IMG/VR virus record: IMGVR_UViG_3300042308_001371 | Location: 1-64,000 of that record | Origin: a virus | Reading direction: 5' to 3' (one strand) | DNA: 64,000 bases | Shown here: piece by piece, positions 1-64,000 of the stretch | Layout of the letters: each line of letters begins with the position of its first letter | Numbering within the stretch: the first letter of the stretch is position 1 | Notes under the pieces: model-generated | Databases searched by the model: none | Told to the model about the DNA's origin: nothing | The model's input: only the letters and a program-made list of their open reading frames with translations | Made by a program: the position numbers and the translations under genes

Positions 1-86
1 GGCATGTCTCTTGCATCTGCAAGGCCTGTGCCAAGCCAGTGCATGCAAGGCCGGTGCCAAGTGGCCCATGCAAGAACGATGCCAAG
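1..86. promoter_or_regulatory. Tandem array of four sigma-54 (-24/-12) consensus sites
   Basis: 1-15 (+) GGCAT-GTCTC-TTGCA (truncated at edge); on - strand 18-35 TGGCAC-AGGCC-TTGCA, 44-61 TGGCAC-CGGCC-TTGCA, 69-86 TGGCAT-CGTTC-TTGCA; all fit TGGCAC-N5-TTGCW spacing. Confidence 0.8.
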
Positions 87-112
87 CCACGGACGGCTGA
101 GCTGTGCGGCTA

Positions 113-134
113 GGGGGGGGGGGGGGTGAGGGGG
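113..134 (+). repeat. G14 homopolymer plus G-run at the GC-rich/AT-rich boundary
   Basis: 14 consecutive G at 113-126, then TGAGGGGG. Confidence 0.9.
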
Positions 135-198
135 ATAGGAGTGTGGAGTTGAAGGTGAATATGCTCCACAATATATTTCCCACTTTATAGTTAGACTG

Positions 199-399
199 TC
201 ACAATAATTCTTTGATCAACGCAGAGGTAGCTACTTGCACAAGCGTTGGTTGGCTGCTATGCTCATCCCACGTTACAATAGCTTTGAACCCTCTTGACAT
301 GTCCATGTCGTAACCACTAGGAAAAACGCTTCGCTCATGCCAGTCTTTTAATAGCTTAGCATATTCTTCTCCAGTTACCCATTTAATCTTATAATTCAT
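199..399 (-). CDS. Small hypothetical protein, C-terminal tag family (SALIKELL)
   Basis: 66 aa; ATGA overlap with upstream gene; shared C-terminal motif. Confidence 0.8.
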   Translation of the reverse strand: MNYKIKWVTGEEYAKLLKDWHERSVFPSGYDMDMSRGFKAIVTWDEHSSQPTLVQVATSALIKELL

Positions 400-629
400 A
401 ATAACTCCTGCTCTAAGCTACTGAGTTCAGTAATAACCCAGCAATCTGGCACAAACCCAGATAGTCTATAACCGGGATGCCTTACAACTTCGTAAGATAC
501 TAATCCTCCAAACTCGGCATAGGTATTAACCTTACTAGAGATTCTTTTAACAATTATACTAGATTTAAAGCTTGCTGTGCTACCAGAATCAGTATACCAA
601 GTAGCGTTATACCAGACATCTATTTTCAT
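396..629 (-). CDS. Small hypothetical protein, C-terminal tag family (ELSSLEQELL)
   Basis: 77 aa; beta-rich; coupled overlaps. Confidence 0.85.
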   Translation of the reverse strand: MKIDVWYNATWYTDSGSTASFKSSIIVKRISSKVNTYAEFGGLVSYEVVRHPGYRLSGFVPDCWVITELSSLEQELL

Positions 630-871
630 AGTAGCTCAACTTCTAAACTGCTAAGTTCTTCTATTATTTCCCAATCATCTGGGTATAAGTGCATGAAATA
701 TGATTGGTTTAGTAGGTCGTCTCCCATTTTAATAATCTGGGCTTTATAGTAGTATTCGTTATGAGAGTATATCATAGGTTCTTGTATAACTTTAATAGTA
801 TAGATTATTTCATCCCATGGGTCGTATACGGAATTACCCAACTTATATAACTTACCAAGCTTTAGCGTCAC
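626..871 (-). CDS. Small hypothetical protein, C-terminal tag family (ELSSLEVELL)
   Basis: 81 aa; GTGA overlap; LKLGKLYK start resembles SH3/KOW-like small barrels. Confidence 0.85.
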   Translation of the reverse strand: MTLKLGKLYKLGNSVYDPWDEIIYTIKVIQEPMIYSHNEYYYKAQIIKMGDDLLNQSYFMHLYPDDWEIIEELSSLEVELL

Positions 872-1065
872 AGTAGTTCTTGCTCTAAACTGCTTAATTC
901 CATTACAAACTCACAGTATTGTTCAGATATGACCGTGGTAGTTATTTTAGAAATTTGTTTATCATAGATATATACTAAGAAAGCCGCAGGGCCATAGCGT
1001 TCATATGGCTTTACATAGTACTCTCCATGGTAGTGCCATACCTTATACCAGCGATTAAGCTTCAT
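868..1065 (-). CDS. Small hypothetical protein, C-terminal tag family (ELSSLEQELL)
   Basis: 65 aa; AGGA upstream of ATG. Confidence 0.85.
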   Translation of the reverse strand: MKLNRWYKVWHYHGEYYVKPYERYGPAAFLVYIYDKQISKITTTVISEQYCEFVMELSSLEQELL

Positions 1066-1091
1066 ATACTATTTCCTATCTACTTGAAATT

Positions 1092-1337
1092 TCAGAATAA
1101 CTCCCTTCCAAGTCCTGTATTCTTAAAGAAAAATACATGCTTCTCTGCTCTCTTAAACTCTTGAGTTTTAGCAACTTGCCTATAATCCCCATATAATCTC
1201 TGGGTAAGTATTCTTATGTTGGCATCTGCTGTAATTAAATAACTGGAATTATTAAGCATTAACTCAACACATCGTTGGAATAGGATTAAACTAGCCTCTT
1301 CTGTGGATATTGTATTCCAGTTATTGATTATACTCAA
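1092..1337 (-). CDS. Small hypothetical protein, C-terminal tag family (TGLGRELF)
   Basis: 81 aa; TTG start overlapping previous stop. Confidence 0.75.
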   Translation of the reverse strand: MSIINNWNTISTEEASLILFQRCVELMLNNSSYLITADANIRILTQRLYGDYRQVAKTQEFKRAEKHVFFFKNTGLGRELF

Positions 1338-1513
1338 CCTAATTCTCTGCCGAGAGAGCTTGAGTATAAGTTTTTTCTAATACCAGATACCTGCTCAAGT
1401 ACATCTATTATTTCTTGTGCCGACATTCCAACAACTTGCTCATCTAATTCTTCTGTGCATTCAGTATTATTAATAAGATAGTTAATTAATTTAATCTGTT
1501 TGTTATTATTCAT
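1334..1513 (-). CDS. 59-aa protein absent from ORF track, C-terminal tag family (SSLGRELG)
   Basis: Hand translation MNNNKQIKLINYLINNTECTEELDEQVVGMSAQEIIDVLEQVSGIRKNLYSSSLGRELG*; GGGAG upstream; fills the gap exactly. Confidence 0.8.
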   Translation of the reverse strand: MNNNKQIKLINYLINNTECTEELDEQVVGMSAQEIIDVLEQVSGIRKNLYSSSLGRELG

Positions 1514-1514
1514 A

Positions 1515-1871
1515 CTACTCCCTTATTGTTACTGTAAATCCAATAAGTTTTCCATCTTTTATTCTCTTTTTTATAATAAAAGCTCCACCTTGCATGTGGG
1601 TATTGATCAAAACTCCCCTACCCGGAAGATATGGGGCTACTTCTACGTTAGTTTCCCCATCCCCTACTAAGTCAAAGGTTCTATCTAAGGTATTGAAAGG
1701 ATTGAGGGGGTCTACTGGAGTGATGTCTTTAGTCTGTCCTGTAGAAATATCCAGTTCTAATACAGGAGTCTGTGCGAAGAATTGACAATCTCCAATAAAA
1801 AGTACTCCACTATGTATGTTTCCTTTAAGATCCTGCTTTTTTTTCCGTGTTCTTTTAAGTTTAACCGTCAC
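1515..1871 (-). CDS. Hypothetical protein
   Basis: 118 aa; GAGG before GTG. Confidence 0.75.
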   Translation of the reverse strand: MTVKLKRTRKKKQDLKGNIHSGVLFIGDCQFFAQTPVLELDISTGQTKDITPVDPLNPFNTLDRTFDLVGDGETNVEVAPYLPGRGVLINTHMQGGAFIIKKRIKDGKLIGFTVTIRE

Positions 1872-1884
1872 TTGTAACCTCTCG

Positions 1885-2094
1885 TTATATTAATTCTTTA
1901 AGTAAGCTGGGAGGATCGTATATATCTGATGTGTGTATGATACAATATCCCTTTTTATGTAAATATTCAAAAACAAAATCCTCGTCAAAATCCTTTCCTG
2001 TATATATTACATAGCATTTAAAATGTTCTGACCATACAACTTGCCCATGTTTTAGGTCAAATAAGTTTAATTTTTTGCCTTTCTCCTCAAACAT
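1885..2094 (-). CDS. Small hypothetical protein, C-terminal tag family (PSLLKELI)
   Basis: 69 aa; LKHGQVVW KOW-like start. Confidence 0.75.
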   Translation of the reverse strand: MFEEKGKKLNLFDLKHGQVVWSEHFKCYVIYTGKDFDEDFVFEYLHKKGYCIIHTSDIYDPPSLLKELI

Positions 2095-2369
2095 ACAATA
2101 CTACCTTTAATTTTGCTCTTATCGCTAGTAATTTCAATAGCATCTTCCATTGCTTTCTCAACTAACTTCTTACCTACGTGTTCTTTTAGAAAATCTTCAA
2201 AGTCAGAGCTTAAATATTTTTGATTTAGCACCGATTGTTCATATTCCAACTCAATAAACCAATCACTTATCCACTCTTCCAATGCTCTTTCACGCATTTC
2301 TGTACAGTTCCAATGTTTTTGATCGGTCATCCGTGCAATCCTGCGTAGTGCTTGTAGGGCATCTTTCAT
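2067..2369 (-). CDS. Hypothetical protein
   Basis: 100 aa within tightly packed operon. Confidence 0.7.
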   Translation of the reverse strand: MKDALQALRRIARMTDQKHWNCTEMRERALEEWISDWFIELEYEQSVLNQKYLSSDFEDFLKEHVGKKLVEKAMEDAIEITSDKSKIKGSIVCLRRKAKN

Positions 2370-2606
2370 TTACTTAAGCTCCAAAAGAAGGGGGGTTTCT
2401 TTTTTCATATTTTCAATAAACTTAAGATAGTTCTGCTTAGTTTCAGGACTTACTAAGTAAACATAGCCCTTTTCTCCCCCATCAAATACCTCATCAGTCC
2501 ATAAATATGCAAGATTACAACACATATAGGGAGTTGCCTCTACGCTATAACCAGAGAAGTATAGTGTTAAAAACGTTTGTTCGTTAATCTTAATCATATG
2601 TGTCAC
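2370..2606 (-). CDS. Small hypothetical protein, C-terminal tag family (TPLLLELK)
   Basis: 78 aa. Confidence 0.7.
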   Translation of the reverse strand: MTHMIKINEQTFLTLYFSGYSVEATPYMCCNLAYLWTDEVFDGGEKGYVYLVSPETKQNYLKFIENMKKETPLLLELK

Positions 2607-2695
2607 TTTTTACCATTGTGAGTGTACTTTGATGTGTCACTGTGGCACAAACTTAGCTACACTTCATAAAATCATTCGTCACGTATTATAACTGG

Positions 2696-2911
2696 CTATT
2701 CTTCGTCTTTTAGGCCAAAACTTACTGGTCCAAAATTACTTAGATTATAGCTGGTTAATATAGCCTGTGCAAGTTGATTAGCATAGTGACGAATAATAGC
2801 CTCATCTCCTGAGAACTCCCATAATGCAAGCTCTAGAACTACTGTTCCGGGAGTTATCATTACTTTCTTTTGTTTCTTTAATGCTTTGCGTCTAACTTGT
2901 TGTTTTTTCAT
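2696..2911 (-). CDS. Hypothetical protein, first gene of leftward operon
   Basis: 71 aa; AAGG before ATG; TGnTATAAC extended -10 just upstream. Confidence 0.7.
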   Translation of the reverse strand: MKKQQVRRKALKKQKKVMITPGTVVLELALWEFSGDEAIIRHYANQLAQAILTSYNLSNFGPVSFGLKDEE

Positions 2912-3000
2912 TCTACCTTCTAAGGGGGTTATACCACAAATAGGATAATTTGTATAGCTTTGTCTTTAGGTGCGCTTTTGATGCAGGATGCAGAAAAAAG

Positions 3001-3010
3001 CACCCTTATA
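3001..3010 (+). promoter_or_regulatory. Putative late promoter motif CACCCTTATA
   Basis: One of 8 intergenic copies preceding + strand genes. Confidence 0.65.
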
Positions 3011-3057
3011 GTATACGGGGAATTAGCATATGTCTTGCTTTATGCTATATTATAATT

Positions 3058-3312
3058 ATGAAAAAGAAAAGATGGTCTAGTCTAAAAGAAAAGCTATCTT
3101 GTAATAGTCCCAAAAGAACTCCCGGTGAAAATAAGTCGTGGGTAGTTAAGGGTTGTGAGGGTGGAGAGGAGAAGATCGTAAGATTTGGAGATCCTGAAAT
3201 GCCAGACAAGTCATATAACCCAGAACGTAGAAAAAATTTTCGCGCCCGCCATAAGTGTGATCAGAAAAACACTAAACTATCTGCTCGTTATTGGAGTTGT
3301 AAAAAGTGGTAA
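3058..3312 (+). CDS. Small basic viral protein (VRFG...RRKNFRARHKC...ARYWSC family)
   Basis: Motif recalled from widespread uncharacterised phage proteins; start moved to ATG 3058. Confidence 0.75.
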   Translation: MKKKRWSSLKEKLSCNSPKRTPGENKSWVVKGCEGGEEKIVRFGDPEMPDKSYNPERRKNFRARHKCDQKNTKLSARYWSCKKW

Positions 3313-3315
3313 TAA

Positions 3316-4773
3316 ATGGCTAAACCAATAGTAGGTATGGGTGATGATGAGCTTTTAGATTTAATATCTAAAGCAAAGTCCAATGATGATATTCAAAAAA
3401 TACTACTAAATTCCGGTAGGGATCTATCTGATGCACAGGCTTTGAACTCTGATGTGCTAGGTTCTTTAATAGAAAAAAGATTTGGAACAGAAGAAGTAAG
3501 GTCTTCTGCGGCACTTAATGATTACCTAACCAAAATAAAACAATCAGATTATCCTGCATTAGATGAGACCCGAAGACTGCTATATCCAGACGCTAAAGAT
3601 GTCTCAGCTACTTATGGAAAGGGTTATTTTGGAGACGGTACGTTTTATGGAAACCCTACTTTGGAAACTCCTATTAGATTAGGAGGTACTCCTATAACTA
3701 ACGATGATTATACAGATGCTAGAGCAAAAAGAGTTCTTGGACATGAACTATCGCATGCAAATGACTTATTAGCTATTCACTTAAAACGACTTCAAAAAGC
3801 AGATCCCGAGCAATATAAAAAATTAACTGAACGTATTGGAAATATTAGTAGAGGTGGAGAAGCTTTCTTGCAGCATTCTGAAAATATAGCAAATAGATAC
3901 CCAACCGCTGCTGCTAATATGCTTACTCCAGAAAAAGCTGATATTTTAGAATCGATAATTAGAGATCAGTCTCCATCTGTATCTAGGGAAAAACATCTCC
4001 AATTAATTAATAATTATAAAAAAGCATTGACGCAAGAAACGCCCGATTCTCCTGATAAAGCTTTAATGGAAAGGTATATGGGAGTAGATCGCAAGAAAAT
4101 ACCTGATGTTCCGGGAGAAGCTGTACAATTCACTCCAGATAGGGAGTATGTGACTAAGGCCTTGGAGTCTGAATTTGATCCAATAAAAGCAGAGTCTATT
4201 AGGTCTCAAGGTCACCATGCTACTAGACCAGACATAGCGGATGACGTAGGTCATTATGAAGGCAGAAATATTAAAAGGCTCTCTAAAGGGGATGGCTTGT
4301 TAGGAGTAACTGGTCCATTAGGAGCTGCTGTAGAATCAGTAAAAGATCTATATAAAGAAGCTCCTATAGAAGAAAGTTCTAAGCTAGGTAGGCTACATGG
4401 AATTTCCACAGTAGCTGCTAAAGCTTTAGGTCCATTAGCAATTGCTTCTGGAGTTATACCAGTGGCGGCTGACATAAAAGAGGGAAAACCTAATACGGCT
4501 TTAGCTAGAGCTGTTTCTTATGCTGCTCCAATGGGTGCAGAAGATTTAACTGATAAACTTATGCAAACTGCTGATATTAGTGATACTTCCCCGGAATTAC
4601 AAGATCCTGAATATAGAAAGCTTCTAATGCGGATTGGTCAAAAGAGAGTAGAGCGAGGAGGTTCTCCAGTTATTAAAAGTTTCTCCGGAAGAGAAGTAGA
4701 TACATCTAAGACAGAAGATAGTGATTTTTTAAATAGAATTAAGGCACTGCAAGATTTGAAAACACAAGGATAG
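3316..4773 (+). CDS. Putative internal virion protein with HExxH metallopeptidase motif
   Basis: VLGHELSH motif; Gly/Ala-rich hydrophobic C-terminal segment like ejection proteins. Confidence 0.55.
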   Translation: MAKPIVGMGDDELLDLISKAKSNDDIQKILLNSGRDLSDAQALNSDVLGSLIEKRFGTEEVRSSAALNDYLTKIKQSDYPALDETRRLLYPDAKDVSATYGKGYFGDGTFYGNPTLETPIRLGGTPITNDDYTDARAKRVLGHELSHANDLLAIHLKRLQKADPEQYKKLTERIGNISRGGEAFLQHSENIANRYPTAAANMLTPEKADILESIIRDQSPSVSREKHLQLINNYKKALTQETPDSPDKALMERYMGVDRKKIPDVPGEAVQFTPDREYVTKALESEFDPIKAESIRSQGHHATRPDIADDVGHYEGRNIKRLSKGDGLLGVTGPLGAAVESVKDLYKEAPIEESSKLGRLHGISTVAAKALGPLAIASGVIPVAADIKEGKPNTALARAVSYAAPMGAEDLTDKLMQTADISDTSPELQDPEYRKLLMRIGQKRVERGGSPVIKSFSGREVDTSKTEDSDFLNRIKALQDLKTQG

Positions 4774-4774
4774 A

Positions 4775-5185
4775 ATGGATTATAAAGATTGGTTAGCTTA
4801 TAAATCTAAACTCGAAGGCAAGGATCTTTCTGCTGATGAAAAAGATTATGACTTACAGAGTTATTTTAATAATCTAAAGTATAATGATAAGGATTATAAA
4901 CCTAAGCAGGGAATTCATTTAGAGGATACTTATAAAAAGCCAAATCATCCTACGTTTTCTTCTGACTCTATGTATCATATACCCGGTATTCAAGAGGGTG
5001 GGGATTGGTCTTCTAATAGTCAGGATAAATGGTCTTTTAAACCTTCAGAATTAAATTTAAGAAATAAACCTGCTGAACAAATGCAGCAATACTTTTCCGA
5101 ATCAGATCCTAATGCTAATTTAGACTTATCTGAAAAGTCAAATATGGTTAGACGTTCTGCGTTAGATTCAATCCTTAAGAAATAA
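4775..5185 (+). CDS. Conserved phage protein (DTYKKPNHPTFS motif)
   Basis: 136 aa; motif recalled from phage virion-associated proteins. Confidence 0.65.
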   Translation: MDYKDWLAYKSKLEGKDLSADEKDYDLQSYFNNLKYNDKDYKPKQGIHLEDTYKKPNHPTFSSDSMYHIPGIQEGGDWSSNSQDKWSFKPSELNLRNKPAEQMQQYFSESDPNANLDLSEKSNMVRRSALDSILKK

Positions 5186-5195
5186 CACCCTTATA
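5186..5195 (+). promoter_or_regulatory. Putative late promoter motif CACCCTTATA
   Basis: Intergenic, upstream of terminase operon. Confidence 0.7.
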
Positions 5196-5255
5196 TACTA
5201 ATAGACTGTCACATAGATACCAATAGGCTCTAAGTGCTTTACTTATAAGGACATT

Positions 5256-5594
5256 ATGAAAAAATACCTAGATGCATTTCCTGCAGTCTTATTACTCGCG
5301 TTTTTTATTTATATTGCTATTAATCCCATCAGTGCTGGTCCAATTGTTGGCTTTGTGGCATCCTCTGTATTATTTGCTTATCAGCAATACTTATTTAGAA
5401 CTGAGCAACCAGATATTCTTGGAGAGCTTGAACTGCTTCGTAAAGAAACTGATGAGCGAGTTATGAAAATTCAGACTAAGGCTGAAATTGAATTAACACA
5501 GCTTAGAGATGATGTTGCTAAATTTAGTTTAAACATGGCAAGAGTTCCGGGTACACTTGACCGTCCAAAAGATAGACCTAAAGTTCAATTCTAA
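5256..5594 (+). CDS. Membrane protein with two N-terminal TM segments and coiled coil
   Basis: Hydrophobic residues ~7-43, then charged helix. Confidence 0.7.
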   Translation: MKKYLDAFPAVLLLAFFIYIAINPISAGPIVGFVASSVLFAYQQYLFRTEQPDILGELELLRKETDERVMKIQTKAEIELTQLRDDVAKFSLNMARVPGTLDRPKDRPKVQF

Positions 5595-5601
5595 GGATAG
5601 T

Positions 5602-5946
5602 ATGAGCGTATACCACCAACTTGATAATCTTGAAATTGAAAAGCTTAGAAAAAAAGTAGCTGAACTTGAGCTAGAACTATCTAAAGCTCATTCATTACTA
5701 CAGGACAATGATTTATTTGAAGATTTACCTACAATTTCTGATGAAGAAGTAATTTGTGTCAGTGAAATTCATAAGTTAAGAATCGCGTCAGATAATGGAA
5801 TTCTCACTTTAGAGGATGTTAAAGTATTAGATCTACTTGTTAAAAATCTTCTTGCAATTAGAGGAAAGCCAATAGAGGAAAAGAAAGAGAAGAAGAAGGG
5901 TGCTAAATCTGTTGCCGAGCTTCTCAGCATTGTTGATAGAAGATGA
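5602..5946 (+). CDS. Possible terminase small subunit
   Basis: Helical protein overlapping TerL start (ATGA); AAGGA before ATG 5602; positional inference. Confidence 0.45.
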   Translation: MSVYHQLDNLEIEKLRKKVAELELELSKAHSLLQDNDLFEDLPTISDEEVICVSEIHKLRIASDNGILTLEDVKVLDLLVKNLLAIRGKPIEEKKEKKKGAKSVAELLSIVDRR

Positions 5947-7427
5947 GTGAAAAAAAAGAAAGACCTATTTCTAGAGACGAAGCCGTTGTTCAATTATGGG
6001 AGCATGCTGTCTTAGATTATAAATTAACAGAGCCTCAGAAAATTATTAAGAAAGGCATTCTTGAAGATAGTAGTAAGATAAGTGTAGTAATGTGTGCCAG
6101 ACGATTAGGTAAAAGTTATTTAGCTTTATCTATGGCAATAGAGGCATGCCTAAAAGTTCCTGATACTATTGTTAAGTATGTGTTTCCTAAACAAAAAGCT
6201 GCTAAGAAAAACATTATTCCAATAATGAAAACTATTTTGGAAGATTGTCCAAAGCATTTACGTCCTATATTCATGGCGGCTGATCTACTGTATAAATTTC
6301 CAAATGGAAGTGAACTGCAAATGGCTGGTTCGGATAACGGTAACATCGAAAGTATTCGAGGTGGTAACTCTAGTTTAAATATTGTAGATGAGGCTGGATT
6401 TTGTGATGATTTAACATATGCAGTTAGATCTGTGCTTGCTCCAACTACAAAGCTAACGCAGGGTAGAACAATTCTAGTTTCAACCCCTTCAAGGTATGAA
6501 GATCACGAGTTTGTACAGGATTGGGCTTTAAAGTATCAAGCAGAAGGTCGTATTAGAGTATTTACTATTTTCGACAACCCGCAATTTACAGAAGCAATTA
6601 TCAAAGACGCTTTGGATGATTACCCAGATGGTGAGAAAGATCCGGGCTTTAGGCGTGAGTATATGTGTGAAATTGTAAGAAGTGCAGATACTTCTATTCT
6701 ACCTTCATTCAGTTCTGACGTTGAAAAAGTTATCGTAAGATCGGATTATCCTAGACCTATATTCTATGACTCCTATGTTTCTATGGATATTGGGGGATCT
6801 GACTTAACAGCTGTTTTATTTGGATATTATGATTATCTAAATGCTACTACTGTAATTGAAGATGAGCTTATATTTGGTAAAGAAGTAAATACAAAAGCAG
6901 TCGCAGAAGCAATAAGAATAAAAGAATCTCAATTATGGAGGAATACAATAGACGAAAGTGTAATTCCACCGTATCTAAGAATTGCTGATAACAACAATTT
7001 AATTATGTTAACAGACTTACAAAGAGATCATGGGATAACTTTTATCCCAACTAGAAAAGATAACAGGGAAGCTGCTATCAATGCTTTAGACGTAGCATTA
7101 TCTCAGCATAAGGTAGTAATTCATCCTAGATGTACTCATACCTTGTATCATATGAAATTTGCTAGGTGGGATAAGAATAGAAGAAATTTTTTAAAGATTA
7201 AAGATTCCCCCTCAGGTCAAATTAAGGGTGGACACGCGGATGCCCTAGCTGCTATAATCTACTTACATAGGAATATAATAAAAAGTAAAAATCCATACCC
7301 AGTCGGATATGGAGATATTTCTGGATCTGGCGTATTTACATCTCAGCTTAAAAAAGATGAATCAAAAGACAAGTCTGTGAAATCATGGCTATCTAGTATG
7401 GTTTGGAGAAAAGATAGCACTAAGTAG
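5943..7427 (+). CDS. terL: Terminase large subunit
   Basis: Walker A ARRLGKS, Walker B IVDEAG, motif III VSTP, nuclease SMDIG and HADALAA. Confidence 0.95.
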   Translation: MSEKKERPISRDEAVVQLWEHAVLDYKLTEPQKIIKKGILEDSSKISVVMCARRLGKSYLALSMAIEACLKVPDTIVKYVFPKQKAAKKNIIPIMKTILEDCPKHLRPIFMAADLLYKFPNGSELQMAGSDNGNIESIRGGNSSLNIVDEAGFCDDLTYAVRSVLAPTTKLTQGRTILVSTPSRYEDHEFVQDWALKYQAEGRIRVFTIFDNPQFTEAIIKDALDDYPDGEKDPGFRREYMCEIVRSADTSILPSFSSDVEKVIVRSDYPRPIFYDSYVSMDIGGSDLTAVLFGYYDYLNATTVIEDELIFGKEVNTKAVAEAIRIKESQLWRNTIDESVIPPYLRIADNNNLIMLTDLQRDHGITFIPTRKDNREAAINALDVALSQHKVVIHPRCTHTLYHMKFARWDKNRRNFLKIKDSPSGQIKGGHADALAAIIYLHRNIIKSKNPYPVGYGDISGSGVFTSQLKKDESKDKSVKSWLSSMVWRKDSTK

Positions 7428-7457
7428 TTGATTATTCAGCGTATCATTTGCATATAG

Positions 7458-7467
7458 CACCCTTAGT
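7458..7467 (+). promoter_or_regulatory. Putative late promoter motif variant CACCCTTAGT
   Basis: Intergenic, upstream of portal. Confidence 0.6.
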
Positions 7468-7491
7468 TAATAGAAAAGTAAAGGAATTTAC

Positions 7492-9651
7492 ATGGCTTAT
7501 TATGATAAAAATGAATATTTTGCAGCAAGTGATGATGAGACATTAGTCCTTTATTTACAAAAAAAATCAGATGCTTGGTTTAATTCTCTTATATCTACAG
7601 ATTATTTAGATAAGATTAAAAGAAGTTGGCAAGCATACTACGGCTTCTTCTATGAAGGTGGCCATGCTATTACCTTTGGTGGAGAGACTGGAGAATTAGT
7701 AAATCTACCTATGAACCATTATGGGAACATTGCAAGTCATATCCTAACTATGGTTACTGCTACTAGACCATCTTTTCAAGCAAGATCTGTTAATACTGAT
7801 GTTAGATCTCAGATTCAGACAAATCTAGCCAATGGTCTTTTAGAATATTACATGCGGGATAAAAGATTAGAGCAAGATTTAAAAAGAGCTGTTGAATATG
7901 CTATTGTCATGGGTGCGGGCTATATTAAAATGGAGTGGAACGCTACTACTGGTGAAGTGTATGACTTTATTGAGCCAGAATATAAGCCACTTGTTGACGA
8001 AAGTGGAAACATGCAATACGGTCCTGACGGAGAAGTTATATTTGAAACTGACGAAGATGGCGAAAAGGTTGAACTTAGAGCAGGAGTTCCATTATACAGC
8101 GGTGATATTATATTTAATGTTATGTCGCCTTTTGATGTAGTTTTTGATCCAACTAGATCTGATAGTAATCATGATTGGCAGTTATGTAGAAGTTTTAAAA
8201 ATAAATTTGATTTAATTGCTAAATATCCAGAATTTTCTGAAAAAATTAAAGCTTTAAAAACTAAGTCTGACTTAAATACTACTCGTATTACTATGTCAGC
8301 TTATGATGAAACTACAGATGTTCCAGTTTATGAATTTTTTCATAGACCTACAGAATCACTGCCTAAAGGTAGATATGTTCTATATCTAGACAATGATATT
8401 GTTCTTGAAGATACAGTATTGGTATATAAAAAACTTCCTGTATTTAGAATTGCTTCTAGAGATATTATCGGTACGCCTTTTAGTTATACAGCTATGTTTG
8501 ACCTATTACCAATTCAAGATGCTGTAAACTCTCTCTATTCTACTATTATGACTAACCAAAATACGTTTGGTGTTCAAAACGTATATGTAGAAAGAGGGTC
8601 TGATGTTCAGATGGAACAGATTTCAGATGGACTAAACTTTATTCAAGGTAATCCGGGATTTCAACCTCCTAAAGCTTTAAATCTAACGTCTACTCCTGCA
8701 GAAATATTTAACTTTTTAAAAATGTTAGAATCTTCAATGGAAACTATATCTGGAGTAAATTCGGTTGCTCGTGGTAATCCAGAAGCTCAGCTTACGTCAG
8801 GTAATGCTCTAGCATTAATCCAATCTCAAGCTTTACAGTTTATTTCAGGACTTCAGCAATCATATATACAATTAATTGAAGATGTTGGTACGAATGTTGT
8901 AGAACTTCTTAAAACTTTTGCAAAAACTCCTAGAGTTGCCGCAATTGCTGGTAAATCTAATGTAACTTATATGAAAGAGTTTACATCAGATGATCTTAGC
9001 TCTATTACAAGAGTTATTGTTGATGCGGGTAATGCTCTCGCTCAAACTACAGCTGGAAGAGTAGAAATGGCATCTCAAATGATGCAAATGAGTATTATTA
9101 CTACTCCTGAGCAGTATATATCTGTTATTAATACAGGTAAATTAGAAACTATGACAGAAGGTCAGAACAAGGAGTTATTGCTTGTCAGAGCTGAAAGAGA
9201 ACGCCTTGTGGACGGTACAACTCCCGTGGTGGCTGTACTTACTGATTCTCACTCATTGCATATTAGAGAGCATAAGGCTGTTCTCGCAGATCCTGATTTA
9301 CGTATGGATGCGCAGCTTGTTCAACGAACACTTGCCCATATCCAAGAGCACATTGATATCTTATCTGATCCTAATGTTGCTAATATTCTTACTTTGTTAG
9401 GCGAAACACCTTTAGGGCCAATTGGCGGGGGTATTCCTTCTCCGCAAGCTGCAGCTCCTCAACAGCCTAATCAGCAAGGTCAAGAACAAATTCCTCCATT
9501 ATTAGAAAATCCAGAAGCACAGTCTGTTGCTGTACAACAAAATATGGGACCACTACCTAGTCCAGCACAACCAGCTGGAGTAGCTCAGGGTATATTACCT
9601 GCACAACCAACCACGCCAGAACAACTGGCTATAAATAACTTAGGAGTATAG
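7492..9651 (+). CDS. Portal protein
   Basis: 719 aa directly after TerL; P22-like portal features (METISGVNSVARG, QDAVNSLYS); Pro/Gln-rich tail. Confidence 0.88.
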   Translation: MAYYDKNEYFAASDDETLVLYLQKKSDAWFNSLISTDYLDKIKRSWQAYYGFFYEGGHAITFGGETGELVNLPMNHYGNIASHILTMVTATRPSFQARSVNTDVRSQIQTNLANGLLEYYMRDKRLEQDLKRAVEYAIVMGAGYIKMEWNATTGEVYDFIEPEYKPLVDESGNMQYGPDGEVIFETDEDGEKVELRAGVPLYSGDIIFNVMSPFDVVFDPTRSDSNHDWQLCRSFKNKFDLIAKYPEFSEKIKALKTKSDLNTTRITMSAYDETTDVPVYEFFHRPTESLPKGRYVLYLDNDIVLEDTVLVYKKLPVFRIASRDIIGTPFSYTAMFDLLPIQDAVNSLYSTIMTNQNTFGVQNVYVERGSDVQMEQISDGLNFIQGNPGFQPPKALNLTSTPAEIFNFLKMLESSMETISGVNSVARGNPEAQLTSGNALALIQSQALQFISGLQQSYIQLIEDVGTNVVELLKTFAKTPRVAAIAGKSNVTYMKEFTSDDLSSITRVIVDAGNALAQTTAGRVEMASQMMQMSIITTPEQYISVINTGKLETMTEGQNKELLLVRAERERLVDGTTPVVAVLTDSHSLHIREHKAVLADPDLRMDAQLVQRTLAHIQEHIDILSDPNVANILTLLGETPLGPIGGGIPSPQAAAPQQPNQQGQEQIPPLLENPEAQSVAVQQNMGPLPSPAQPAGVAQGILPAQPTTPEQLAINNLGV

Positions 9652-9652
9652 T

Positions 9653-9700
9653 ATGGCTAAATGTGGATCAAAAAAAGGTAAAGGCAAGAAAGGTAAGTAG
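9653..9700 (+). CDS. 15-aa Lys/Gly-rich micropeptide MAKCGSKKGKGKKGK
   Basis: AGGAG 6 nt before ATG; fits exactly between portal stop and next ATG. Confidence 0.55.
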   Translation: MAKCGSKKGKGKKGK

Positions 9701-9701
9701 T

Positions 9702-10208
9702 ATGCCAGCTAGGAATGATCTTGGTCATAAAGATTGTCTAGAATGTGGCAACCTTATTATTCATAAGATTAAAAGAGATATAGAACGTAAAAAATTCTGT
9801 TCTAGAGCGTGTTTGGGTATGTTTACAGTAAAACATAAACTATCTAAAGATCACATGAGTAAAATGTGGGTTTTAGGATGTAGTCCAGAAGCTAATGTTA
9901 AAAAGGGACATAAGGGAGAAAGCCATCCTCAGTATAAAAAGGATAGAAGCCAAGTTAAGAGTAAACGGTCTAGATATGAAAATACTGTTTGGACTAGAAG
10001 TATTTTTGAAAGAGATAATTTTACTTGTCAGGATTGTAGACAACGTGGTGGAAGATTACAAGCCGATCACATAAAACCATACTGCATTTGCTCTGAAGAT
10101 GAGAAGTGGAATTTAGAAAATGGAAGAACTTTATGTGAACCTTGTCATAAGAAGACAGATACTTATGGAATTAAAATGGTACATAAATTAAGAAAGGAAA
10201 AAGAATAA
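9702..10208 (+). CDS. HNH endonuclease
   Basis: RDNFTCQDC...LQADHIKP...NGRTLCEPCH; N-terminal CLEC/FCSRAC zinc motif. Confidence 0.9.
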   Translation: MPARNDLGHKDCLECGNLIIHKIKRDIERKKFCSRACLGMFTVKHKLSKDHMSKMWVLGCSPEANVKKGHKGESHPQYKKDRSQVKSKRSRYENTVWTRSIFERDNFTCQDCRQRGGRLQADHIKPYCICSEDEKWNLENGRTLCEPCHKKTDTYGIKMVHKLRKEKE

Positions 10209-10381
10209 TGAGTGCTAAGTCAAAAGCTCAGTTCCGATTTATGAAAGCGGCTGAGAACAATCCTGACTTTGCTAAAAAAGTGGGAATTGAATCAGAGGTA
10301 GCTAAGGAATTTACCAAGGGTAATGTGGGCAAAAAACGCTTTGCTAAACTTAAGGAGAAAGTAAGTGGAAAAAAAAAGTAA
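10208..10381 (+). CDS. 57-aa basic phage protein absent from ORF track
   Basis: Hand translation MSAKSKAQFRFMKAAENNPDFAKKVGIESEVAKEFTKGNVGKKRFAKLKEKVSGKKK*; resembles a common small phage family; TAATG coupling. Confidence 0.8.
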   Translation: MSAKSKAQFRFMKAAENNPDFAKKVGIESEVAKEFTKGNVGKKRFAKLKEKVSGKKK

Positions 10382-10559
10382 AAAAAATTTAGAAGATTAC
10401 TATACAGAGGATCTTTTACAAAATCCCTATAAAGAAACTACAATTTCTGATATGGCTGAAGCGCAAGATCCAGAAGCTATGAGTCGTGCAGTGCAAAAAC
10501 AAAAAAAGCAAAAATCTTATTTTGAGAGACTTAAAAGTAAACTTGATAAGGGTATGTAG
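10365..10559 (+). CDS. Small charged hypothetical protein
   Basis: AAGGAG before GTG. Confidence 0.65.
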   Translation: MEKKSKKNLEDYYTEDLLQNPYKETTISDMAEAQDPEAMSRAVQKQKKQKSYFERLKSKLDKGM

Positions 10560-10562
10560 TGT

Positions 10563-10769
10563 ATGAGTGAAGCTAATAAAAAAGCAAGAAGACCTCCCGG
10601 GTACAAGCCATTCTGGGAAGGCGACGAAGAAGAAGATACAGCAGAAGAAGCCCCTACTTCTAGCTACAACTGGGATAGGCTTAAGAAGCGAATCATTGGT
10701 GAAAAGACTGCTGCAGAAGTAGCCACAGAAGAAGCTGAGAAAATGAAAAAGAAAAAGGAAGGCTACTAG
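10563..10769 (+). CDS. Small charged hypothetical protein
   Basis: 68 aa in head operon. Confidence 0.65.
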   Translation: MSEANKKARRPPGYKPFWEGDEEEDTAEEAPTSSYNWDRLKKRIIGEKTAAEVATEEAEKMKKKKEGY

Positions 10770-10770
10770 T

Positions 10771-11037
10771 ATGGATAAAATGGGAAAACTATTAGAATCT
10801 ATTAAGAAAAAAAACAAAGATGATTATCTTGATGATGAGGACTTTGATAAGGGATTTAATAAAGAATCTACATATAATAGCAGAGACGAGGGTTTTGAAA
10901 AAGAATCTCCTTATGCTGGCAGGGACGAGGGTTTTGAAAACAAAAAAGATGCTAAACAAAGGATTGAGGATCAGTTATATGGCGTATCTAAAAAAGATGC
11001 AAAAAAAGAAGCACTAAAGAAGTTGAGAGGCTTCTAA
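10771..11037 (+). CDS. Small charged protein with 13-aa internal repeats
   Basis: DKGFNKESTYNSR / DEGFEKESPYAGR / DEGFENK. Confidence 0.7.
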   Translation: MDKMGKLLESIKKKNKDDYLDDEDFDKGFNKESTYNSRDEGFEKESPYAGRDEGFENKKDAKQRIEDQLYGVSKKDAKKEALKKLRGF

Positions 11038-11115
11038 ACCTTTATAAAATTTATAAGACTTATCCCACTAACGGGACAGTCACTCCGGCTCATACAAACA
11101 GCCAAAGGAAAAGTT

Positions 11116-12069
11116 ATGTCAGAAGAAAATTTGTCTCCAGAATCAGCAGAAGCCCAAACAGACGAAACTCTATCTCAAGAAACTCAAGAGGGTGAAGAGT
11201 CCGGACAAGAAGGTCAATTACAAGATGTGGTAGAAACAGCTCTTGCTAATGGTGCTTCTGAGAAAGAAGTTAAGAGCTTAATCAGAGAATACCAACTCAA
11301 AGTAAATGGTAAAACTATTTCTAAAAAAATTGATTTAGCTGATGAAAACAATCTCCGAAATGAACTACAACTTGCTGCTGCTGCTCGTCAATCTATGCAG
11401 GAATCTGCTAATCTTAAAAAACTATATGAAAGGGAAGTAGGTCGTCTTAAGTCTGATCCTTGGGCTGTTTTACAAGAGCTTGGAATTGACGCAGATGAAA
11501 TGGCTGAGCTTCGTATTCAGCAGCGTATTGAGGAAATGAAGAAATCTCCTGAGCAATTAGAAAGAGAAAAGATCCAAATTGAATTACAGGCTGCTCGTGA
11601 AGAAGCTCGTAAGCTTAAAGAGGAAAGAGATACTGATCAGTTTGAAAAACTTAAAGAACAAGCTGCTGTACAAATTGAATCTGAAATTGAACATGCTTTA
11701 GATGCTCATAAAACTCTTCCTAAATCTCGTCATATTGTTAAGCGTATCGCAGACTCTATGCTATGGGCTATGAATAATGGCTTTGATGATGTTAGTGCTG
11801 AAGATGTCATGCCTCTTGTTGAAAAAGAATGGCGCGATGAAATGAGTCGTCTTATGGATGATTCTCCAGAAGATGTACTTGAGCAATTAATTGGTCAGCG
11901 AAATCTAGAAAGAATGAGAGCCAAGAGACTTAATGTTATGAATACTTCTAATGCTAAGAATGCGAATTCTATCAAATCTACAGCTTCTTCTATCCAAAAA
12001 AAGGAAGAGCCAAGAGGTGAAAAGATCAAGCAACGTGATTTTTTCAAGGCACTAGGTAGATCTAAATAA
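11116..12069 (+). CDS. Capsid scaffolding protein
   Basis: Acidic N-terminus, LKVNGK motif, long coiled coil, basic C-terminus, directly upstream of capsid gene. Confidence 0.8.
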   Translation: MSEENLSPESAEAQTDETLSQETQEGEESGQEGQLQDVVETALANGASEKEVKSLIREYQLKVNGKTISKKIDLADENNLRNELQLAAAARQSMQESANLKKLYEREVGRLKSDPWAVLQELGIDADEMAELRIQQRIEEMKKSPEQLEREKIQIELQAAREEARKLKEERDTDQFEKLKEQAAVQIESEIEHALDAHKTLPKSRHIVKRIADSMLWAMNNGFDDVSAEDVMPLVEKEWRDEMSRLMDDSPEDVLEQLIGQRNLERMRAKRLNVMNTSNAKNANSIKSTASSIQKKEEPRGEKIKQRDFFKALGRSK

Positions 12070-12107
12070 TTGAAATTATTAGGTGCTATAACCATATGAT
12101 ATTATAG

Positions 12108-12117
12108 CACCCTTATA
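12108..12117 (+). promoter_or_regulatory. Putative late promoter motif CACCCTTATA (capsid gene)
   Basis: Intergenic; overlaps inverted repeat 12082-12111. Confidence 0.7.
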
Positions 12118-12243
12118 CAATAGCTGGTGTATTTAGTACAGACGATGCCTCCAAATATCTAAGGACTTTGGACAAGCTAGTTAGGAAGAATATAACTTAG
12201 TTATAAACAACTTAACAAAACTTATAGAAACAAGGAAAATTAA

Positions 12244-13500
12244 ATGGCTATTGCAAACACCGTCTCCACACTTGACGGACACTTTAAAGAAGTTTACGCT
12301 TCAAAAATCAGAGATCTAGTTCCAGAAGGTATGAAAATGCTTAAGCTTGCTGAATTCTCAGCTGCTGAAAAACTTCTAGGTAATCTATATCATCAACCAG
12401 TTGTTCTTGGTCTAGAGCACGGTTTCACTTATGGTGGATCTGCTGGTGATGCTTTCATTCTTAACGCAGCTGTAGCTTCTCCAAATAGAGATGCTCAAGT
12501 TAAGGGTCATGAACTAGTTCTAGTATCAGCTATTTCAGTTGGTGCTGCTTCTCGTTCAGTATCTTCTAAAGCTGCTTTCGAGCAAGAAACTAAACGTCTT
12601 GTTCAGAACATGCTTAAATCAACTCAAATCCGTATGGAAGTTCAACTTATGTACGGTCAGTCTGGTATTGCTAAAGTTGCAATCGTTGCTGGCAATATTC
12701 TTACTATCTGTGGTTCTGAATGGGCTGCAGGTATTTGGTCAGGTTCTAAAAATGCTGTTCTAGAAATTCGCTCTCAAGGTGGAACTCTTCGCGGTGTTTG
12801 TAACGTAGTTAAACCAAACCTTAAAGACCAAACTGTTGAAGTTGACGTTATGCCAGCCCTCGTTTCTGGTAATCCAGATTCTGAAAATGCAGCTGCTGAT
12901 ATTGTATATTTCAGAGGTTCGTATAATAAAGAATTTGCTGGTCTTCATAAAATTATTACTAATGATACTACTATCTTTAACATTGATGCTGGTGAATTCG
13001 ATCTTTTCAAAGGTAACGTAGTTAATTGCGGAACTTCTGAAGCTGCAAAAGAATTTATTTCTTTTGAGAAAGTTGAACAAGCTATTGCTCTTTGTATGGA
13101 AAAAGGTCTTACAGAAGAAGATGTTGTTTGTTTAGTAAATCCTAAACATTGGAACAAGTTGATGACTGAGCAAGCTGCTAAGCGTCAATACGACACTTCT
13201 TATTCTTCTGAAAAAATGGAGAATGGTTCTAAGTCTCTAGTTTTCTACGGTCAGAATGGTAAAATTGAAATCCACGCTTCACTTTTTGTGAAAGAAGGTT
13301 TCGCTTATATCTTCCCTCCTGCTGAACTTGAGCGTATCGGTTCTTCTGATATTACTTTTGAACGTCCGGGATTTCCGGGTAAATTTTTCCGTGAAATGGA
13401 ATCTGCTAACGGTTATGAGCTTCGTGCTTATTCTGATCAAGCTCTCTTCACTTCAGCTCCGGGTAAAATGGCTGTTCTTAAGTATATTAAGACTGCTTAA
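12244..13500 (+). CDS. Major capsid protein
   Basis: 418 aa after scaffold; strongly biased codons (GCT, CGT, CTT); followed by strong terminator. Confidence 0.85.
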   Translation: MAIANTVSTLDGHFKEVYASKIRDLVPEGMKMLKLAEFSAAEKLLGNLYHQPVVLGLEHGFTYGGSAGDAFILNAAVASPNRDAQVKGHELVLVSAISVGAASRSVSSKAAFEQETKRLVQNMLKSTQIRMEVQLMYGQSGIAKVAIVAGNILTICGSEWAAGIWSGSKNAVLEIRSQGGTLRGVCNVVKPNLKDQTVEVDVMPALVSGNPDSENAAADIVYFRGSYNKEFAGLHKIITNDTTIFNIDAGEFDLFKGNVVNCGTSEAAKEFISFEKVEQAIALCMEKGLTEEDVVCLVNPKHWNKLMTEQAAKRQYDTSYSSEKMENGSKSLVFYGQNGKIEIHASLFVKEGFAYIFPPAELERIGSSDITFERPGFPGKFFREMESANGYELRAYSDQALFTSAPGKMAVLKYIKTA

Positions 13501-13524
13501 TTTTAAAATCTTATTCAAGAGAAG

Positions 13525-13553
13525 AGGACTCCTTTCTGGAGTCCTTTTTTTTT
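13525..13553 (+). terminator. Rho-independent terminator
   Basis: AGGACTCC-TTTCT-GGAGTCCT followed by T-run. Confidence 0.9.
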
Positions 13554-13722
13554 GGAAAACCTCCTAACAAGAAAGGGAGGAAAAACTTGTTAGGAGGATG
13601 ATTAGATTGAGGCTAATAGATTGTGGCCTCTTAATAAGAGTATTAGATATTTAACTAAAAGTCAACAAATATTTTCCAAATAAAATCAGTATCTTAGTTA
13701 CCAATTCAATAGCCATATAAAA

Positions 13723-13732
13723 CACCCTTATA
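13723..13732 (+). promoter_or_regulatory. Putative late promoter motif CACCCTTATA
   Basis: Intergenic. Confidence 0.7.
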
Positions 13733-13760
13733 TTACAGATGCTTTTCAAAGAGGATACTA

Positions 13761-14231
13761 ATGCCTAAATTATTAACCGTGGGAACTGAAGAATTTGAAT
13801 TCCCTTTAGAAGGGGAAAATCCCGGTTATGGCTCTGAAATTACAGATTGGGCTGTTGCTGTCACAACTGCTCTTGAAACTGTACAGAAGCCAAATGATAT
13901 ACCAACAAGAACTGAATCCATATTAAATAATAGATCAACTCTAACTCCAATCTCTGGATTTAATTTTAATACTTCAGAAGTTATTTCTATAGAATGTAAA
14001 TATTTTATACAAAGATCTAGCTCTACTACTTCAATTATAGCTGAATCAGGATTTATTGAAGGTTACTATGATGGCAATGATTGGGGAATAAGTAGAAGAA
14101 CGACTGGAGATTCTGGTGTATTGGAAATATCTATTACGTCAACAGGACAAATACAATATAAAAGTTCTGATATAGGATCTGTTTCTTATATAGGTACTAT
14201 AACTTTTGAAGCTAAAGTGATAAATAAATAG
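13761..14231 (+). CDS. Virion structural protein sharing a domain with the C-terminus of 18504..24011
   Basis: DWGI...GDSG...SITSTGQIQYKS vs DWDI...GDISG...SITTSGQIQYTS. Confidence 0.7.
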   Translation: MPKLLTVGTEEFEFPLEGENPGYGSEITDWAVAVTTALETVQKPNDIPTRTESILNNRSTLTPISGFNFNTSEVISIECKYFIQRSSSTTSIIAESGFIEGYYDGNDWGISRRTTGDSGVLEISITSTGQIQYKSSDIGSVSYIGTITFEAKVINK

Positions 14232-14241
14232 GAGTTCTATA

Positions 14242-16593
14242 ATGGCACTTAAAAAGACACGTTTTATTAAAGGAATTATTTTAGCTCCAGATGATGTTGC
14301 TATTGAGAGTATCAATGGAGAGTTAAAAGTTGACTCTGCTGATGGCTATAAAATTAAGGCGTACTTAGACGGTGCTTCTAGAGAGATTATTACAAACTCT
14401 CAATCTCAAGTTCTTACAAATAAAACTCTAACTTCTCCAGTTATCAACACTGGGGTAAGTGGAACAGCAATATCTTTAGATGGAACTCTAACTGCTAACT
14501 CTGATACTCTATTATCTTCTCAAAAAGCTATTAAAACATACGTAGATGCTCAAATAGGTCAAAAAGATCAGGCCAATGAAATTTTAACAAACCCTTCTAT
14601 TAGTGGAACGGTTGGAGAAACTGTTCAAGTCGTGTTACAAGAGCATGAGGATAGGCTAGATGACCTAGTAACTCTATCTGGAGTTGCCGCTAATGCAGAG
14701 AACCTTGGAACTTTTACTGGAACAACAATTCCTGATAATTCTACAGTTAAGGGTGCTCTACAATCAATTGAAACAACTTATGAATATGGAATTTCTAATA
14801 TTGAAGTTTCTAATTTAAAATCAGGAGTACTTAATACAAGTACGACTCTAGCCTCTGCATCTGATTTACAAGTTCCATCTGCTCTTGCAGTAAAAAGTTA
14901 TGTAGATTCTTCTGTAACTCCCGATGCAACTACCTTAATAAAAGGTAAGATTAAATTAGCAGGAGATCTTGCAGGTACAGCAGATCTTCCAACAGTTCCC
15001 TCACTGTCTTTGAAAGCTCCACTAGCTTCTCCTACATTTACAGGAATTCCGAAAGCACCGACCGCAACAACTGGAGATGATTCCACTCAAATTGCGACAA
15101 CTGCATTTGTGACCAATGCAGTACTAGGGGCAGGAGGAGGAGGAGGAGGATCTTCTGACTACCTTATAGATGAGATGATTTCCAAAACATCTACTGACAC
15201 AAGTGCTTTAAATCTTATTTATAAAAGAGTAAGAGAAGCGACTAGTTTAACTTCATTTAATTCATTAATGGTGAACGAAGGAACTCCTACATCTGGAAAT
15301 CTAACAATTGATATAAAAGTTGGAGCAGTTCCATATACGTTATCGGCAAGGTTTAATGGAACAATTAATAGCATGGCGGTACAAGCAGATGGCAAAGTAA
15401 TACTTGTAGGAGCTTTTACTTCATATAGCGCAAAATCGGTCGGTAGAAATATTATACGGTTAAATACAGATGGTACAGTAGATCCTACATTTGTAGTAGG
15501 TACTGGATTCAATGTTGGATCAGTTGTTAACGTAGTTAAAATTCTTTCGGATGGTTCAGTCTTGGTTGGAGGTGCTTTTAGTAGTTATAATGGAGCAACT
15601 CTTCGTGGACTTTGTAAATTAAGTAGCTTGGGTATATTAGATACTGCATTTACATCAGGAACAAGAGGACTACTTACCGGAGCTGGAGAAATTAAGGATA
15701 TTCAGGTAAGATCAAGCGGTAAAATAATTTTATTAGGTGGTTTTACAACAAGTGGATACCCCGTTACAGCAAAGGGATTAATACAGTTAAATACAGACGG
15801 TTCTTACGATTCTTCTTTTGAAGCAGGAAATTTATATACTTTTTCATATACATTCTTTCAAGGATTATTATTAAGTGATGATAGTTTATTTCTAGTTGGA
15901 TATGTAGGTGAATACGATTTACTATCTGGTGCTGCATATTCAGCACCCGGTATTATAAAGTTAACCCCGAGTGGGACACAAGATCCTACATTTACAACAC
16001 CGGGAGCACCATCTACTAATGTTAATACTATAGCCCTACATCAAGGTGACATTGTTCTAGGAGGTGCTTTTAGTACAGTAGCCTTTGGGGGAGGACTATC
16101 AGCTTCAAGAATTGTGAAACTTAATTCAACTACGGGAGCCGTAATTGGTCCTACTACATTTTCCCCACCTACAGGATTAACAGAAATACTAGAAATTATA
16201 GTTGACACAGATGATACGATATTCTTAGCTCCACTTAGTGCAAGTATGCTTAAACTAAATGCTGATGGAACAAGTAATGCTACGTTTACTAGTACACTTG
16301 CAACTGTAAAATCTTTTGCATTTGCATCCAATGGGAACTTGCTCGTTGGTGGAGCATTTACTACGAATAATACAAGGATACTACCAAGCACGGGGGCTTT
16401 TGATATTACTTATGATACTATGATTTCAATATTCGATGCTCCTCCAAGTTTTAACTTTGCATCACTTGCAAATGGGGATATCCTAAATGGAACAATAGTA
16501 AGGGATTATATCCCAGCTGGATACTATGTTAAAGTTGATATCACAGCAGTACCCGCAACATATATAGGAAGCTTTTACATAACATTGTATTAA
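14242..16593 (+). CDS. Tail/head fibre with delta-60 (DUF5122-type) beta-propeller repeats
   Basis: Fibre motifs LTNKTLTSP, SPTFTGIPKAPT...STQIATTAFV; repeats QADGKVILVGAF...RLNTDGTVDPTF. Confidence 0.8.
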   Translation: MALKKTRFIKGIILAPDDVAIESINGELKVDSADGYKIKAYLDGASREIITNSQSQVLTNKTLTSPVINTGVSGTAISLDGTLTANSDTLLSSQKAIKTYVDAQIGQKDQANEILTNPSISGTVGETVQVVLQEHEDRLDDLVTLSGVAANAENLGTFTGTTIPDNSTVKGALQSIETTYEYGISNIEVSNLKSGVLNTSTTLASASDLQVPSALAVKSYVDSSVTPDATTLIKGKIKLAGDLAGTADLPTVPSLSLKAPLASPTFTGIPKAPTATTGDDSTQIATTAFVTNAVLGAGGGGGGSSDYLIDEMISKTSTDTSALNLIYKRVREATSLTSFNSLMVNEGTPTSGNLTIDIKVGAVPYTLSARFNGTINSMAVQADGKVILVGAFTSYSAKSVGRNIIRLNTDGTVDPTFVVGTGFNVGSVVNVVKILSDGSVLVGGAFSSYNGATLRGLCKLSSLGILDTAFTSGTRGLLTGAGEIKDIQVRSSGKIILLGGFTTSGYPVTAKGLIQLNTDGSYDSSFEAGNLYTFSYTFFQGLLLSDDSLFLVGYVGEYDLLSGAAYSAPGIIKLTPSGTQDPTFTTPGAPSTNVNTIALHQGDIVLGGAFSTVAFGGGLSASRIVKLNSTTGAVIGPTTFSPPTGLTEILEIIVDTDDTIFLAPLSASMLKLNADGTSNATFTSTLATVKSFAFASNGNLLVGGAFTTNNTRILPSTGAFDITYDTMISIFDAPPSFNFASLANGDILNGTIVRDYIPAGYYVKVDITAVPATYIGSFYITLY

Positions 16594-16608
16594 GAAGGAG
16601 ATATTTTT

Positions 16609-17250
16609 ATGACTACATATATTGGTTTAGATCCTTATACTAAACTAGTTGCCGCTGGGGCTTTAAAAAGTGTAACTACATTTACAACATCAGGCACCTA
16701 TACTCCTGCAACTGGCGTAACTAAAATTTTAGTTCACGTTGTCGGAGGCGGTGGAGGTGGAGGAGTGGCAGGAGGATTAGCAGCTGGTGCTGGAGGCGGT
16801 GCTGGGGGATATAATAGCAGTCTTCTTGCTGTTACAGCGGGAACTGGATACGCTGTTGTAGTTGGGACAGGAGGAGCATCCGCTACGGCAGGATTTGCTT
16901 CATCTTTCACTGGAGTGGTTACGGTAACTGCAGGAGGTGGAGGCGCAGGAGCAAGTAATACTGTAAATGGATCAGGAGGCAATGGCGGTACAGCGGGTAG
17001 CCCTGCAGGAACTATTATATCTATTGCAGGTGGAGCTGGGGATTCTCCCTTTTCAACTACAAGGTCTGGAATGGGGGGAGATAGTGCCTTCTTAAACGGA
17101 GGCGGTAGATCAAAAGCAGTAGCTGGAACTGGAAGTGTAGGAACTGCAAATACTGGTGGAGGAGGAAGCGGTGGGCATACTTCCGCAAATGCTGGCGGTG
17201 CTGGCGGTGCTGGTATTGTAATTATTTATGAATATGGTATTGTCCCTTAA
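16609..17250 (+). CDS. Glycine-rich tail-associated protein
   Basis: FTTSGTYT...VVGGGGGGG...GGAGGAGIVIIYEY pattern. Confidence 0.8.
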   Translation: MTTYIGLDPYTKLVAAGALKSVTTFTTSGTYTPATGVTKILVHVVGGGGGGGVAGGLAAGAGGGAGGYNSSLLAVTAGTGYAVVVGTGGASATAGFASSFTGVVTVTAGGGGAGASNTVNGSGGNGGTAGSPAGTIISIAGGAGDSPFSTTRSGMGGDSAFLNGGGRSKAVAGTGSVGTANTGGGGSGGHTSANAGGAGGAGIVIIYEYGIVP

Positions 17251-17379
17251 GAAAATATATAGCAATTAAATAAAAAGATACTATGTGCAGAAATTGTTAA
17301 AAATAGAAGTTTAAAGCATAGCGTTAGGTAGCTAGGGATAGAGTTATAAAAGGCTAAGAATTTTTAGTAAAGAAGATTT

Positions 17380-17871
17380 ATGTATAAGTTACTTATTAAA
17401 AATGTAGATTCTGGAGAGGAAGAATTAAAAGAATTTGAATCTGCAGAGCTTGCAATTTTGTATAGAGATTATCATTTAGCTTTTGGACAGTGGAATTGTA
17501 CAGTAAAGTGGGTAGATGAAAAATGTTTAACTAATGAACAAAAACCATTCATTATTGATGAAAAGACAGAAATTGTAAATGGAAAACTATCCAGATTATT
17601 TAAGCTTTCTGAAGGTATAGAGGTAAAGGTAGAGGAAGTAGCTAAACAAGAAACCAAATACTTTTGGAAATGTATAAGAAAAACAAGAGATTATTTATTA
17701 CAATCTTCTGACTGGACCCAGCTTGCAGATGCAGATATAGATACAGATCTTAGAAAAGAGTATAGATCTTATAGAGCATACTTAAGATTTCTGCCGAGAT
17801 TACACGACGATAGTACTATATTTCATGCAGAAGTTTATAATTTTGAAGATTGGAAAAAAGGAAAAAGATAA
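17380..17871 (+). CDS. Tail fibre assembly chaperone-like protein
   Basis: RDYLLQSSDWTQLADA...YRAYLRFLP motif. Confidence 0.75.
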   Translation: MYKLLIKNVDSGEEELKEFESAELAILYRDYHLAFGQWNCTVKWVDEKCLTNEQKPFIIDEKTEIVNGKLSRLFKLSEGIEVKVEEVAKQETKYFWKCIRKTRDYLLQSSDWTQLADADIDTDLRKEYRSYRAYLRFLPRLHDDSTIFHAEVYNFEDWKKGKR

Positions 17872-18144
17872 GTGAAGCGTCTAAAAGATCCTAAGTCACA
17901 GTTTACTGAATGGTGTACTAAAAAAGGTATACCAGTCCCGGTATTACGAGATGCGTTATCTCAAAAACCCTCCGCATCTTTTACGCTTTTGGTAATATCT
18001 TCTGGATTAGTTATATTTGGTCTTTTAAATAAAATAGCAAAGTTAGTCGATGGAGTAGATATAGATAATGCATTACAATTTTTTTATGCATGTGCTGGAT
18101 TATATTTTGGAAGAAAATTAACTTCTAAAAAAAAAGAGGGATAA
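17872..18144 (+). CDS. Two-TM membrane protein (holin-like)
   Basis: Two hydrophobic segments, basic C-terminus. Confidence 0.5.
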   Translation: MKRLKDPKSQFTEWCTKKGIPVPVLRDALSQKPSASFTLLVISSGLVIFGLLNKIAKLVDGVDIDNALQFFYACAGLYFGRKLTSKKKEG

Positions 18145-18501
18145 ATGGGTTGTATATTAGATAGTATAAGACTTAAAGAAATATTAGAAGGTTCACAAAC
18201 TGTAAATGTTGATTGGACTTCTCCATCTTTTTCTTTAGATGATAGAGAATCTGAATTTTCAATAATGGTTACTTATGAAAATGGAGTTTCTCCAAATATG
18301 AGGCTGATTCTTCAATTTTCCTCTGATAATGTTAATTTTTCAGATTTAGCAGAGTCCTATCAACGAATTACAGATTCATCTGGAAGTCATATATGGGATA
18401 TAAATGGAGCTGGTTCCTTATATGTACGTGTAAAAGTACTTGTAACATCGGGTTCTATAGATATCTCTAGAATATTTTACGCTGGAAAACAAAGGCATTA
18501 A
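18145..18501 (+). CDS. Putative virion structural protein
   Basis: Beta-rich; LQFSSDNVNF...YVRV pattern. Confidence 0.6.
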   Translation: MGCILDSIRLKEILEGSQTVNVDWTSPSFSLDDRESEFSIMVTYENGVSPNMRLILQFSSDNVNFSDLAESYQRITDSSGSHIWDINGAGSLYVRVKVLVTSGSIDISRIFYAGKQRH

Positions 18502-18503
18502 TT

Positions 18504-21500
18504 ATGGCAAATACATTACTAAGAATAGGCTATATATCTGGTTCTGGTGGAGGAGGGGGAATCTCTCAATACCCAGATCTTGCTAGTTTTCCTCCGACTG
18601 GATCTGTTAACGTCTTATATTTTGCTATTGATACTGCAAAGTTATATGCTTGGGATGGAGCTACTTATGTAGAAGCATCTCCTTCTTTAGTAACTTCTGT
18701 AAATACTCAAGTTGGAGACGTAGTCTTAGATAAGAGCGATGTAGGTTTAGGAAATGTTGATAATACAAGCGATGCCGACAAACCTATAAGTGATGATACT
18801 CAGGCAGCATTAGACGCTTTAGACGACAGAATTATTCCTATTGAAGATCGCGCCGAAGTTTTAACAGTTTACGCTTACGAAAATAATACACAAGTTTATG
18901 CAGACGGACAACCGGGTATAAAAGACCCTTCTGCGTTAATTAGAGATGGTTGGTATTTTAAAAATTCAATAGCTGGACAAAAGATAAACTGGTATTATTT
19001 TGATGGTACAAGCCAAGGTAGTATAACTTTAGGCGATTTTAAATCAGCCTATGCTGTAATGACTTTTGATGCAGTGTCTGGAGCAGCGTCTCCAATTATT
19101 GCAATTTATACATTTCCTACTGGAGCTGGGGACGTAATCCCCGGCTTTGCTCATTCAAGAATTGTTTACGACGGACCAATGACTCCGACTCCAGTGGTTG
19201 GAAAACAATATTTAGTATATGTCGGAGAAAACCCCTCTGTTAATCCAGAGCTTCCCAGAATTAATCTATCTTTAATTCCCGGCTTATCAATTGGAGACAA
19301 ACTTCCAACTGAACAAATCTTAACTATTTCATTTGGTTCTTCTTCAGGAGTCGCGGTAAATCAAATTCAATACATGGTTGAAACTTTGGGATTATTCTCA
19401 GATCCCGTTAAGCATGAAATGGATTTAAGAATTAGGGTTGCTTCTGAGGATGCATTAGATCTTAAAGTTGCTAAAGCTGGCGACACGATGTCCGGACTTT
19501 TAGATATCACGGTTACAGGGGCTGCTGCTCTTGAAGCTAATGATATTGTTATTGGTAACCCATGGGGCGCAGGGTACTCTGTAATCACAGGAAAAGATGG
19601 TTCGACTGATGCTCTGTATATACAGTCGGCAGATCAATTAGGTACATTTGCTGGAAATTCTTCTAAACCAGTAACCGTTGGTTCAGGTTATACGCAAGGT
19701 GCAAATTCTGGAGCTGTTGAGGTTCTTTCAGCTCCGGCAGCAGTAAGCGGGGCTTCTGGTTCTGTTTATATTCATTCGGGAGATACCGTCGGTGCTACTG
19801 GGTTTACAACTGTAAAATCTGGTAATTCATCGTCAAGTAGTACAGGTACTGCTGTTTTAAGATCAGGTGATGCTGCGGTAAGCTCAGGTAACACACAAGT
19901 TAGATCTGGAAATTCTGTTGCAAATTCAGGTGTAACATCTCTTCTCTCTGGTCAATCTTCTGGTGGGAGTTCTGGTCAAGTTCAAGTTCAGTCGGGCGCT
20001 GCTGCAGTAGCTTCTGGAAATATCTTAATTTCTTCTGGTTCTGCAGCTACGCGAGGATTGGTTCAAATTGATGGTTCTAAGCTAAATATGCTTACTTCTA
20101 TTGATATGAACTCTAGTAAGATTACTGAATTACTTGATCCTACTGATAATCAAGATGCTGCAACAAAAAAATATGTTGACGACAAAGATGCATTAAAACA
20201 ATCTTTAATAGATAAAAATCAGGCGAATGGATATGTTGGATTGAATGGTTCAACAAAAATCGATTCAATATATTTACCTAGTTATGTTGATGATGTATTA
20301 GAATTTGCAAGTCTTTCAGTTTTTCCTTTGGTTGGAGAAACTGGGATTATTTATTTGGCATTAGATACAAATCTTTGTTATAGATGGGCTGGTTCTGTAT
20401 ATGTAGAAATTTCTGCTGCTCCTGTTATTTCAGTAAATACTAAAGTTGGTGCAGTTGTATTAGATAAAACCGACATTGGCTTGGATCAAGTTGATAATAC
20501 TTCAGATGCTGATAAACAAATATCAGATGCAACTCAGTTGGCTTTGGATGATAAAGTAAGTAAAACTGGCGATACGATGACTGGCCAGCTTACGATGCAA
20601 GATGATTCAATTCTAATAGATGCTTCTATTTCAGAAGGAATGCCAAATACTCTATTACTTGAATCAGGAACAATCCAGTCAACTGTTATAAATGGAGATA
20701 TAACTTCAACATCTATTTTGTATCCTTATCAACACTCAATACAAACTACTGACAGTGTATCCACTTCAAATACATCGTTAACTATTAGTGCAGAACATAA
20801 TGCTCCTATCCTTGAGGTTTCAATTGTAAATGCTGAAACTGAAATGGATTCTACGGTTAATATACTTAATTCTGGATTATATGTTACTAACATAGATTAT
20901 ACTAATAATAATGAACTTTTAGGTAATTTTATTGCTGGATCTTTCATCATTGAAACCATTCTAGCTGATTCAAGTAACAGTACTATTGTTGGTGATCCAA
21001 CTGGTATAACTCTTTCTAGCTTTGATGGAGATGTCACAACCGAACCGTTAATGCCTGCGACTGATTTTCATGTAACAGTTAAAAAGTACGTAGATGATGC
21101 TGACGATTTAAAAGAAAATTTAGCCAATAAATCAATCGACGGAACATTAGCTTCTAATTCAGACACGTTATACCCTTCTCAAAAAGCAGTTAAAACTTAC
21201 GTAGACTCTGTAAGTGGTGGAGGCACTGCGAATTTTGAAGCCTCTACATATTACCACGAATTACATGTTAATTACGATTTCACTGGAGCTACCTCAGATG
21301 GCTCTCCATATAGACCATTTAAAACCACTCAAGCAGCAGTAAACGCTGCTCAATTACAAAATATTGGTGGTAATACTGCCATTTTAATTCATTTAAAAAA
21401 TGATATTAATATTGTGGAAAATATTGCAATAACTAATGCCGTATCTAACTTATACATTATGCCAGCAGTTAGAAACAATACTTCCTCTGCTCCTCTTAAA

Positions 21501-24011
21501 ATTATAGGTAGTCTAACAATTAGCGGATCTCAGACAAATAGAGTTCGTGTTCAGGATATTGAGTTTACCCCAACTTCTGGTTATGCTTTAGTTATTAACG
21601 ATACTCAAGGAAGACATTTATTTCAGAATTGTGGTTTTGTAAATGGATCAGTCGCTGGTCAAGCTGGAACAGGAGTAAATTTAACTAGTACTTATAGAAA
21701 TTTTCTTGAATTTGTAGATTGTACAATTGAAGGTACTTTAAACATCGCAGGAACTCCCGTAGCTGGTACGACTGTTTTAATGTATCGTTGTAAGCTCGGT
21801 TATGCGAATGTTATTGTAAATAGTGCAAATATTGCCGTTGGAATATATGATACCTATGGTATCTATGGACTTACTCATACCGCTGGTGCTTTGGCAATTA
21901 CTGGGTTGTGGGGAATTGCTCAGACTGGATTTTTTAATTCAACTGCAACTTTAACTGCCACTAACGTATTAAGTCTTTCAAACGTCTCACTACAAAAACC
22001 TGATTTAAGTTTTGTTGCTTTAAATAAAACAGGAACATGTTTTTATCAATTGATGAATGTACATCGTGGGGAAACTGCTGATGTTTTAAATGGCACGAGA
22101 GTTGTATATGGTCCAACTGCTACCGATGCCGGGTATAAAATGGGTACATCAGGAAACTGGCCCGCTGCAGTATCTAACGTGGCTGGGGCTTTAGATAGCT
22201 TAGCTGCTAATAAAATTGCTATAACCCAAAAAGCTGCAATAAATGGAGTAGCTTCTCTTGATGGAACTGGTAAAGTTCCTCTTTCTCAGCTTCCTGCATC
22301 TACATTTGCAGCTGATGTATTAGAGTTTGCTAATTTAGCAGCATTTCCTATACCCGGAGCAGCGGGAATTGTATATGTAGCGTTAGATACTAATAAAATA
22401 TATAGATGGAATACAACAGTTTATACTGAGTTATCTACAGCTCCAGTTACTTCTGTTAATGGAAAAACTAACGTAGTTACTCTAAATGCAATAGATGTGC
22501 CATTTTCTCCTACAGCAACTATTTTATCAACCGATGTACAGTCGGCTATTGTTGAAATTCAAGCTGCATCCACATCAACGGCTATTTATCAAGATACAAA
22601 AGAACCTACTGGATTTTTAAATAGAACAGATTCGGCTATTTCTTTTGTCGATGGTACTAGAATTTTTACAATTGCACCAGTTACAACTTCATTTGATTTT
22701 TATATTAAAGGTACTAAGTTTACAAAAAGTACTGCACAGAATTTAACTATTCCTAATTTATCAGGAAATCATTATATTTACTTTAATACTTCTGGAGTTT
22801 TAGAATCTACCCAAATATTTAGTAGTGATATTATTGAGCAGAATGCTTTTGTTTCAGTTATTTATTGGAACACAGATTTAAATACCCATACGTATTTTGC
22901 AGAAGAGAGACATGGTATAACGATGGATGGGGCAACTCACATATACCTACATACTACTTTTGGAGCAAGGTACTTATCAGGATTAGCCTTACAAGGTTTT
23001 ACGCCTGATGGTAATGGTAGTCTTGATGCACATGCTCAGTTTACCGCTGATGAAGGCTCTATTAGAGATGAAGATATACTTTTATCAAGTGCAGCTCAGG
23101 CTCAGATTCCTATTCTTTTCAGACAAGGCCAGTTATGGAGAAAAAAGGCAGCGGATGCATTTCCTTTAATCTATAGCGGTACAGCTGGATATACAGGAGC
23201 CAATGGAAGAATTCCATATAATCAATTCGTTGCGGGATCTTGGCAGTTAACACAAGTAACTAGCGGGGATTATGTATTAGTACATTTTTTTGCAACAAAC
23301 GATAAAGAGAATCCTATTGTAGGTATTCAAGGTATTGCTCAATATAATAATGCTCCACAAGCAAAAGCTGCGGCAAGTACTGAAATTACTAGTCTATCTG
23401 GACTTCCTTTTGCAGAATTTGTAGCAATTGGTACAGTTTTGTTCCAAACTAATACTTATGCTAATACTCCAGATGCTAGGGTTGTGAGTGTAAATGGAGC
23501 TACTTACATTGATTTTAGAGGAACTCAGCTTTATACTCCAGCTGGAGAAGCGACTACTCATAGTCTTTTGTCAGGATTAAGTAACGATGATCATATCCAA
23601 TACCATACTGATGCTAGAGGAGATATCAGATACTATACAAAAGCTCAGGTAGATACCCTAATAACTGGAATAACATCTACGGGAGACATTGATGAGAAGT
23701 TGTTTAGCATTTCAAATTCACAGGCACTTCCAGACAATGTCCATAATTTTGTATTTTCAAATTCAATTGTAAGAGCATTTGAAGCACTTGTATCTATTGA
23801 AATAGAGGCGACCGCTTCATTGTATGAGACTGTTAAGATTTCAGGAATTCAGAAAGGATCTGACTGGGATATCACCCTTATTTCTAGTGGGGATATTAGT
23901 GGTGTGGCCTTTAGTATTACTACTTCTGGTCAAATTCAGTATACGTCGGATAACGTGGCTGGTTTTGTTTCTGGAATCCTTAAATTTAGGGCAATTACAA
24001 CCTCAGTATAA
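18504..24011 (+). CDS. Large mosaic tail fibre/spike (1835 aa)
   Basis: Three copies of LASFP..G..LY.A.DT...Y.W....YVE + VTSVN; GLGNVDNTSDADKP; DAATKKYVD; SG-rich beta-helix. Confidence 0.85.
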   Translation: MANTLLRIGYISGSGGGGGISQYPDLASFPPTGSVNVLYFAIDTAKLYAWDGATYVEASPSLVTSVNTQVGDVVLDKSDVGLGNVDNTSDADKPISDDTQAALDALDDRIIPIEDRAEVLTVYAYENNTQVYADGQPGIKDPSALIRDGWYFKNSIAGQKINWYYFDGTSQGSITLGDFKSAYAVMTFDAVSGAASPIIAIYTFPTGAGDVIPGFAHSRIVYDGPMTPTPVVGKQYLVYVGENPSVNPELPRINLSLIPGLSIGDKLPTEQILTISFGSSSGVAVNQIQYMVETLGLFSDPVKHEMDLRIRVASEDALDLKVAKAGDTMSGLLDITVTGAAALEANDIVIGNPWGAGYSVITGKDGSTDALYIQSADQLGTFAGNSSKPVTVGSGYTQGANSGAVEVLSAPAAVSGASGSVYIHSGDTVGATGFTTVKSGNSSSSSTGTAVLRSGDAAVSSGNTQVRSGNSVANSGVTSLLSGQSSGGSSGQVQVQSGAAAVASGNILISSGSAATRGLVQIDGSKLNMLTSIDMNSSKITELLDPTDNQDAATKKYVDDKDALKQSLIDKNQANGYVGLNGSTKIDSIYLPSYVDDVLEFASLSVFPLVGETGIIYLALDTNLCYRWAGSVYVEISAAPVISVNTKVGAVVLDKTDIGLDQVDNTSDADKQISDATQLALDDKVSKTGDTMTGQLTMQDDSILIDASISEGMPNTLLLESGTIQSTVINGDITSTSILYPYQHSIQTTDSVSTSNTSLTISAEHNAPILEVSIVNAETEMDSTVNILNSGLYVTNIDYTNNNELLGNFIAGSFIIETILADSSNSTIVGDPTGITLSSFDGDVTTEPLMPATDFHVTVKKYVDDADDLKENLANKSIDGTLASNSDTLYPSQKAVKTYVDSVSGGGTANFEASTYYHELHVNYDFTGATSDGSPYRPFKTTQAAVNAAQLQNIGGNTAILIHLKNDINIVENIAITNAVSNLYIMPAVRNNTSSAPLKIIGSLTISGSQTNRVRVQDIEFTPTSGYALVINDTQGRHLFQNCGFVNGSVAGQAGTGVNLTSTYRNFLEFVDCTIEGTLNIAGTPVAGTTVLMYRCKLGYANVIVNSANIAVGIYDTYGIYGLTHTAGALAITGLWGIAQTGFFNSTATLTATNVLSLSNVSLQKPDLSFVALNKTGTCFYQLMNVHRGETADVLNGTRVVYGPTATDAGYKMGTSGNWPAAVSNVAGALDSLAANKIAITQKAAINGVASLDGTGKVPLSQLPASTFAADVLEFANLAAFPIPGAAGIVYVALDTNKIYRWNTTVYTELSTAPVTSVNGKTNVVTLNAIDVPFSPTATILSTDVQSAIVEIQAASTSTAIYQDTKEPTGFLNRTDSAISFVDGTRIFTIAPVTTSFDFYIKGTKFTKSTAQNLTIPNLSGNHYIYFNTSGVLESTQIFSSDIIEQNAFVSVIYWNTDLNTHTYFAEERHGITMDGATHIYLHTTFGARYLSGLALQGFTPDGNGSLDAHAQFTADEGSIRDEDILLSSAAQAQIPILFRQGQLWRKKAADAFPLIYSGTAGYTGANGRIPYNQFVAGSWQLTQVTSGDYVLVHFFATNDKENPIVGIQGIAQYNNAPQAKAAASTEITSLSGLPFAEFVAIGTVLFQTNTYANTPDARVVSVNGATYIDFRGTQLYTPAGEATTHSLLSGLSNDDHIQYHTDARGDIRYYTKAQVDTLITGITSTGDIDEKLFSISNSQALPDNVHNFVFSNSIVRAFEALVSIEIEATASLYETVKISGIQKGSDWDITLISSGDISGVAFSITTSGQIQYTSDNVAGFVSGILKFRAITTSV

Positions 24012-24045
24012 TGTAATTTCGGCTATTTAAATACGGCATAGAAAG

Positions 24046-24055
24046 CACCCTTATA
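24046..24055 (+). promoter_or_regulatory. Putative late promoter motif CACCCTTATA
   Basis: Intergenic. Confidence 0.7.
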
Positions 24056-24068
24056 ATACAGAGGTAAC

Positions 24069-24914
24069 ATGGCACAGGTAAAGCCTAATCCAAATTCATT
24101 CTATGATCCGGGCTTAATTGTCAAGGAAATCCATGACTTACATGCTAAGTCTATTAGGGTATCCGATACTAGATCCGTAGTAGATAAGTTTTATACTCAC
24201 TTTAGGGTTTTATACACTGAGCTAAATTTACCATCAGAAGTTTCTTATTTTAGAGGAACAAGATCTCATACAACTATAATAGGTTGTGTTGATGATGTTG
24301 AAGCCTCCCTCCAAAATTCATATATTAAAATATACTCCTGTCCAGATAATACTCCATTCCATATTTGGTTTAATGTAGATAATCTAGGAGTTCCCCCAAC
24401 AATTCCCGGATCTACTGCAATTGAGATTCCTATAAATAAAAATGAAGGATCTTCTGTTATATCTATGGCTGTGGGTTTAATTATAAACTCTTTGTTTAAA
24501 TCTGATTTTTCAGTATCTAGATCTAATTCGGTTGTTGAAATTACAGCGGTTGGAATGGGTGAGATACTCGATTCATCAGACGAAGGAACTGGGTTTGCGT
24601 TAGTAAACTCTAGAGGAGAGCAGGAATTAGCTAATTATATTCAAATAGGATATCAGGATCTGCATCCTGTATATAAAGGACAAGTTTTAAAAAATTACAT
24701 CTTTAATGTATTTTCTGGACAATTTGAAATTAAAGAAGAGCTTCCAACAACTATTCAAGAAGTGGTCTGGGATGAAATTGTAACAACATTTCCACTTGAA
24801 AATCAAGAGCTGTATTCTTATAAATATAACTCTAATTTAGTTCAAGAAATGCTAGTAACTTATATTGATGCTACAAAAAAAGCAATAGTATCTATTCAAA
24901 AGACAAGGTATTAA
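24069..24914 (+). CDS. Putative virion structural protein
   Basis: Contains FHIWFNV...IEIPI module also present in nozzle protein. Confidence 0.65.
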   Translation: MAQVKPNPNSFYDPGLIVKEIHDLHAKSIRVSDTRSVVDKFYTHFRVLYTELNLPSEVSYFRGTRSHTTIIGCVDDVEASLQNSYIKIYSCPDNTPFHIWFNVDNLGVPPTIPGSTAIEIPINKNEGSSVISMAVGLIINSLFKSDFSVSRSNSVVEITAVGMGEILDSSDEGTGFALVNSRGEQELANYIQIGYQDLHPVYKGQVLKNYIFNVFSGQFEIKEELPTTIQEVVWDEIVTTFPLENQELYSYKYNSNLVQEMLVTYIDATKKAIVSIQKTRY

Positions 24915-25100
24915 ATGTCTTGGAAATTTGATCCATTTATTATGAGTCTAATCTGGGTAGCTCCAATCTCTATTGTAGATAATGTAGGGGATATCGACAT
25001 GGGTACAGTAGATAGCGATATTATAATTGACATGGGTTCTAGAGAGGATAGTCCTTCTGGCATTGATCAGGGATTAAGAGTATACGATGGCGATTTTTAA
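24915..25100 (+). CDS. Small putative structural protein
   Basis: 61 aa; coupled. Confidence 0.6.
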   Translation: MSWKFDPFIMSLIWVAPISIVDNVGDIDMGTVDSDIIIDMGSREDSPSGIDQGLRVYDGDF

Positions 25101-25464
25101 AGCTCCCAAATTAACTAGTGCTCAAAGAAACAACCTCGTTCTAGAGGTTAGTGAACTTGTATATGATTTAGATCAAAAAGCATTCTACGGTGGAGACGGC
25201 TCTGTATCTGGTGGCTTTTTAGTTGGTGCTACCTCCGGCTTTATTGTTGAAACAATTGAATTAACGCAACAAAATATAAATGATAAGTTTGTGACGCTTG
25301 CGCAAACACCCTTAATTCCTAGTGCTGTAATTGTTACTCCAGAGGGTGGAATATCTCAAGTTAATGGAGTTGATTATAGTATTATCGGTAGTAAATTATC
25401 ATGGGAAAATTTAGGATTAGATGATTTTTTAGATAGTACAGATGTACTGATAATTCAGTACTGA
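25087..25464 (+). CDS. Putative fibre-associated protein
   Basis: ELVYDLD...FYGGDG (Mtd-N-like) and NGVDYSI modules. Confidence 0.65.
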   Translation: MAIFKAPKLTSAQRNNLVLEVSELVYDLDQKAFYGGDGSVSGGFLVGATSGFIVETIELTQQNINDKFVTLAQTPLIPSAVIVTPEGGISQVNGVDYSIIGSKLSWENLGLDDFLDSTDVLIIQY

Positions 25465-25494
25465 CCCCCGCCATAACAAAAACAAGGAGAAATC

Positions 25495-27999
25495 ATGGCC
25501 CAGCAAATTAAAAAGAAGTTTATCCAAAACGACGCAGTCGATGGACAAAAACTCAAACTTCAAAAAGACCAATCAATTCGTGGTCAGAAACAGGACGGAT
25601 CAGAAGTCGAATTACTAAAAATGGATGGTAGCGATAAGCTAGTATCTGGTGGACAAGAGCTTGCTTTTAAAGAAGTTGTAGACGCTCAAGTTTCAGATCT
25701 TCAAGATAAACTTGATTCTGAAGAAGCTTCTCGTATTTCTGGAGATGAAACGCTTCAGTCAAATTTGAATGTTGAACAGTCTGCTAGAGAACAAGCTGAT
25801 CAAGGTCTTCAATCTTCAATTAGTTCTGAAGAGGCTCGTGCTGAAAGTGAAGAATCTCGTATTGAATCTAAATTAGATAGCATGATTGTTTCTGAAGAGT
25901 CTGCTCGTGAAAGTGCGGATCAAGGCTTGCAGTCTCAAATTAACACAGAAAAAGGTCGCGTTGACGCTATCCTTTTAGCTTCTGATGCTGATAAAGATTC
26001 ATTTGCTGAAATCGTTCAATTGATTAACTCTGTTGATACTGAGAATGATTCTGCTTTTGGTTCTTACGTTCTTTCAAATAATGCAGCTTTAGCTTCTGAA
26101 GTTTCTTCTCGTGAGCAAGGTGATCAAGATCTTCAGTCTAACATTGATGCCGAAGAGTCTCGTGCTAGTGACGAAGAATCTCGTATTGAGTCTAAGTTTG
26201 ACGGTATGCTCGCTTCTGAAGAAGCTGCTCGTATTGCTGGTGACTCTGCTGAGCAAACTCGGGCTATGGGTATTGAATCTAGCTTACAATCTCAGATTAC
26301 TCAAGAAGTTTCTGATAGACAATCTGCTATTTCTAGCGAAGAATCTGCTCGTCAGTCTGCAGACTCTAGCTTACAGTCTAGCTTAAATTCTGAAATTTCT
26401 GATCGCCAAGCTGCGGTTTCTGCTGAAGCTTCTGCTCGTCAAGCTGCAGATTCAGATCTTCAATCTCAACATGATGATCTCGATGGTTATGCTCAAGATG
26501 TTCGCTCTGACTTGGATGATCTAGATGGTTATGCTCAAGACATTCGTTCTGATTTAGATCAGGAAATTGTTGATAGAGCTGCGGCGGTCTCTGCTGAAGC
26601 TTCTGCTAGACAATCTGCTGATTCTAGCTTACAATCTAGTCTGAGTTCAGAAGTTAGTCGTGCTCAATCTGCTGAGTCTACTGAGCAAGCTGCTCGTATT
26701 GCAGGAGATGCTTCTTTACAAAGCTCTTTAGATTCTGAAATTTCTTCTAGACAATCAGCTGATTCTCAACTTCAGTCTAATATTGATTCAGAACAAGCTG
26801 CTCGTATTGCTGGGGATTCTTCTACTTTACAATCTTCTAAAGATTATACAGATGGAAAAATCTCTCTTGTAATGAGTAATTTGGATACGGAAGCTCTAGA
26901 TTCATTAGTTGAAATTGTTACAGCTTTCCAAAATGCCGACGGTGATTTGAACGATACAATTTCTAGTTTATCTTCTGCTGCTTCTTCTGCACTTGCTGCT
27001 GAGCAAGCTGCTAGAATTTCTGGAGATGAGTCACTTCAATCAAATCTTGATGCTGAATCTGATCGTGCTATGTCTAAAGAATCTGAATTAGAAGATTCTA
27101 TTGATTCTGAACAGTCTAGAGCTATGGACGCTGAGAGTTTGATTCAATCGAATCTCGATGCTTATTCTCTTCAGAATGACATTAATCTCAATTCTATCCA
27201 TGAGCAAATGCAAATCAATGATGAGCGTGCTGGTGCAGCAGAAGAAGGTCTCCGAACCGAACTTGAAGCTGAAATTGAGCGCGCAATGGCTGCTGAGCAA
27301 GGTCTTGAAGACAACAAAATGAATCGCGGCGGTGATTCAGTAGAAGGTGAATACTTCTTTGATGATGGTGAGGGTGTTGTCTCTTCTATTTTGGGAACTG
27401 GATTTAAGGTTGAACAAGATCTTGGATATAAAGTTCTTAAAACTGAAATTAAGTCAGATAGAATTAACTTTAGCTCTCAGAATGGTAGCTTAGTTGTTTC
27501 TGGTGATCAGATTGCTCTTTCTCACATTGTTCCAGAAGCATCAGGACTTCCTGAAGCTGGCTTTGATGTATTTGTTGGTACTGACAACAATACTATGCGT
27601 ATGGGACAATTTTATAACTATGAAGGCGTAACACAGCCTTATCTTCCTGTTGAAGGACATGAGTTTACTGTTAAAGCTTATGTTGATCAGCAAGATTCAG
27701 CATTGTCTGACAGAATTACAGCTCTTGAAGTTCAAACTGATGGTCCTTACTTTCAAAAACAAAAGTTTGTTATTGACGAAACTTCTGAGTTAAGTTCTAT
27801 TGAGCTTTCTCATGAGTGTATGGAAAATTCACTTACTGTTTGTGTTGGTCGTTTGATGGTTCACAAAGACGAAGATTACTCTGTTTCAGTTGTAGACGGT
27901 AAATCCGTTCTGACATGGATGGGTGATTTTGCTCAAGGTGAATCTGAAGGTATCGAAGAAGGCGATGTAATTTTTGTTACATTCGCTAGAGAAGTTTAA
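25495..27999 (+). CDS. Long coiled-coil fibre protein
   Basis: Many E..AR..AD..LQS repeats; two DS..EIV neck motifs; AAGGAG RBS; own terminator. Confidence 0.8.
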   Translation: MAQQIKKKFIQNDAVDGQKLKLQKDQSIRGQKQDGSEVELLKMDGSDKLVSGGQELAFKEVVDAQVSDLQDKLDSEEASRISGDETLQSNLNVEQSAREQADQGLQSSISSEEARAESEESRIESKLDSMIVSEESARESADQGLQSQINTEKGRVDAILLASDADKDSFAEIVQLINSVDTENDSAFGSYVLSNNAALASEVSSREQGDQDLQSNIDAEESRASDEESRIESKFDGMLASEEAARIAGDSAEQTRAMGIESSLQSQITQEVSDRQSAISSEESARQSADSSLQSSLNSEISDRQAAVSAEASARQAADSDLQSQHDDLDGYAQDVRSDLDDLDGYAQDIRSDLDQEIVDRAAAVSAEASARQSADSSLQSSLSSEVSRAQSAESTEQAARIAGDASLQSSLDSEISSRQSADSQLQSNIDSEQAARIAGDSSTLQSSKDYTDGKISLVMSNLDTEALDSLVEIVTAFQNADGDLNDTISSLSSAASSALAAEQAARISGDESLQSNLDAESDRAMSKESELEDSIDSEQSRAMDAESLIQSNLDAYSLQNDINLNSIHEQMQINDERAGAAEEGLRTELEAEIERAMAAEQGLEDNKMNRGGDSVEGEYFFDDGEGVVSSILGTGFKVEQDLGYKVLKTEIKSDRINFSSQNGSLVVSGDQIALSHIVPEASGLPEAGFDVFVGTDNNTMRMGQFYNYEGVTQPYLPVEGHEFTVKAYVDQQDSALSDRITALEVQTDGPYFQKQKFVIDETSELSSIELSHECMENSLTVCVGRLMVHKDEDYSVSVVDGKSVLTWMGDFAQGESEGIEEGDVIFVTFAREV

Positions 28000-28011
28000 T
28001 ATATTTTAATG

Positions 28012-28034
28012 GAGGGGAGAAATCCCCTCTTTTT
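28012..28034 (+). terminator. Rho-independent terminator
   Basis: GAGGGGA-GAAA-TCCCCTC-TTTTT. Confidence 0.85.
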
Positions 28035-28053
28035 ACTTTTTTAAGGAGACTAT

Positions 28054-29655
28054 ATGTCTACATTTTATGTGCGGAAAAACGGGTCAGGTACGCACACTGA
28101 CATTCAAAGTGCTTTTGTTCAAGCAGTATCTGGTGACACAATTGATATCGAATCTGGAGTTTTTGAGGAGAATGTCGATTTTTATAAATCAGGAATTACT
28201 CTAAAAGGTGCTGGAAAAAATCTAACGGAAATTAAAGGCATACAAGAGGCAACCGTAACTAAAACTACCTCATGGTTGCTTGGTGCAACATCTTTATCGT
28301 TTCCCGGTGGTACTTCTGGTTTTATTGTTGGAAGATTCCTATCAGGCGTTGGCTTGGCGACAAACACTAGAATTACGTCAGTTTCTCCTACGTCTATTAC
28401 GCTTTCAGCAGCAGCTACTGTTGCTAAAACAAACCAAACTGTTTCTATGCCTTTGGTTCCTTCAACTATCGTTGTTCGTGGTGCAAACCATGTAATTCAG
28501 GATTTAAAGATCACTGCCCCTCAAGCACTAGAATCAAGATGTCTTGCAGATAACGCGGCTATCTTTTTTAGAACCGCTGGTAACGGGGAAGCCCCTGCTA
28601 CTGGGTATATTCTCCAAGATTGTATTATTGAAGCAAGAGGTGAATCAGCTATCGTGACCGATTATAGTTCTTTCGTAGGAAGTGGGATTATTCGCAGAAA
28701 CACAGTCCAAGGTCAAACCTTTGTTGGCGCATCTGCTGCTCAGGTTCCTTCTTTTGGAACAATGTCGAAGTCTGGTACAGTTTTATCAGCTAGAACTATT
28801 CGCTTTAGTGAAATGAGTGGTATTACTGCCCCTCATGCTGGTAACTCGCAAGGTAGTGAGATTACCCCGGGTCTTCGTGTAGTTTCTATTAGCGGAGATG
28901 TGGTAACTGTTTCTGCTAACATTCCTGATGCGGTCAATACTGTAAGAGCTTTCTCTTTTGGTAACGTACAGTTCAACTTTCCAAACGTAGCTAGACAATT
29001 AGTAGTTATCCAAAGTGTTAACATGGCTACTCAGTTTTTGAGCAATACTGTAAAGGGAGCGACCGGAAGCGGATTCTCTTACAATACGGCAGCAACTATT
29101 GATACAGCCAATGCAACTATCACGAGCAATACTTTCAATGGTAGCTTTAAGTATGGTTATGCTCTTAGAGCCAGAGGAGCAGGGTCAAGCGTTAATAATA
29201 ACGTAAACTACTCCTTGACTAGTAATCCTAACGCAGGGTATCTTATTGGTCCTACAGGAGCGCAAACTTCTGGCATGACTATTGGAACAAATAGCTCAAT
29301 TACTAAAGGTATTGTTGCTAGTACTCAAGCGTCGTCTGGAGAAAAAATCGTATCTGAAATGAGTAAGGAATTGGTATCTGCCCTTTCTAGCGTTTCCTCA
29401 GATGCCGATTTTTCAAGCATCTCTAGTTGGTCAATGGTAAGTTATGTTTTTAAACATAGCGAATCAAGCAAGAGACTTGTTTCTTCATTTAAATCTTTTG
29501 ATGGGTTTAAATCAACGGCACTCAAATCGGGTATGGCTTCTGGTCAAAAATTTGAACTACACAAGATCATTGTGAAAAATGCTTCAGGTGCTCTTAAGGT
29601 TGTGAAAAGATCGGACATTCCAGATGCTTCTAGTTTTGATATTACTTTAAAGTAA
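28054..29655 (+). CDS. Right-handed beta-helix (pectin lyase-like) protein, possible tailspike
   Basis: GSGTHTDIQSA...GDTIDIESGVFEENV...ITLKGAG N-terminus. Confidence 0.75.
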   Translation: MSTFYVRKNGSGTHTDIQSAFVQAVSGDTIDIESGVFEENVDFYKSGITLKGAGKNLTEIKGIQEATVTKTTSWLLGATSLSFPGGTSGFIVGRFLSGVGLATNTRITSVSPTSITLSAAATVAKTNQTVSMPLVPSTIVVRGANHVIQDLKITAPQALESRCLADNAAIFFRTAGNGEAPATGYILQDCIIEARGESAIVTDYSSFVGSGIIRRNTVQGQTFVGASAAQVPSFGTMSKSGTVLSARTIRFSEMSGITAPHAGNSQGSEITPGLRVVSISGDVVTVSANIPDAVNTVRAFSFGNVQFNFPNVARQLVVIQSVNMATQFLSNTVKGATGSGFSYNTAATIDTANATITSNTFNGSFKYGYALRARGAGSSVNNNVNYSLTSNPNAGYLIGPTGAQTSGMTIGTNSSITKGIVASTQASSGEKIVSEMSKELVSALSSVSSDADFSSISSWSMVSYVFKHSESSKRLVSSFKSFDGFKSTALKSGMASGQKFELHKIIVKNASGALKVVKRSDIPDASSFDITLK

Positions 29656-29713
29656 TCAAGGCAAGATATTGAGCTAAGAATATGGAATCCTAATTTTAGT
29701 ATCTTACCTAATG

Positions 29714-29740
29714 AAGGGGGTGGTTTATCCACCCCTTTTA
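29714..29740 (+). terminator. Rho-independent terminator
   Basis: GGGGTGG-TTTAT-CCACCCC-TTTT. Confidence 0.75.
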
Positions 29741-29799
29741 TATTCTATAACTCCTTAATTTTATTGTGTTAAAGTCTAAATTACATTCTTTGGTTATAA

Positions 29800-29809
29800 C
29801 ACCCTTATA
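29800..29809 (+). promoter_or_regulatory. Putative late promoter motif CACCCTTATA
   Basis: Intergenic. Confidence 0.7.
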
Positions 29810-29836
29810 ATATGTAGCAATAAGGAGCTGTAAACT

Positions 29837-30235
29837 ATGGAAAAGAAAGCAAAAGCTAAGTCTGCAATGCTAAAAGAACTTTCAAAGGAGATGTCTGACG
29901 ATATGTACTCTCCAATGAAGGATATGATTGGCAAAAAAGGTCTTAAGAAAGTATCCGTTATGTCTGATTCTCCTGAAGGTCTTAAAAAAGGTTTATCAAT
30001 GGCTGAAAAGCTTATGAAACTTAAAAAAGATCAATCTCCTTCAGAAGATGAAGAAACAGAATCCGAAGAACAATCTTGCTCCAGTTGTAAAGGAGAGGGT
30101 TGTGACATGTGTGAAGAGAAAGAAGAAAGCCCTTCAGACGAATCTGAGGAAAGTGCTTCTCCCGAACTTCCAGAAATGTCTCCTTCAGAAATGGAAGCTG
30201 TCTACGAGATGCTTAAGAAAAAACTCGGAAAATAA
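29837..30235 (+). CDS. Charged hypothetical protein with CxxCxGxGCxxC motif
   Basis: AAGGAG RBS; 132 aa. Confidence 0.7.
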   Translation: MEKKAKAKSAMLKELSKEMSDDMYSPMKDMIGKKGLKKVSVMSDSPEGLKKGLSMAEKLMKLKKDQSPSEDEETESEEQSCSSCKGEGCDMCEEKEESPSDESEESASPELPEMSPSEMEAVYEMLKKKLGK

Positions 30236-30247
30236 TTAAGGTTTAAA

Positions 30248-31453
30248 ATGAGTAGTATTTTAAAGACTGCAGATTTGATACGAAGTATCAAGCGTAGAGC
30301 TATGATACCTACAAGTCAAGAAACATTTACAGACACTGACTTATTAGAAATGGCTACAGAAGAGATTAATCTAGGTCTAGTTCCTTTAATTCAAAGAATG
30401 CATGAAGAACATTTAGTGTATTATATCGATATTAAACTTGAAATAGGTAAAAAAAGATATCCCATTCCCTCTAGAGCACATGGTAATAAATTAAGAGATG
30501 TTGCTTTAATTGATGAAAACGAAAATGTTTTTGAAATGCACAGGTATTCATTAAATGAATTATCTGATTTTTCCAATACTACGGCATATATTAATGCTCG
30601 TGGTTTCTACTTAGAAAATAATGATGTTATTCTAACAAATTTTCAAACAAATATAGGTCAGAATTTACGTATGTATTTTTACATGCGTCCAAATTGTTTA
30701 ATATTAGAATCTAATGGTGCAGTAATTGAAACTATAACCGATCTGGTAGAAGTAGATAAAATTACCCCTGTAACTAAAAGTATAACTTCTCTTACTCCAA
30801 GTGGATCTAAAGCTATTATCACATGTCCAGATCATGGAATAAGTAATGGAAAAAAAGTATCCTTGTCTGGAATTACTCTATCCGACCTAAGTATTTTTAG
30901 TGGTATTTATGAAATTTATGTTATTAATTCAAATAGTTTTAGTATTACATCTTCTATTTCTTTATCTGGAACTGGCGGTAGTGCTTCATTGATGCTTGAT
31001 GTAAAAAGTATTAAATTTAAAATATTACCAAGTCATATGGTAGCAGATGACTTATTTGATTTTGTTCAACATGTATCTCCAAATAAAATTCTATATTATG
31101 ATATTATAAAAAATGATGTAAGTCCATCGCTAAATACTATGAGTTTTCCTGCTTCTAGTGTTCCAGATATTCAAATAGGCGATTATACTACTGCTGCGGA
31201 AGAGACTATTGTACCCAATATCCCATCAGAATTACATCCAATATTAGCGCAGAGGGTTGCTATTGCTTGCTTAGAAGCCATGGGTGATGAAAATAACAAG
31301 CAATCAGCCGAAAGAAAACTAGCGTCTATGGAAAAAGATGCAGGAACTTTCTTAGATAATAGGGTTGAAGGTGCGCAGATAAAAATTAAATCAAGACACT
31401 CTCCTTTAGTAAATACATTAAATACGCTAGGAAGACGAAATAGAAGGTGGTAA
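30248..31453 (+). CDS. Head-tail adaptor (tail tubular A-like) with inserted domain
   Basis: DLIRSIKRRA N-terminus, IPSELHPILAQ C-terminus, position before nozzle. Confidence 0.65.
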   Translation: MSSILKTADLIRSIKRRAMIPTSQETFTDTDLLEMATEEINLGLVPLIQRMHEEHLVYYIDIKLEIGKKRYPIPSRAHGNKLRDVALIDENENVFEMHRYSLNELSDFSNTTAYINARGFYLENNDVILTNFQTNIGQNLRMYFYMRPNCLILESNGAVIETITDLVEVDKITPVTKSITSLTPSGSKAIITCPDHGISNGKKVSLSGITLSDLSIFSGIYEIYVINSNSFSITSSISLSGTGGSASLMLDVKSIKFKILPSHMVADDLFDFVQHVSPNKILYYDIIKNDVSPSLNTMSFPASSVPDIQIGDYTTAAEETIVPNIPSELHPILAQRVAIACLEAMGDENNKQSAERKLASMEKDAGTFLDNRVEGAQIKIKSRHSPLVNTLNTLGRRNRRW

Positions 31454-31456
31454 TCA

Positions 31457-34400
31457 GTGCCTATATTAACTATAAACCGCGGGCTAGTAACCTCTCCAAA
31501 TGAGTTGGCAAGGCCTGATGGTGCCGCTGATGTATTGGATAATTGTGTAATCGATTCCGACAATGTTGTAGAACCTAGAAGAGGCTTTGCGGAGTTTGGA
31601 AATGTTACAGATGATGACTCTGTTGTTAAACAATTATTAACATATAAAGGCAGAGTATTACGACATTTTGCAAATAAATTAAGTTTTGACTCAACTGGTA
31701 ATGGATCTTTTTTAAATTTCTCTGGAACTTATAACGAACTGGTATCTAGGCTTAGAATTAGATATTTTGAACTTAATTCAAATTTATACTTTACTACTAG
31801 TGAAGGGATCAAGAAGATTTCTGCAAAATCTGCAGATGATTTTTCTAATTCTGCGGAATATATAACAAAGGCTGGTGGAGTTAAAGCCACTGGTTTAGAG
31901 TTAAACTTAGTACCATCCGCTTCAGGATTTCTTCCTGCACAATCTAAGGTAGCTTATAAAGTACTATGGGCTAGAAAAGATGTAAACGGTAACATTATAC
32001 GCGGAGTTCCTAGCTCACGACATGTGATAACAAATACGTCTCAAGATCTAAATGTAGGTGAGAGTTTTACAGCTACTATATTAGATGCTGGAGCTGGGAT
32101 ACATAAATCCTTCGATGCAACCTCTAGTATTTCTGATGGACCTCAAATTACTTTTTTAGCTGCAGCAGTAAATATTACAGATAATACAATAGCATTGACC
32201 GCGGGTGCAACAGATCATAATTACCAAACAAATGATTTAATAAAATTATTACAAAATGGAGTTAACCCATTACCTGTAGGTCTTGCGGTAGGTAACTATT
32301 ATGTGATTAGAGTAGACACTAATAAAATTAAACTAAAAACAACTACAACTGGATCTGAAGTAGATATAACAAGTGTAGCAGCTGCAGGAACTAGTGGCAT
32401 TGTAGAAAATACAACTACTGGTAAAACTATAACTATAGCATCGCATGGCTATACTGATGGTACTAAAGTTAGATTATTTGGTATTTTAGCTAATGAATTA
32501 GATAAAACACAAACTTACTATATTAGAAATAAAACTACTAATACTTTTCAATTATCATTAGAACCTGCTAGTGTTATTATTACCCTAACTAAAAAAGTTG
32601 GAACTTCTGAGATTTACAGTGGGATATCTAATAATGATTTTTTCTTATTTGATAGCTTAACTAATAAGTTTGCAGTGTGGTTTAATATTTCTGGAACTGA
32701 TCCATCTCCTACTAGTAGTTTATTACTAGGAAGACAATTAATAGAAATCCCTATATATAATATAACACTAAAAAATAAAATAAATTATGCATCAAAAATA
32801 GCTGAGATATTATTCTCTATATCGGATGTAGAAATAGAAGTGGCTTCTGAAGTAGTAACAATTACCAACAGGGATGGTGGGGATGTATTGGATGCTAGTC
32901 AGGGCAGTTTAGATATTACTTATGGTACAATATCTACTGTATATGACGGTCAAACATCTATTGGAATTCCTTCTAATACTCAAGTCATTACTACCGTACC
33001 AAGTGGGATAAATAGTAAAGACTTCTTTTATGAGGTTTATAGAACTGCGATAACAACTGTTCCTACTGGGCTGACTCTTAATGATATAGATCCGGGAGAA
33101 GAATTTCAAAAAATATATGAATCTCCTGTAAGTTTAACAGATGTTATTCCATCAGAAGTTACTTTTGATGATTATATTCCTGAAACTTTTAGAGAAGGTG
33201 GATTATATCTATATGTAAATCCTGTAACAGGAGAGAGTGCTCTTCAAGCTAATGAAGCTCCTCCAATAGCTCATGATGTTGCTATTTTTAAAGGATCTGC
33301 TTTTTATGCTAATACTAAGGAAGTTCATAGACTTCAATTTAGCATGCTTTCAGTATTCCCCTATAATTCAGGATCATCTAAGTTGCATGTGGGAAATTCT
33401 ACAAAAATGAGTACATATACATTTATAGGTCAGAATGAAATAATTCAGTTTACAGCAAAGAAGAAATCAGAAACAGTGGGAGGATCTTATTTTGACATAT
33501 ATAATGCCCAAAATAAAATTAAATACAGGACATGGTTTGATAAAGGATCTATAGTTTTTAATTTTGATCAAACTGCTATAAATAGTACTACTGAGGAAAT
33601 AACTCTATCTAATCATGGATTTGCTACTAATGATCTTGTGACGATAGATGGAACAACTTTACCGGGTGGATTATTAAAAAAATCATATTATGCTATAAGA
33701 GTAAGCTCTAACACTATTAAATTATCCGATTCTATAAACGGATCTGCAATAAACTTAGATTCATCTTCTGGTTCTGCATCCATTTCCCACATATCTAAGG
33801 CTCCTAGTGTAGACAATTGTCTACTACTAAAAATACCTCTATTACTTCCCATTTATGAAGATACAGTGGAGGGGTCCGTAGACGCATTTGCTGATGCATT
33901 TTTTGACATAAATGATTTTAATATAAACGATAATATCTATCACTTATTTGATTCATTTTATGATATTAATGGATCTACTGAAACTATAAACATAAAAAAT
34001 CATTCATTTTTTAATAATGATCAAGTAACTTTTTCTCAAAATTGTCCTGACGGAATCCTCATAGATACTCCCTATTATGTTATAAACAAAACTAATAATA
34101 GCTTTGGAATATCGACCTCTATAGGTGGACCTTCAGTAGACATAACCCCCAAGTCTGGAGCAGGAAAAGTAACCTTTGTAGCACCTAGTTCTATTGTAAA
34201 ATTAGTTTACACTGATAATGGTGACGTATCTCCAGTAGTTCAATCATCTCCTGTTACAGGATGGTCAGACCCTCTAGTATTACAACAAGGTGATGGAGAA
34301 GATGCTTCTTTAAATCAAGTATTGCTATCTGGGTTATCTTCCCAATCCTTATCTATAGAAGACACTGCCAGATCCTTGGAGAGAGTTATAAATAAAGATC

Positions 34401-36325
34401 CTAACTCTCCAGTTAATGCGTATTATATTTCTGGTCTTAACGACTTGCAGGGTATTTTACTTTTAGAATCTAGATCTCTAATAGATGATCCTTTCTATGT
34501 TGGATTTAGTGAGCAGTTCTCAGATGGGTTTGGAAATCCAATAGCTGTATTCGAGCCTAATATTCCGGTAGCAAAAACAATTAAGGATCTTACATCTCCG
34601 GGGGTTATAACTACAACTACTTCTCATAGTTTTACACCAAACCAACAAGTATATTGTTTCATAAAACAAACTTCTTTACCAGCACTTTTATCTGGATCAA
34701 AGATAATAGAAACTACTCCCGGAGTAGATACTCTTACAATTTATGGATTTAGTTTTTCTGGAGCACAAATAACTTCTTTCGAATCAGCCGTAGTATTCCC
34801 AGCTGATGTAGTTTCTGATAATTCGGTAAATCCGAATAGAGTTTATTTCTCTAAGATATACCAACCAGAGGCTGTGCCGCTAGTTAACTACATTGATATT
34901 GGACCAAGAGACAAGAAAATACAAAGAATCATTGCATTAAGAGATAGTCTTGCAGTACTCAAAGAAGAGGGCGTCTACATCATATCAGGACAGTCTGCAC
35001 CAAACTTTTCTGTGCGTCTTTGTGATTCCTCTGCCTTAACCCTTGCTCCAGATACAGCTGTTAACTTAAATAATCTAGTATATGTATTAACAAGTCAAGG
35101 AGTAGTTACAGTATCCGAAACTGGCGTTCAAGTAATGTCTAGAAATATTGAAAATAAAATTCAAGAAGTTACAAATTCTAGGTTTGATTATAAGCTTATG
35201 AGTTGGGGAATGTCCTCTGAATCAGATAGATGCTATCTTCTTTGGCTTCCTGAGAAGACTACCGATGGATATGCTACGCAAGCTTTTAGATATAATACTT
35301 TCACAAGAGCTTGGACTAGGTGGACTAAACCTGCGAACTGCGGTGTAGTCAATCCTCTAGATGATAAGATGTATCTAGGAGATTCATCTGGAAGACCATA
35401 TGTATTGCAAGAAAGAAAAAACTTTGAAAGACAGGATCATTCTGACAGAGAAATAATTAGAAGTATTGTAGCAAATTCTGCAAATGGAACTACTTACACA
35501 CTCTCATCGTCTGTAGAATTAGCAGCTGGAGATGTGCTAACTCAAATACAGTATCTTGATATAAATAAGTTTAATAGATTCCTTAAAAAATTAGATAGAG
35601 ATGGATTCTCTTCTCATACTGAGGAGAAATACGTAACATTAAAAGCATCTGCCGGAGACAGTCTTGGATCAAAATTACAAGAAGTTGAAGTAAAGTTATT
35701 ATCTGATGGAATTATAATACCACATAGCTCTGGATCAGATATCGCAATAGATATTGCAACTAACTTTAACGCAATAGTTGCTATCCTTAACCTATCTACA
35801 ACTTTAACTAATTTTAAAGACTATAAATCAGTAACAGATCCTTTAACTTATGAAGTACTTATTACTGGTGTTAATACCATAATGAATACTATTACAGTGA
35901 AGGCAGAGAATAAGTTTATAGTGGGCGATGTTTCTATATTTAAAGGTATCAAGTGTGTTGTTCAATATGCCCCACAACACTTCGGAAAACCAGAATCAAC
36001 TAAGCAAATATCAGAAGGTACTTTTATATTTGATCAGAATAATTTCTGGGGTGGATCTGTTGCCTATTCTTCAGATAGATCGTATGACTTTAAGAGTATA
36101 GATTTTCAAGGAAGAGGTCCGGGATATTGGGATGGATATAATTGGGCTAATGCTACTTTTGGAGGAGAGGGCAATGAAGTTCCTTTCAGAACTTTTGTTC
36201 CTTCAGACAAGGCTAGATGTAGGTATCTCCATGTTCAGTTTACTCATATTAATGCAAGAGAGCAATGGAAACTAATTGGAGTATCTTTAGAACCTAGAGA
36301 AGTCTCCACTAGAGGATATAGATAA
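31457..36325 (+). CDS. Tail nozzle / tail tubular B-like protein (1622 aa) with repeated inserts
   Basis: GL...LDNC...PRRG start; NRVYFSKIYQPEAVP; LAVLKEEGVY propeller motifs. Confidence 0.75.
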   Translation: MPILTINRGLVTSPNELARPDGAADVLDNCVIDSDNVVEPRRGFAEFGNVTDDDSVVKQLLTYKGRVLRHFANKLSFDSTGNGSFLNFSGTYNELVSRLRIRYFELNSNLYFTTSEGIKKISAKSADDFSNSAEYITKAGGVKATGLELNLVPSASGFLPAQSKVAYKVLWARKDVNGNIIRGVPSSRHVITNTSQDLNVGESFTATILDAGAGIHKSFDATSSISDGPQITFLAAAVNITDNTIALTAGATDHNYQTNDLIKLLQNGVNPLPVGLAVGNYYVIRVDTNKIKLKTTTTGSEVDITSVAAAGTSGIVENTTTGKTITIASHGYTDGTKVRLFGILANELDKTQTYYIRNKTTNTFQLSLEPASVIITLTKKVGTSEIYSGISNNDFFLFDSLTNKFAVWFNISGTDPSPTSSLLLGRQLIEIPIYNITLKNKINYASKIAEILFSISDVEIEVASEVVTITNRDGGDVLDASQGSLDITYGTISTVYDGQTSIGIPSNTQVITTVPSGINSKDFFYEVYRTAITTVPTGLTLNDIDPGEEFQKIYESPVSLTDVIPSEVTFDDYIPETFREGGLYLYVNPVTGESALQANEAPPIAHDVAIFKGSAFYANTKEVHRLQFSMLSVFPYNSGSSKLHVGNSTKMSTYTFIGQNEIIQFTAKKKSETVGGSYFDIYNAQNKIKYRTWFDKGSIVFNFDQTAINSTTEEITLSNHGFATNDLVTIDGTTLPGGLLKKSYYAIRVSSNTIKLSDSINGSAINLDSSSGSASISHISKAPSVDNCLLLKIPLLLPIYEDTVEGSVDAFADAFFDINDFNINDNIYHLFDSFYDINGSTETINIKNHSFFNNDQVTFSQNCPDGILIDTPYYVINKTNNSFGISTSIGGPSVDITPKSGAGKVTFVAPSSIVKLVYTDNGDVSPVVQSSPVTGWSDPLVLQQGDGEDASLNQVLLSGLSSQSLSIEDTARSLERVINKDPNSPVNAYYISGLNDLQGILLLESRSLIDDPFYVGFSEQFSDGFGNPIAVFEPNIPVAKTIKDLTSPGVITTTTSHSFTPNQQVYCFIKQTSLPALLSGSKIIETTPGVDTLTIYGFSFSGAQITSFESAVVFPADVVSDNSVNPNRVYFSKIYQPEAVPLVNYIDIGPRDKKIQRIIALRDSLAVLKEEGVYIISGQSAPNFSVRLCDSSALTLAPDTAVNLNNLVYVLTSQGVVTVSETGVQVMSRNIENKIQEVTNSRFDYKLMSWGMSSESDRCYLLWLPEKTTDGYATQAFRYNTFTRAWTRWTKPANCGVVNPLDDKMYLGDSSGRPYVLQERKNFERQDHSDREIIRSIVANSANGTTYTLSSSVELAAGDVLTQIQYLDINKFNRFLKKLDRDGFSSHTEEKYVTLKASAGDSLGSKLQEVEVKLLSDGIIIPHSSGSDIAIDIATNFNAIVAILNLSTTLTNFKDYKSVTDPLTYEVLITGVNTIMNTITVKAENKFIVGDVSIFKGIKCVVQYAPQHFGKPESTKQISEGTFIFDQNNFWGGSVAYSSDRSYDFKSIDFQGRGPGYWDGYNWANATFGGEGNEVPFRTFVPSDKARCRYLHVQFTHINAREQWKLIGVSLEPREVSTRGYR

Positions 36326-36735
36326 TGCCTAAATTATCAGACATTAGACGTATTGTTCCAGAAGATTATCCTGATGATTTTCAAGAATCAGCTGGCATGA
36401 TTGCTGGATCTTACAATGAGTTTGCTGATGAAATTTATCAAGTAGTTAATGGTGGATTAGATTTTGATAATCTGGCTAGGTCATTAGGCACGATAGATGT
36501 AGTATTTGATGCATCAGGAAATATAATTGGTAATTCCACTGTCGTTACAAAGCTATCTTATGTATCCATGGTTCATTTGGGAAAAGTTCAAAACCTTACC
36601 AATGCATCCGCTAAGCTTGCTCAAATTCCTTTTATAGACTGGTCTTACACTGGATCGGGAGCTATAAAGATTTTATATGGGATCGGATTTACAGTAGGCG
36701 TTAAGTACAGACTTACTTTGGAGATAATCAAATAA
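36325..36735 (+). CDS. Putative tail protein
   Basis: NGGLDFDNL motif; TAATG coupling. Confidence 0.6.
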   Translation: MPKLSDIRRIVPEDYPDDFQESAGMIAGSYNEFADEIYQVVNGGLDFDNLARSLGTIDVVFDASGNIIGNSTVVTKLSYVSMVHLGKVQNLTNASAKLAQIPFIDWSYTGSGAIKILYGIGFTVGVKYRLTLEIIK

Positions 36736-37112
36736 TTCACATAGTTTTACTTATATAGAGCATGAATCTCAATTTGGTAAAACCAGATCCTTAATGTGCT
36801 TTCAGCTATTTGGGGAAAAGGGGTGGGCTTTTAACCTGAATGTCTCTTTTCTACAAAGTTCCAAACTTCCAATAACTTTGCTTAACTCTCTGGCTTTCCG
36901 CTAGGTACTTAGTGGTTTTGCGACACCTAGTCGAGTATTTCGTTTCCTACACCGGCTCGTATATCGGACTCGCTTGTAAGTCCTCTATTTCACGGTCCAA
37001 AAGAGCAAAAAGAGAAGAAATTAATCTTCCTTGATAATATAACATAACTTTGCTATATTCACAACTAGGTATAAGGTGTTGATTTTTTGTAGGAATGAAA
37101 ACTACTATTTAA

Positions 37113-37122
37113 CACCCTTATA
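37113..37122 (+). promoter_or_regulatory. Putative late promoter motif CACCCTTATA (ejection operon)
   Basis: AACACCCTTATATTACAG identical to the copy at 13721-13738. Confidence 0.7.
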
Positions 37123-37137
37123 TTACAGGAGAACTCT

Positions 37138-39771
37138 ATGGGAATGAGACTTAATCAGGCAGGAAATCAAACACCCGGACAAGGGATGAGTACTACTTTA
37201 TCTGATGAAGAAAAGAAAAGGAAGGAACAAGAGTCTCTAAAACAACCTCAGATTCCTGAATTAAAATCCCCATCATCTCAGGCAAATGTAGCACAGGCTG
37301 CAGCACCTAAAGCAGCTCCAAAACAACAAGCTGCTGGAACAGGAACATTCTCTAATCTTAAAAGTTATATACAAGCTGCTCAAGGTGGAGGACAGCAAAA
37401 AATTGCACAAGCTGCAACTCAGAAAGTTCAAAACGTAGCGTCTGGTGCTCAAAAAGAAATTTCTCAATCACAAAAAACTTTTGGAAATCAGCTAGAAGCT
37501 GGAAGCTTAGCCAATAGAGGAGCTGCTGGTGGAGATGTTCAAGCTGCAATAGATGCTGCTAGAGGAACAGTTTACCAAGCTCCAATAGAGCCAGCTCCAG
37601 TTGCGCAGCCTACAACCCGTCTCGAAAATGCAGCGAACTCAGTTAGAAATACAGATCAATACTTTAAAGATTTTCTAGGTGATAAATATACTGCATTTCA
37701 AGAAGAACTTAACGCCATTCAGCGCAGAGTACACCCAATGGATTATGGCCCGGGATCTTCTAATGAAGCATCATTAAAACGTCAAAATGACGATATACAA
37801 ACTCTATACTCTAAATATGGAGTTGACAAAAATAAAATTTCGCAATATGCTACAGAAAAACCTGCTGAACCAGCAACTACTGTTGTACCGGCTCCAGTAG
37901 AAACTCCCCAATCCGGAGTAACTCCAGAACAAGCACAGAGATTTCAAGAGATCATTAATGCTAGATATGCAGGTCCGGGATCTATTCAAGAAGCGGGCTT
38001 GTACAATAGAGCCGCAGAAAAAGCAAGAACAGCTCAGGAAGCAGTTAAGCAAACTCAGACAGCAGCTGGAAGAGAGCAACTTCTTAGAAATATATTTAGC
38101 CAAGGTAGAGATTATTCTAGAGGTCAATCTAAACTTGATTCATTACTTTTAAATACCTCTCAACAAGGCCTTGGACAACTTCAGCAACAAGCGCAGCAAG
38201 CGGGAGATTTACAACAAAAACTTCAACAGGCTCAAACAGAATCTGCTAATACAGCAACTGGAAGAGCTAGTGAAATTTCTAATATTCAGCAACAAGCTAG
38301 AAAATCATTTCTAGAAGGAAGAACTGAAGAAGAGACAACAACAGAAAAAGGCATAGATGCTTTAATAAAAGATCCTGCTTTAGATGCTTCAGGAAATAAG
38401 ATTCAAAAACTAGATTCTACCGGAAAACCTATGGTAGATGCAAAGGGTGATCCAGTTTATCAAACTAAATGGGACCAACTGCCAGAATATTATAGAGAAG
38501 CTATACGCAATAAAGAAGCTACAAATAAAGATATACAAAAAGAAAGGTTGGCTGCTTTAACTGCGTATGAACCACAAGTGCAACAGCTTACTGAGGCCAA
38601 TAAGCAAGTGGCAGAAACTGAGGCTGCAATTAGAAGCGCAGAGTATCAAATTAACCAATTAAAGAGATATGGTAATAAAATTCAAGCAGCTGGGCAAATC
38701 CAAGTTCAGCTTGGCAGACTTCAACAATTAAGACAACAATCGAATGCTCAAAAAGCTCAAGCTGCTGCAATTCAACAGAGTCCAGAATACCAACAGTACA
38801 CTCAACAGAAGACAGCTGCTGACCAAATGAATATGAATCAATTGAGCTTATCCCCAGAGGAAGCCGCAGTATTAGGAATCAGTTCTGGAGAAGGCTTATA
38901 TAATGTAGGTCAAAACTTAATTCAAGATGTTAATGCAGAAAGAGAAAGATTAATAACAAAAGATCAATTTGCTAGACAACAAGCACTGGCTAGATTAGCA
39001 GGACTTGATACTTCAAAAGCTTTACAAAAAGATTTGCAATATACGGATGCTGAAAAAGCAGGAACTCAAACATTGAAAAGTTCTTTAAATACTCAAGCTG
39101 TAAGAGACATTTTAAACGAAAAACAACAAAAATTTAAAGAAAGTGCAGAAGGTGCTAATTTAGTTGGAATGGGACAAAAGAAAGTGTCCAGAGGGAATTG
39201 GTCAGGAACGAGAACTAAAACATATTACGCAGATCAATCAGGAAATGTAGCAGACATGTTGCGACAAGCAGGATATGACGTATCCGCTGAAAATCCAGAG
39301 GCTACTAGGACTATACTATCAGATAAAGATGCGTTAGCTAATTACTTAGGAGCTACTGATACTGGCAGAGATGACTCTGGAAGTATGTATGCAGAAGGAG
39401 CAGCTAGAACAGCAACTGGAGCAGCAACTGGAGCAGCTATTGGCGCAGGACTAGGATCTATTGGAGGGCCTTTAGCAGGTGTAACGGCAGCAGGTGGAGC
39501 AATTGTAGGGGGAGTACTAGGGTCAGTCGTTGGTCCAAATTCAAGTTTATCCAATGTTGTCGGAGATTTAAGCGGAGGAAGGATGAGTTCTTCCGCTATG
39601 GCCAAAGTTGGAATGGGAACTGCAAAAGCTAAAGCTATTGAAGATTTAGAGAGAAAGTATAAAGCTTATCTTGAAGGTCAAGGATTTGGAAACCGTTCCA
39701 ATATTGTAGATGCTGGGATTACGTCTACCAGATCTGCAGCTTTGCGAGATTTATTGCGCAGGCAGGGATAA
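37138..39771 (+). CDS. Internal virion / DNA ejection protein
   Basis: Gln/Ala-rich helical with C-terminal glycine-zipper (GAATGAAIGAGLG...GAIVGGVLG). Confidence 0.65.
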   Translation: MGMRLNQAGNQTPGQGMSTTLSDEEKKRKEQESLKQPQIPELKSPSSQANVAQAAAPKAAPKQQAAGTGTFSNLKSYIQAAQGGGQQKIAQAATQKVQNVASGAQKEISQSQKTFGNQLEAGSLANRGAAGGDVQAAIDAARGTVYQAPIEPAPVAQPTTRLENAANSVRNTDQYFKDFLGDKYTAFQEELNAIQRRVHPMDYGPGSSNEASLKRQNDDIQTLYSKYGVDKNKISQYATEKPAEPATTVVPAPVETPQSGVTPEQAQRFQEIINARYAGPGSIQEAGLYNRAAEKARTAQEAVKQTQTAAGREQLLRNIFSQGRDYSRGQSKLDSLLLNTSQQGLGQLQQQAQQAGDLQQKLQQAQTESANTATGRASEISNIQQQARKSFLEGRTEEETTTEKGIDALIKDPALDASGNKIQKLDSTGKPMVDAKGDPVYQTKWDQLPEYYREAIRNKEATNKDIQKERLAALTAYEPQVQQLTEANKQVAETEAAIRSAEYQINQLKRYGNKIQAAGQIQVQLGRLQQLRQQSNAQKAQAAAIQQSPEYQQYTQQKTAADQMNMNQLSLSPEEAAVLGISSGEGLYNVGQNLIQDVNAERERLITKDQFARQQALARLAGLDTSKALQKDLQYTDAEKAGTQTLKSSLNTQAVRDILNEKQQKFKESAEGANLVGMGQKKVSRGNWSGTRTKTYYADQSGNVADMLRQAGYDVSAENPEATRTILSDKDALANYLGATDTGRDDSGSMYAEGAARTATGAATGAAIGAGLGSIGGPLAGVTAAGGAIVGGVLGSVVGPNSSLSNVVGDLSGGRMSSSAMAKVGMGTAKAKAIEDLERKYKAYLEGQGFGNRSNIVDAGITSTRSAALRDLLRRQG

Positions 39772-39773
39772 GT

Positions 39774-40121
39774 ATGCCTAGCTTATATGCGCAGTTTGTA
39801 GAAGAAATACTAGACCTAAAAACTTTAGAAGATGAAGATAGCTTTGTTACATATGAAATTCAAAAAGCAGGACACGTAGTATGTTTAAAAGTAGTAAATA
39901 TGTATATTGATAAAAAGTCTAGAGGAAAAAATAAATCTATAGATTTGCTTGATAAAATGAAAGATATAGCACATAGCAAAAATTGTTCTTGTCTATCTGC
40001 TCAGATTAACAAAGCAACTAGTGAGTTTATTCAACAGAGAACTACCCATATATGTAGACTATATGGGATGAAAAATACGTATGAAGATTCTCAAATTATA
40101 ATTTTTAGTAGGAGCATATAA
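39774..40121 (+). CDS. GNAT-like protein in ejection operon
   Basis: NMYIDKKSRGKNKS resembles acetyl-CoA motif A; typical podovirus position. Confidence 0.55.
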   Translation: MPSLYAQFVEEILDLKTLEDEDSFVTYEIQKAGHVVCLKVVNMYIDKKSRGKNKSIDLLDKMKDIAHSKNCSCLSAQINKATSEFIQQRTTHICRLYGMKNTYEDSQIIIFSRSI

Positions 40122-41026
40122 TGGCAGGGATATTTGGCGGTGGAGATGCTGGTAAAAGTGAAATGGAGAAAGCCAATAAGCTTATGCAAGATAATATTGC
40201 ACGTTTAGAAGCAATTGGTATTCCATCAATTGAAGCTCAAAGAATTGCTTTACAGACTCCAGAACTTGTGGGACAGTTAGAAGCAGAAGTTTTAGGCCCA
40301 TCTGCTATGGAAGGAGTTCAAGAAGATCCTAGATTAAAAGCTATAAATATGGCAGCTATGCAAGATGTTGCAGGAATTGCAGCAGCTGGAGGACTTGATG
40401 CTAATGCTAGACTTAATTTAGAGCAAGGACTTGGAAGAGTAGCAGGTTCCGAACAAGCAAGATTAAGTGCTCTTAGAGAAAATCCAGATATGGGTGCAGG
40501 TCAAAAATTATTGTTACAAATGCAAGCTATACAAGGAGCTGGTCAAGCTAAAAACCAAGTAGCTTTACAGTCTGCAGCGCAATCACAAGACGCTCGTATG
40601 GCTGCTTTAAGACTACAGGGTGATATGGCAACTCAAATGTCCCAACAACAATTAGCATTGGCTGGACAAAAAGCTTCAGCAGATGATGTAATTAAGCAGT
40701 TTAATACACAAGGTAGACAAGGTGTAAATCAATTTAATGCTCAAAATAGAATCGCAACACAAAGAGGCATAGAAAATACAAGAAATCAAGTAGAGATGTA
40801 TAATAAGGGACTTTTTCAACAAGACTTCCAGAATAGGATGGCTAAGGCTACTGGAGTTTCTGGTGCGCAAAATAATTTAGCTAATCAATATACTGCTCAA
40901 GGCGGGGCTGCTCAACAAGCCCAACAAGCTCAAACAGGAGCATTGCTCAACCTAGCTGGAACTGTTGCGGGAGCTGGAATTGGAGCTTATGGAGATGTTC
41001 AAGCTGAAAAAGTAAAAAAGGCATAA
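40121..41026 (+). CDS. Internal virion / pilot protein
   Basis: MAGIFGGG start; Q/A-rich; C-terminal Gly zipper. Confidence 0.65.
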   Translation: MAGIFGGGDAGKSEMEKANKLMQDNIARLEAIGIPSIEAQRIALQTPELVGQLEAEVLGPSAMEGVQEDPRLKAINMAAMQDVAGIAAAGGLDANARLNLEQGLGRVAGSEQARLSALRENPDMGAGQKLLLQMQAIQGAGQAKNQVALQSAAQSQDARMAALRLQGDMATQMSQQQLALAGQKASADDVIKQFNTQGRQGVNQFNAQNRIATQRGIENTRNQVEMYNKGLFQQDFQNRMAKATGVSGAQNNLANQYTAQGGAAQQAQQAQTGALLNLAGTVAGAGIGAYGDVQAEKVKKA

Positions 41027-41037
41027 GGATATAGTAC

Positions 41038-42426
41038 ATGGCAAATAATAATTATCAATCTTTAATAGACCTTCTTAATCCAAAAAAAGAAGAACAATTA
41101 TTTTCTCCAATTAATCCAACTTTGGATCAACTAAGTACGCCAATTAATCCAACTCCTGAGCAATTAGCTTCTATTGTGGAACAACAGCAAACTCCTGAGC
41201 CTGAAATTCAAGCTCCCGTTAGAGCAGTTGCAAAACAAGCTTCTCCAAAAAAAGAAGAAATTTCTGGCAATCCATTTATGGAAAACGTAAATTTTGATGC
41301 AGCTATGGCTAAACTTCCAAAAGAAGATAATGCCGTCTTAGATAAAAATTTACCCCTCTCAGAACCTCCAATATCAAAATCAGAGGCTTTAATAGCCGAG
41401 TATAATAAACTACTTGGAAAAGGTGAAACAGATCTTGCAGACGCTAGAAAGCGTGATAGAATGTTAAAAATAGGAGGATCTATTGGAGATGCTCTTGCTA
41501 CATATTTAAATGCAAGATCTCAAATGAATGTTAAAGCTCCGGGAGTTCAAGTTCAACAAGGTGCTGGATTAGGTAAGATAGCTGATATGTTTGCTACAGC
41601 TCCAGAGATTCAGAGTGACTTAGCTCAAAGAAGAGAATCCATGATGAAGCAATATGCAGAACTAGCTAAGGGTGAGAGAGCACAAACTAGACTCACTTCC
41701 GAAGAATTAAGAGCTAAAGATGCAGATTTGAGAGCTAGAGAATTAGCTAAAATGCAAATTGAAGGTAATTTAAAAGCGGCTGGAATTAAAGCTGAAGGTA
41801 ATTTAAAAGCGGCTGGAATTAAAGCCTCTGAAAAAGGAGAGTTCACTCCTTATCAACAATATATGGTGAACAAGGCTGAGAAAAAAGAGTCAAAACTTTC
41901 GGATAAACAAACTACAGAAATTGAAGGTATTAATAACGCACTTAAAGGTTTAGATGAAGTTGAAGCTGCTAAAACAGGAGTAAACACTGGAAGATACGCA
42001 TCTATGTATCAATCAGGAATGGATATTTTACCATTTGCAGAATCCGATAAAGATTTTGTTGCGCTTAAACAACTCTCTGGAACTCAATTATTTGATTATG
42101 TAAAAGCTCAATCTGGAGTATCCTATTCTGTAAAAGAATTAGATCAATTAAAAAGTAATATGCCTAATGTAGATGACGATGATAATACTTTTATGACTAA
42201 ATTAAAAACAGTTAGAGGTATTATCGAAAGAAAACAAAAAGAAAAGTTATCAGCATTTGAAAAACAAGGAAAAAATGTTGGAGCATTCAAAGAAGAATCA
42301 GAAAAAACACAAGAACAGCCAAGTAATTTAGTGAGAATAAAAGGTCCAAGCGGACAAGAAGTTAATATGACAGAAGAAAAAGCTCAAAAATACTTAAGTA
42401 AGCCGGGTTATACAAGGATAAAATAA
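41038..42426 (+). CDS. Internal virion / ejection protein
   Basis: Helical; SGVSYSVKE...MPNVDDDD motif. Confidence 0.6.
   Translation: MANNNYQSLIDLLNPKKEEQLFSPINPTLDQLSTPINPTPEQLASIVEQQQTPEPEIQAPVRAVAKQASPKKEEISGNPFMENVNFDAAMAKLPKEDNAVLDKNLPLSEPPISKSEALIAEYNKLLGKGETDLADARKRDRMLKIGGSIGDALATYLNARSQMNVKAPGVQVQQGAGLGKIADMFATAPEIQSDLAQRRESMMKQYAELAKGERAQTRLTSEELRAKDADLRARELAKMQIEGNLKAAGIKAEGNLKAAGIKASEKGEFTPYQQYMVNKAEKKESKLSDKQTTEIEGINNALKGLDEVEAAKTGVNTGRYASMYQSGMDILPFAESDKDFVALKQLSGTQLFDYVKAQSGVSYSVKELDQLKSNMPNVDDDDNTFMTKLKTVRGIIERKQKEKLSAFEKQGKNVGAFKEESEKTQEQPSNLVRIKGPSGQEVNMTEEKAQKYLSKPGYTRIK
41760..41825 (+). repeat. Exact in-frame 33-bp tandem duplication (EGNLKAAGIKA x2)
   Basis: TGAAGGTAATTTAAAAGCGGCTGGAATTAAAGC twice. 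Confidence 0.9.
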
Positions 42427-42427
42427 T

Positions 42428-44626
42428 ATGTCAGATTTTGATCCAGAGGATATTATTAATGAGCCACCCCTTATATCGGATTTTGATCCAGAAGATATTG
42501 CAAATGAACCTGCAATTCAAATGGATCAGCAAGAAGAGATCCCTTTAACTCCAATTACAGAACAAATAACAACCCCAATGGTAGGATATGGAATAGGAAA
42601 AGCAGCTCAAACTGGAATTGAAAAAACAGGCAAAGCAATATTAGAAGCTCCTGAAAAAATAGCTATGAAAATTGGAGGACTTACTCCAGAGCAAGTAGAT
42701 TATTATAAACAAAATTATATAGATATAGAAGCTAATAAAGGTATTTCTCAAGAAGCTATTGACGAAGCATATTCTAAATTAGAAAGTAAGTTTAAACTAA
42801 AAAATATAGAGGCTAATAGGGCAAGGAAAGCTGCAGAATCCGCACTAGATGTTCCAGTTACTCAAAAATTATCTAAGCAAGCTATGGAAGCTGCGTTACC
42901 TAAAGTTTTAAATAAAGTACCCACTGAAAGTGAAGCATTTAAAGGAAAACTACAAGAGAACATAACCTCTAAAGTAGACGCTGATTTAAATAGACTTACT
43001 AATCTATTAGAACAAAAAAAACAAATGTTAATATCGTCAAGTGATATAGCACAAACCAAAGCAGAAGAAGCTGCAAAAAATGCTGTAGAAAAGGCTATTC
43101 CAAAAAAATCTGTTGGACTTGTAAAAGAAGCAGCTCCAGATTTAAAAGCAATATACAATGAAGCTTTCGATAAAACAATAGAACAGTATTCTCCAGAAGA
43201 GAATAAAGCCAAGGCATCTATTAGTAAAGATATCATTAATATACAAAATGAAATGCAAGATTTAAAAAATGAAAATTATATCCAATCTAATGTAGAACCT
43301 TCTGTAAGAGAAGATCTTATAAAATCAAAAACTACTAAATTAGCAAAAGACTACCCATCCTTATATGGATATGAAGATCCTTCTGAAGAATTTATGCCTC
43401 AAGTTAGAAAAATAGAAGGAAAATTATCAGATGTTTCTAGTCTTGAAAAAAAAGATGCAGCAGACTACCTAAGAGCTTCTAAAGAATTAGGTTGGACGAA
43501 GGGAGCTGGTGGCGTTCCTGAAGTATCTAGCGAATTAAGTAAAGAGTATGCAGGTGAGCTTAGATCTTTAATGGCTCCAAGTGGGAGCAAATCTGATATT
43601 GAATATAAAAGAGTTAGTTCATTACTAAATCAATTAGAAGAAGCAAAGCAAAATAAATTCATAACAAGAAATATGGGTGAGGTAGTTGATGATGAAATTA
43701 TAGGTAAATTTGATCCAGAGTCAGTTAGTATAGATTTAAATAATAGAAAAACAATAAATAAAGTTTTAAATCCTAGTCAGGCAGATTTAAAAGATCCTGC
43801 TATAAAAGAAGCAAAAATAGCATTAGATAGACTTGTTGAAAATCCTGATTTAGTAGATGAGATAAAACAAGCTGCAATTAAAGCAAATTTACTAGATGAA
43901 AAAAAGGCATTTAAATTCGGACCATTTGATGCATTAAGATTAAGCTTTGCTACAGGGGCATCATCATTTCTTCCAGTTGGTGTGTACGAGGGAATGAAGT
44001 ATACTAAAACTCCTGAAGGGGCATATAAATTAGCAACATTAGTTCCTAGATTAGGAGACATTGCAGCTAATTACCCTACTACTAGTAAGATAATTAGTAA
44101 GGTTACTAAAGGGGCACTTAAAGCACTTCCTTTTGGAGGAGCTGCAGTAGGAGCAGTAGCTGCTCAAGCCGCAGAAGAAGCATTTAGTCCAGAACCTTCA
44201 GGAGCAAATCCAGAAATGCCAGAATACTGGCTAGAAAAAGGTGTTCGTAATCCCGAAGAGCAGGTGCAAAGAGCTAGATTGGCTAGTTTTAAACAAGGTC
44301 TTCCTAATCAAGGGGCTTATGACAAAATGCCATCTGCTTATGAAAAACCAGAAATCAAAGCTTACAAAGAAAGAGTTTTGGAAGCTGAGAAGGCAAAAAA
44401 ACTTAAACCAAACTACGTAGAGAAGCTGGACACTACAGATTCTAATGAATTACAGAACATTTTAAATACCTTACAATCTGGTCAAGATAAAGTTTCTCAA
44501 GAATATGGCAATGTTTTATCTAAGATAATAGATGCTCCAGAATCACAAAAGCAAGCTACGCTATTTGGGTTAAATCAACAACCAGCTTTTAGAGAACTTA
44601 TTAGGAATATTAAAAATAAAGGATAG
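42428..44626 (+). CDS. Internal virion / ejection protein
   Basis: SDFDPED repeated N-terminus; helical; 732 aa. Confidence 0.6.
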   Translation: MSDFDPEDIINEPPLISDFDPEDIANEPAIQMDQQEEIPLTPITEQITTPMVGYGIGKAAQTGIEKTGKAILEAPEKIAMKIGGLTPEQVDYYKQNYIDIEANKGISQEAIDEAYSKLESKFKLKNIEANRARKAAESALDVPVTQKLSKQAMEAALPKVLNKVPTESEAFKGKLQENITSKVDADLNRLTNLLEQKKQMLISSSDIAQTKAEEAAKNAVEKAIPKKSVGLVKEAAPDLKAIYNEAFDKTIEQYSPEENKAKASISKDIINIQNEMQDLKNENYIQSNVEPSVREDLIKSKTTKLAKDYPSLYGYEDPSEEFMPQVRKIEGKLSDVSSLEKKDAADYLRASKELGWTKGAGGVPEVSSELSKEYAGELRSLMAPSGSKSDIEYKRVSSLLNQLEEAKQNKFITRNMGEVVDDEIIGKFDPESVSIDLNNRKTINKVLNPSQADLKDPAIKEAKIALDRLVENPDLVDEIKQAAIKANLLDEKKAFKFGPFDALRLSFATGASSFLPVGVYEGMKYTKTPEGAYKLATLVPRLGDIAANYPTTSKIISKVTKGALKALPFGGAAVGAVAAQAAEEAFSPEPSGANPEMPEYWLEKGVRNPEEQVQRARLASFKQGLPNQGAYDKMPSAYEKPEIKAYKERVLEAEKAKKLKPNYVEKLDTTDSNELQNILNTLQSGQDKVSQEYGNVLSKIIDAPESQKQATLFGLNQQPAFRELIRNIKNKG

Positions 44627-44629
44627 TTT

Positions 44630-44899
44630 ATGCAAGATCACTTAGATAAAATGGACGAAAAGCTAGATCGCATTGAAGATAAAATATCTAATATTGATGT
44701 AACTCTTGCTAAACAAGCTAAAGATCTGGAACATCATATCTATCGCACAGATCTTGCAGAAGAACAGATAAAATTAGTTAAAGAAGAGATTCTTCCAATT
44801 AAAAAGCATGTGGCATTAGTGGATGCTTCGCTTAGAATAATGGGAGCTATAGCGTCTGTAGTGACTTTTATTGCCGCAATTTATAAACTATTGCTCTAA
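44630..44899 (+). CDS. Holin / XhlA-like protein
   Basis: Coiled coil followed by a single C-terminal TM helix; last late gene. Confidence 0.55.
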   Translation: MQDHLDKMDEKLDRIEDKISNIDVTLAKQAKDLEHHIYRTDLAEEQIKLVKEEILPIKKHVALVDASLRIMGAIASVVTFIAAIYKLLL

Positions 44900-45025
44900 G
44901 ATATACAACAAATATTGGCATCAGTAGAAGACCTATAGATGACTCTACAGGATCATTACTTAAAAATAGCTTGAAAGAATTTACAAGTATTACTACAATT
45001 GAAATTAATCTAACATAATCCATAA

Positions 45026-45430
45026 TTAAAACTCCAAACTCAAAGCATGAGTTATTATTCCAAAAGACACTAAATTATTAATTTTAATAGTATCTGTAAT
45101 GGGTATCTTAAAGTTTAATCCGATAACTGGGGTAAATCCGAAAATTGAGGGAGGTATAATTCCACGCTTTTGAAAGGTATCAAAATTGGTATTATATCCA
45201 CCTAGCATAAAATCTGTATACTCTGATAGCTTGAAGCTAGATATTGGTCCAACAACATTTCCACAGGCTGAATCTTTACCCTTAAGAATACCCACCTTAG
45301 CCTTATCACTTCCAGCCATAGCTATAATATATTCATTATGGATCGTTCCAACATTATTTATTGTATTACAGTAGTTTAATTTAGGGGCCATGTAGTGATG
45401 TGTTATTCCCCCGTAGATCAATGATATCAC
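45026..45430 (-). CDS. Hypothetical beta-rich protein ending in Phe
   Basis: GGAGG RBS before GTG; ends HALSLEF. Confidence 0.65.
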   Translation of the reverse strand: MISLIYGGITHHYMAPKLNYCNTINNVGTIHNEYIIAMAGSDKAKVGILKGKDSACGNVVGPISSFKLSEYTDFMLGGYNTNFDTFQKRGIIPPSIFGFTPVIGLNFKIPITDTIKINNLVSFGIITHALSLEF

Positions 45431-45532
45431 GCCTCTCCTCCATTCCAGTATAAAGCTTATGACACGCTAAGAATCCTATCATAAATGATAAGAACATAGA
45501 AGTTATAAATGTCCCCCAGTTCATATCCTTCA

Positions 45533-46459
45533 TTAGTATACCCACTTAGGCTTACCACTCAGCACTACCATGGAGTCTAGCGTGAATTTCTTTGGTTTAA
45601 TTGCTAAACTAGGAGCTTCAAACTGAGCGTTTAGCAACGCTTCATCTAATACGCTATGCAAGCCTCTAGCTCCTAATCCCTTCTCAATAGCCTTCTGAGC
45701 TATGATATTAATAGCACTATCCTGTACTACAAGCTCAATACCTTCGCTCAAAAACCACTCTTTAAATGAGTTTAAGATAGATCCCTTGGAGTCACGTAGG
45801 ATCTTCCTGTAATCATCAAATTTAAGCTCCTGAAGCTGCGTGATAACTGGGAATCTTCCCAAGAATTCTGGGATCATTCCAAAATCCATAAGAGTAGGAA
45901 CTGAAGCAGACTCTAGACCCACAAAAGCTCCAGAGCATATAAACATAATATCTTTAGTATTCATTTTTTTATCGTACTCCCCATTCTGAGAATATCTAGA
46001 AATATATGGAACATCGCTACCTTCTAGTAGTTTTAAAAGAGATTGCTGTACGCCAAGTCCGTTAACATCAGCTCCTCCGTCTTGACTAGTCTTCTTCTTA
46101 ATTTTATCTATTTCATCAATGTAGATAATTGATTTAGAAGCTTTCTTTTCATCTCCCTCACAAATACCTAGCAGATCGGTAATAAGTTCTTCAACACTCC
46201 TACCCTGATATCCAGAAGAAGTAAACTGAGTTGCATCGCTTGTCAAGAAACTTACTCCAAGAATTCTAGATAAGATAGAAACTAGGTAAGTCTTACCACA
46301 TCCAGTAGGTCCAATTAGAAGCACGTTAGATTTTTTTATTGTACTACCATTCATTCTTTTAAAATGATTATATGCAGCAACTGATAAAGATCTTTTAGTC
46401 TTTTCATGACCAATCACGTACTCATCTAATTCTTTTTTAATTTGCTCTGGGGTTTTCAT
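45533..46459 (-). CDS. clpX: ClpX-like AAA+ ATPase lacking Zn-binding domain and IGF loop
   Basis: LDEYVIG, KSNVLLIGPTGCGKT, IIYIDEIDKI, GVQQSLLKLLEG, PEFLGRFP, GARGL. Confidence 0.92.
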   Translation of the reverse strand: MKTPEQIKKELDEYVIGHEKTKRSLSVAAYNHFKRMNGSTIKKSNVLLIGPTGCGKTYLVSILSRILGVSFLTSDATQFTSSGYQGRSVEELITDLLGICEGDEKKASKSIIYIDEIDKIKKKTSQDGGADVNGLGVQQSLLKLLEGSDVPYISRYSQNGEYDKKMNTKDIMFICSGAFVGLESASVPTLMDFGMIPEFLGRFPVITQLQELKFDDYRKILRDSKGSILNSFKEWFLSEGIELVVQDSAINIIAQKAIEKGLGARGLHSVLDEALLNAQFEAPSLAIKPKKFTLDSMVVLSGKPKWVY

Positions 46460-46650
46460 TATGCTTTCTTTGGAAATACTCTGTTTTCATCTTTATCAAA
46501 AAATTCCATTGAAAAAGAGCCATCATCTTTCCATTCAAGCGTATAAGATTCAACTAAGTCTACATCTTCAAACAAGTCAGCTAAATCATAAACGTCAATA
46601 TAATGCTCTCCAGAATCTTCATCTTTTTTAATCTCAATCCTATTTGTCAT
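46459..46650 (-). CDS. Small acidic hypothetical protein
   Basis: 63 aa; TAATG coupled on both sides. Confidence 0.7.
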   Translation of the reverse strand: MTNRIEIKKDEDSGEHYIDVYDLADLFEDVDLVESYTLEWKDDGSFSMEFFDKDENRVFPKKA

Positions 46651-47204
46651 TACTTCTCGCTTTCTGTTATTAAATCTTCAATAGTGGTATTATCTAGTTC
46701 TTCTACATTAGCACTATATTGCACATCTTCAAAAGATTCAAGTTGTAATCCTTTAGCAGAATTATTTTGAATATCATATCGTCTTTTGTAGTCGTCTGAG
46801 TTGATTTCTCTTTGATCCCAAAAATTGTAAGCTAAGTTACCAAGGGATTTACTTTTCTTATTAAACTCTTCAACAGCGGCAGTAACTTCAGTTGGGTAAA
46901 ATCCATTCTGCTCAAAGAACTTAACATGTTCTTTTTTCTTAGATAACTTCTTAGCCTTTTTAAACAACCGAGTAGACTCTTGATCAGTATTGAAAGTTCC
47001 ATGCACGTATTCTTTATAAAAGTTATTTAGCCACTCTTTTTCAGAATCATCTAAAGATCTCATTACCTTCTCGCCACTTTCATTTATAATTCCAGAAAGG
47101 TACGGAGTTTCAATGAATTCTTGTCTTTGTGCTCTAGCACCCTTTTTATTAAGGTGCTGAAAACTTTTTTTGTGCTTTTTTGTTTTGCCAGTGTTGTTTA
47201 TCAT
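46650..47204 (-). CDS. Hypothetical protein
   Basis: 184 aa. Confidence 0.7.
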   Translation of the reverse strand: MINNTGKTKKHKKSFQHLNKKGARAQRQEFIETPYLSGIINESGEKVMRSLDDSEKEWLNNFYKEYVHGTFNTDQESTRLFKKAKKLSKKKEHVKFFEQNGFYPTEVTAAVEEFNKKSKSLGNLAYNFWDQREINSDDYKRRYDIQNNSAKGLQLESFEDVQYSANVEELDNTTIEDLITESEK

Positions 47205-47535
47205 ATTGTTTAGCAGCCTTTAGCATATCCTCATTAACATTAAATATCCCCTCTTTTAACATATAGTATCGCTGACTATTCTTTCTGTAATCTGGAAAGT
47301 GCTTTCCAAAAGTCTGAAAGAAAGTTATTTTCTTAGCTTTCTTTTTAGACTGGTCAGGTTTCCAGATAGATCTATAAATAAAGAAAATCAAATAGTTGGG
47401 TACAGCTTGAACACCAGATTCAATTCTAAGATCATTAATAAAATCAAGAACATCTCTACTATCTTGTCTTGGCTTCTTTCCTGACTTAGGCTTTTCTTCT
47501 ATAAGTTTAAGCAACTCTTCTATTGATTTTCCCAT
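47149..47535 (-). CDS. Hypothetical protein (possible winged helix)
   Basis: 128 aa; IYRSIW...KITFFQTF pattern. Confidence 0.6.
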   Translation of the reverse strand: MGKSIEELLKLIEEKPKSGKKPRQDSRDVLDFINDLRIESGVQAVPNYLIFFIYRSIWKPDQSKKKAKKITFFQTFGKHFPDYRKNSQRYYMLKEGIFNVNEDMLKAAKQYDKQHWQNKKAQKKFSAP

Positions 47536-47542
47536 ATAACCC

Positions 47543-48307
47543 TTAAAATGTTAAGTTCATTTTTCTACTTGTAGATCCCAACTGCTTTTTAATTTTAGAC
47601 ATATTTTCAGGTTTTACATTTCTTTCAAAACGTATACTTAAAGGTGCTGAAATTAAAGGACACTTAGAATACGTAACAGTAGCATTTCCAAATATACTTG
47701 CAATTGATTCAGAATGTGTTTGCTTAAACAACTTCTTACTACATGTAACATTAGCAACCTCATCAGCATGGCCAGCTTTTACAGCATTATCTCCAAACAA
47801 CCACAGTTCATTAATGATAGCTGCGTCATAATCAGCTTTAGACATTCCAGACCTCTTCGATGCTGCATCTGACATTTTAGATAGTAATGCTTGAATATGG
47901 GTTAGTCTTGAATTTAACTCTCCGGGAACTTGACCAGAGATACCTGAAACAGATCCTCTGTGACTCATAAGAGTTCCAGATGGTGTGATATACCTTGCTC
48001 CAAGCTCTTGAACAATTTGATATCCCATAGATGCTGCAAAAATAGTAACTGTGTGTATTTTAATATTAAGAGCTTTAATAATATCAATAAATTGTAATCC
48101 AGCAGTTACAGAACCGCCCGGTGTATCCATAACTAGGTATAGTTCCTTTTCACTAAACGACTTTTCAATAATTTCTACAGTCTTCTTAGAAACGTACCCA
48201 TCAGACACCGCCTGATTAAATACTACACAATTCTTTTCATTTAGTTCAATATCTTTAGCATGTACCATAGTTGACAATAGGGTTAGACTTAATAAAATTC
48301 TAAGCAT
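47543..48307 (-). CDS. ClpP-family (S14-like) serine protease with signal peptide
   Basis: DTPGGSVTAG, AASMG (Ser), LMSH (His); GGAG before ATG 48307; MLRILLSLTLLSTMVHA leader. Confidence 0.8.
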   Translation of the reverse strand: MLRILLSLTLLSTMVHAKDIELNEKNCVVFNQAVSDGYVSKKTVEIIEKSFSEKELYLVMDTPGGSVTAGLQFIDIIKALNIKIHTVTIFAASMGYQIVQELGARYITPSGTLMSHRGSVSGISGQVPGELNSRLTHIQALLSKMSDAASKRSGMSKADYDAAIINELWLFGDNAVKAGHADEVANVTCSKKLFKQTHSESIASIFGNATVTYSKCPLISAPLSIRFERNVKPENMSKIKKQLGSTSRKMNLTF

Positions 48308-48382
48308 GAATACTCCATAAAATGAAACAAACAAAATCGTTTGTAAATAAAATATACTAAATTAGTAAACAAATAACAAGGA

Positions 48383-48688
48383 TTATTTTATTAAAATAAC
48401 TCCATTATCAAAACCGCCTCTTTCCAAGCACTTATCTTCTCTTTTTTTAAATACTTCTTCTACAATATTTTGCTTAACTACTAAAGCTTTTAAAACTTCT
48501 AAAACATCAGCTAACTCTTCTATCAGATTTTCATTACTGGTAGCATTTAATACCTCATTAGCTTCTTCTACTAATTTATTCTTTAATAATAAAAGCATTT
48601 CATCTTCGGAAGCTACTCTAGTAACTAAAGTATCTCCTCTCTCCTTAAATACAAACTCCACAATTTTATCTCTTACCAACTTTTCCAT
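48383..48688 (-). CDS. MazG/PRA-PH-like NTP pyrophosphohydrolase
   Basis: KLVRDKI...KLVEEANE...EELADVLEV...RGGF. Confidence 0.85.
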   Translation of the reverse strand: MEKLVRDKIVEFVFKERGDTLVTRVASEDEMLLLLKNKLVEEANEVLNATSNENLIEELADVLEVLKALVVKQNIVEEVFKKREDKCLERGGFDNGVILIK

Positions 48689-48843
48689 TAAAATAACTCT
48701 TTTCCAAGGGATGTTTTTTTTAATTCTATCTCTGCTTCACGAATACTAAGGATCTCTATAGCTTCTTCTACAGATAAACAATTAGACTCTAGTAAAATCA
48801 TTAGTATTCGAATATCAGGGATACTAGAAGTAGGAAAGCTCAT
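48688..48843 (-). CDS. 51-aa protein absent from ORF track, C-terminal tag family (TSLGKELF)
   Basis: Hand translation MSFPTSSIPDIRILMILLESNCLSVEEAIEILSIREAEIELKKTSLGKELF*; ATGA and TAATG overlaps. Confidence 0.8.
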   Translation of the reverse strand: MSFPTSSIPDIRILMILLESNCLSVEEAIEILSIREAEIELKKTSLGKELF

Positions 48844-49232
48844 TTCTTATTCTCTCTTCTTGCTAAAGCCCTATCACCGCTTTCGGATAGACTTTTAGAT
48901 TTATGACATAGCCAGCATATAGACTGAACATTGTCCTCATCACAGAATAGCCTACTTATGACTTTATTCCAATCCTTATCTTTCCCAGAATCCTCTACTG
49001 GCACAACTGGATCAATATGGTCAACATCCATTTTACCAGCAATTGCAGAAGGATGCTCAATTTGGATATACTCTATAGATCTTTTACCAGTATAGATTAT
49101 TTGCTCACACAAGGGACACTGGTGTAGCTCTGGACCTATCTTAGTCTTTTTTTTCGCTTTTAATATCGGACTCCACTGCTTTGTTAACTTTCTCAACGCT
49201 GACATTATTTTTGCTTGGAATCGTTTGTCCAT
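48840..49232 (-). CDS. HNH endonuclease
   Basis: CPLC...DVDHIDPVV...NVQSICWLCHKSK. Confidence 0.85.
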   Translation of the reverse strand: MDKRFQAKIMSALRKLTKQWSPILKAKKKTKIGPELHQCPLCEQIIYTGKRSIEYIQIEHPSAIAGKMDVDHIDPVVPVEDSGKDKDWNKVISRLFCDEDNVQSICWLCHKSKSLSESGDRALARRENKK

Positions 49233-49587
49233 CCAGTTTCTCCAGTTTCTTTACTTCAAGTCTTGGTCTAATTTTTTCTTCGACCTTTAATTCAATCTTC
49301 TTCTCACTATGTCTAACAAGTTTATCTTTAATCTCAGTTAGTCCGTAGTCTTGCAGTTGATTGAATTGATCAACTTGTGGAAAACTTTTAGAAACGAATG
49401 GGCTTCTAAACCAATCACCCACTGTCGCTAAATATAACTGTCCATCATCAGCTTCAATCAATGTACCTGAACTATGAGACAGGATAGTTGCTTTCTTAGG
49501 AACTACCCAATGCCTAGCTGCAGCATTTAGCGAATCACTATTTACTACTTGATCTAAAGTTACTTTCATTGTTCTAACTACATTCAT
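49141..49587 (-). CDS. Hypothetical protein
   Basis: 148 aa; GAGG RBS. Confidence 0.65.
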   Translation of the reverse strand: MNVVRTMKVTLDQVVNSDSLNAAARHWVVPKKATILSHSSGTLIEADDGQLYLATVGDWFRSPFVSKSFPQVDQFNQLQDYGLTEIKDKLVRHSEKKIELKVEEKIRPRLEVKKLEKLDGQTIPSKNNVSVEKVNKAVESDIKSEKKD

Positions 49588-49750
49588 CGTTTACCTCTAT
49601 ATAATCTTCGTTATTTGCCAAAATTCTAATATAATGCTCTGTCTCATCAACAGAAAGCTTTCCACAACTACAACTTACAAATTGTCCGGGATATGATGAG
49701 TAAACTAAATCTGAACATTTTAAACACATGAATTTAGTTTTTTTAAACAT
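49574..49750 (-). CDS. 58-aa zinc-ribbon protein absent from ORF track
   Basis: Hand translation MFKKTKFMCLKCSDLVYSSYPGQFVSCSCGKLSVD... Confidence 0.75.
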   Translation of the reverse strand: MFKKTKFMCLKCSDLVYSSYPGQFVSCSCGKLSVDETEHYIRILANNEDYIEVNDECS

Positions 49751-49752
49751 AT

Positions 49753-50034
49753 CTATCCCTTCTTTTTAACTGCTCTAAATCCACAAGCAGATTTACATAA
49801 TTCTAAAAATCCCATGGGTAATTCAGTTATAGAAACTTCGGCTCCACATTTAGGACATTCGTTACACGTATATTTTTTAATCTTTTCAACAGATTTCTCT
49901 ACTTTAAACACCTTAACATCTTTATTTTTATCTTGCAACAACTTTTTTAGTTTATCTATTTGTTTTTTTAAATCTTCTATCTCTCTTTCAAGTTCATATT
50001 CAATTTCTAAATTAGGCTTTCTTTTTCGTCCCAT
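49753..50034 (-). CDS. Coiled-coil plus zinc-ribbon protein
   Basis: CPKC...CKSAC; AAGGAG RBS. Confidence 0.7.
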   Translation of the reverse strand: MGRKRKPNLEIEYELEREIEDLKKQIDKLKKLLQDKNKDVKVFKVEKSVEKIKKYTCNECPKCGAEVSITELPMGFLELCKSACGFRAVKKKG

Positions 50035-50391
50035 ACTACTCTCCTTAGAAAGTAAACTTGATTTATTTATACTTCAAATCTGATAGTTCTTTTTCTAAAT
50101 CTTTTATCCTTTTTTTATATTTAGCTAAAATTCTTTTATTAATAATAGATTGTTTAATAAAAACATATGACATAGATATAATAGATAGTACGAGTGAAAT
50201 TATTAACACTAATCTTCCTTTAATTTCGCTTCTCTTTAACTTCGTACACTACCCCATCAATATACACTATATTTGTTTTAAGGCTAGTTTTAGATACAAA
50301 TTCCTTAGTTATTACCCATCCGGTAATACCCATCATAATTACAAATGCAAGATACATACCTATCAGAAAACTATTCGTACATTTAATTAAT

Positions 50392-50652
50392 CTATTCACT
50401 AGTTACCTCATCAATAGTTTTTTTCCTAAGTTCATAGTAATCTTGATTAGTTTGCTGCGCAAGCATTTTAATAAGATAATTTATAGCTTTTTTTAAATCC
50501 TGCTCCCCATTCTTGTGCCTGTATCTAGCAATATACTTAACAACTGCCCCCTGCATATAATCAAATCCCATGCCAGTTATAGCATCCCAAACTTCAATAG
50601 TTCCATTATTATATCTCGATGGTCTAGCAATTGTTTCTGATTCTTTTGACAT
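50392..50652 (-). CDS. DUF3310-like protein
   Basis: PSRY...IEVWDAI...GAVVKYIARYRHKNGEQDLKKA. Confidence 0.85.
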   Translation of the reverse strand: MSKESETIARPSRYNNGTIEVWDAITGMGFDYMQGAVVKYIARYRHKNGEQDLKKAINYLIKMLAQQTNQDYYELRKKTIDEVTSE

Positions 50653-50663
50653 TAATACACTCC

Positions 50664-50897
50664 CTATAAGTTAAGTGTTGAAGCGGATTCATTCAATCTT
50701 TGTTTAACCATATCTTCAGATATGTGTAGCAGATCAGCAATGTCTGATACAGATTCCCCACTAATATACAACATGCATACATACCAGTTAGACTCTATAA
50801 AATAGTTGGTATCCACTGTTAGTCTAATCTCAGATACGGTGGGATACTTATAAATAATTCTATGAATTTTAAATATAATTCTAGCTATTGTTTTCAT
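50664..50897 (-). CDS. Small HTH-like protein
   Basis: SGESVSDIADLLHISEDMVKQRL. Confidence 0.55.
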   Translation of the reverse strand: MKTIARIIFKIHRIIYKYPTVSEIRLTVDTNYFIESNWYVCMLYISGESVSDIADLLHISEDMVKQRLNESASTLNL

Positions 50898-51226
50898 TAT
50901 CTTAAAAAGAAATTAAGTATTTGATCTACCATTAAATACATCTCTGCTCCATGTTCTCCGAATATTTCAGCACAAACTTCCTCCATTTGATCTGCGGTTA
51001 AGCTAGAAGAATTAATACTGCAACACATTACATAAGCATGCATAAGTTCATGTCTAATGTAGTCAGGAGATAATTCAGATAGCTTAAAGTATATTTCGTG
51101 ATCTTTGGTATAAGTAATTGCGTGACTATCTGTACCATGCTTCCTATTATAAGTAGAACTAGCCTGAGCATAGAATTTCCATTCTATACCTTTTATCTTG
51201 GCTGTAAAAAATTTAGGCCTATTCAT
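50897..51226 (-). CDS. Small HExxH metallopeptidase-like protein
   Basis: IRHELMHA...EE. Confidence 0.7.
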   Translation of the reverse strand: MNRPKFFTAKIKGIEWKFYAQASSTYNRKHGTDSHAITYTKDHEIYFKLSELSPDYIRHELMHAYVMCCSINSSSLTADQMEEVCAEIFGEHGAEMYLMVDQILNFFLR

Positions 51227-51264
51227 TATAGATCTCCACGATCATTTTTAAATTAAAACATATA

Positions 51265-51516
51265 CTAATATCTATGGTTATGTTTTCTTCTACAGTAAGA
51301 AGAGCAGTACATTACAGCATATCCTTTTTTAGTTTCATGTATATAATAATTAGAATTTACATAATGAAATACCATAATAGCAGTCTTAGCTGATATAGGC
51401 ATAACAACTCTAGATGGTGCTTTAATGCTTCTAGAACAGCAGGAGCATAATACCATACCATCTAATCTTCTTCTTATCGGCTGATTTACAATCTTTCCAT
51501 CTATGTTGTAGCTCAC
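51265..51516 (-). CDS. Zinc-binding hypothetical protein
   Basis: CSCC...YCSSYC. Confidence 0.6.
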   Translation of the reverse strand: MSYNIDGKIVNQPIRRRLDGMVLCSCCSRSIKAPSRVVMPISAKTAIMVFHYVNSNYYIHETKKGYAVMYCSSYCRRKHNHRY

Positions 51517-51713
51517 TTTAGCCTTTTAATAAGTTCTTCTGACTCTCCATCTAACTCACCTCTAATATACTCCCCAATAACTAATCCGTCAATCCAAAGT
51601 ATATCCGAGTTTGATTTTACAATTGGAGCTACAAATTCTAAAGCTTTCTTTTTGCTATTAAAAGTTTTTTGTTTAGGAGTGCAGTCGTCTACGTACAAAA
51701 CTGTATACTTCAT
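51513..51713 (-). CDS. Hypothetical protein
   Basis: 66 aa; AGGAG RBS. Confidence 0.65.
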   Translation of the reverse strand: MKYTVLYVDDCTPKQKTFNSKKKALEFVAPIVKSNSDILWIDGLVIGEYIRGELDGESEELIKRLK

Positions 51714-51714
51714 T

Positions 51715-52500
51715 TTATTTACTCCTATAAGCTTTTAATGCATCCTGTACAACTTCAGTCTTATCGAACTCAGATAGAACTATAAATAATTCTTCTGTAG
51801 CAAGTACGTCCATTTTGTTGTACAGCTCCATTTCTTTCCATGCAGCAACATTACCTTTACCACACTCGTCCCACAGCATGAATCCCGGAAACTTACTATG
51901 TGCTAACTTCTTAAGCTTACAGAACTTCTTAGACATCCACTCAAGCTTATTGCTAACAAATTTAAAATGTTTTTTAGCTAATTTTAAAGTATCTATTTTT
52001 TTATAATCACTAGGACTTCCTAGTTTATATTCTAAGAACTTAGCATTGAGCTTTTTAATATCAAAACTATCAGAATTTTGACCTATGATGATATCAGCCT
52101 CATCCATTAACTTCCAAATAGGCTTTAGTAGTTCCTTTTCTTTTGACTTATTGCCCTTAACATCTTTATAAAGAACCTCATTAGAATCAATCCACTTAGC
52201 ACTCCAAGAGAAGATGCCGCCTTCATCTACTATCTGATTAAGGGATATATTTTGATCAAATAACCCCCAAACCTTAGCAGTCATGGGTTTAGTTTCAATA
52301 TCTAGAATTAATACTTTTCTAGGTGATTTTTCAATAGAAGAGCCATACACTTCGATGCAATGCTTTATAGAATCCTGAGTTCTTACATTAGCAGGGTATT
52401 TGTCATTAAACTTCCTAGCAATATCTTTTCTAGAAAATCCTCTCCTATGAAGATTTAAAACAAAATTAATTTCTTTTGTAAGCCAAGATTTCTTAATCAT
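51715..52500 (-). CDS. RNase H-fold (DEDD) exonuclease with N-terminal HTH-like region
   Basis: LDIET, GQNSDSFD, IDTL, YNKMDV. Confidence 0.85.
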   Translation of the reverse strand: MIKKSWLTKEINFVLNLHRRGFSRKDIARKFNDKYPANVRTQDSIKHCIEVYGSSIEKSPRKVLILDIETKPMTAKVWGLFDQNISLNQIVDEGGIFSWSAKWIDSNEVLYKDVKGNKSKEKELLKPIWKLMDEADIIIGQNSDSFDIKKLNAKFLEYKLGSPSDYKKIDTLKLAKKHFKFVSNKLEWMSKKFCKLKKLAHSKFPGFMLWDECGKGNVAAWKEMELYNKMDVLATEELFIVLSEFDKTEVVQDALKAYRSK

Positions 52501-52796
52501 TCTAGTTCCTTTAATAATCCAGTTTTCTTTTTAATTCTAGACTCGTGGTAATAAGCTTCTATCATTCTAACACCAGTTGCCTTAACTGGTAAACAAAAAT
52601 ATGTATAAGGCCTAGCATTACTGGTTATCATAAGAATTTCAAATTCTATATCACTAATCATAACGTATTCATTTATCTTAAATTTAGGCTTTTTAACCTT
52701 CCTATATATCCAATAGTAAAATTGCACGAACTTGTATCCATGCATGAGTATCATATTTAGCGTAAGTAGTATAGATAGTATAGTAATAGTTACCAT
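52497..52796 (-). CDS. Membrane-anchored small protein, C-terminal tag family (TGLLKELE)
   Basis: N-terminal TM; PKFKINEYV KOW-like. Confidence 0.75.
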   Translation of the reverse strand: MVTITILSILLTLNMILMHGYKFVQFYYWIYRKVKKPKFKINEYVMISDIEFEILMITSNARPYTYFCLPVKATGVRMIEAYYHESRIKKKTGLLKELE

Positions 52797-52927
52797 TACA
52801 ACTTACTTCCTAGTAATATTAAAGTCGATATTAAAGTAATTGCTTGAATTAGTATTTGAGCAAGTTGCAATTTAGATTGTAGTCTTTGAAGTTTAATTCG
52901 TTCTTGATGGTAATTATCTTGGTTCAT
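52796..52927 (-). CDS. 43-aa single-TM protein absent from ORF track
   Basis: MNQDNYHQERIKLQRLQSKLQLAQILIQAITLISTLILLGSKL*; coupled to M15 gene. Confidence 0.6.
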   Translation of the reverse strand: MNQDNYHQERIKLQRLQSKLQLAQILIQAITLISTLILLGSKL

Positions 52928-53346
52928 GGAAGAAATATTCTCTTTTTAGATTTAGGTGGAACAATCTGTAAATGTACCCAATTTGTCATCTTTCCAACTG
53001 TAGCAGACTTATCTTCCATATACAAGTTATATTTAGCAAGAATTTCAGGAGTTAGCTTATTAGCCAAAGATTGATTTTTATCATCTAGAATATCAATAGC
53101 ATTTCCAAGCATATGGTTAGATTTTTTAGCAGCACCCTTAGTAGCAGCATTTACTTCACTTGGACGAAACCCAGAAGATACCTTAGCCTTAGATATACCC
53201 AATCCACTTAATAGAGCATTTACATGAATTAAAAGAGTTTCCAGATTAGATATTACCTCGGGAGTGAGTTCTGGATGAACCTCCCTATCTGGGTAAGATC
53301 CGGAAGAAGTAACGGCATCCTTTAAATTAATCACTCTATCTCCCAA
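52924..53346 (-). CDS. Peptidase M15 family, candidate endolysin
   Basis: SSGFR..N....GA..SNH..G.AID and WVH motifs. Confidence 0.85.
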   Translation of the reverse strand: MGDRVINLKDAVTSSGSYPDREVHPELTPEVISNLETLLIHVNALLSGLGISKAKVSSGFRPSEVNAATKGAAKKSNHMLGNAIDILDDKNQSLANKLTPEILAKYNLYMEDKSATVGKMTNWVHLQIVPPKSKKRIFLP

Positions 53347-53552
53347 GTATAGTATCTAACATCATCTTGATCAGCATGATCTCCGTCCATCATAAAAGAC
53401 CATTCATTAAATGGAGGAAGTACGCCTAATTCTTCAAGCTTATCTAGTATTCTTTCAGCATCCATACCTTCCTTATCATAGTCCTCTGGATAATGATTTC
53501 CAGTAAGTCGTAAGACATTAACTACATGTTCGATGGCTTCACTTCTCTTCAT
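53331..53552 (-). CDS. Hypothetical protein
   Basis: 73 aa; AAGGA RBS. Confidence 0.7.
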   Translation of the reverse strand: MKRSEAIEHVVNVLRLTGNHYPEDYDKEGMDAERILDKLEELGVLPPFNEWSFMMDGDHADQDDVRYYTWEIE

Positions 53553-53720
53553 TTTATTCCTTCTAATAAAGCCGTTGGTGTTTTCAGCACCTATCGGGAC
53601 GGAAGCTCCGACATGCTTTTGGACGGCATGCTGACCGCTAGGATTTAAGGTTATTCGCTACGGTTACAAACTAACAAACTCCCGCCCCGCTAGAAGGTTC
53701 CCAAGAACCTACAACAAATA

Positions 53721-54140
53721 CTATAATCTACCTATCTCAGTATACCCCTTACGACTACTAAACTTATTAAGATAAGTCTTGTCATCAGAGTTCTCTATCA
53801 AGTGTATCTTGCCTGTTCTTTGATTCATGTATATAGGTTGATACTCTTCTTTAGTTCTTACAAGAGACCTATTACCAGAGTATTCAATACTTAAACCTTG
53901 ATTCATAAAGGCTTGAATAATCTCATCCTCGATACAAAATCCAAATATATCTCGCAAGATCTCTGATTGGAGAAAGTCCTTATCCAGCTTCCAACCTCCA
54001 ACTTCACCATTAAAATGTTCCATGGCATTCTCAACTGCCCTACTAATAGCTTCTAGGATTTGTTTTTTTGTTTTAGATACACTTTCAACCTGTAAGTCTC
54101 GTTTAACTGTTGCTGACAATACTAGTTTTGTTTGTTTCAT
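53721..54140 (-). CDS. Hypothetical protein
   Basis: Start set at ATGA overlap. Confidence 0.65.
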   Translation of the reverse strand: MKQTKLVLSATVKRDLQVESVSKTKKQILEAISRAVENAMEHFNGEVGGWKLDKDFLQSEILRDIFGFCIEDEIIQAFMNQGLSIEYSGNRSLVRTKEEYQPIYMNQRTGKIHLIENSDDKTYLNKFSSRKGYTEIGRL

Positions 54141-54622
54141 TTCATCTCTCCACAATGAGGACATTTGTAATTATCTACTGTAGACATTTTTCCGCAATGG
54201 TCACAGCTATTGCTCCACATTTTAGCACAGGCTATAGCAAGTTCGCAAGGGAGTAATTCTTTTGGAGCATCGTTAATAATTTCGTCACGTATATGCGGAT
54301 ACTTAGCACATACTATAGTGAAGGCATATTGTATGACTAGCTTCTGCCAGAATCTAATTATAGGAGCAATGTGCTTAAGTGGTTCATTCATTACGTCGAA
54401 TGACCAAAGCCATTTAGGATATCGACTATACATGTATCCGGGATGTGTGAGTGAGTGTAGAGTTCCACTACATAAATATAGATTCCATCTAGCCGTACCA
54501 AACTTTTCTTTACTATGGACACCAATACGTCCATACTTTCTCATTATAGTATGAGCTTCGTTTATAGCTTTATGTAGCGAATCCCAATCAAAGTCTTTAT
54601 CTCCCCAATAGTGACATGGCAT
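54137..54622 (-). CDS. Hypothetical protein with C-terminal zinc ribbon
   Basis: KEKFGTAR motif; CDHC...CPHC. Confidence 0.7.
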   Translation of the reverse strand: MPCHYWGDKDFDWDSLHKAINEAHTIMRKYGRIGVHSKEKFGTARWNLYLCSGTLHSLTHPGYMYSRYPKWLWSFDVMNEPLKHIAPIIRFWQKLVIQYAFTIVCAKYPHIRDEIINDAPKELLPCELAIACAKMWSNSCDHCGKMSTVDNYKCPHCGEMK

Positions 54623-54641
54623 AATATTCCTTTTGAGTCAA

Positions 54642-54875
54642 TTATAAAAGCTCTTTTTCTAAACTTGATATTTTTCTTATAAATTCATCCTCATAGCAAT
54701 AGCACTCATTCACTGGCATCTCGTTAGCTTCCAGATCCAACCATTTAATACTAATAATGCCATCCCTATAGTCTAATATTAAATAATGCGCATCAGCACT
54801 ATCGTCAAACCATATATCCCCAACTTCAAAATTCTTCTTTTCCCCATTTTTCATAAATTTCTTTTTTAACTCCAC
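54642..54875 (-). CDS. Small hypothetical protein, C-terminal tag family (KISSLEKELL)
   Basis: FEVGDIW KOW-like; start uncertain. Confidence 0.75.
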   Translation of the reverse strand: MELKKKFMKNGEKKNFEVGDIWFDDSADAHYLILDYRDGIISIKWLDLEANEMPVNECYCYEDEFIRKISSLEKELL

Positions 54876-55020
54876 ACTTAGTACAATCTTCTACAGTAGA
54901 TATTATAAGTACTGTTTTTTTCCAATTATGGCTACAATACTTCTGCGACCAGTCTGAGTGTTTTTCTGGAACAGGAGGAGGAGGTGGGTAGTCATCGTCA
55001 TCATTATCCATGTACCACAT
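54826..55020 (-). CDS. Small protein with C.H.W...C..CG motif
   Basis: 64 aa. Confidence 0.6.
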   Translation of the reverse strand: MWYMDNDDDDYPPPPPVPEKHSDWSQKYCSHNWKKTVLIISTVEDCTKCGVKKEIYEKWGKEEF

Positions 55021-55469
55021 TAAAACTCCAGTGCTATACCTAAACCGATTCTTTTAGTAGTGTCCAATGTTCCAACAATGGATAAATTACCAAGCAGAGG
55101 AGATACTGCTACTACTCCAAAATTAGTCTTTTCTGAAAATTTGCCAAGATCTTTTAATGCTAATACTCCAATTGTAATATTAGATTTTTTAAATTTAGTC
55201 TCCTCTGAATAAGATACACTTGATTGTGAATCAGAAGAACTGTCTTCTTCTATTGTAGTATCTACAGTTGAGCTTCCATCAGCATTCGTAGTTTCCTTAG
55301 TAGTAGTTACTTTTTTCTTTTTTTCTTTCTTAACTTCAACTTGTACATATTTAATAACTTCTTTAACTTCTTGTTTTGGCTGTATCACAAATCTACCAAC
55401 TAAAAGTGAAATTAGTCCCACTATAAGTAAATTTTTATACTGACTAATATTTTTCATTAAAAATCCCAA
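55020..55469 (-). CDS. Membrane-anchored protein, possibly spanin-like
   Basis: N-terminal TM, charged linker, C-terminal beta strands ending IGLGIALEF. Confidence 0.55.
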   Translation of the reverse strand: MGFLMKNISQYKNLLIVGLISLLVGRFVIQPKQEVKEVIKYVQVEVKKEKKKKVTTTKETTNADGSSTVDTTIEEDSSSDSQSSVSYSEETKFKKSNITIGVLALKDLGKFSEKTNFGVVAVSPLLGNLSIVGTLDTTKRIGLGIALEF

Positions 55470-55484
55470 TAATTTAAATAATCG

Positions 55485-55679
55485 TTATTCGAGTTCTTTT
55501 CCTAGAGAGGTTCTTCGCAGTAACTCCTGACCTAATTCTTCATCCGTAAATTCGCTTAATATAGAGTAGTCTTTTAGATAACCCCAGTACCCATCTATCC
55601 CTACTTTATACGTAGTTAGCTTAGGGTACAATTCCTCTAATTCTATCTTAGTCTTTTTTGTTGTCATCTTTGTTACCAT
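55485..55679 (-). CDS. Small hypothetical protein, C-terminal tag family (TSLGKELE)
   Basis: 64 aa. Confidence 0.7.
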   Translation of the reverse strand: MVTKMTTKKTKIELEELYPKLTTYKVGIDGYWGYLKDYSILSEFTDEELGQELLRRTSLGKELE

Positions 55680-55833
55680 TTGAAAAAGTTAAGTCTAGCA
55701 GCATACATAAAATGACGGTTAATCCCATGGCTGTTAGTAAACTTGCGCCAATTCCCAAATGACCAGCTTTATACACTGCACCCATAGTTTGACCTACAAT
55801 AAATCCTAATCCAAGTTTAAAAAAATAAATCAT
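55648..55833 (-). CDS. Small two-TM membrane protein
   Basis: AAGGAG before ATG 55833. Confidence 0.6.
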   Translation of the reverse strand: MIYFFKLGLGFIVGQTMGAVYKAGHLGIGASLLTAMGLTVILCMLLDLTFSNGNKDDNKKD

Positions 55834-55852
55834 ATATCTCCTTATAATAATC

Positions 55853-56155
55853 TTAGCATAAGAATTCTTTAATACGCTCAAGCAGGGATAGCTTACGTAC
55901 ATCCTCAATACAGTACCACATGGTATAATAGAAATACATGCCAGCATTATTGAATTTCCAACACACTTTTACCTGATCAGGCTCAACTATAATAACTTTA
56001 CCAGTTCCAAGTATAGCTAAAGACTCACATAGCATTTGCTCAAAAGAAGAAGCATTCACTCCTCCACGAAGTTGCCAACCATCAAATGCGTCATCAATGT
56101 TATGATAAAAATTAAATCCTCTACTAGTCATCTTAACAAGTGCGCCTTTTTTCAT
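55853..56155 (-). CDS. Hypothetical protein (KOW/SH3-like start)
   Basis: MKKGALVK. Confidence 0.65.
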   Translation of the reverse strand: MKKGALVKMTSRGFNFYHNIDDAFDGWQLRGGVNASSFEQMLCESLAILGTGKVIIVEPDQVKVCWKFNNAGMYFYYTMWYCIEDVRKLSLLERIKEFLC

Positions 56156-56349
56156 CTTAGCCTAACCTCAGTTCCATCAACTTCTATAGTTGGAGTATTT
56201 AAGTATTCAATTCCAAGGATTTGCCCATCCTTATCGTAGTCAATATAGTATGCACCAGATTGCAATGTTTTGTCAACATGTTCCCCACTCTTTAATTCTC
56301 GTAGCGTTACGTAAGTAGCTCCTGCTCTGGAGTCGTAGGTTATTCTCAT
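56152..56349 (-). CDS. DUF2283-like protein
   Basis: MRITYD....YV.L...IDYDKDGQILGIE. Confidence 0.8.
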   Translation of the reverse strand: MRITYDSRAGATYVTLRELKSGEHVDKTLQSGAYYIDYDKDGQILGIEYLNTPTIEVDGTEVRLR

Positions 56350-56350
56350 T

Positions 56351-56605
56351 TTAAACCTCTCCCACTTTCTCACGTGCTTCATGAATAATTACGTGAATGT
56401 CACTATTGAAATACTTCATGTCATCATTGGAGCTATCGATCTTAACCAGTGCATCTCGCATAATCTCATTCTGCGCTTGAAGCTTTTCAACTTCATCCTG
56501 CATAAACCCGGCACCTGCGATGAAGCTTTCAATTGCATCTTCCTCAATTAATTCTGGTCTGCGAAATGAATATGTTCTCGCCGCATCTTCGATTCTAGTT
56601 TTCAT
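56351..56605 (-). CDS. Hypothetical protein
   Basis: SFIAGA.F motif plus coiled coil. Confidence 0.65.
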   Translation of the reverse strand: MKTRIEDAARTYSFRRPELIEEDAIESFIAGAGFMQDEVEKLQAQNEIMRDALVKIDSSNDDMKYFNSDIHVIIHEAREKVGEV

Positions 56606-56722
56606 TTTCTATACCCTATTGGAAATAGCCTGTAATTCCTATCAGTGAAACAGGCAGTTAGCCATACAAAGCCTTTAGGATTGCCATTCACATTATTGAT
56701 GGAGTAAGTAAAGCAAATGAAC

Positions 56723-56917
56723 TTATTTTTCATCTTCCACCTCTTCTTCTTTTATTATAGTCAACTCATCACCAAAGTCAATAGGATAGCCACACGCCAT
56801 TAGAAAGCACTTGAAGTCTTCCAGAATCTCGGAAGTAGTCAGAGCATGGGATTCAAATGAAATGGCAGAGGAGTCGAATTGATTGGACTCATCACGAACC
56901 TTTTTAAAGACTAACAT
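56723..56917 (-). CDS. Hypothetical protein
   Basis: ILEDFKCFLMACGY motif. Confidence 0.7.
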   Translation of the reverse strand: MLVFKKVRDESNQFDSSAISFESHALTTSEILEDFKCFLMACGYPIDFGDELTIIKEEEVEDEK

Positions 56918-57346
56918 TAGTGACCTTCCATTTTATGTCTAAGTTTTTATCATACACAAGAACATACCTGTGCTTAACACTCCTACCCCTCCACTCTCCC
57001 TCTATTCCTTTAACCTTACCTCTACTATGCTTAATAAATGTTCCATCTGACTGCTTTATGAAGAAATCCTTCTTAGCCTCAGTTAGTCCATAGTACTTGA
57101 AGTTACAAGCTTTGTAAACAGTGCCAGAGTGGAATGTAGAATCTGCGTATGATAAAATAGCTCTTACAGATTTTTCCTTCCTTAAAAGTCTAATAGATCG
57201 AGACACAAACCAAGAAGCTAAATTATGTTCTTGTTAAAGCCACTTTTAAATCCCTTAGAGATGTCTTTTAAATAATGGAACTTTAATAGAATGTCAGCAG
57301 CTTGTTGCTTGGATACTAAGCCTAACTTAAAGGATTCCTTACTCAT
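56904..57346 (-). pseudogene. Disrupted Mom-like (GNAT-fold) DNA modification gene
   Basis: 5' part 57346-57218 (MSKESF...KFHYLKDISKGFKSGFN, then stop) and 3' part in another frame (EHNLASWFVSRSI...ILSYADSTFHSGTVYKACNFKYYG). Confidence 0.7.
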
Positions 57347-59625
57347 TAATGCCCCTCTCGAAGATTATACGCGAATTGTGGAATTGCTACAAGAGGTACT
57401 GAAATTTTATTAGTCTGCTCCATACATCTCTGAACAATCTCAGCCACTTCGTCCTTCTGACTTTCATTTGCTGATATTATAGCCTGATCATGTACGCTAA
57501 GGCTAACCCAAGCATCTAAACCCCTCAGCAAGAATTCTCTACTCATGGCAATACACGCTCGGCTAATGATAGAAGTAGCAGCTGCTTGAATTGGAAAGTT
57601 CAAAGCATTATTTAGTAAGTTGTTGTACTTACTTCGCATAATCTTAACCTCATCCATTGAAATTCGCTCTTTATAAGCAATTCTCCCCATTGCCTTGTAG
57701 TCTAACAAGCTATCCTTATACTTCTTATACATATCTCTTACTTCTGGCAAGTGTCTAACCCTGCCATATTTAGAGGTAACTTTTCCAGTTGTTTTAGCTT
57801 CATGCAAATAACCATCCATTGCTTGTTTCAATAGAGGAAATGCTTTAAAATAGTTGTCAATCAAATCCTGAGCCTCTTCTTTTGAAATACCTAATAACTG
57901 GGAAATCTTTCCAGCCTTTGCACCGTATCTAATTCCTAAAGAATAGCCTTTAGCGTCTTGTCTTAATTTTGGATGAGTATTTTTTAAAAAGTTAGGTGCT
58001 TTCTTATCAGCAGAAAATCCTTCCAAACCATGTGCCATTATAGCCACCTTAGAGTAGAAGTCTTCCCCATTAATGAAAATATCCCTAAGGGGCTGATCTC
58101 CTGCATCATCAGCAAACACAGATGGTTCCAAACTAGAGTAATCGTCGTCGATAAAAACATAACCAGACTTTGGAACTATTAACTCTCTTAAAACATTAGT
58201 ATAATAAATAATCCTTGCATCATCTTCTCCATCTTCTAATGGTCTACTTAATTGCTGCAAATCTCCACCGTATCTTCCAGAAGTAGTAGCGTGTTGCTTG
58301 AAAGTAGGATAGTAAATTCCATCCTCTTGCATTTCCATGAATCTGTCAAAATAGCTGCTTTTGATCTTATTCATCTTGTTGAATACTCGCAGCTCTAAAG
58401 CCCAAGCAAATCCATAAGTTTCTGCCAAGTGTTCAACGAAGTCTTCATTGAACTGACCCTTCCCACCCTTTGTTTTTGATAGCGGAGCAATCCCCATTCT
58501 CTCAAACACGATCTTGCCGAGCTGATCTTTTGATGCAAGGTTAATGGGATACTGCTGATCTTGGAGCAATAGCCCCATCTGCGCACCCCTCCAGTCGAAA
58601 TTGGGAAGTATAGTTCCATTTGCAAGAAAATCGTAGTGCTCTGGGTGTGTGTCTTTTAAAACCTCAATGCTCTTTTTTGTAAGTTGGAACTTACCACTTT
58701 TTAGTACTGGTAGGAATCTTCCCAAACCACAAAGCTCACAAAAGTATTGCTTCAGCTTGCCACCTGATAATGGGTATTCTTCGTTCAGCAAATCGTCCAC
58801 AAACTCTTTTGCCTCAGGAGTCGCCATAATAGCCTCAACTACGGCTTTCTCTGTCCTCGCTAATTCTAGCTTGATTTCCCCAAGGTACTTCTCAAGCTTC
58901 GGCATATCAAGGTAAACTCCGCGGTGCTCCATTTTTATTGTCACTAGCTTATAAAGCGGCATAACTTCGTCAACATAGAATAAGTCAGATAAGCCTTGCA
59001 ATTTCATTTCTGAGTGAAAGTAGTGAAATAGTCGCAAAGTTATGTCAGTGTCAGCAATTGCGTACTTAGCCAAGATTGGCAAGTCGCCTTTGAACATTTG
59101 CTTATTCTCTCTTGTCCAACTCCCACCATTGGCTTTGACATTAAGCTCAAGCTCAATCTGCTCCTGATTGGCTGCGTCCTGATTGTCAAGACCTATTTCA
59201 GCAGCATAAATGAGCGCATTCTCTTTCAGAGCAAACGGACCCTCCTCCGCTAGTGTGTGCTTCATAAGCTGAGTGTCAGCGTAGAGAGCTGAGATTAAAT
59301 TGACCTTAAAGAAGTTAGCAGTGACTCGCACATCAAAACTGGCATTGTGCATAATCAGACGTTTTTGCGACAGCAATTCTAAGAATTTAGTAGCAACAGA
59401 CATTGCCCACTTCTGTTCATCAAGTTGCTGAGTTACTTTGTTCCAAACGAATGTGGGCAAGTACCAACCAGTACCCACAATGCACGAGAATGAGAATCCT
59501 ATGATTTTTACCTTGCGAACATTCAATCCAGTGGTTTCAGTGTCATAAGCCACTACGTCAGCATTTTCTAGCTCACTCAACGCAGTCTGAGAATTCATGA
59601 GATTTATAATTTGGTAGGATTTCAT
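57346..59625 (-). CDS. polA: Family A DNA polymerase with 3'-5' exonuclease
   Basis: YDTETTG, HNASFD, YAIADT; DYSSLE (motif A), RQDAKGYSLGIRYG (motif B), NFPIQ, VHD (motif C). Confidence 0.95.
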   Translation of the reverse strand: MKSYQIINLMNSQTALSELENADVVAYDTETTGLNVRKVKIIGFSFSCIVGTGWYLPTFVWNKVTQQLDEQKWAMSVATKFLELLSQKRLIMHNASFDVRVTANFFKVNLISALYADTQLMKHTLAEEGPFALKENALIYAAEIGLDNQDAANQEQIELELNVKANGGSWTRENKQMFKGDLPILAKYAIADTDITLRLFHYFHSEMKLQGLSDLFYVDEVMPLYKLVTIKMEHRGVYLDMPKLEKYLGEIKLELARTEKAVVEAIMATPEAKEFVDDLLNEEYPLSGGKLKQYFCELCGLGRFLPVLKSGKFQLTKKSIEVLKDTHPEHYDFLANGTILPNFDWRGAQMGLLLQDQQYPINLASKDQLGKIVFERMGIAPLSKTKGGKGQFNEDFVEHLAETYGFAWALELRVFNKMNKIKSSYFDRFMEMQEDGIYYPTFKQHATTSGRYGGDLQQLSRPLEDGEDDARIIYYTNVLRELIVPKSGYVFIDDDYSSLEPSVFADDAGDQPLRDIFINGEDFYSKVAIMAHGLEGFSADKKAPNFLKNTHPKLRQDAKGYSLGIRYGAKAGKISQLLGISKEEAQDLIDNYFKAFPLLKQAMDGYLHEAKTTGKVTSKYGRVRHLPEVRDMYKKYKDSLLDYKAMGRIAYKERISMDEVKIMRSKYNNLLNNALNFPIQAAATSIISRACIAMSREFLLRGLDAWVSLSVHDQAIISANESQKDEVAEIVQRCMEQTNKISVPLVAIPQFAYNLREGH

Positions 59626-59633
59626 AGATTCCT

Positions 59634-59831
59634 TTAGAGTAGTTCTTTTAATAAATTAGAGGCAGGGGAATACTTCTTCTTAAACTGAGCAGAGTTTACA
59701 GTCCACATGCCCTTAGATCCATCCTTTATATTACAAAACTCATAGGTAACATCGTCGTAGATTATAATGAGTATTATAGCAGAATACGTGAAGTCCTTAC
59801 GGATGTAACACTTTCCCTCTTCTAATTTCAT
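59634..59831 (-). CDS. Small hypothetical protein, C-terminal tag family (SNLLKELL)
   Basis: MKLEEGKCY start. Confidence 0.75.
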   Translation of the reverse strand: MKLEEGKCYIRKDFTYSAIILIIIYDDVTYEFCNIKDGSKGMWTVNSAQFKKKYSPASNLLKELL

Positions 59832-60046
59832 AATAACTCCATCATTAGCGAGCTATGGTATTTCCCGTCTACCCAATATTTTATACCATCTATGTTTATT
59901 AAGTATACAAAACGTAATCCAAACGGATCTATTGCTTCAATTGGGTGAATCGTTCCGATTATATTAGCAGCTTTAGTTGGGCATAGGGTTAGTATGTTAG
60001 TAACTACTATTATATCATTTATATTTAAATTCTTTATACTTCCCAT
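59828..60046 (-). CDS. Small hypothetical protein, C-terminal tag family (SSLMMELL)
   Basis: 72 aa. Confidence 0.75.
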   Translation of the reverse strand: MGSIKNLNINDIIVVTNILTLCPTKAANIIGTIHPIEAIDPFGLRFVYLINIDGIKYWVDGKYHSSLMMELL

Positions 60047-60285
60047 CCAAAATCCCCATAAGCTAATAAATAAATGGATTCGGCTTTAAGTCTTTCAAGT
60101 TTGCTTATTTTACCAGTTTTAAAATAATTAACTATTATATCCTCTATGTCATCCATATTATGAAATCCTGCTAGAATATTATTACACTCATCTAGCAAAG
60201 CGTCATCACTTAAGCTATCTAATTCCATATAAAGAGTATCACTCTCAAAACATATATCATTATAGTCTACTAGAGTTTGTTTCAT
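60034..60285 (-). CDS. Hypothetical acidic protein
   Basis: 83 aa; ATGA overlap. Confidence 0.7.
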   Translation of the reverse strand: MKQTLVDYNDICFESDTLYMELDSLSDDALLDECNNILAGFHNMDDIEDIIVNYFKTGKISKLERLKAESIYLLAYGDFGWEV

Positions 60286-60509
60286 AATAATTGTCTCTCC
60301 AATGATGAAAGTGGAAGAATAAACACATCATCTGTAAAATGTGTATATAAAATTCCCATTACGTTATCATAGTATCGTATTCTTACTTTAAAGTCATCTA
60401 CTTCTTCTAATACAATAAACCAAAATGTGCTATCACTAGTATCTTCATTTAAAGAATACCGTTCATTAATTATCAAATTATTTGTTTTTGTCTTTTGCAA
60501 TAGTACCAT
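60282..60509 (-). CDS. Small hypothetical protein, C-terminal tag family (LSSLERQLL)
   Basis: 75 aa. Confidence 0.75.
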   Translation of the reverse strand: MVLLQKTKTNNLIINERYSLNEDTSDSTFWFIVLEEVDDFKVRIRYYDNVMGILYTHFTDDVFILPLSSLERQLL

Positions 60510-61332
60510 CTTTTATAGATCTTTTAATTTGATACATATCTTTTTTATCTAAATCTTGAGGAGAAATTTTAGACATAACCTCCTCTATTATTGTAGCATC
60601 AACACCAGAAAGGGCAAGTGAAAAGACGCATGCATTTAATGAATTAATCCACAATCCCGATAATCCAGTATGTGCATTGGTCAAGAAGAATTCAACCGCT
60701 TCAGGTATAGTATCCCTTTCCTTGCCATATAATAATTTAACTATTTCGGAAAGCTCCTCGGGTACAATGACTTGTGCTTCATTTAAATTGTACTTAGCTT
60801 CTATAACCTCTTTAGCTTTTTTAGGAATTAGAAACTCACCATCCTGCCAAAATCCATCATCTATCTTAGAAGGGCAGTAGTACCTAGCAGTATCGGAACA
60901 CTGCCTGTCAAGTTCTGGGAATTTTTCAGATAGCCAGTTCCAAGTCTCATCAAAATCCTTTGAATTTAAAATAGTCTTAGCTAATGGAAATACTAGCCTA
61001 AACTTATGTAACTCATTAGTATGACTAGGACTTGGCAGACATAGGCAGGATAATCCAATTTGCTGTATTCTATGCTCAGCTTGTGGAATAGTTAAACCAC
61101 TGTCTACATCTAAAGTCATAAAATCAGTAGATATAAAATGCTCATCAAGCCTAGTTCCAGAAAATATACTGGGACTCCAAGCATAGGATGATATATAAGA
61201 TATTAGATCTTCTTCATTTATAATATCAACTACTTTAGGCAAATTAGGAGTAGAGGCAAGGAATGCTTGCTGTATTTTATCTTGTTTATTCTTAGGTAAG
61301 AAATTAGCTAAGGGATATATTGATAGTCTCAT
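60478..61332 (-). CDS. Primase-polymerase (AEP-like)
   Basis: LDVD, SPSH...KFRLVFPL, D..C.D.AR motifs; adjacent to helicase. Confidence 0.75.
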   Translation of the reverse strand: MRLSIYPLANFLPKNKQDKIQQAFLASTPNLPKVVDIINEEDLISYISSYAWSPSIFSGTRLDEHFISTDFMTLDVDSGLTIPQAEHRIQQIGLSCLCLPSPSHTNELHKFRLVFPLAKTILNSKDFDETWNWLSEKFPELDRQCSDTARYYCPSKIDDGFWQDGEFLIPKKAKEVIEAKYNLNEAQVIVPEELSEIVKLLYGKERDTIPEAVEFFLTNAHTGLSGLWINSLNACVFSLALSGVDATIIEEVMSKISPQDLDKKDMYQIKRSIKDGTIAKDKNK

Positions 61333-61517
61333 AATAATTGTATTTCCAATGATGATAGTTTTACTAATCCCATTTCAAAATTAGACTTATAATACCACGA
61401 AGTTTCTCTAAAGATAGATGAATTATATTTTATTACAACAAAAACTAATTGATCAGTAACTTCAGTTATTTCAAATATAGCCCAATAATCATTTCTGTAT
61501 ATATCCCCTTTTTTCAC
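61329..61517 (-). CDS. Small hypothetical protein, C-terminal tag family (LSSLEIQLL)
   Basis: MKKGDIY start; wedged between helicase and primase. Confidence 0.75.
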   Translation of the reverse strand: MKKGDIYRNDYWAIFEITEVTDQLVFVVIKYNSSIFRETSWYYKSNFEMGLVKLSSLEIQLL

Positions 61518-62521
61518 AGATCTCCGCTATCTCCGCTAAACTTCTCTACAATAGTAACTACTTTACCACTAGGACTTACTACTTCTTTAATTAAGTCATA
61601 AGTGAAACTCTTATGCTTCTCTTCTGCAGACTTCATTGCTAGAAGTTCATTATAGTATAACTTAAAGGTAGAGTACTCATTAATAGACATTTTCTTAAAC
61701 CCTCTAGTCTCCACATCATAAGCCAGTAGCTTATTTTGACCACGCTTAATCTTATCCTCTTTGTGAGCTTCTCTAATCTTGCAATACCCCCATCCCATTA
61801 CGCTTATCTTAGCCTCTTCTTCAAGTCTTAAAACTGGGCGATGAATCTGCATAATATCAGAGCAAATGTACTTAAACTGACTACAGCCCAATACTGCATC
61901 TGCATCAAGAGGAACCTCTCCCTTCTGACCAGCACCTTTATTTACTTGAGCCATAGGGACTCCAAAAGCATTTAATTCTACAGCCATTTCTTTTAATGTA
62001 ATCATAATAGAATTAAGAGTAGACGGATCGTTCTCGCCTAGACAATGAATATGGTCAATTGCAAAAGCTGCAACATCTCCAATGACTTCACGATACTTAA
62101 CAAGTTCTTTCTTAATCCATCCCATGCTAACCTCACGAGATTTTCCAGTCTCATCATATCTGGAGATTACGTATAATCTTTCAGATACCTCTGGACAATC
62201 CTCAGTAAGCTTAAACCATCGTTGAGAGATCTTTTCGTCGGTCATTTCAAGTGAAACGTATACGGCACAAGAATTTGGATTGTTCTTCAGAATCTCTTTA
62301 AAAAAATATAATACTACCTCAGACTTACCTACTCCAGAATCTCCAATTACTCCAAGTAACTCTTGTCTACTCCATTGATTTATCAAGCAATCAAATTCTT
62401 TAGGTCCGTTAATAAAAAGCTTTGTATTTAATCCACCGGAAACCTTACCAGATCTTTTTAGATCTGCTAAACTCCTTACTCCCATTTGTTGCTTTCTTTT
62501 ATCATTAAAACTAGTCATCAT
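61514..62521 (-). CDS. DnaB-like SF4 helicase
   Basis: GDSGVGKS, YVSLEM, AIDHI, AQVN, KIRE. Confidence 0.88.
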   Translation of the reverse strand: MMTSFNDKRKQQMGVRSLADLKRSGKVSGGLNTKLFINGPKEFDCLINQWSRQELLGVIGDSGVGKSEVVLYFFKEILKNNPNSCAVYVSLEMTDEKISQRWFKLTEDCPEVSERLYVISRYDETGKSREVSMGWIKKELVKYREVIGDVAAFAIDHIHCLGENDPSTLNSIMITLKEMAVELNAFGVPMAQVNKGAGQKGEVPLDADAVLGCSQFKYICSDIMQIHRPVLRLEEEAKISVMGWGYCKIREAHKEDKIKRGQNKLLAYDVETRGFKKMSINEYSTFKLYYNELLAMKSAEEKHKSFTYDLIKEVVSPSGKVVTIVEKFSGDSGDL

Positions 62522-62540
62522 GTAATCTCCTTATTTTTCA

Positions 62541-62765
62541 CTACTCTATAATATCAACTATTCCATAAAATACCTTAACACTCTCAATTCTCCTTGTCAA
62601 TTCCGTATTAGAAGGATCTTTCTCTCTACAAAACCAATAAGCAGCTACAACAGGGCATAAGTTACATGCACAATATAAAGATATAGAATCAATACCTTTC
62701 TCTTCATACGTATCATGTACTAGTTTTTCATGTGCGTTTCTAAATTCACCAATTTTAAATATCAT
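62541..62765 (-). CDS. Hypothetical protein
   Basis: 74 aa. Confidence 0.65.
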   Translation of the reverse strand: MIFKIGEFRNAHEKLVHDTYEEKGIDSISLYCACNLCPVVAAYWFCREKDPSNTELTRRIESVKVFYGIVDIIE

Positions 62766-62773
62766 TTATTCCT

Positions 62774-62800
62774 AAAAAAAGGAGCCTTTCGGCTCCTTTA
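62774..62800 (-). terminator. Rho-independent terminator
   Basis: On - strand AAAGGAGCC-GAAA-GGCTCC-TTTTTTT. Confidence 0.88.
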
Positions 62801-63139
62801 TTATTTCTCTAAATCAGCTACAATTTCCATTTGCACAAATTCCAACCTACCACCTGATCCATAATCTGCTACCTTTTTTTCAAATTCTTTTTTATCAATA
62901 ACACCTTTATCAAGAAGTCTTGCAAATTTAGTATCAGGACGAGATACGTATAGTGTTTTACCACTCATATTAACCCCATTGATAACAACTTCTGTATTCT
63001 TATCTAGCTTAAGAGCGTATAGTTTACGACCCTTATCATCAGTCTTATATTCGCCTTCTAGTCGATTGCCTTCATCATCAAACTGAGATTGGAAGATCAA
63101 ACTTCCTACTGTAGCGTACTTACCCTTCTGTTTCGACAT
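62801..63139 (-). CDS. Hypothetical protein, possibly ssDNA-binding
   Basis: AGGAG RBS, own terminator, near ERF; function is positional inference. Confidence 0.5.
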   Translation of the reverse strand: MSKQKGKYATVGSLIFQSQFDDEGNRLEGEYKTDDKGRKLYALKLDKNTEVVINGVNMSGKTLYVSRPDTKFARLLDKGVIDKKEFEKKVADYGSGGRLEFVQMEIVADLEK

Positions 63140-63482
63140 TTTGCACTCCTTGTGTTAAGCCCTCGGCTTCATTAGTCTTTTGATTTTGAGCAAATCCATT
63201 TAAAATACCTTCAATAGCTGCTTCTGTACCCAACGCTACTAAGCTATCACAAATTCTCTTCCAAGTCGATAGAGCAATTCTAAGTTCAGGTTCTGACTCC
63301 TCAAATTGAGAATCAATTAGGGGATATGTAGCCATAGCTTCCATAAGCCTATCTTTTTGACCATGTTTTAGAATTGATCTAGCATTTTTAAATTCTTCTT
63401 GATCTCCAAGAAGACCTCTAACTAAAGTTTCAGTTACCTCTGTTTTAGAAATAACTCTTGGCGTGTTCGGTGAATTTTCCAC
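63120..63482 (-). CDS. Hypothetical protein
   Basis: 120 aa. Confidence 0.65.
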   Translation of the reverse strand: MENSPNTPRVISKTEVTETLVRGLLGDQEEFKNARSILKHGQKDRLMEAMATYPLIDSQFEESEPELRIALSTWKRICDSLVALGTEAAIEGILNGFAQNQKTNEAEGLTQGVQNVETEG

Positions 63483-64000
63483 TATAGATCTCCTGATGGG
63501 ATTGATGAAGTAGTTGCTTTAGTAGCATTCTTTCTAAAAGAACCCCGACTAGCAGCAGGAGTAGAGTCTACTACTACTTCCTCTAATTTGTCAAAATTTG
63601 TAGTTTGTAAAGTTGCTACTACTTGTGTTTTAGAATTTCCACGACCAACGGCTTGCTCCCCATCGTCATCATCGGCACCAATATTAGCTAGAGATTGTAA
63701 GCCATAACGACGAGCATAGGAAATTCCCGATCCTTGTTGTTGGGCATCATTCAATTTATTTACAATAATCTCTGTGAGACTTGAAATAAACTCACCAGAT
63801 TCATGCAGAAGAATAGTTTCTACAAACGACTTTCCATCAATATGAACAGTTGGCTGTAGAACAGAGATACCATTGGCATTCATAACAGGAAGCACCGCTT
63901 CACGTACAGCATTAAGATCTGCGTAACGACTTTTAAAGAATGGATTTTTAGCATCTTTAATAGCATTTCCCATAGTAGATTGAGCCTTAACTAGAGCAGA
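63482..64000 (-). CDS. erf: ERF family ssDNA-annealing protein (5' end beyond window)
   Basis: NPFFKSRYADL, LLHESGE, QQQGSGISYARRY, DDDG; frame open to window edge. Confidence 0.92.
   Translation of the reverse strand, partial: SALVKAQSTMGNAIKDAKNPFFKSRYADLNAVREAVLPVMNANGISVLQPTVHIDGKSFVETILLHESGEFISSLTEIIVNKLNDAQQQGSGISYARRYGLQSLANIGADDDDGEQAVGRGNSKTQVVATLQTTNFDKLEEVVVDSTPAASRGSFRKNATKATTSSIPSGDL

Follow-up and report, generated by a model that had tools for sequence, protein, structure and literature searches.

Bacterial promoters of the sigma-54 (RpoN) class, such as glnAp2, pspA and nifH, follow the consensus YTGGCACGrNNNTTGCW and occur singly with an upstream activator site, and the sigma-54 holoenzyme binds DNA stably without starting transcription unless an ATPase activator is present. 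Opposed promoters are known from coliphages 186 and P2, in which face-to-face sigma-70 promoters acting as switches lie tens of bp apart. Phage use of the sigma-54 route is documented for essentially one promoter, the sigma-54-like P015 of Pseudomonas phage YuA, which has a mapped start site (Ceyssens 2008, cited in PMC10914365), and in E. coli widespread intragenic sigma-54 binding sites, mostly unproductive, have been described (PMC4591121). Repeated regulatory modules are represented by the T4-type PeSL cassette, which combines a sigma-70 promoter with a true poly-G/poly-C stem-loop (PMC2839356).

Here we describe near-perfect predicted sigma-54 sites that are stacked within an early control region of an uncultured lake phage of ~82 kb. 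The stretch analysed (the window, 64,000 nucleotides) comprises bases 1-64000 of an 81,765-bp IMG/VR virus record (the contig), such that window base 1 is contig base 1. The minus strand of window bases 1-86 holds three exact TGGCAY-N5-TTGCA sites with start-to-start distances of 26 and 25 nt (Table 1), and the window as a whole contains four exact matches versus 0.04 expected from shuffled sequences. The rightward site at the window edge retains GG and GC and is one base off the exact pattern, its first base being known because the contig ends share bases 1-126, so that an A precedes window position 1. Together with the leftward site at 18-33 it forms a head-to-head pair with a gap of 2 bp. 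Judged against the bacterial pattern, GG and GC 10 bp apart within TGGCAC-N5-TTGCW, three sites of bases 1-86 are exact and the fourth has one mismatch, and the spacers of the four sites are all unlike (AGGCC, CGGCC, CGTTC and GTCTC). An initial annotation of this DNA had counted four matches in 86 bp; the three leftward ones are indeed exact with a period of 25-26 nt, whereas the rightward one is mismatched, and the tight packing and mixed orientation that it pointed out are both real.

Table 1. Features at the start of the window (window coordinates unless stated otherwise)
Feature	Position	Strand	Remarks
Rightward sigma-54-like site	1-15, cut by window edge; complete site AGGCATGTCTCTTGCA at contig 81625-81640	+	First base A, not T
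Exact -24/-12 site TGGCACAGGCCTTGCA	18-33	-	Pattern match
Exact -24/-12 site TGGCACCGGCCTTGCA	44-59	-	26 nt from site 18-33
Exact -24/-12 site TGGCATCGTTCTTGCA	69-84	-	25 nt from site 44-59
GC-rich linker from array to poly-G run	87-112		GCCAGCC/CTCAGCC-like words in relatives
Poly-G run	113-126	+	14 G long; the opposite contig end has 18 G and relatives have 8-14 G
Single-copy non-coding element	127-211	+	80-89% conserved in relatives; adjoins array
Last gene of leftward block 199-2911	199-399	-	Stop codon abuts conserved element

The phage sites share with bacterial sigma-54 promoters the -24 GG, the -12 GC, their 10-bp spacing and the purine after TGGCAC, and the leftward sites also have a gene ahead in the same direction, but they recur at 25-26-nt intervals and form head-to-head pairs, a geometry with hardly any counterpart in 596 Gb of bacterial genomes, and neither an activator gene nor a clear enhancer was found for them in the phage. 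Searches of the phage proteins gave no PF00158 match above cut-off for an enhancer-binding ATPase (best match, 11 bits) and no Sigma54_DBD match for a sigma-54, and no clear upstream activator site was found near the array. As with P015 of YuA, a phage would be using the host sigma-54 route, the start being mapped there and the sites predicted here; YuA has no exact consensus site, no array and no pair, and its one-mismatch matches are no commoner than those of a reversed-pattern control. If the array served for docking, it would resemble the E. coli intragenic sites in holding inactive bound holoenzyme with no obvious gene to drive, although those sites are scattered singles inside genes and the phage sites form dense intergenic arrays and palindromes. 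The arrangement also recalls the switches of 186 and P2 in that opposed promoters with interfering polymerases would sit at the boundary of divergent programmes, but in the present phage a mere 2 bp separates the -12 boxes of the pair, and the sites occur in multiple copies. Finally, the locus shares with the PeSL cassettes a set of regulatory modules repeated among small early genes close to G-rich tracts, and differs from them in that the arms of the array do not pair.

The array is part of a wider cluster. A search requiring GG, GC and at least six of the seven other consensus letters gave 13 sites in 2.4 kb (contig 79401-81625 plus 1-130) versus 5 in the other 79 kb. Moreover, of the 14 TGGCA words in the cluster, 10 have a TTGC at exactly +11 and none has one at another offset between 5 and 35, versus 1 of 99 such words with TTGC at +11 elsewhere in the genome. 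The orientation of the cluster sites is mixed, about half of them facing away from genes or lacking a reading frame ahead, and a second head-to-head pair with the same A-variant occurs at contig 80380/80398. The expectation in the initial annotation that the array continues beyond the window was half right: the contig closes on itself, as indicated by the recurrence of window bases 1-126 at contig 81626-81751, and across this junction there follow another leftward site at 81603 and eight more sites at 79698-81195. Rfam and tRNA scans of the cluster returned sub-threshold noise only, and the cluster contains no DnaA-box matches.

The sites are retained in related viruses. Sixteen viral contigs encode a terminase that is 62-99% identical to that of the phage, and wherever such a contig spans the region, sigma-54-type sites occupy the corresponding position directly left of the poly-G element, their boxes intact and their spacers and linkers unrelated. 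In an alignment with the relative L017 over a 1-kb non-coding stretch (contig 79400-80450, 71% identity), sites at matching positions are retained, and changes within them are confined to the spacer or fall within the Y and W positions. What relatives keep is thus GG, GC and their spacing, the opposite of the linker conservation that had been named beforehand as counting against sigma-54 sites, and the variation of N5 and linkers around constant boxes is borne out in the array as well as among relatives. These patterns support the view that the sites are sigma-54-type boxes under selection. Searches for close relatives with the flanking SprT-like protein and with the exact tandem DNA pattern gave no matches, and BLAST against cultured phages likewise yielded nothing for the array region or for two array-rich contigs.

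The start of the window is not supported as a physical genome end. The two contig ends have 126 nt in common and then diverge inside the poly-G run, the 18-G end also bearing error-like letters. When the ends are joined, the 96%-identical relative L016 aligns across the join as a single colinear block, and L016 and four more distant relatives (five in all) read through the poly-G run. The contig break therefore looks like an assembly break in the poly-G run, and since it falls there, the window edge is no evidence for a genome end.

The array sits in a control gap of ~500 bp between two leftward early gene blocks, all nearby reading frames being leftward, namely those of 199-2911 to one side and the small genes of contig 80456-81448 to the other. 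A SprT-like metalloprotease gene (contig 81074-81448) comes first among these small genes, and the three leftward array sites and the contig 81603 site lie 140-250 nt upstream of it in the same direction, whereas the rightward site has no plus-strand gene ahead before 3316. Each of the three small leftward genes adjoining the array has its own strong TTGACA-17-TATAAT promoter, indicating that the host reads canonical sigma-70 promoters. Several sites have plus-strand promoters of the extended -10 type 45-150 nt upstream, and one such promoter is followed in relatives by a frame of 37-45 residues that ends just before the array, while here this frame has only three codons. Roughly 40-130 nt upstream of the leftward sites is the single-copy element, whose conservation exceeds that of the flanking genes. 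It contains a sigma-70-like plus-strand promoter at 149-177 (TTGAAG-17-TATATT) as well as a box at 176-205 that resembles the phage late-promoter box at 5186, TAGACTGTCACA following both. Judged by these motifs, transcription might be initiated rightward from window 113-211, antisense to the early block 199-2911. The consensus fold of the element is weak (-4.6 kcal/mol, one covarying pair). With the array, the poly-G run and a conserved element bearing a promoter and a late-type box all together, the gap appears to be a regulatory hub.

The same motif recurs in many other viruses. The head-to-head 34-mer is present in at least 48 viral contigs (33-60% GC), and tandem arrays, defined as two same-sense sites 7-12 nt apart, in at least 119, among which periods of 26-27 nt are favoured and as many as 12 sites occur in 300 bp; overall, the contigs with the motif span 33-65% GC. 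By contrast, 596 Gb of bacterial and archaeal genomes contain only two head-to-head pairs, one of which is a viral contig binned in a Burkholderiaceae genome. Because dense arrays and palindromes of perfect sites turn up in unrelated phages but hardly at all in bacteria, phages appear to exploit the sigma-54 polymerase in a manner that we did not find described in the literature. Intergenic sites in the tandem-array contigs point toward the next gene in 231 cases and not in 59, although the largest tandem array of contig G003 points against the next gene, lying in the opposite sense between plus-strand sites and a plus-strand gene. No protein family common to all carriers of arrays or pairs was found. 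Of 165 viral loci with an array or a pair, 21 have a GP88 homologue encoded a few kb away at most, in some cases as the first gene after the array, and GP88 was rejected as a shared phage-encoded reader, being absent from PAK_P3 and from three array-rich contigs. The SprT-like gene was likewise discarded as a shared reader, as the proteins of the phage and of the Pakpunaviruses are not significantly alike and the association does not hold generally.

Among the pair-bearing contigs, five belong to Pakpunavirus phages of Pseudomonas aeruginosa, the host of the cultured carriers, which has RpoN. In Pseudomonas phage Ab02 (LN610572), the 1.16-kb terminal repeat, with four exact sites per copy, and one gene-free gap of 620 bp account for all 11 exact sites (L078 (LN610572) 23888-25001 and 12012-12197), no exact site being present in the other 91 kb, and PAK_P3 has two sites in the equivalent gap. 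A SprT-like gene directly follows the pair in Ab02, as in the present phage. The presence of the motif in terminal repeats and a gene-free gap of cultured Pakpunaviruses makes the question of its role open to bench testing. Genome papers on the Pakpunavirus group describe only sigma-70 repeats (PMC4309531), and a transposon screen with the Pakpunavirus C11 did not hit rpoN, but as this screen was not saturating it is uninformative on rpoN. According to a Hi-C preprint (10.64898/2025.12.15.694284), the 45-75 kb stretch of PAK_P3 has two gene-free untranscribed anchors of an early hairpin-like fold, given without coordinates. Sigma-54-like sites occur in only one of the two gene-free gaps of this stretch, and we regard a tie between these sites and the anchors as a lead, not as evidence.

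Taken at the level of sequence, the array probably constitutes binding sites for the host sigma-54 RNA polymerase holoenzyme, and it is plausible that the host has sigma-54. Letter for letter, the motif agrees with the sigma-54 consensus, and this extends to positions outside the search pattern: the purine after TGGCAC and the pyrimidine before TGG of the extended consensus are matched by a purine after TGGCAY in 85 of 88 arms of the viral pairs and by a T before TGG in 30 of 47 sites of the lineage of the phage. A motif that is constant across unrelated phages of 33-65% GC, with no family common to its carriers, also indicates a conserved host reader. It is improbable, by comparison, that the reader is a phage-encoded or other protein and that the sites are replication iterons or recognition sites for partition or terminase, although palindromes and tandem repeats are typical of such sites, the large terminase gene is 0.8-1.5 kb away in 8 of the 48 pair-bearing contigs, the Pakpunavirus sites lie in a terminal repeat and a GP88-family gene is near the 21 of 165 arrays mentioned above. 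Neither GP88 nor the SprT-like protein is general among the carriers, which argues against a reader of phage origin. A terminase recognition site would be single and would lie next to the terminase genes or at the mapped genome ends; here the array lies 5.9 kb from the large terminase gene, with the 2.7-kb leftward block in between, and the cluster sites extend over 2.4 kb. Iterons at a replication origin were rejected for lack of DnaA boxes and because the array is GC-rich, not AT-rich, and flanked by the SprT-like protease and small unassigned genes. Far less probable still is that the sigma-54 likeness is incidental to a recombination-prone PeSL-type cassette or to a hairpin or terminator. 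Here, too, the array is located among small early genes that each have a sigma-70 promoter, as PeSLs are, and the pair at 80380/80398 follows a terminator and is in turn followed by a minus-strand T run. However, PeSL stems are poly-G/poly-C and not sigma-54-like, Watson-Crick pairing between pair arms amounts to 25%, below the 34 ± 3% of shuffled partners, the fold of 1-215 is no better than that of shuffles (z = -0.4) and no terminator was found in 1-450. The missing complementarity largely refutes this reading, and an RNA hairpin or intrinsic terminator was rejected. With arms that are not complementary and a region that folds no better than shuffles, recognition of duplex DNA is indicated.

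With sigma-54 holoenzyme as the probable reader, we rank first, as a tentative reading with close to an even chance, that the sites are stacked conditional promoters feeding the leftward early genes. The leftward sites would then be mutually exclusive, enhancer-dependent promoters at which a host activator gates a conditional route into the SprT-like block, beside the block's own sigma-70 promoter, and the opposed site would form a compact pair that could also fire rightward. This reading is favoured by the aim of the tandem-array sites at the next gene (231 versus 59), which the three leftward sites share at the usual distance, and by the precedent of YuA P015 (PMC10914365). Against it stand the absence of an enhancer-binding ATPase and a sigma-54 from the phage, with no clear upstream activator site found, the strong sigma-70 promoters of the three adjoining genes, the half of the cluster sites that face away or have no gene ahead, the G003 array opposing its next gene, and the 25-26-nt period and 2-bp gap, which bar several holoenzymes from loading side by side. 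A strong rival, ranked second and by our estimate rather unlikely, is that the sites are not promoters but dock holoenzyme or free sigma-54 as stable closed complexes that do not transcribe. The array might then drain the host sigma-54 programme as a sink, separate transcription units as a roadblock or insulator, or provide an architectural anchor. Dense packing and mixed orientation suit docking, as do the head-to-head pairs, in which each site covers the melting region of the other and which are so much commoner in viral contigs than in bacterial genomes, the reading of double-stranded DNA implied by the non-complementary arms, the lack of a phage-encoded activator, the G003 array placed in opposite sense between plus-strand sites and a plus-strand gene, and the RNA-seq-based annotation of PAK_P3, which lists no transcript in the gap with its two sites. 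A pure sink should nevertheless be indifferent to orientation, yet tandem-array sites favour the direction of the next gene by about 4 to 1.

The broader proposition that many phage lineages carry purpose-built parking arrays for sigma-54 polymerase, unused by bacteria themselves, is possible but on balance doubtful. If it held, head-to-head palindromes and 26-27-nt tandems would keep inert closed complexes on early-entering or boundary DNA and might serve as a sink for the host sigma-54 stress programme, as a roadblock or as a folding anchor for the phage chromosome. We consider it quite unlikely that the array is a DNA-entry or genome-end device that is on the first-entering DNA and holds or pulls it via bound polymerase. 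Eight of the 11 exact sites of Ab02 are within terminal repeats, the ends of the Pakpunavirus-group phage C11 have been mapped experimentally (PMC5175280) and three independent assemblies stop at or near the poly-G run; however, a homopolymer run by itself accounts for contig breaks, the run is read straight through in five relatives, closed sigma-54 complexes do not translocate without an activator and the remaining cluster sites are scattered across 2 kb.

Several further observations were made in the course of this analysis. A strong terminator belonging to the gene at 80456-80758 immediately precedes the second head-to-head pair (contig 80380-80445), which has A7 and T7 runs on its flanks and a T run after it on the minus strand. 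The ~1 kb at contig 79400-80450 has no convincing gene and includes six sigma-54-like sites that together cover both senses, a possible hydrophobic frame of 27 residues and, on the plus strand, conserved promoters of the extended -10 type with GAGGGTAAGA after them. A GP88-family protein (PF17338, function not assigned) is encoded at contig 77000-77707. In PAK_P3, the gap at 62.8-63.7 kb (L080 12817-13739), one of the two gene-free gaps in the Hi-C anchor stretch, contains at least seven TTGTGTAAC-type repeats and is possibly an origin. Lastly, contig G003 (57 kb; L201 1-127, L202 4981-5272) is classed in IMG/VR as having direct terminal repeats, but the 'repeat' consists of at least five identical 26-nt sigma-54-like units, and the class may therefore be an artefact of the array.

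Follow-up and report, generated by a model that had tools for sequence, protein, structure and literature searches.

A short C-terminal helix on many small proteins of a lake phage looks like an undescribed address label

Tagged genes of the phage

What could make 16 small, dissimilar proteins of a single phage end in nearly the same eight residues? A preliminary description of 64 kb (the window, positions 1 to 64,000) of an uncultured lake phage, whose full genome is 81,765 bp, listed 16 such ORFs, and all 16 are present on the minus strand with the coordinates and ends first quoted. Eight are at the start of the window: ORFs of 66 aa (199..399, ending SALIKELL), 77 aa (396..629, SSLEQELL), 81 aa (626..871, SSLEVELL), 65 aa (868..1065, SSLEQELL), 81 aa (1092..1337, TGLGRELF), 59 aa with a helical-looking body (1334..1513, SSLGRELG), 69 aa (1885..2094, PSLLKELI), and 78 aa (2370..2606, TPLLLELK). 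The other eight encode proteins of 51 aa (48688..48843, TSLGKELF), 99 aa (52497..52796, TGLLKELE), 77 aa (54642..54875, barrel type, SSLEKELL), 64 aa (55485..55679, TSLGKELE), 65 aa (59634..59831, SNLLKELL), 72 aa (59828..60046, SSLMMELL), 75 aa (60282..60509, SSLERQLL), and 62 aa (61329..61517, SSLEIQLL). Numbered back from the C terminus, Leu at −6 and −2 and Glu or Gln at −3 are found in all 16, and Ser or Thr at −8 in 15, the sole exception being the Pro of the ORF at 1885; the last residue varies (L, I, M, F, E, T, G, or K across the tag set). A 100-aa ORF (55853..56155, minus strand) carries a variant with one extra residue (..IKEFLC).

The tag is more common than first listed: nine tagged ORFs lie past the window (64616, 64780, 65016, 66189, 68773, 72565, 74251, 75303, and 78617, all minus strand), and the whole genome holds 25, of 51 to 143 aa, all on the minus strand and together amounting to 25 of 94 early-strand ORFs (∼27%). 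The enrichment at ORF ends is strong. Among the 512 ORFs (≥30 aa) of the full genome, all six frames included, [STP]xLxx[EQ]L occurs 32 times, and 24 of these occurrences lie exactly one residue before the C terminus, every one on the minus strand; the internal motif rate predicts fewer than 0.3 terminal matches. As first observed, and now across ORF ends of the whole genome, the tail is absent from all plus-strand virion genes and all enzymes: it was not found on the PolA, DnaB-like, primase-like, ERF, exonuclease, or PD-(D/E)XK proteins. A late-promoter motif occurs in seven exact copies, all on the plus strand and none ahead of a tagged gene. None of the 25 tagged proteins matched Pfam at E < 0.03, and three had weak PHROG matches, to families of unknown function.

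Selection on the peptide

Is it the DNA or the peptide that is conserved? The 24 nt that encode the tag have a mean pairwise identity of 0.510, a value that resampling of synonymous codons reproduces (0.508 ± 0.009), and where Leu, Ser, or Glu is conserved, codon choice follows genome usage. Synonymous codon choice in the tail is random, so it is the peptide that is under selection. A nucleic acid-level origin would have the tail be a by-product of translational coupling, in which gene ends overlap the start codon that follows (ATGA) and the reading frame merely runs through a conserved sequence for ribosome binding or recombination. Some features of the genome would fit: 11 of 23 tagged genes have a 4-nt overlap with the next start, compared to 8 of 78 untagged genes; the K/R-E codons at −4/−3 can give purine-rich, Shine-Dalgarno (SD)-like strings 5 to 8 nt ahead of that start; and GAG at −3 is somewhat overused (12 of 22, versus 37% genome-wide). 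However, the similarity of the tag DNA is that of random synonymous recoding, with Leu and Ser codons varying freely; the motif is kept in tagged genes followed by gaps of 19 to 192 nt and is absent from untagged overlapping genes; and in relatives with the A-type tag described below, Glu has become Ala on all tagged genes. We therefore regard such an origin as highly improbable: the codon test effectively refutes explanation by a DNA motif, a recombination linker, or an SD sequence.

The peptide also outlasts the proteins that bear it. In 32 ortholog pairs, the key tail positions are 95% conserved and other tail positions 71%, while the bodies are 47% identical. For the 99-aa protein (52497..52796), the final nine residues (KTGLLKELE) are unchanged in 27 homologs of 48 to 80% identity, and the three residues ahead of them (I, K, K) vary little or not at all in the same 27. 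This persistence, together with concerted change across relatives (see below), bears out the initial proposal of a short N-capped helix that is under selection at the peptide level and behaves as one label for a variable set of proteins.

Bodies of the tagged proteins

The bodies had been described as dissimilar, which is true only in part. Most belong to one hyperdiverse mini-barrel family, whose members have a KVGD-like hairpin at the N terminus and are predicted to form an SH3/Tudor-like barrel; the dissimilarity stands for an all-alpha protein, a membrane-anchored protein, and some others that also carry the tail. As representative of the barrel family, we modeled the 62-aa protein (61329..61517) with AF2 (pLDDT 90.3): the predicted structure is a five-stranded small barrel (residues 1 to 54) followed by the tag helix (56 to 61). 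It matches FeoA, DUF1653, the UvrD/PcrA Tudor domain, and CarD with VIA Z scores of 5.8 to 6.2 (rmsd 1.8 to 2.6 over 47 to 58 residues), scores that are generic for the small-barrel fold and say nothing on family membership. The all-alpha 81-aa protein (1092..1337; pLDDT 85.6) is predicted to have five body helices and a separate tag helix (75 to 80); a fold search with this model found no relative (best Z ≤ 5.0). An ESM Atlas search with a tagged protein gave scores up to 0.83, which were not usable. By these models, at least two predicted folds with no relation to each other bear the tail, which forms its own helix at the terminus, set off by a short break. The tail is also found on a 105-aa family, on a 143-aa protein, and on the 99-aa protein (52497..52796), which has an N-terminal hydrophobic (membrane) segment and whose gene adjoins an M15 peptidase gene.

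Could the helix be intrinsic to the proteins, with no external reader? It would then cap the mini-barrel or serve in self- or hetero-association, and family expansion or mutual compatibility would explain why it is uniform within a genome. One fold and the KVGD hairpin are common to most tagged proteins; the tagged set of one relative (G002) looks like 16 paralogues; the helix begins 2 to 3 residues after the last strand with high pLDDT; and an SH3-like barrel with a C-terminal helix is a common architecture, FeoA and DUF1653 aligning with our model to residues 60 to 61 and Tudor domains only to residue 54. This explanation nevertheless has to account for a tail on the all-alpha and membrane proteins, the 105-aa family, and the 143-aa protein, for nonbarrel orthologs whose tags switch from E to A alongside those of the barrels, for a tail that is invariant while barrel cores are 11% identical per column, and for a glutamate on the conserved face. 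We consider it quite unlikely. Within the barrel family, packing on its own domain may be an additional or even the sole role of the helix, because AF2 predicts with high confidence (block means 88 and 78) that it follows immediately on the last strand; in that family taken by itself, an expansion from a single ancestor within each lineage could look like concerted change.

Tag types in related phages

Related phages carry the tag, whose consensus is [ST][SPDE]Lxx[EA]Lx, in several forms. The E type (SSLxxELL) is found in this phage (G000), in G003, and in contigs L017 to L026; a [ST]PLxxELx (PE) type in L058; an A type (T[PDE]LxxALL) in the complete genome G001 (38 to 41 ORFs) and in L016 (19 ORFs); and a W type (HPxLVKLWRLD) in the complete genome G002 (16 ORFs). 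A search for further A-type genomes recovered only G001 itself, and the first 50 kb of Flavobacterium phage immuto, the nearest named relative by PolA (43%), had no tags. One 17-kb relative contig was binned in a Melainabacteria MAG, binning being weak evidence for a host.

The tag type is uniform inside each contig but differs between relatives, and the tag was switched in concert in no fewer than seven ortholog families with different types of body, which implies an external constraint that they share. In six of eight reciprocal best hits, an E tag stands opposite an A tag, and further pairs defined by synteny or body cluster show the same switch. Syntenic counterparts in G001 end TELMKALL (for 199..399) and TPLEVALL (for 626..871), the latter having a G003 ortholog that ends SSLEKELL; counterparts of 1334..1513 end TSLGKELN in G003 and TELGRALL in G001, a G001 body-cluster member for 2370..2606 ends RPLLKALL, and the best G001 body matches of 54642..54875 end TDLTKALL, TDLEKALI, and TPLLKALL. 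Within the E type, 59828..60046 has a G003 ortholog ending SSLMEELF. Nonbarrel families switch together with the barrels: the all-alpha protein (1092..1337) has a G001 ortholog ending CPLRKALD, and the membrane-anchored protein (52497..52796) has orthologs ending SDLLKSLL in G001 and SALTKALF in L016. Even the extended variant at 55853..56155 has an L016 ortholog ending ..CALLN, and its tail therefore also follows the tag type of the phage. Three positions shift together (−8 from S to T, −7 from S to E/P/D, and −3 from E to A), of which −7 and −3 both belong to the conserved face, at a distance of one helical turn. Replication genes are mosaic with respect to tag type, PolA being 78% identical between G000 (E) and L016 (A) and the DnaB-like protein 88 to 90% identical across E and A phages; the tag switch is therefore not simply whole-genome divergence.

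A proposed docking helix and its possible reader

Because related phages changed the helix on all such proteins together, the tail looks like an undescribed address label: uniformity within a genome, concerted change between genomes, and attachment to unrelated bodies, as would be seen for a coevolving address tag, were all observed. The reading we favor, with a probability of about one-half, is that the tail is a portable docking helix of two turns read by one coevolving partner, a reader whose existence we infer. The amphipathic helix would be begun by the Ser/Thr N-cap, and its conserved face (−7, −6, −3, and −2) would fit into a groove of a single partner protein, which all tagged proteins share and which coevolved with the handle, giving each phage lineage its own version. 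Most copies of the handle would be joined to SH3/Tudor-like mini-barrels, a library that diversifies rapidly, and others to unrelated small proteins, among them the all-alpha one and the membrane-anchored one in a lysis-type gene cluster; the variable bodies may bind different targets, which the common handle would link to one effector or platform. Since closely related phages differ at the binding face, the reader is somewhat more likely to be encoded by the phage than by the host; were it a host protein, the switches would reflect differences between hosts and not coevolution with a phage gene. A more elaborate form of the docking reading, which we hold to be speculative and rather unlikely as a whole, is an undescribed adaptor system: 25 to 45 SH3/Tudor-like mini-binders and a few unrelated proteins would share the handle, a single phage-encoded partner would gather, position, or process them together with bound host proteins, and each lineage would recode handle and partner jointly, perhaps because host sensors that recognize so common a peptide exert pressure.

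Which gene might encode the reader? When gene content was compared, with G002 counted as a third tag type, no phage gene co-occurred uniquely with the tags, and the core list was left too long to name a reader; Pfam and PHROG searches with the core unknown phage proteins gave nothing useful. The preliminary description had pointed to the phage ClpX-like protein. Its gene (45533-46459) is present in all four E-type genomes checked, but it is absent from the complete tagged genomes G001 (38 to 41 tags) and G002 (16 tags) and present in the G004, G005, and G006 contigs, where no tags were found; given this distribution over tagged and tagless relatives, we reject the protein as reader. A ClpP-like protein is an unlikely reader as well, with its predicted signal peptide. 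The MoxR-like protein ends in a DIPF tip, not in the tag.

If the partner were a protease, the tail would be a degron or timer, marking early accessory proteins so that an ATP-dependent protease, whether Lon, FtsH, or ClpXP of the host or a machine of the phage, removes them quickly and the whole early set is cleared together. Several features would suit such a role: the tail is C-terminal, and hydrophobic with an acidic residue; it is confined to small early-strand proteins and never stands behind the late-promoter motif; the phage carries genes for proteolysis and remodeling, namely ClpX-like, MoxR-like, VWA-zincin (69145-70338), and small zincin (50897-51226) genes, the first of them in every E-type genome checked; and some lambda regulators carry terminal degrons read by host proteases. 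We nevertheless judge this role unlikely. The ClpX-like gene does not follow the tags, the ClpP-like protein is probably exported because of its signal peptide, and the tail is predicted, confidently, as a short helix abutting a folded domain rather than a floppy end; as host proteases are conserved, a tag switch between close relatives is not expected. Nor does the tag have the ends of a ClpX/ssrA-type degron (defined last residues with a free carboxylate, of the LAA type or a basic C-motif), or co-occur with a cognate unfoldase. The free C terminus, initially taken to be part of the label, is dispensable: the W-type HPxLVKLWRLD is not terminal, being followed by 1 to 8 more residues, the variant at 55853-56155 has one extra residue, and database relatives are extended.

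Comparison with known systems

Our literature search found no description of such a tag in print; four kinds of known system come close. The tails of T4 gp43, gp33, and gp55 dock on the gp45 clamp, the acidic tails of T7 gp2.5 and gp4 on gp5, and bacterial SSB binds its partners through a C-terminal tip. Like these replisome docking tails, which in each case dock on one hub, the tag is a short C-terminal peptide shared by several proteins and better conserved than their bodies. Replisome tails, however, are carried by 3 to 5 known replication or transcription enzymes with a known hub, whereas here the bearers are 25 to 45 ORFan mini-proteins with no replication enzyme among them; the tag is a Leu-x3-Leu helix, where replisome tails have acidic or aromatic tips, the whole set of tags changes at once between close relatives, and the motif does not match the replisome-tail consensus (QL[SD]LF, SLDFLF, or DDDIPF).

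Encapsulin cargo-loading peptides and microcompartment encapsulation helices are likewise short terminal peptides, often small amphipathic helices after a linker, carried by unrelated cargo; one shell protein reads them, and they vary with shell type. The SLGxEL subtype of the tag superficially resembles SLGIGSL-type loading peptides. We know of no compartment for an 82-kb phage; an HK97-type capsid gene is present, on the strand opposite that of the tagged genes, which are early-strand genes without the late motif. The fit to capsid loading is poor because one tagged protein is membrane anchored. With ssrA, ClpX C-motifs, and the FtsH/Lon tails of lambda regulators, the tag shares its C-terminal position and a hydrophobic penultimate residue, but it has no LAA-type end and no link to the ClpX-like gene, its last residue is free, and it is not always terminal.

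In its logic, the proposed organization resembles that of F-box, SOCS-box, and poxvirus ankyrin/PRANC proteins, large and fast-evolving sets of variable binding modules, each with the same conserved handle at its C terminus by which it connects to a single machine. Those handles are domains of 40 to 50 residues that bind Skp1 or Elongin in eukaryotes, whereas the handle described here has 8 to 11 residues and belongs to bacteriophages. If the docking reading is correct, it would be a viral library of variable binders on a common handle, a strategy so far known mainly from eukaryotic systems. From a quarter to two-fifths of the early-strand genes in these abundant lake phages are ORFans joined by one short peptide, and if one partner reads it, dozens of uncharacterized genes could be approached functionally through a single pull-down. 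As a ready-made specificity series from nature, the E, PE, A, and W variants could be used to map the interface or to build orthogonal peptide-receptor pairs.

Genome organization and host

The 81,765-bp phage contig (G000), of which the window is the initial 64 kb, is divided by strand. Virion genes lie on the plus strand from 2950 to 44900 and include those for the large terminase (5943-7427), portal (7492-9651), major head protein (12244-13500), and tail fibre proteins; an HNH endonuclease gene (9663-10208, plus strand) sits between the portal and head genes, and relatives lack it at that position. The sequence CACCCTTATA, a candidate late-promoter element, has seven exact copies upstream of virion gene blocks, all on the plus strand (3001, 5186, 12108, 13723, 24046, 29800, and 37113) and none on the minus. 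Replication and accessory genes occupy the minus strand (199-2911 and 44868-81448); they encode a family-A polymerase (57346-59625), DnaB-like helicase, ERF, exonuclease, primase-like protein, PD-(D/E)XK nuclease, RNR-like protein, ClpX-like AAA+ protein, MoxR-like ATPase, M15 peptidase, and a zincin-VWA protein whose DxSxS motif is intact. The minus-strand ClpP-family protease (47543-48334) lies outside the head module and has a clear N-terminal signal peptide; export of this protein is probable, which would make it neither a ClpXP partner in the cytoplasm nor a prohead protease.

The phage is recurrent in lake-water metagenomes (at least 24 studies). Among its named relatives, the closest by polymerase, a Flavobacterium phage, reaches just 43%. 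A 17-kb relative contig, L058 (CALBDR010000415.1), was binned in a 'Candidatus Melainabacteria' MAG, which we take as weak evidence on the host.

A common C-terminal tail on minus-strand proteins

The preliminary description listed 16 small ORFs ending in a common peptide; all 16 are present with the endings quoted. The full genome has 25 such ORFs (51 to 143 aa), about 27% of its 94 early-strand ORFs. Every one is on the minus strand, in agreement with the earlier statement that no plus-strand virion gene is tagged. Among 512 six-frame ORFs, [STP]xLxx[EQ]L occurs 32 times, 24 of them exactly one residue before the stop codon. Counting back from the stop (n = 25), Leu is invariant at −6 and −2; −3 is Glu in 22 proteins, Gln in two, and Ala in one; −8 is Ser (n = 16) or Thr (n = 7); and Ser prevails at −7 (n = 17). 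Position −5 is Glu (n = 11), Leu (n = 6), or Gly (n = 4), −4 is Lys in 10, and −1 is Leu in 11 and otherwise free. On a helical wheel, −7, −6, −3, and −2 fall on one side, with −8 as a typical N-cap.

Tagged genes overlap the next start codon as ATGA more often than untagged genes (11 of 23 versus 8 of 78); the tail is kept in tagged genes followed by long gaps and is missing from untagged genes that overlap. Codon choice at the conserved positions matches that of the genome, and tag DNA is no more alike (mean pairwise identity, 0.510) than randomly recoded tags (0.508 ± 0.009). Selection thus acts on the peptide, and an explanation at the level of nucleic acid is effectively excluded.

Bodies of the tagged proteins

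Pfam and PHROGs gave no informative match to the tagged proteins. The bodies had been described as dissimilar, which is partly wrong because one hyperdiverse family dominates, and most tagged proteins open with a KVGD-like hairpin; what stands is that the tail occurs on at least two unrelated predicted folds. The AF2 model of 61329-61517, a representative of the dominant family (66-sequence alignment; pLDDT 90.3), is a small β-barrel (residues 1 to 54) followed by a tail helix (residues 56 to 61). It matches FeoA, DUF1653, UvrD/PcrA Tudor, CarD, and HspQ with Z scores of 5.6 to 6.2, which are generic for SH3-like barrels; the alignment to Tudor domains reaches only residue 54. The model of 1092-1337 (pLDDT 85.6) consists of a five-helix body and, set apart from it, a tail helix (residues 75 to 80), and a fold search with it found no structural relative.

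A 99-aa tagged protein has a hydrophobic N-terminal segment followed by basic residues. Its gene lies beside the M15 peptidase gene and a hydrophobic ORF of 43 aa in what looks like a lysis cluster (52497-53346, minus strand); the tag therefore also occurs on a probable lysis-related membrane protein.

Tail types switch in concert between phages

We collected IMG/VR relatives, taking the regions surrounding the capsid, polymerase, and ClpX-like genes, together with three near-complete genomes. Each contig is pure for one tag type, and the type varies between contigs. The E type (SSLxxELL-like) of G000 recurs in near-complete G003 and many fragments. The A type (T[PDE]LxxALx) is found on 38 to 41 ORFs in G001, a complete genome of 84.7 kb, and on 19 in the 15.7-kb contig L016. 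Changes at −7 and −3 are separable, since L058 carries an intermediate type ([ST]PLxxELx). Another complete genome, G002, initially seemed tagless; it has 16 ORFs, alignable as paralogues, with a W type, HP[IT]LVKLW[RQ]LD followed by one to eight residues. No tail cluster was found in three more distant contigs with a ClpX-like gene (G004 to G006) or in the initial 50 kb of the Flavobacterium phage.

A profile built from 66 tagged barrels, searched against 1.84 billion representatives, matched just 154 proteins at E ≤ 0.001. Small proteins made up 86 of the best 150 matches, and their tails were A type (n = 54), E type (n = 23), or slightly variant or extended. With so few matches, and the small ones again bearing tails, the barrel family is confined to this clade.

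When the last nine residues of 119 tagged proteins were removed, the bodies formed 71 BLAST clusters, within which the tail tracks the phage, not the family. Six of eight reciprocal best hits between E- and A-type phages set an E tail opposite an A tail. These six include barrel proteins, an all-α family (TGLGRELF or TGLGKQLF versus CPLRKALD; 61% body identity), and the membrane protein family (TGLLKELE versus SALTKALF or SDLLKSLL). Further syntenic or body-cluster pairs are SALIKELL/TELMKALL, SSLGRELG/TELGRALL, SSLEVELL/TPLEVALL, and TPLLLELK/RPLLKALL; a 100-aa protein with one additional terminal residue is also type matched (..KEFLC versus ..CALLN). Across 32 E-type ortholog pairs, bodies are 47% identical and the four key tail positions 95%. 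The 99-aa protein has 27 homologs in which the final 9 residues are invariant and the last 12 invariant or nearly so.

The polymerases of G000 (E) and L016 (A) match at 78%; the gene is also present in L017 to L019 and L058 and is absent from G001 to G003. The DnaB-like protein is 88 to 90% identical between E and A. Replication genes are mosaic when set against tag type, and exchange of their module is independent of both the tag and the virion genes.

For the concerted change, the simplest explanation is a shared constraint that acts on every protein from outside. We favor, with a probability of roughly one-half, a docking handle read by a single co-evolving partner; the barrels would then be variable target binders, following an adaptor-library logic. 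That the tail is a degron or timer seems unlikely, since neither the compact helix predicted for the tail, nor the nonterminal W variant, nor the switching between lineages accords well with such a role. A structural or self-association role intrinsic to the proteins draws support from the dominance of a single fold; we consider it improbable, since it leaves unexplained why nonbarrel orthologs carry this tail and switch it likewise.

Candidate partners

A ClpX-like reader had been proposed, and gene distribution argues against it: the gene is in all four E-type genomes checked, is absent from the tagged, complete G001 and G002, and occurs in contigs that yielded no tags. Gene-content subtraction left about 20 core proteins. 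The MoxR-like protein is the sole AAA+ protein that the four complete genomes share. A minimal zincin (50897-51226, minus strand; 109 aa), whose HExxH motif (HELMH) is at residue 59, keeps its syntenic place in all E- and A-type phages; the Atlas position of this protein is close to viral M78- or DA1-like clusters. G002 has different small zincins. An additional small zincin is encoded at 81074-81448, and an HExxH motif occurs in a 485-aa plus-strand protein (3316-4773).

The MoxR-like protein of G000 (70432-71619, beyond the window; L045:8432-9619) has an SSB-like tip (..NSDIPF); that of G003 ends ..EEIPF, and the G001 and G002 orthologs have no such tip. An SSB-type docking tip, as this ending appears to be, is unusual on a MoxR ATPase.

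Precedents and a second shared ending

Shared terminal docking peptides are known from T4 and T7 replisome tails, the SSB tip, degrons, and compartment targeting peptides. Our literature search uncovered no description of a tail that is recoded by lineage and spread genome-wide over dozens of ORFan miniproteins.

A second common ending, ..[GS][IL]x[IL][DE]F-COOH, is found on two minus-strand proteins, 45026-45430 (..HALSLEF) and 55020-55469 (..GIALEF), the latter also having a hydrophobic N-terminal segment, and on relatives in contigs L016, L027, L028, and L058.

What the first reader, a model, noticed from the sequence alone, without database searches (positions are those of the whole stretch)
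45533..46459. Stripped-down ClpX: no Zn-binding domain, no IGF loop, GYQG pore loop
Seen: the protein starts at MKTPEQIK with no C4 Zn domain. FICSGAFVGL is joined to LMDFGMIPEF by only 8 residues, where canonical ClpX has a much longer segment carrying the IGF/LGF loop. Pore-1 reads GYQG rather than GYVG and no RKH loop is visible, while Walker A/B, arginine finger and sensor-2 are intact. Established: IGF docks ClpP, the ZBD binds adaptors, and the GYVG and RKH loops set ssrA-tag recognition. Inference: a protease-uncoupled unfoldase with new specificity, a plausible reader of the 16-member C-terminal tag, or a dominant-negative subunit for host ClpX.
Basis: partly seen in the sequence, partly recalled or inferred. 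Interest (0 to 1): 0.78.

Follow-up and report, generated by a model that had tools for sequence, protein, structure and literature searches.

The report
Minimal phage ClpX without ClpP-docking loop
An uncultured lake phage carries a pared-down copy of the protein-unfolding motor ClpX that has lost the parts used to dock onto the ClpP protease and to bind adaptors, so it most likely works alone as an unfoldase; it is an optional gene, and it is not tied to the shared C-terminal tag on this phage's small proteins.

Summary
ORF 45533-46459 (-) encodes a 308-aa ClpX-family AAA+ ATPase (E. coli ClpX E=7e-69; model TM 0.89). It starts at the AAA+ module, so there is no zinc-binding domain. Seven residues replace the ~40-residue IGF segment. 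Pore-1 reads GYQG, RKH is absent, and all ATPase motifs are intact.

The architecture is fixed in a metagenomic family: the linker length is identical in 117 of 117 members. GYQG is not a signature, because the third residue varies (Q, T, S, A, E, G). The RKH site holds its own conserved loop.

'Protease-uncoupled' is well supported by inference:
- there is no IGF loop and no HslU-like tail;
- the phage has no HslV;
- the nearby ClpP-like protein carries a signal peptide.

A 100%-complete close relative (G006) has 29 tagged ORFs and no ClpX-like gene. Four phages with the gene (59-79% identical) have no tag.

The gene sits in an optional cassette at the end of the leftward operon. IGF-less ClpX has precedent (yeast Mcx1), and about one in ten of the nearest ClpX clusters also lack the loop. 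This scan flagged the same family on at least six other genomes.

Verdict: new variant of a known kind, moderate interest, substrate unknown.

The parts
45533..46459 (-). Gene for a 308-aa minimal ClpX-family AAA+ ATPase (large plus small AAA+ domains only)
   Evidence: NCBIfam ClpX NF003745 scores 303.5 bits, below the 359 cut-off. PDB ClpX E=7e-69. AF2 model pLDDT 84, Foldseek TM 0.89 to ClpX 8e91.
46289..46312 (-). Walker A, GPTGCGKT (residues 50-57)
   Evidence: GPTG[CS]GKT in 116 of 117 family members
46202..46213 (-). Pore-1 loop GYQG (residues 83-86). The Tyr is invariant and the third residue varies across the family.
46103..46117 (-). Walker B, DEIDK (residues 115-119)
45962..46018 (-). 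Loop at the RKH-loop position (residues 148-166). There is no RKH; the family motif is PY-x-S-x3-5-NGE[YH]D.
   Evidence: Alignment to E. coli ClpX; motif present in 82 of 117 members; conserved columns in A2.
45893..45913 (-). Seven-residue linker ESASVPT (residues 183-189) standing in place of the ~40-residue IGF-loop segment
45851..45859 (-). Arginine finger within PEFLGRF (R202)
45659..45673 (-). Sensor-2 GARGL (R265)
46459..46650 (-). c22: a 63-aa acidic protein. Its stop overlaps the ClpX-like start (ATGA). It is found only in the closest relatives and its role is unknown.
47543..48334 (-). ClpP-like serine protease with an N-terminal Sec-type signal peptide. It is a neighbour, probably exported, and is not counted as a partner.
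   Evidence: Pfam CLP_protease 7.8e-16; signal-like N-termini in all relatives; alignment to ClpP.

Best explanation
The gene encodes a stand-alone, ClpP-independent AAA+ unfoldase or remodeller, and it is a ClpX by descent. It keeps everything needed to form an ATP-driven ring that grips and pulls a polypeptide: Walker A and B, the arginine finger, sensor-2, the invariant pore-1 tyrosine and the pore-2 segment. It has lost the two ClpX-specific add-ons, the adaptor-binding zinc domain and the ClpP-docking IGF loop. It carries its own conserved loop where ClpX has the RKH loop, which suggests its own substrate specificity.

It is made from the end of the leftward (early/middle) operon. It is an optional cassette, so it provides an accessory function during infection, such as remodelling or inactivating a particular host or phage protein, rather than a core step of the phage cycle.

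Shown: the architecture, its conservation, and its patchy distribution. Inferred: hexamer formation, unfolding activity and lack of ClpP docking. Unknown: the substrate.
For: Family and fold: ClpX is the best hit by HMM, by sequence and by structure. HslU is second at 142 bits against 235.

Motifs: all ATPase motifs and the pore-1 Tyr are invariant or nearly so in 117 members at 65-96% identity, so the motor is under selection.

No docking element:
- The IGF segment is absent in 117 of 117 members.
- The C-terminus KPKWVY aligns to E. coli 'KPLLIY', so there is no extra tail.
- Pfam Proteasome (HslV) has no match in the 97%-complete genome.
- The only Clp-type peptidase gene has a signal peptide in every relative and starts aligning at ClpP residue ~30-50, so it lacks the axial N-terminal loops.

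Accessory status: 7 related genomes that are at least 90% complete lack the gene. In G006 and G007 the syntenic operon ends after c14, exactly where c22-ClpX-c1 are inserted in this genome. The family also sits in otherwise unrelated gene contexts.

Precedent: yeast Mcx1 lacks the IGF element and acts purely as an unfoldase (PMC10886707).
Against: No activity, oligomeric state or partner was measured.

Lack of the IGF loop shows loss of the known docking mode. It does not show that no peptidase can bind.

The polar third pore-1 residue (Q/T/S/E in place of V) might weaken grip.

No substrate candidate emerged. No gene is consistently linked to it: c22 occurs only in the closest relatives, and c6 also occurs without it.
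Confidence: 0.6

Rival explanations
1. It interferes with host ClpXP. Either it co-assembles with host ClpX into rings that have too few IGF loops to hold ClpP (a poison subunit), or it competes for ClpX substrates and so shields them from degradation.
For: It retains the ClpX ring-forming core at ~40% identity to bacterial ClpX. It lacks exactly the ClpP-docking element. It is an optional gene, as host-takeover genes often are.
Against: The pore-1 Tyr and a family-specific loop at the RKH site are conserved, which a pure poison subunit would not need. About 40% identity makes mixed rings uncertain. The host and its ClpX are unknown, so nothing could be tested.
Confidence: 0.15
2. It is the reader (unfoldase or receptor) of the shared 8-residue C-terminal tag on the phage's small early proteins.
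For: The tag is real and abundant here: 22 of 128 ORFs in this genome. ClpX recognises C-terminal degrons. The gene and the tag co-occur in G000, G001 and the closest contigs.
Against: G006 is 100% complete and tag-rich (29 ORFs ending L-x-x-A-L-x), yet it has no ClpX-like gene by HMMER-based search or by tblastn at E<10. G002 (79% identical ClpX-like, same GYQG), G003, G004 and G005 have the gene and no C-terminal enrichment at all. No tagged ORF lies within 10 kb of the gene in L009-L020. The loop at the RKH site is acidic (NGEYD), which suits an acidic tag ending in a free carboxylate poorly; this last point is inference.
Confidence: 0.06
3. It still feeds a peptidase (host ClpP, the phage ClpP-like protein, or another) through a docking surface that does not use an IGF loop.
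For: A ClpP-family gene lies 1.1 kb upstream on the same strand in the closest relatives, and co-occurs somewhere in 4 of 5 further ClpX-like-bearing genomes.
Against: That ClpP-like protein has a signal peptide in all relatives. It is present in ClpX-less genomes too (G006, G007). It is far from the ClpX-like gene, or absent, in G002, G003 and G005. The ATPase has no tail or loop that could dock.
Confidence: 0.08

Closest known systems
Bacterial ClpX (E. coli ClpX; PDB 3HWS, 6WRF, 8E91)
   Same: Same AAA+ large and small domains, at 38-41% identity and TM 0.89. Same Walker A and B, Arg finger, sensor-2 and pore-1 Tyr. A pore-2 segment of the same length and a beta-hairpin at the RKH position. 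The C-terminal strand is homologous.
   Different: No N-terminal C4 zinc-binding domain. The ~40-residue IGF segment is replaced by 7 residues. Pore-1 is GY[polar]G, not GYVG. RKH is replaced by a family-specific NGE[YH]D loop. It scores below NCBIfam's ClpX cut-off (303 against 359 bits).
Yeast mitochondrial Mcx1 (a ClpX without ClpP)
   Same: A ClpX homologue that lacks the IGF element and works as a pure unfoldase/chaperone in an organism without ClpP (PMC10886707). This is the best functional analogue.
   Different: Mcx1 is eukaryotic and has a known client (ALA synthase). Its relation to this family was not tested here. The phage protein is much smaller and has no known client.
HslU (ClpY)
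   Same: Second-best family (E~1e-40). From my own knowledge, not tested here: HslU also has only a short linker between GAF and IPE.
   Different: HslU has a large I-domain inserted after pore-1. From my own knowledge, it also has a C-terminal tail that activates HslV. The query aligns to HslU in two pieces with the I-domain missing, it ends without a tail, and the genome has no HslV.
Canonical phage-encoded ClpX (jumbo phages and other viral contigs)
   Same: Phage-borne ClpX homologues at 37-42% identity.
   Different: Those keep two CxxC motifs (the zinc-binding domain), a 41-51-residue segment with I/M/V/LGF, and GYVG. Several sit next to a cytoplasmic-type ClpP.
Other IGF-less ClpX-like clusters in metagenomes (P0135, P0148, P0237; with a zinc-binding domain: P0126, P0130/P0131, P0152, P0165, P0188, P0216)
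   Same: Short 15-19-residue linker without IGF; 13 of the 150 nearest 50%-identity clusters.
   Different: They fall at several places in a poorly resolved tree, whereas this family plus P0122 forms its own clade with 100 support. Many keep the zinc-binding domain and GYVG.

Membership tests
ClpX (equivalog sense: the ATP-binding subunit of ClpXP) | HCLR-clade AAA+ module (large plus small domain) most similar to ClpX | tested here: met
   Best HMM, sequence and fold matches are all ClpX.
ClpX (equivalog sense: the ATP-binding subunit of ClpXP) | Score above the curated family cut-off | tested here: not met
   NF003745 scores 303.5 against 359; TIGR00382 scores 272.6 against 370.75.
ClpX (equivalog sense: the ATP-binding subunit of ClpXP) | N-terminal C4 zinc-binding domain | tested here: not met
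   The protein starts at the AAA+ module. There are 49 residues and no CxxC before Walker A.
ClpX (equivalog sense: the ATP-binding subunit of ClpXP) | IGF/LGF ClpP-docking loop | tested here: not met
   A 7-residue linker; the GAF-to-IPEF distance is 15 in 117 of 117 members, against 41-51 in canonical ClpX.
ClpX (equivalog sense: the ATP-binding subunit of ClpXP) | GYVG pore-1 loop | tested here: inconclusive
   The Tyr is invariant, but Val is replaced by Q/T/S/A/E/G.
ClpX (equivalog sense: the ATP-binding subunit of ClpXP) | RKH loop | tested here: not met
   The aligned loop reads ISRYSQNGEY, and the family motif is NGE[YH]D.
ClpX (equivalog sense: the ATP-binding subunit of ClpXP) | Walker A and B, Arg finger, sensor-2 | tested here: met
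ClpX (equivalog sense: the ATP-binding subunit of ClpXP) | Forms a complex with ClpP and delivers substrates to it | not testable with these tools
   Needs biochemistry. The sequence features argue against it.
HslU | I-domain inserted in the large AAA+ domain | tested here: not met
   The query aligns to HslU in two stretches that skip the I-domain (query 3-100 and 109-295 against chain ~4-106 and ~250-421).
HslU | HslV partner encoded or available | tested here: not met
   No PF00227 match in the phage genome. The host is unknown.

The most novel reading that the evidence does not exclude
The minimal ClpX is a phage weapon against host proteostasis. It enters or mimics host ClpX rings and uncouples them from ClpP, or it acts as a ClpP-free unfoldase that strips a specific host complex (for example a defence or division protein). 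That would make it a new class of phage takeover factor built from the host's own motor.
Probability: 0.15. Interest if true: 0.65.

Novelty: new variant of a known kind. Interest (0 to 1): 0.36.

Why it matters
This is about the smallest natural ClpX known from these searches: just the motor, with a fixed 7-residue patch where the ClpP-docking loop used to be. It is conserved across well over a hundred sequence clusters of lake-phage proteins.

That makes it a clean natural experiment on what a ClpX ring does without ClpP and without adaptors, and a compact candidate for structural and single-molecule work.

For phage biology it flags an optional, horizontally moving unfoldase cassette whose target is unknown.

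For the separate question of the shared C-terminal tag, it removes the most obvious candidate reader, so that search should turn to other phage or host proteins.

Tried and rejected
- Complex prediction of the ClpX-like protein with the translationally coupled upstream protein c22 gave no verdict (score 0.00). This is not evidence either way.
- The look-up of sequencing runs listed no RNA holder, so nothing can be said on expression. DNA holders are lake-water metagenomes.
- HslU-like docking through a C-terminal tail was rejected. The conserved W-x-[YFL] end is simply the homologue of the last ClpX strand 'LLIY'.
- The neighbouring ClpP-like protein as partner was rejected because of its signal peptide and its independent distribution.
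- Homology between c22, c68 and the 116-aa N-extension of P0062 (a shared 'YID..D.A' patch) is not supported: hhalign probability is ~1%.
- PADLOC gave only weak P-loop hits (best E=2.5e-6 over 60 residues), so there is no defence-system assignment.
- The promoter and terminator scan around the gene showed nothing above shuffles.
- The literature search found no description of a phage IGF-less ClpX.
- The tree backbone was too poorly resolved to count how often the IGF loop was lost (quick search only, the careful one did not finish).

Full report
**What is there.** The window is the first 64 kb of an 81,765-bp IMG/VR virus record that CheckV rates 97% complete. Near-identical DNA occurs in lake-water metagenomes. 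The rightward arm encodes terminase, a P22/SU10-type portal and other late genes. The leftward arm encodes DNA polymerase A, a DnaB-like helicase and many small proteins.

The ORF at 45533-46459 (-) is real and gives 308 residues. Its best matches are ClpX:
- NCBIfam ClpX scores 303.5 bits, below that model's 359-bit cut-off. HslU is second.
- Against solved structures, E. coli ClpX matches at E=7e-69 in two stretches.
- An AlphaFold2 model built on a 29-sequence family alignment has mean pLDDT 84 and superposes on ClpX chains from ClpXP cryo-EM structures at TM 0.89.

**Checking the observation.**
- The protein begins where the deltaN-ClpX crystallisation constructs begin, so there is no zinc-binding domain. 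There is no CxxC before Walker A.
- Query residues 184-188 span E. coli deltaN residues 195-232, so the IGF-loop segment is missing. FICSGAFVGL and LMDFGMIPEF are joined by seven residues, ESASVPT.
- Pore-1 is GYQG. The stretch aligned to 'GGRKHPQQEF' is 'ISRYSQNGEY'.
- Walker A, Walker B, the arginine finger and sensor-2 are intact.

This is a fixed architecture, not a one-off deletion. A search of 5.8 billion proteins returned a dense family of 304-316-aa proteins at 65-96% identity. In 117 full-length members the GAF-to-IPEF distance is 15 residues without exception, and the ATPase motifs are essentially invariant. Canonical ClpX genes on other viral contigs have two CxxC motifs, a 41-51-residue segment with I/M/V/LGF, and GYVG.

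Two refinements to the finding:
- GYQG is not a signature. The tyrosine is invariant, but the next residue is Q (77), T (23), S (5), A (4), E (4) or another residue (4).
- The RKH site is not empty. It holds a loop of similar length with its own conserved motif, PY-x-S...NGE[YH]D, in 82 of 117 members.

**Is it uncoupled from a protease?** Four observations say that the known docking routes are gone.
1. The IGF loop is absent throughout the family.
2. The conserved C-terminal W-x-[YFL] looked like a possible docking tail. It aligns to 'LLIY' of E. coli ClpX, the last strand of the small domain, and the phage protein stops right there. There is therefore no HslU-type tail.
3. The genome has no HslV or proteasome-type gene.
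4. The ClpP-family gene 1.1 kb upstream (47543-48334) begins with a typical Sec-type signal peptide, as do its homologues in all relatives (for example MRKLLIPLTLLCSTAFA/KP). It aligns to ClpP only from about residue 30-50 onward, so it lacks the axial N-terminal loops. That protein is also present in relatives without the ClpX-like gene, and lies tens of kilobases away from it in others.

These are inferences from sequence. No binding was measured.

**The tag hypothesis.** The shared C-terminal tag is real. In this genome 22 of 128 ORFs end in [STAPG]-x-L-x-x-[EQ]-L-x, and relative G001 has 10 such ORFs. I asked whether the tag and the ClpX-like gene travel together. I compared ten whole or near-whole genomes, reached either through the ClpX-like protein or through the portal.

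| Tag | ClpX-like gene | Genomes |
|---|---|---|
| present | present | G000, G001 |
| present | absent | G006 |
| absent | present | G002, G003, G004, G005 |
| absent | absent | G007, G011, G013 |

- G006 has a portal 83% identical to this phage's and is 100% complete at 84.7 kb. It has 32 ORFs ending L-x-x-x-L-x, 29 of them with Ala at -3. It has no ClpX-like gene by the genome search or by tblastn at E<10.
- G002's ClpX-like protein is 79% identical and also reads GYQG. G003 is 98% complete. In G002-G005 only 0-4 ORFs match even the loose pattern, and no C-terminal position is enriched.
- G007, G011 and G013 are 93-100% complete.
- No tagged ORF lies within 10 kb of the gene in nine more distant family loci.

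The sample is small and was not drawn at random. It implies a co-varying receptor that G006 must also have, and that receptor cannot be this protein.

**Genomic setting.** In this genome c14, c22 and the ClpX-like gene are translationally coupled through overlapping stop and start codons. They are followed by a small membrane or lipoprotein-like ORF, a 134-aa protein ending in an OMP-like '...SLEF', and a small hydrophobic protein. After that comes the convergent late operon.

In G006 and G007 the same operon ends right after c14. The c22-ClpX-c1 block is therefore an insertion at a variable operon end. Seven related genomes that are at least 90% complete lack the gene.

No neighbour is constant:
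- c22 occurs only in the closest relatives.
- A different small acidic protein (c68) precedes the gene in L010 and L016.
- c6 (187 aa) often follows the gene, but it is missing here and also occurs in ClpX-less genomes.

**Wider relatives.** A full HMMER scan of 1.84 billion representatives found the family's nearest outgroup (P0122, 58% identity), followed by ordinary ClpX at 40-48% identity. Thirteen of the 150 nearest clusters also have a 15-19-residue linker without IGF. Some of these keep the zinc-binding domain and some do not. In a quick maximum-likelihood tree this family plus P0122 is a clade with 100 support on a long stem. The other IGF-less forms are scattered on an unresolved backbone. 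Multi-module AAA+ proteins with IGF-less ClpX-like units also exist, for example a 1,238-aa protein from Caenarcaniphilales MAGs.

Yeast Mcx1 is the published precedent for an IGF-less ClpX acting as a pure unfoldase (PMC10886707). I found no paper on a phage version. This scan has flagged the same family on at least six other genomes.

**Conclusion.** The most likely reading (about 0.6) is a stand-alone, ClpP-independent unfoldase or remodeller with its own substrate-recognition loop, carried as an optional cassette. The rivals are interference with host ClpXP (0.15), docking to some peptidase by an unknown surface (0.08), and reading the tag (0.06). It is a new variant of a known kind. It is interesting as a minimal natural ClpX and as a tractable experimental object, but it is not a surprise in principle, and its link to the tag system does not hold.

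Noticed in passing
window 47543-48334 (-): A ClpP-family serine protease with a Sec-type signal peptide, conserved in all relatives, including those without the ClpX-like gene. Ser (AASMG) and His are kept, and the catalytic Asp position aligns to Glu. This looks like an exported or periplasmic Clp-type protease in a phage, which is unusual in itself.
   Followed up: partly
window 45026-45545 (-); L016:9341-9796: Downstream of the ClpX-like gene lie a small ORF with a TM segment and a lipobox-like 'FLAC', and a 134-aa protein ending '...HALSLEF' (like an OMP beta-signal). In L010 and L016 an SLT transglycosylase sits two genes upstream. The cassette may be embedded in a lysis-type cluster.
   Followed up: partly
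G006 (loci L168-L172), whole genome: The shared C-terminal tag exists in a variant with Ala at -3 (T-[EP]-L-x-x-A-L-L) on 29 ORFs of a relative. This genome and G001 use Glu at that position. One 1,357-aa late protein of G006 ends in the Glu form (SSLVLELL).
   Followed up: partly
window 2067-2369, 18145-18501, 39774-40121, 50392-50652, 50664-50897, 55853-56155 (and 74448-75290 beyond the window): These untagged gene clusters are present only in the three tag-bearing genomes (G000, G001, G006) and in none of the seven tag-less ones. They are candidate tag receptors, but the pattern is confounded by close kinship.
   Followed up: no
L009:9653-10927 (protein P0062): The ClpX-like ORF is called with a 116-aa Trp/Asp-rich N-terminal extension. 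Alternatively it starts at a GTG at the family's usual start. The extension has a weak 'YID..D.A' likeness to c22 and c68, which is not significant.
   Followed up: partly
proteins P0121, P0123, P0125, P0212, P0218: Proteins of 750-1,240 aa with two or three tandem AAA+ modules, of which the ClpX-like module lacks an IGF loop. P0121 comes from Candidatus Caenarcaniphilales MAGs.
   Followed up: partly
G000:C1:71311-71556 (-), beyond the window: A second, weak AAA-type P-loop match (16 bits, below the cut-off) in a 401-aa frame.
   Followed up: no
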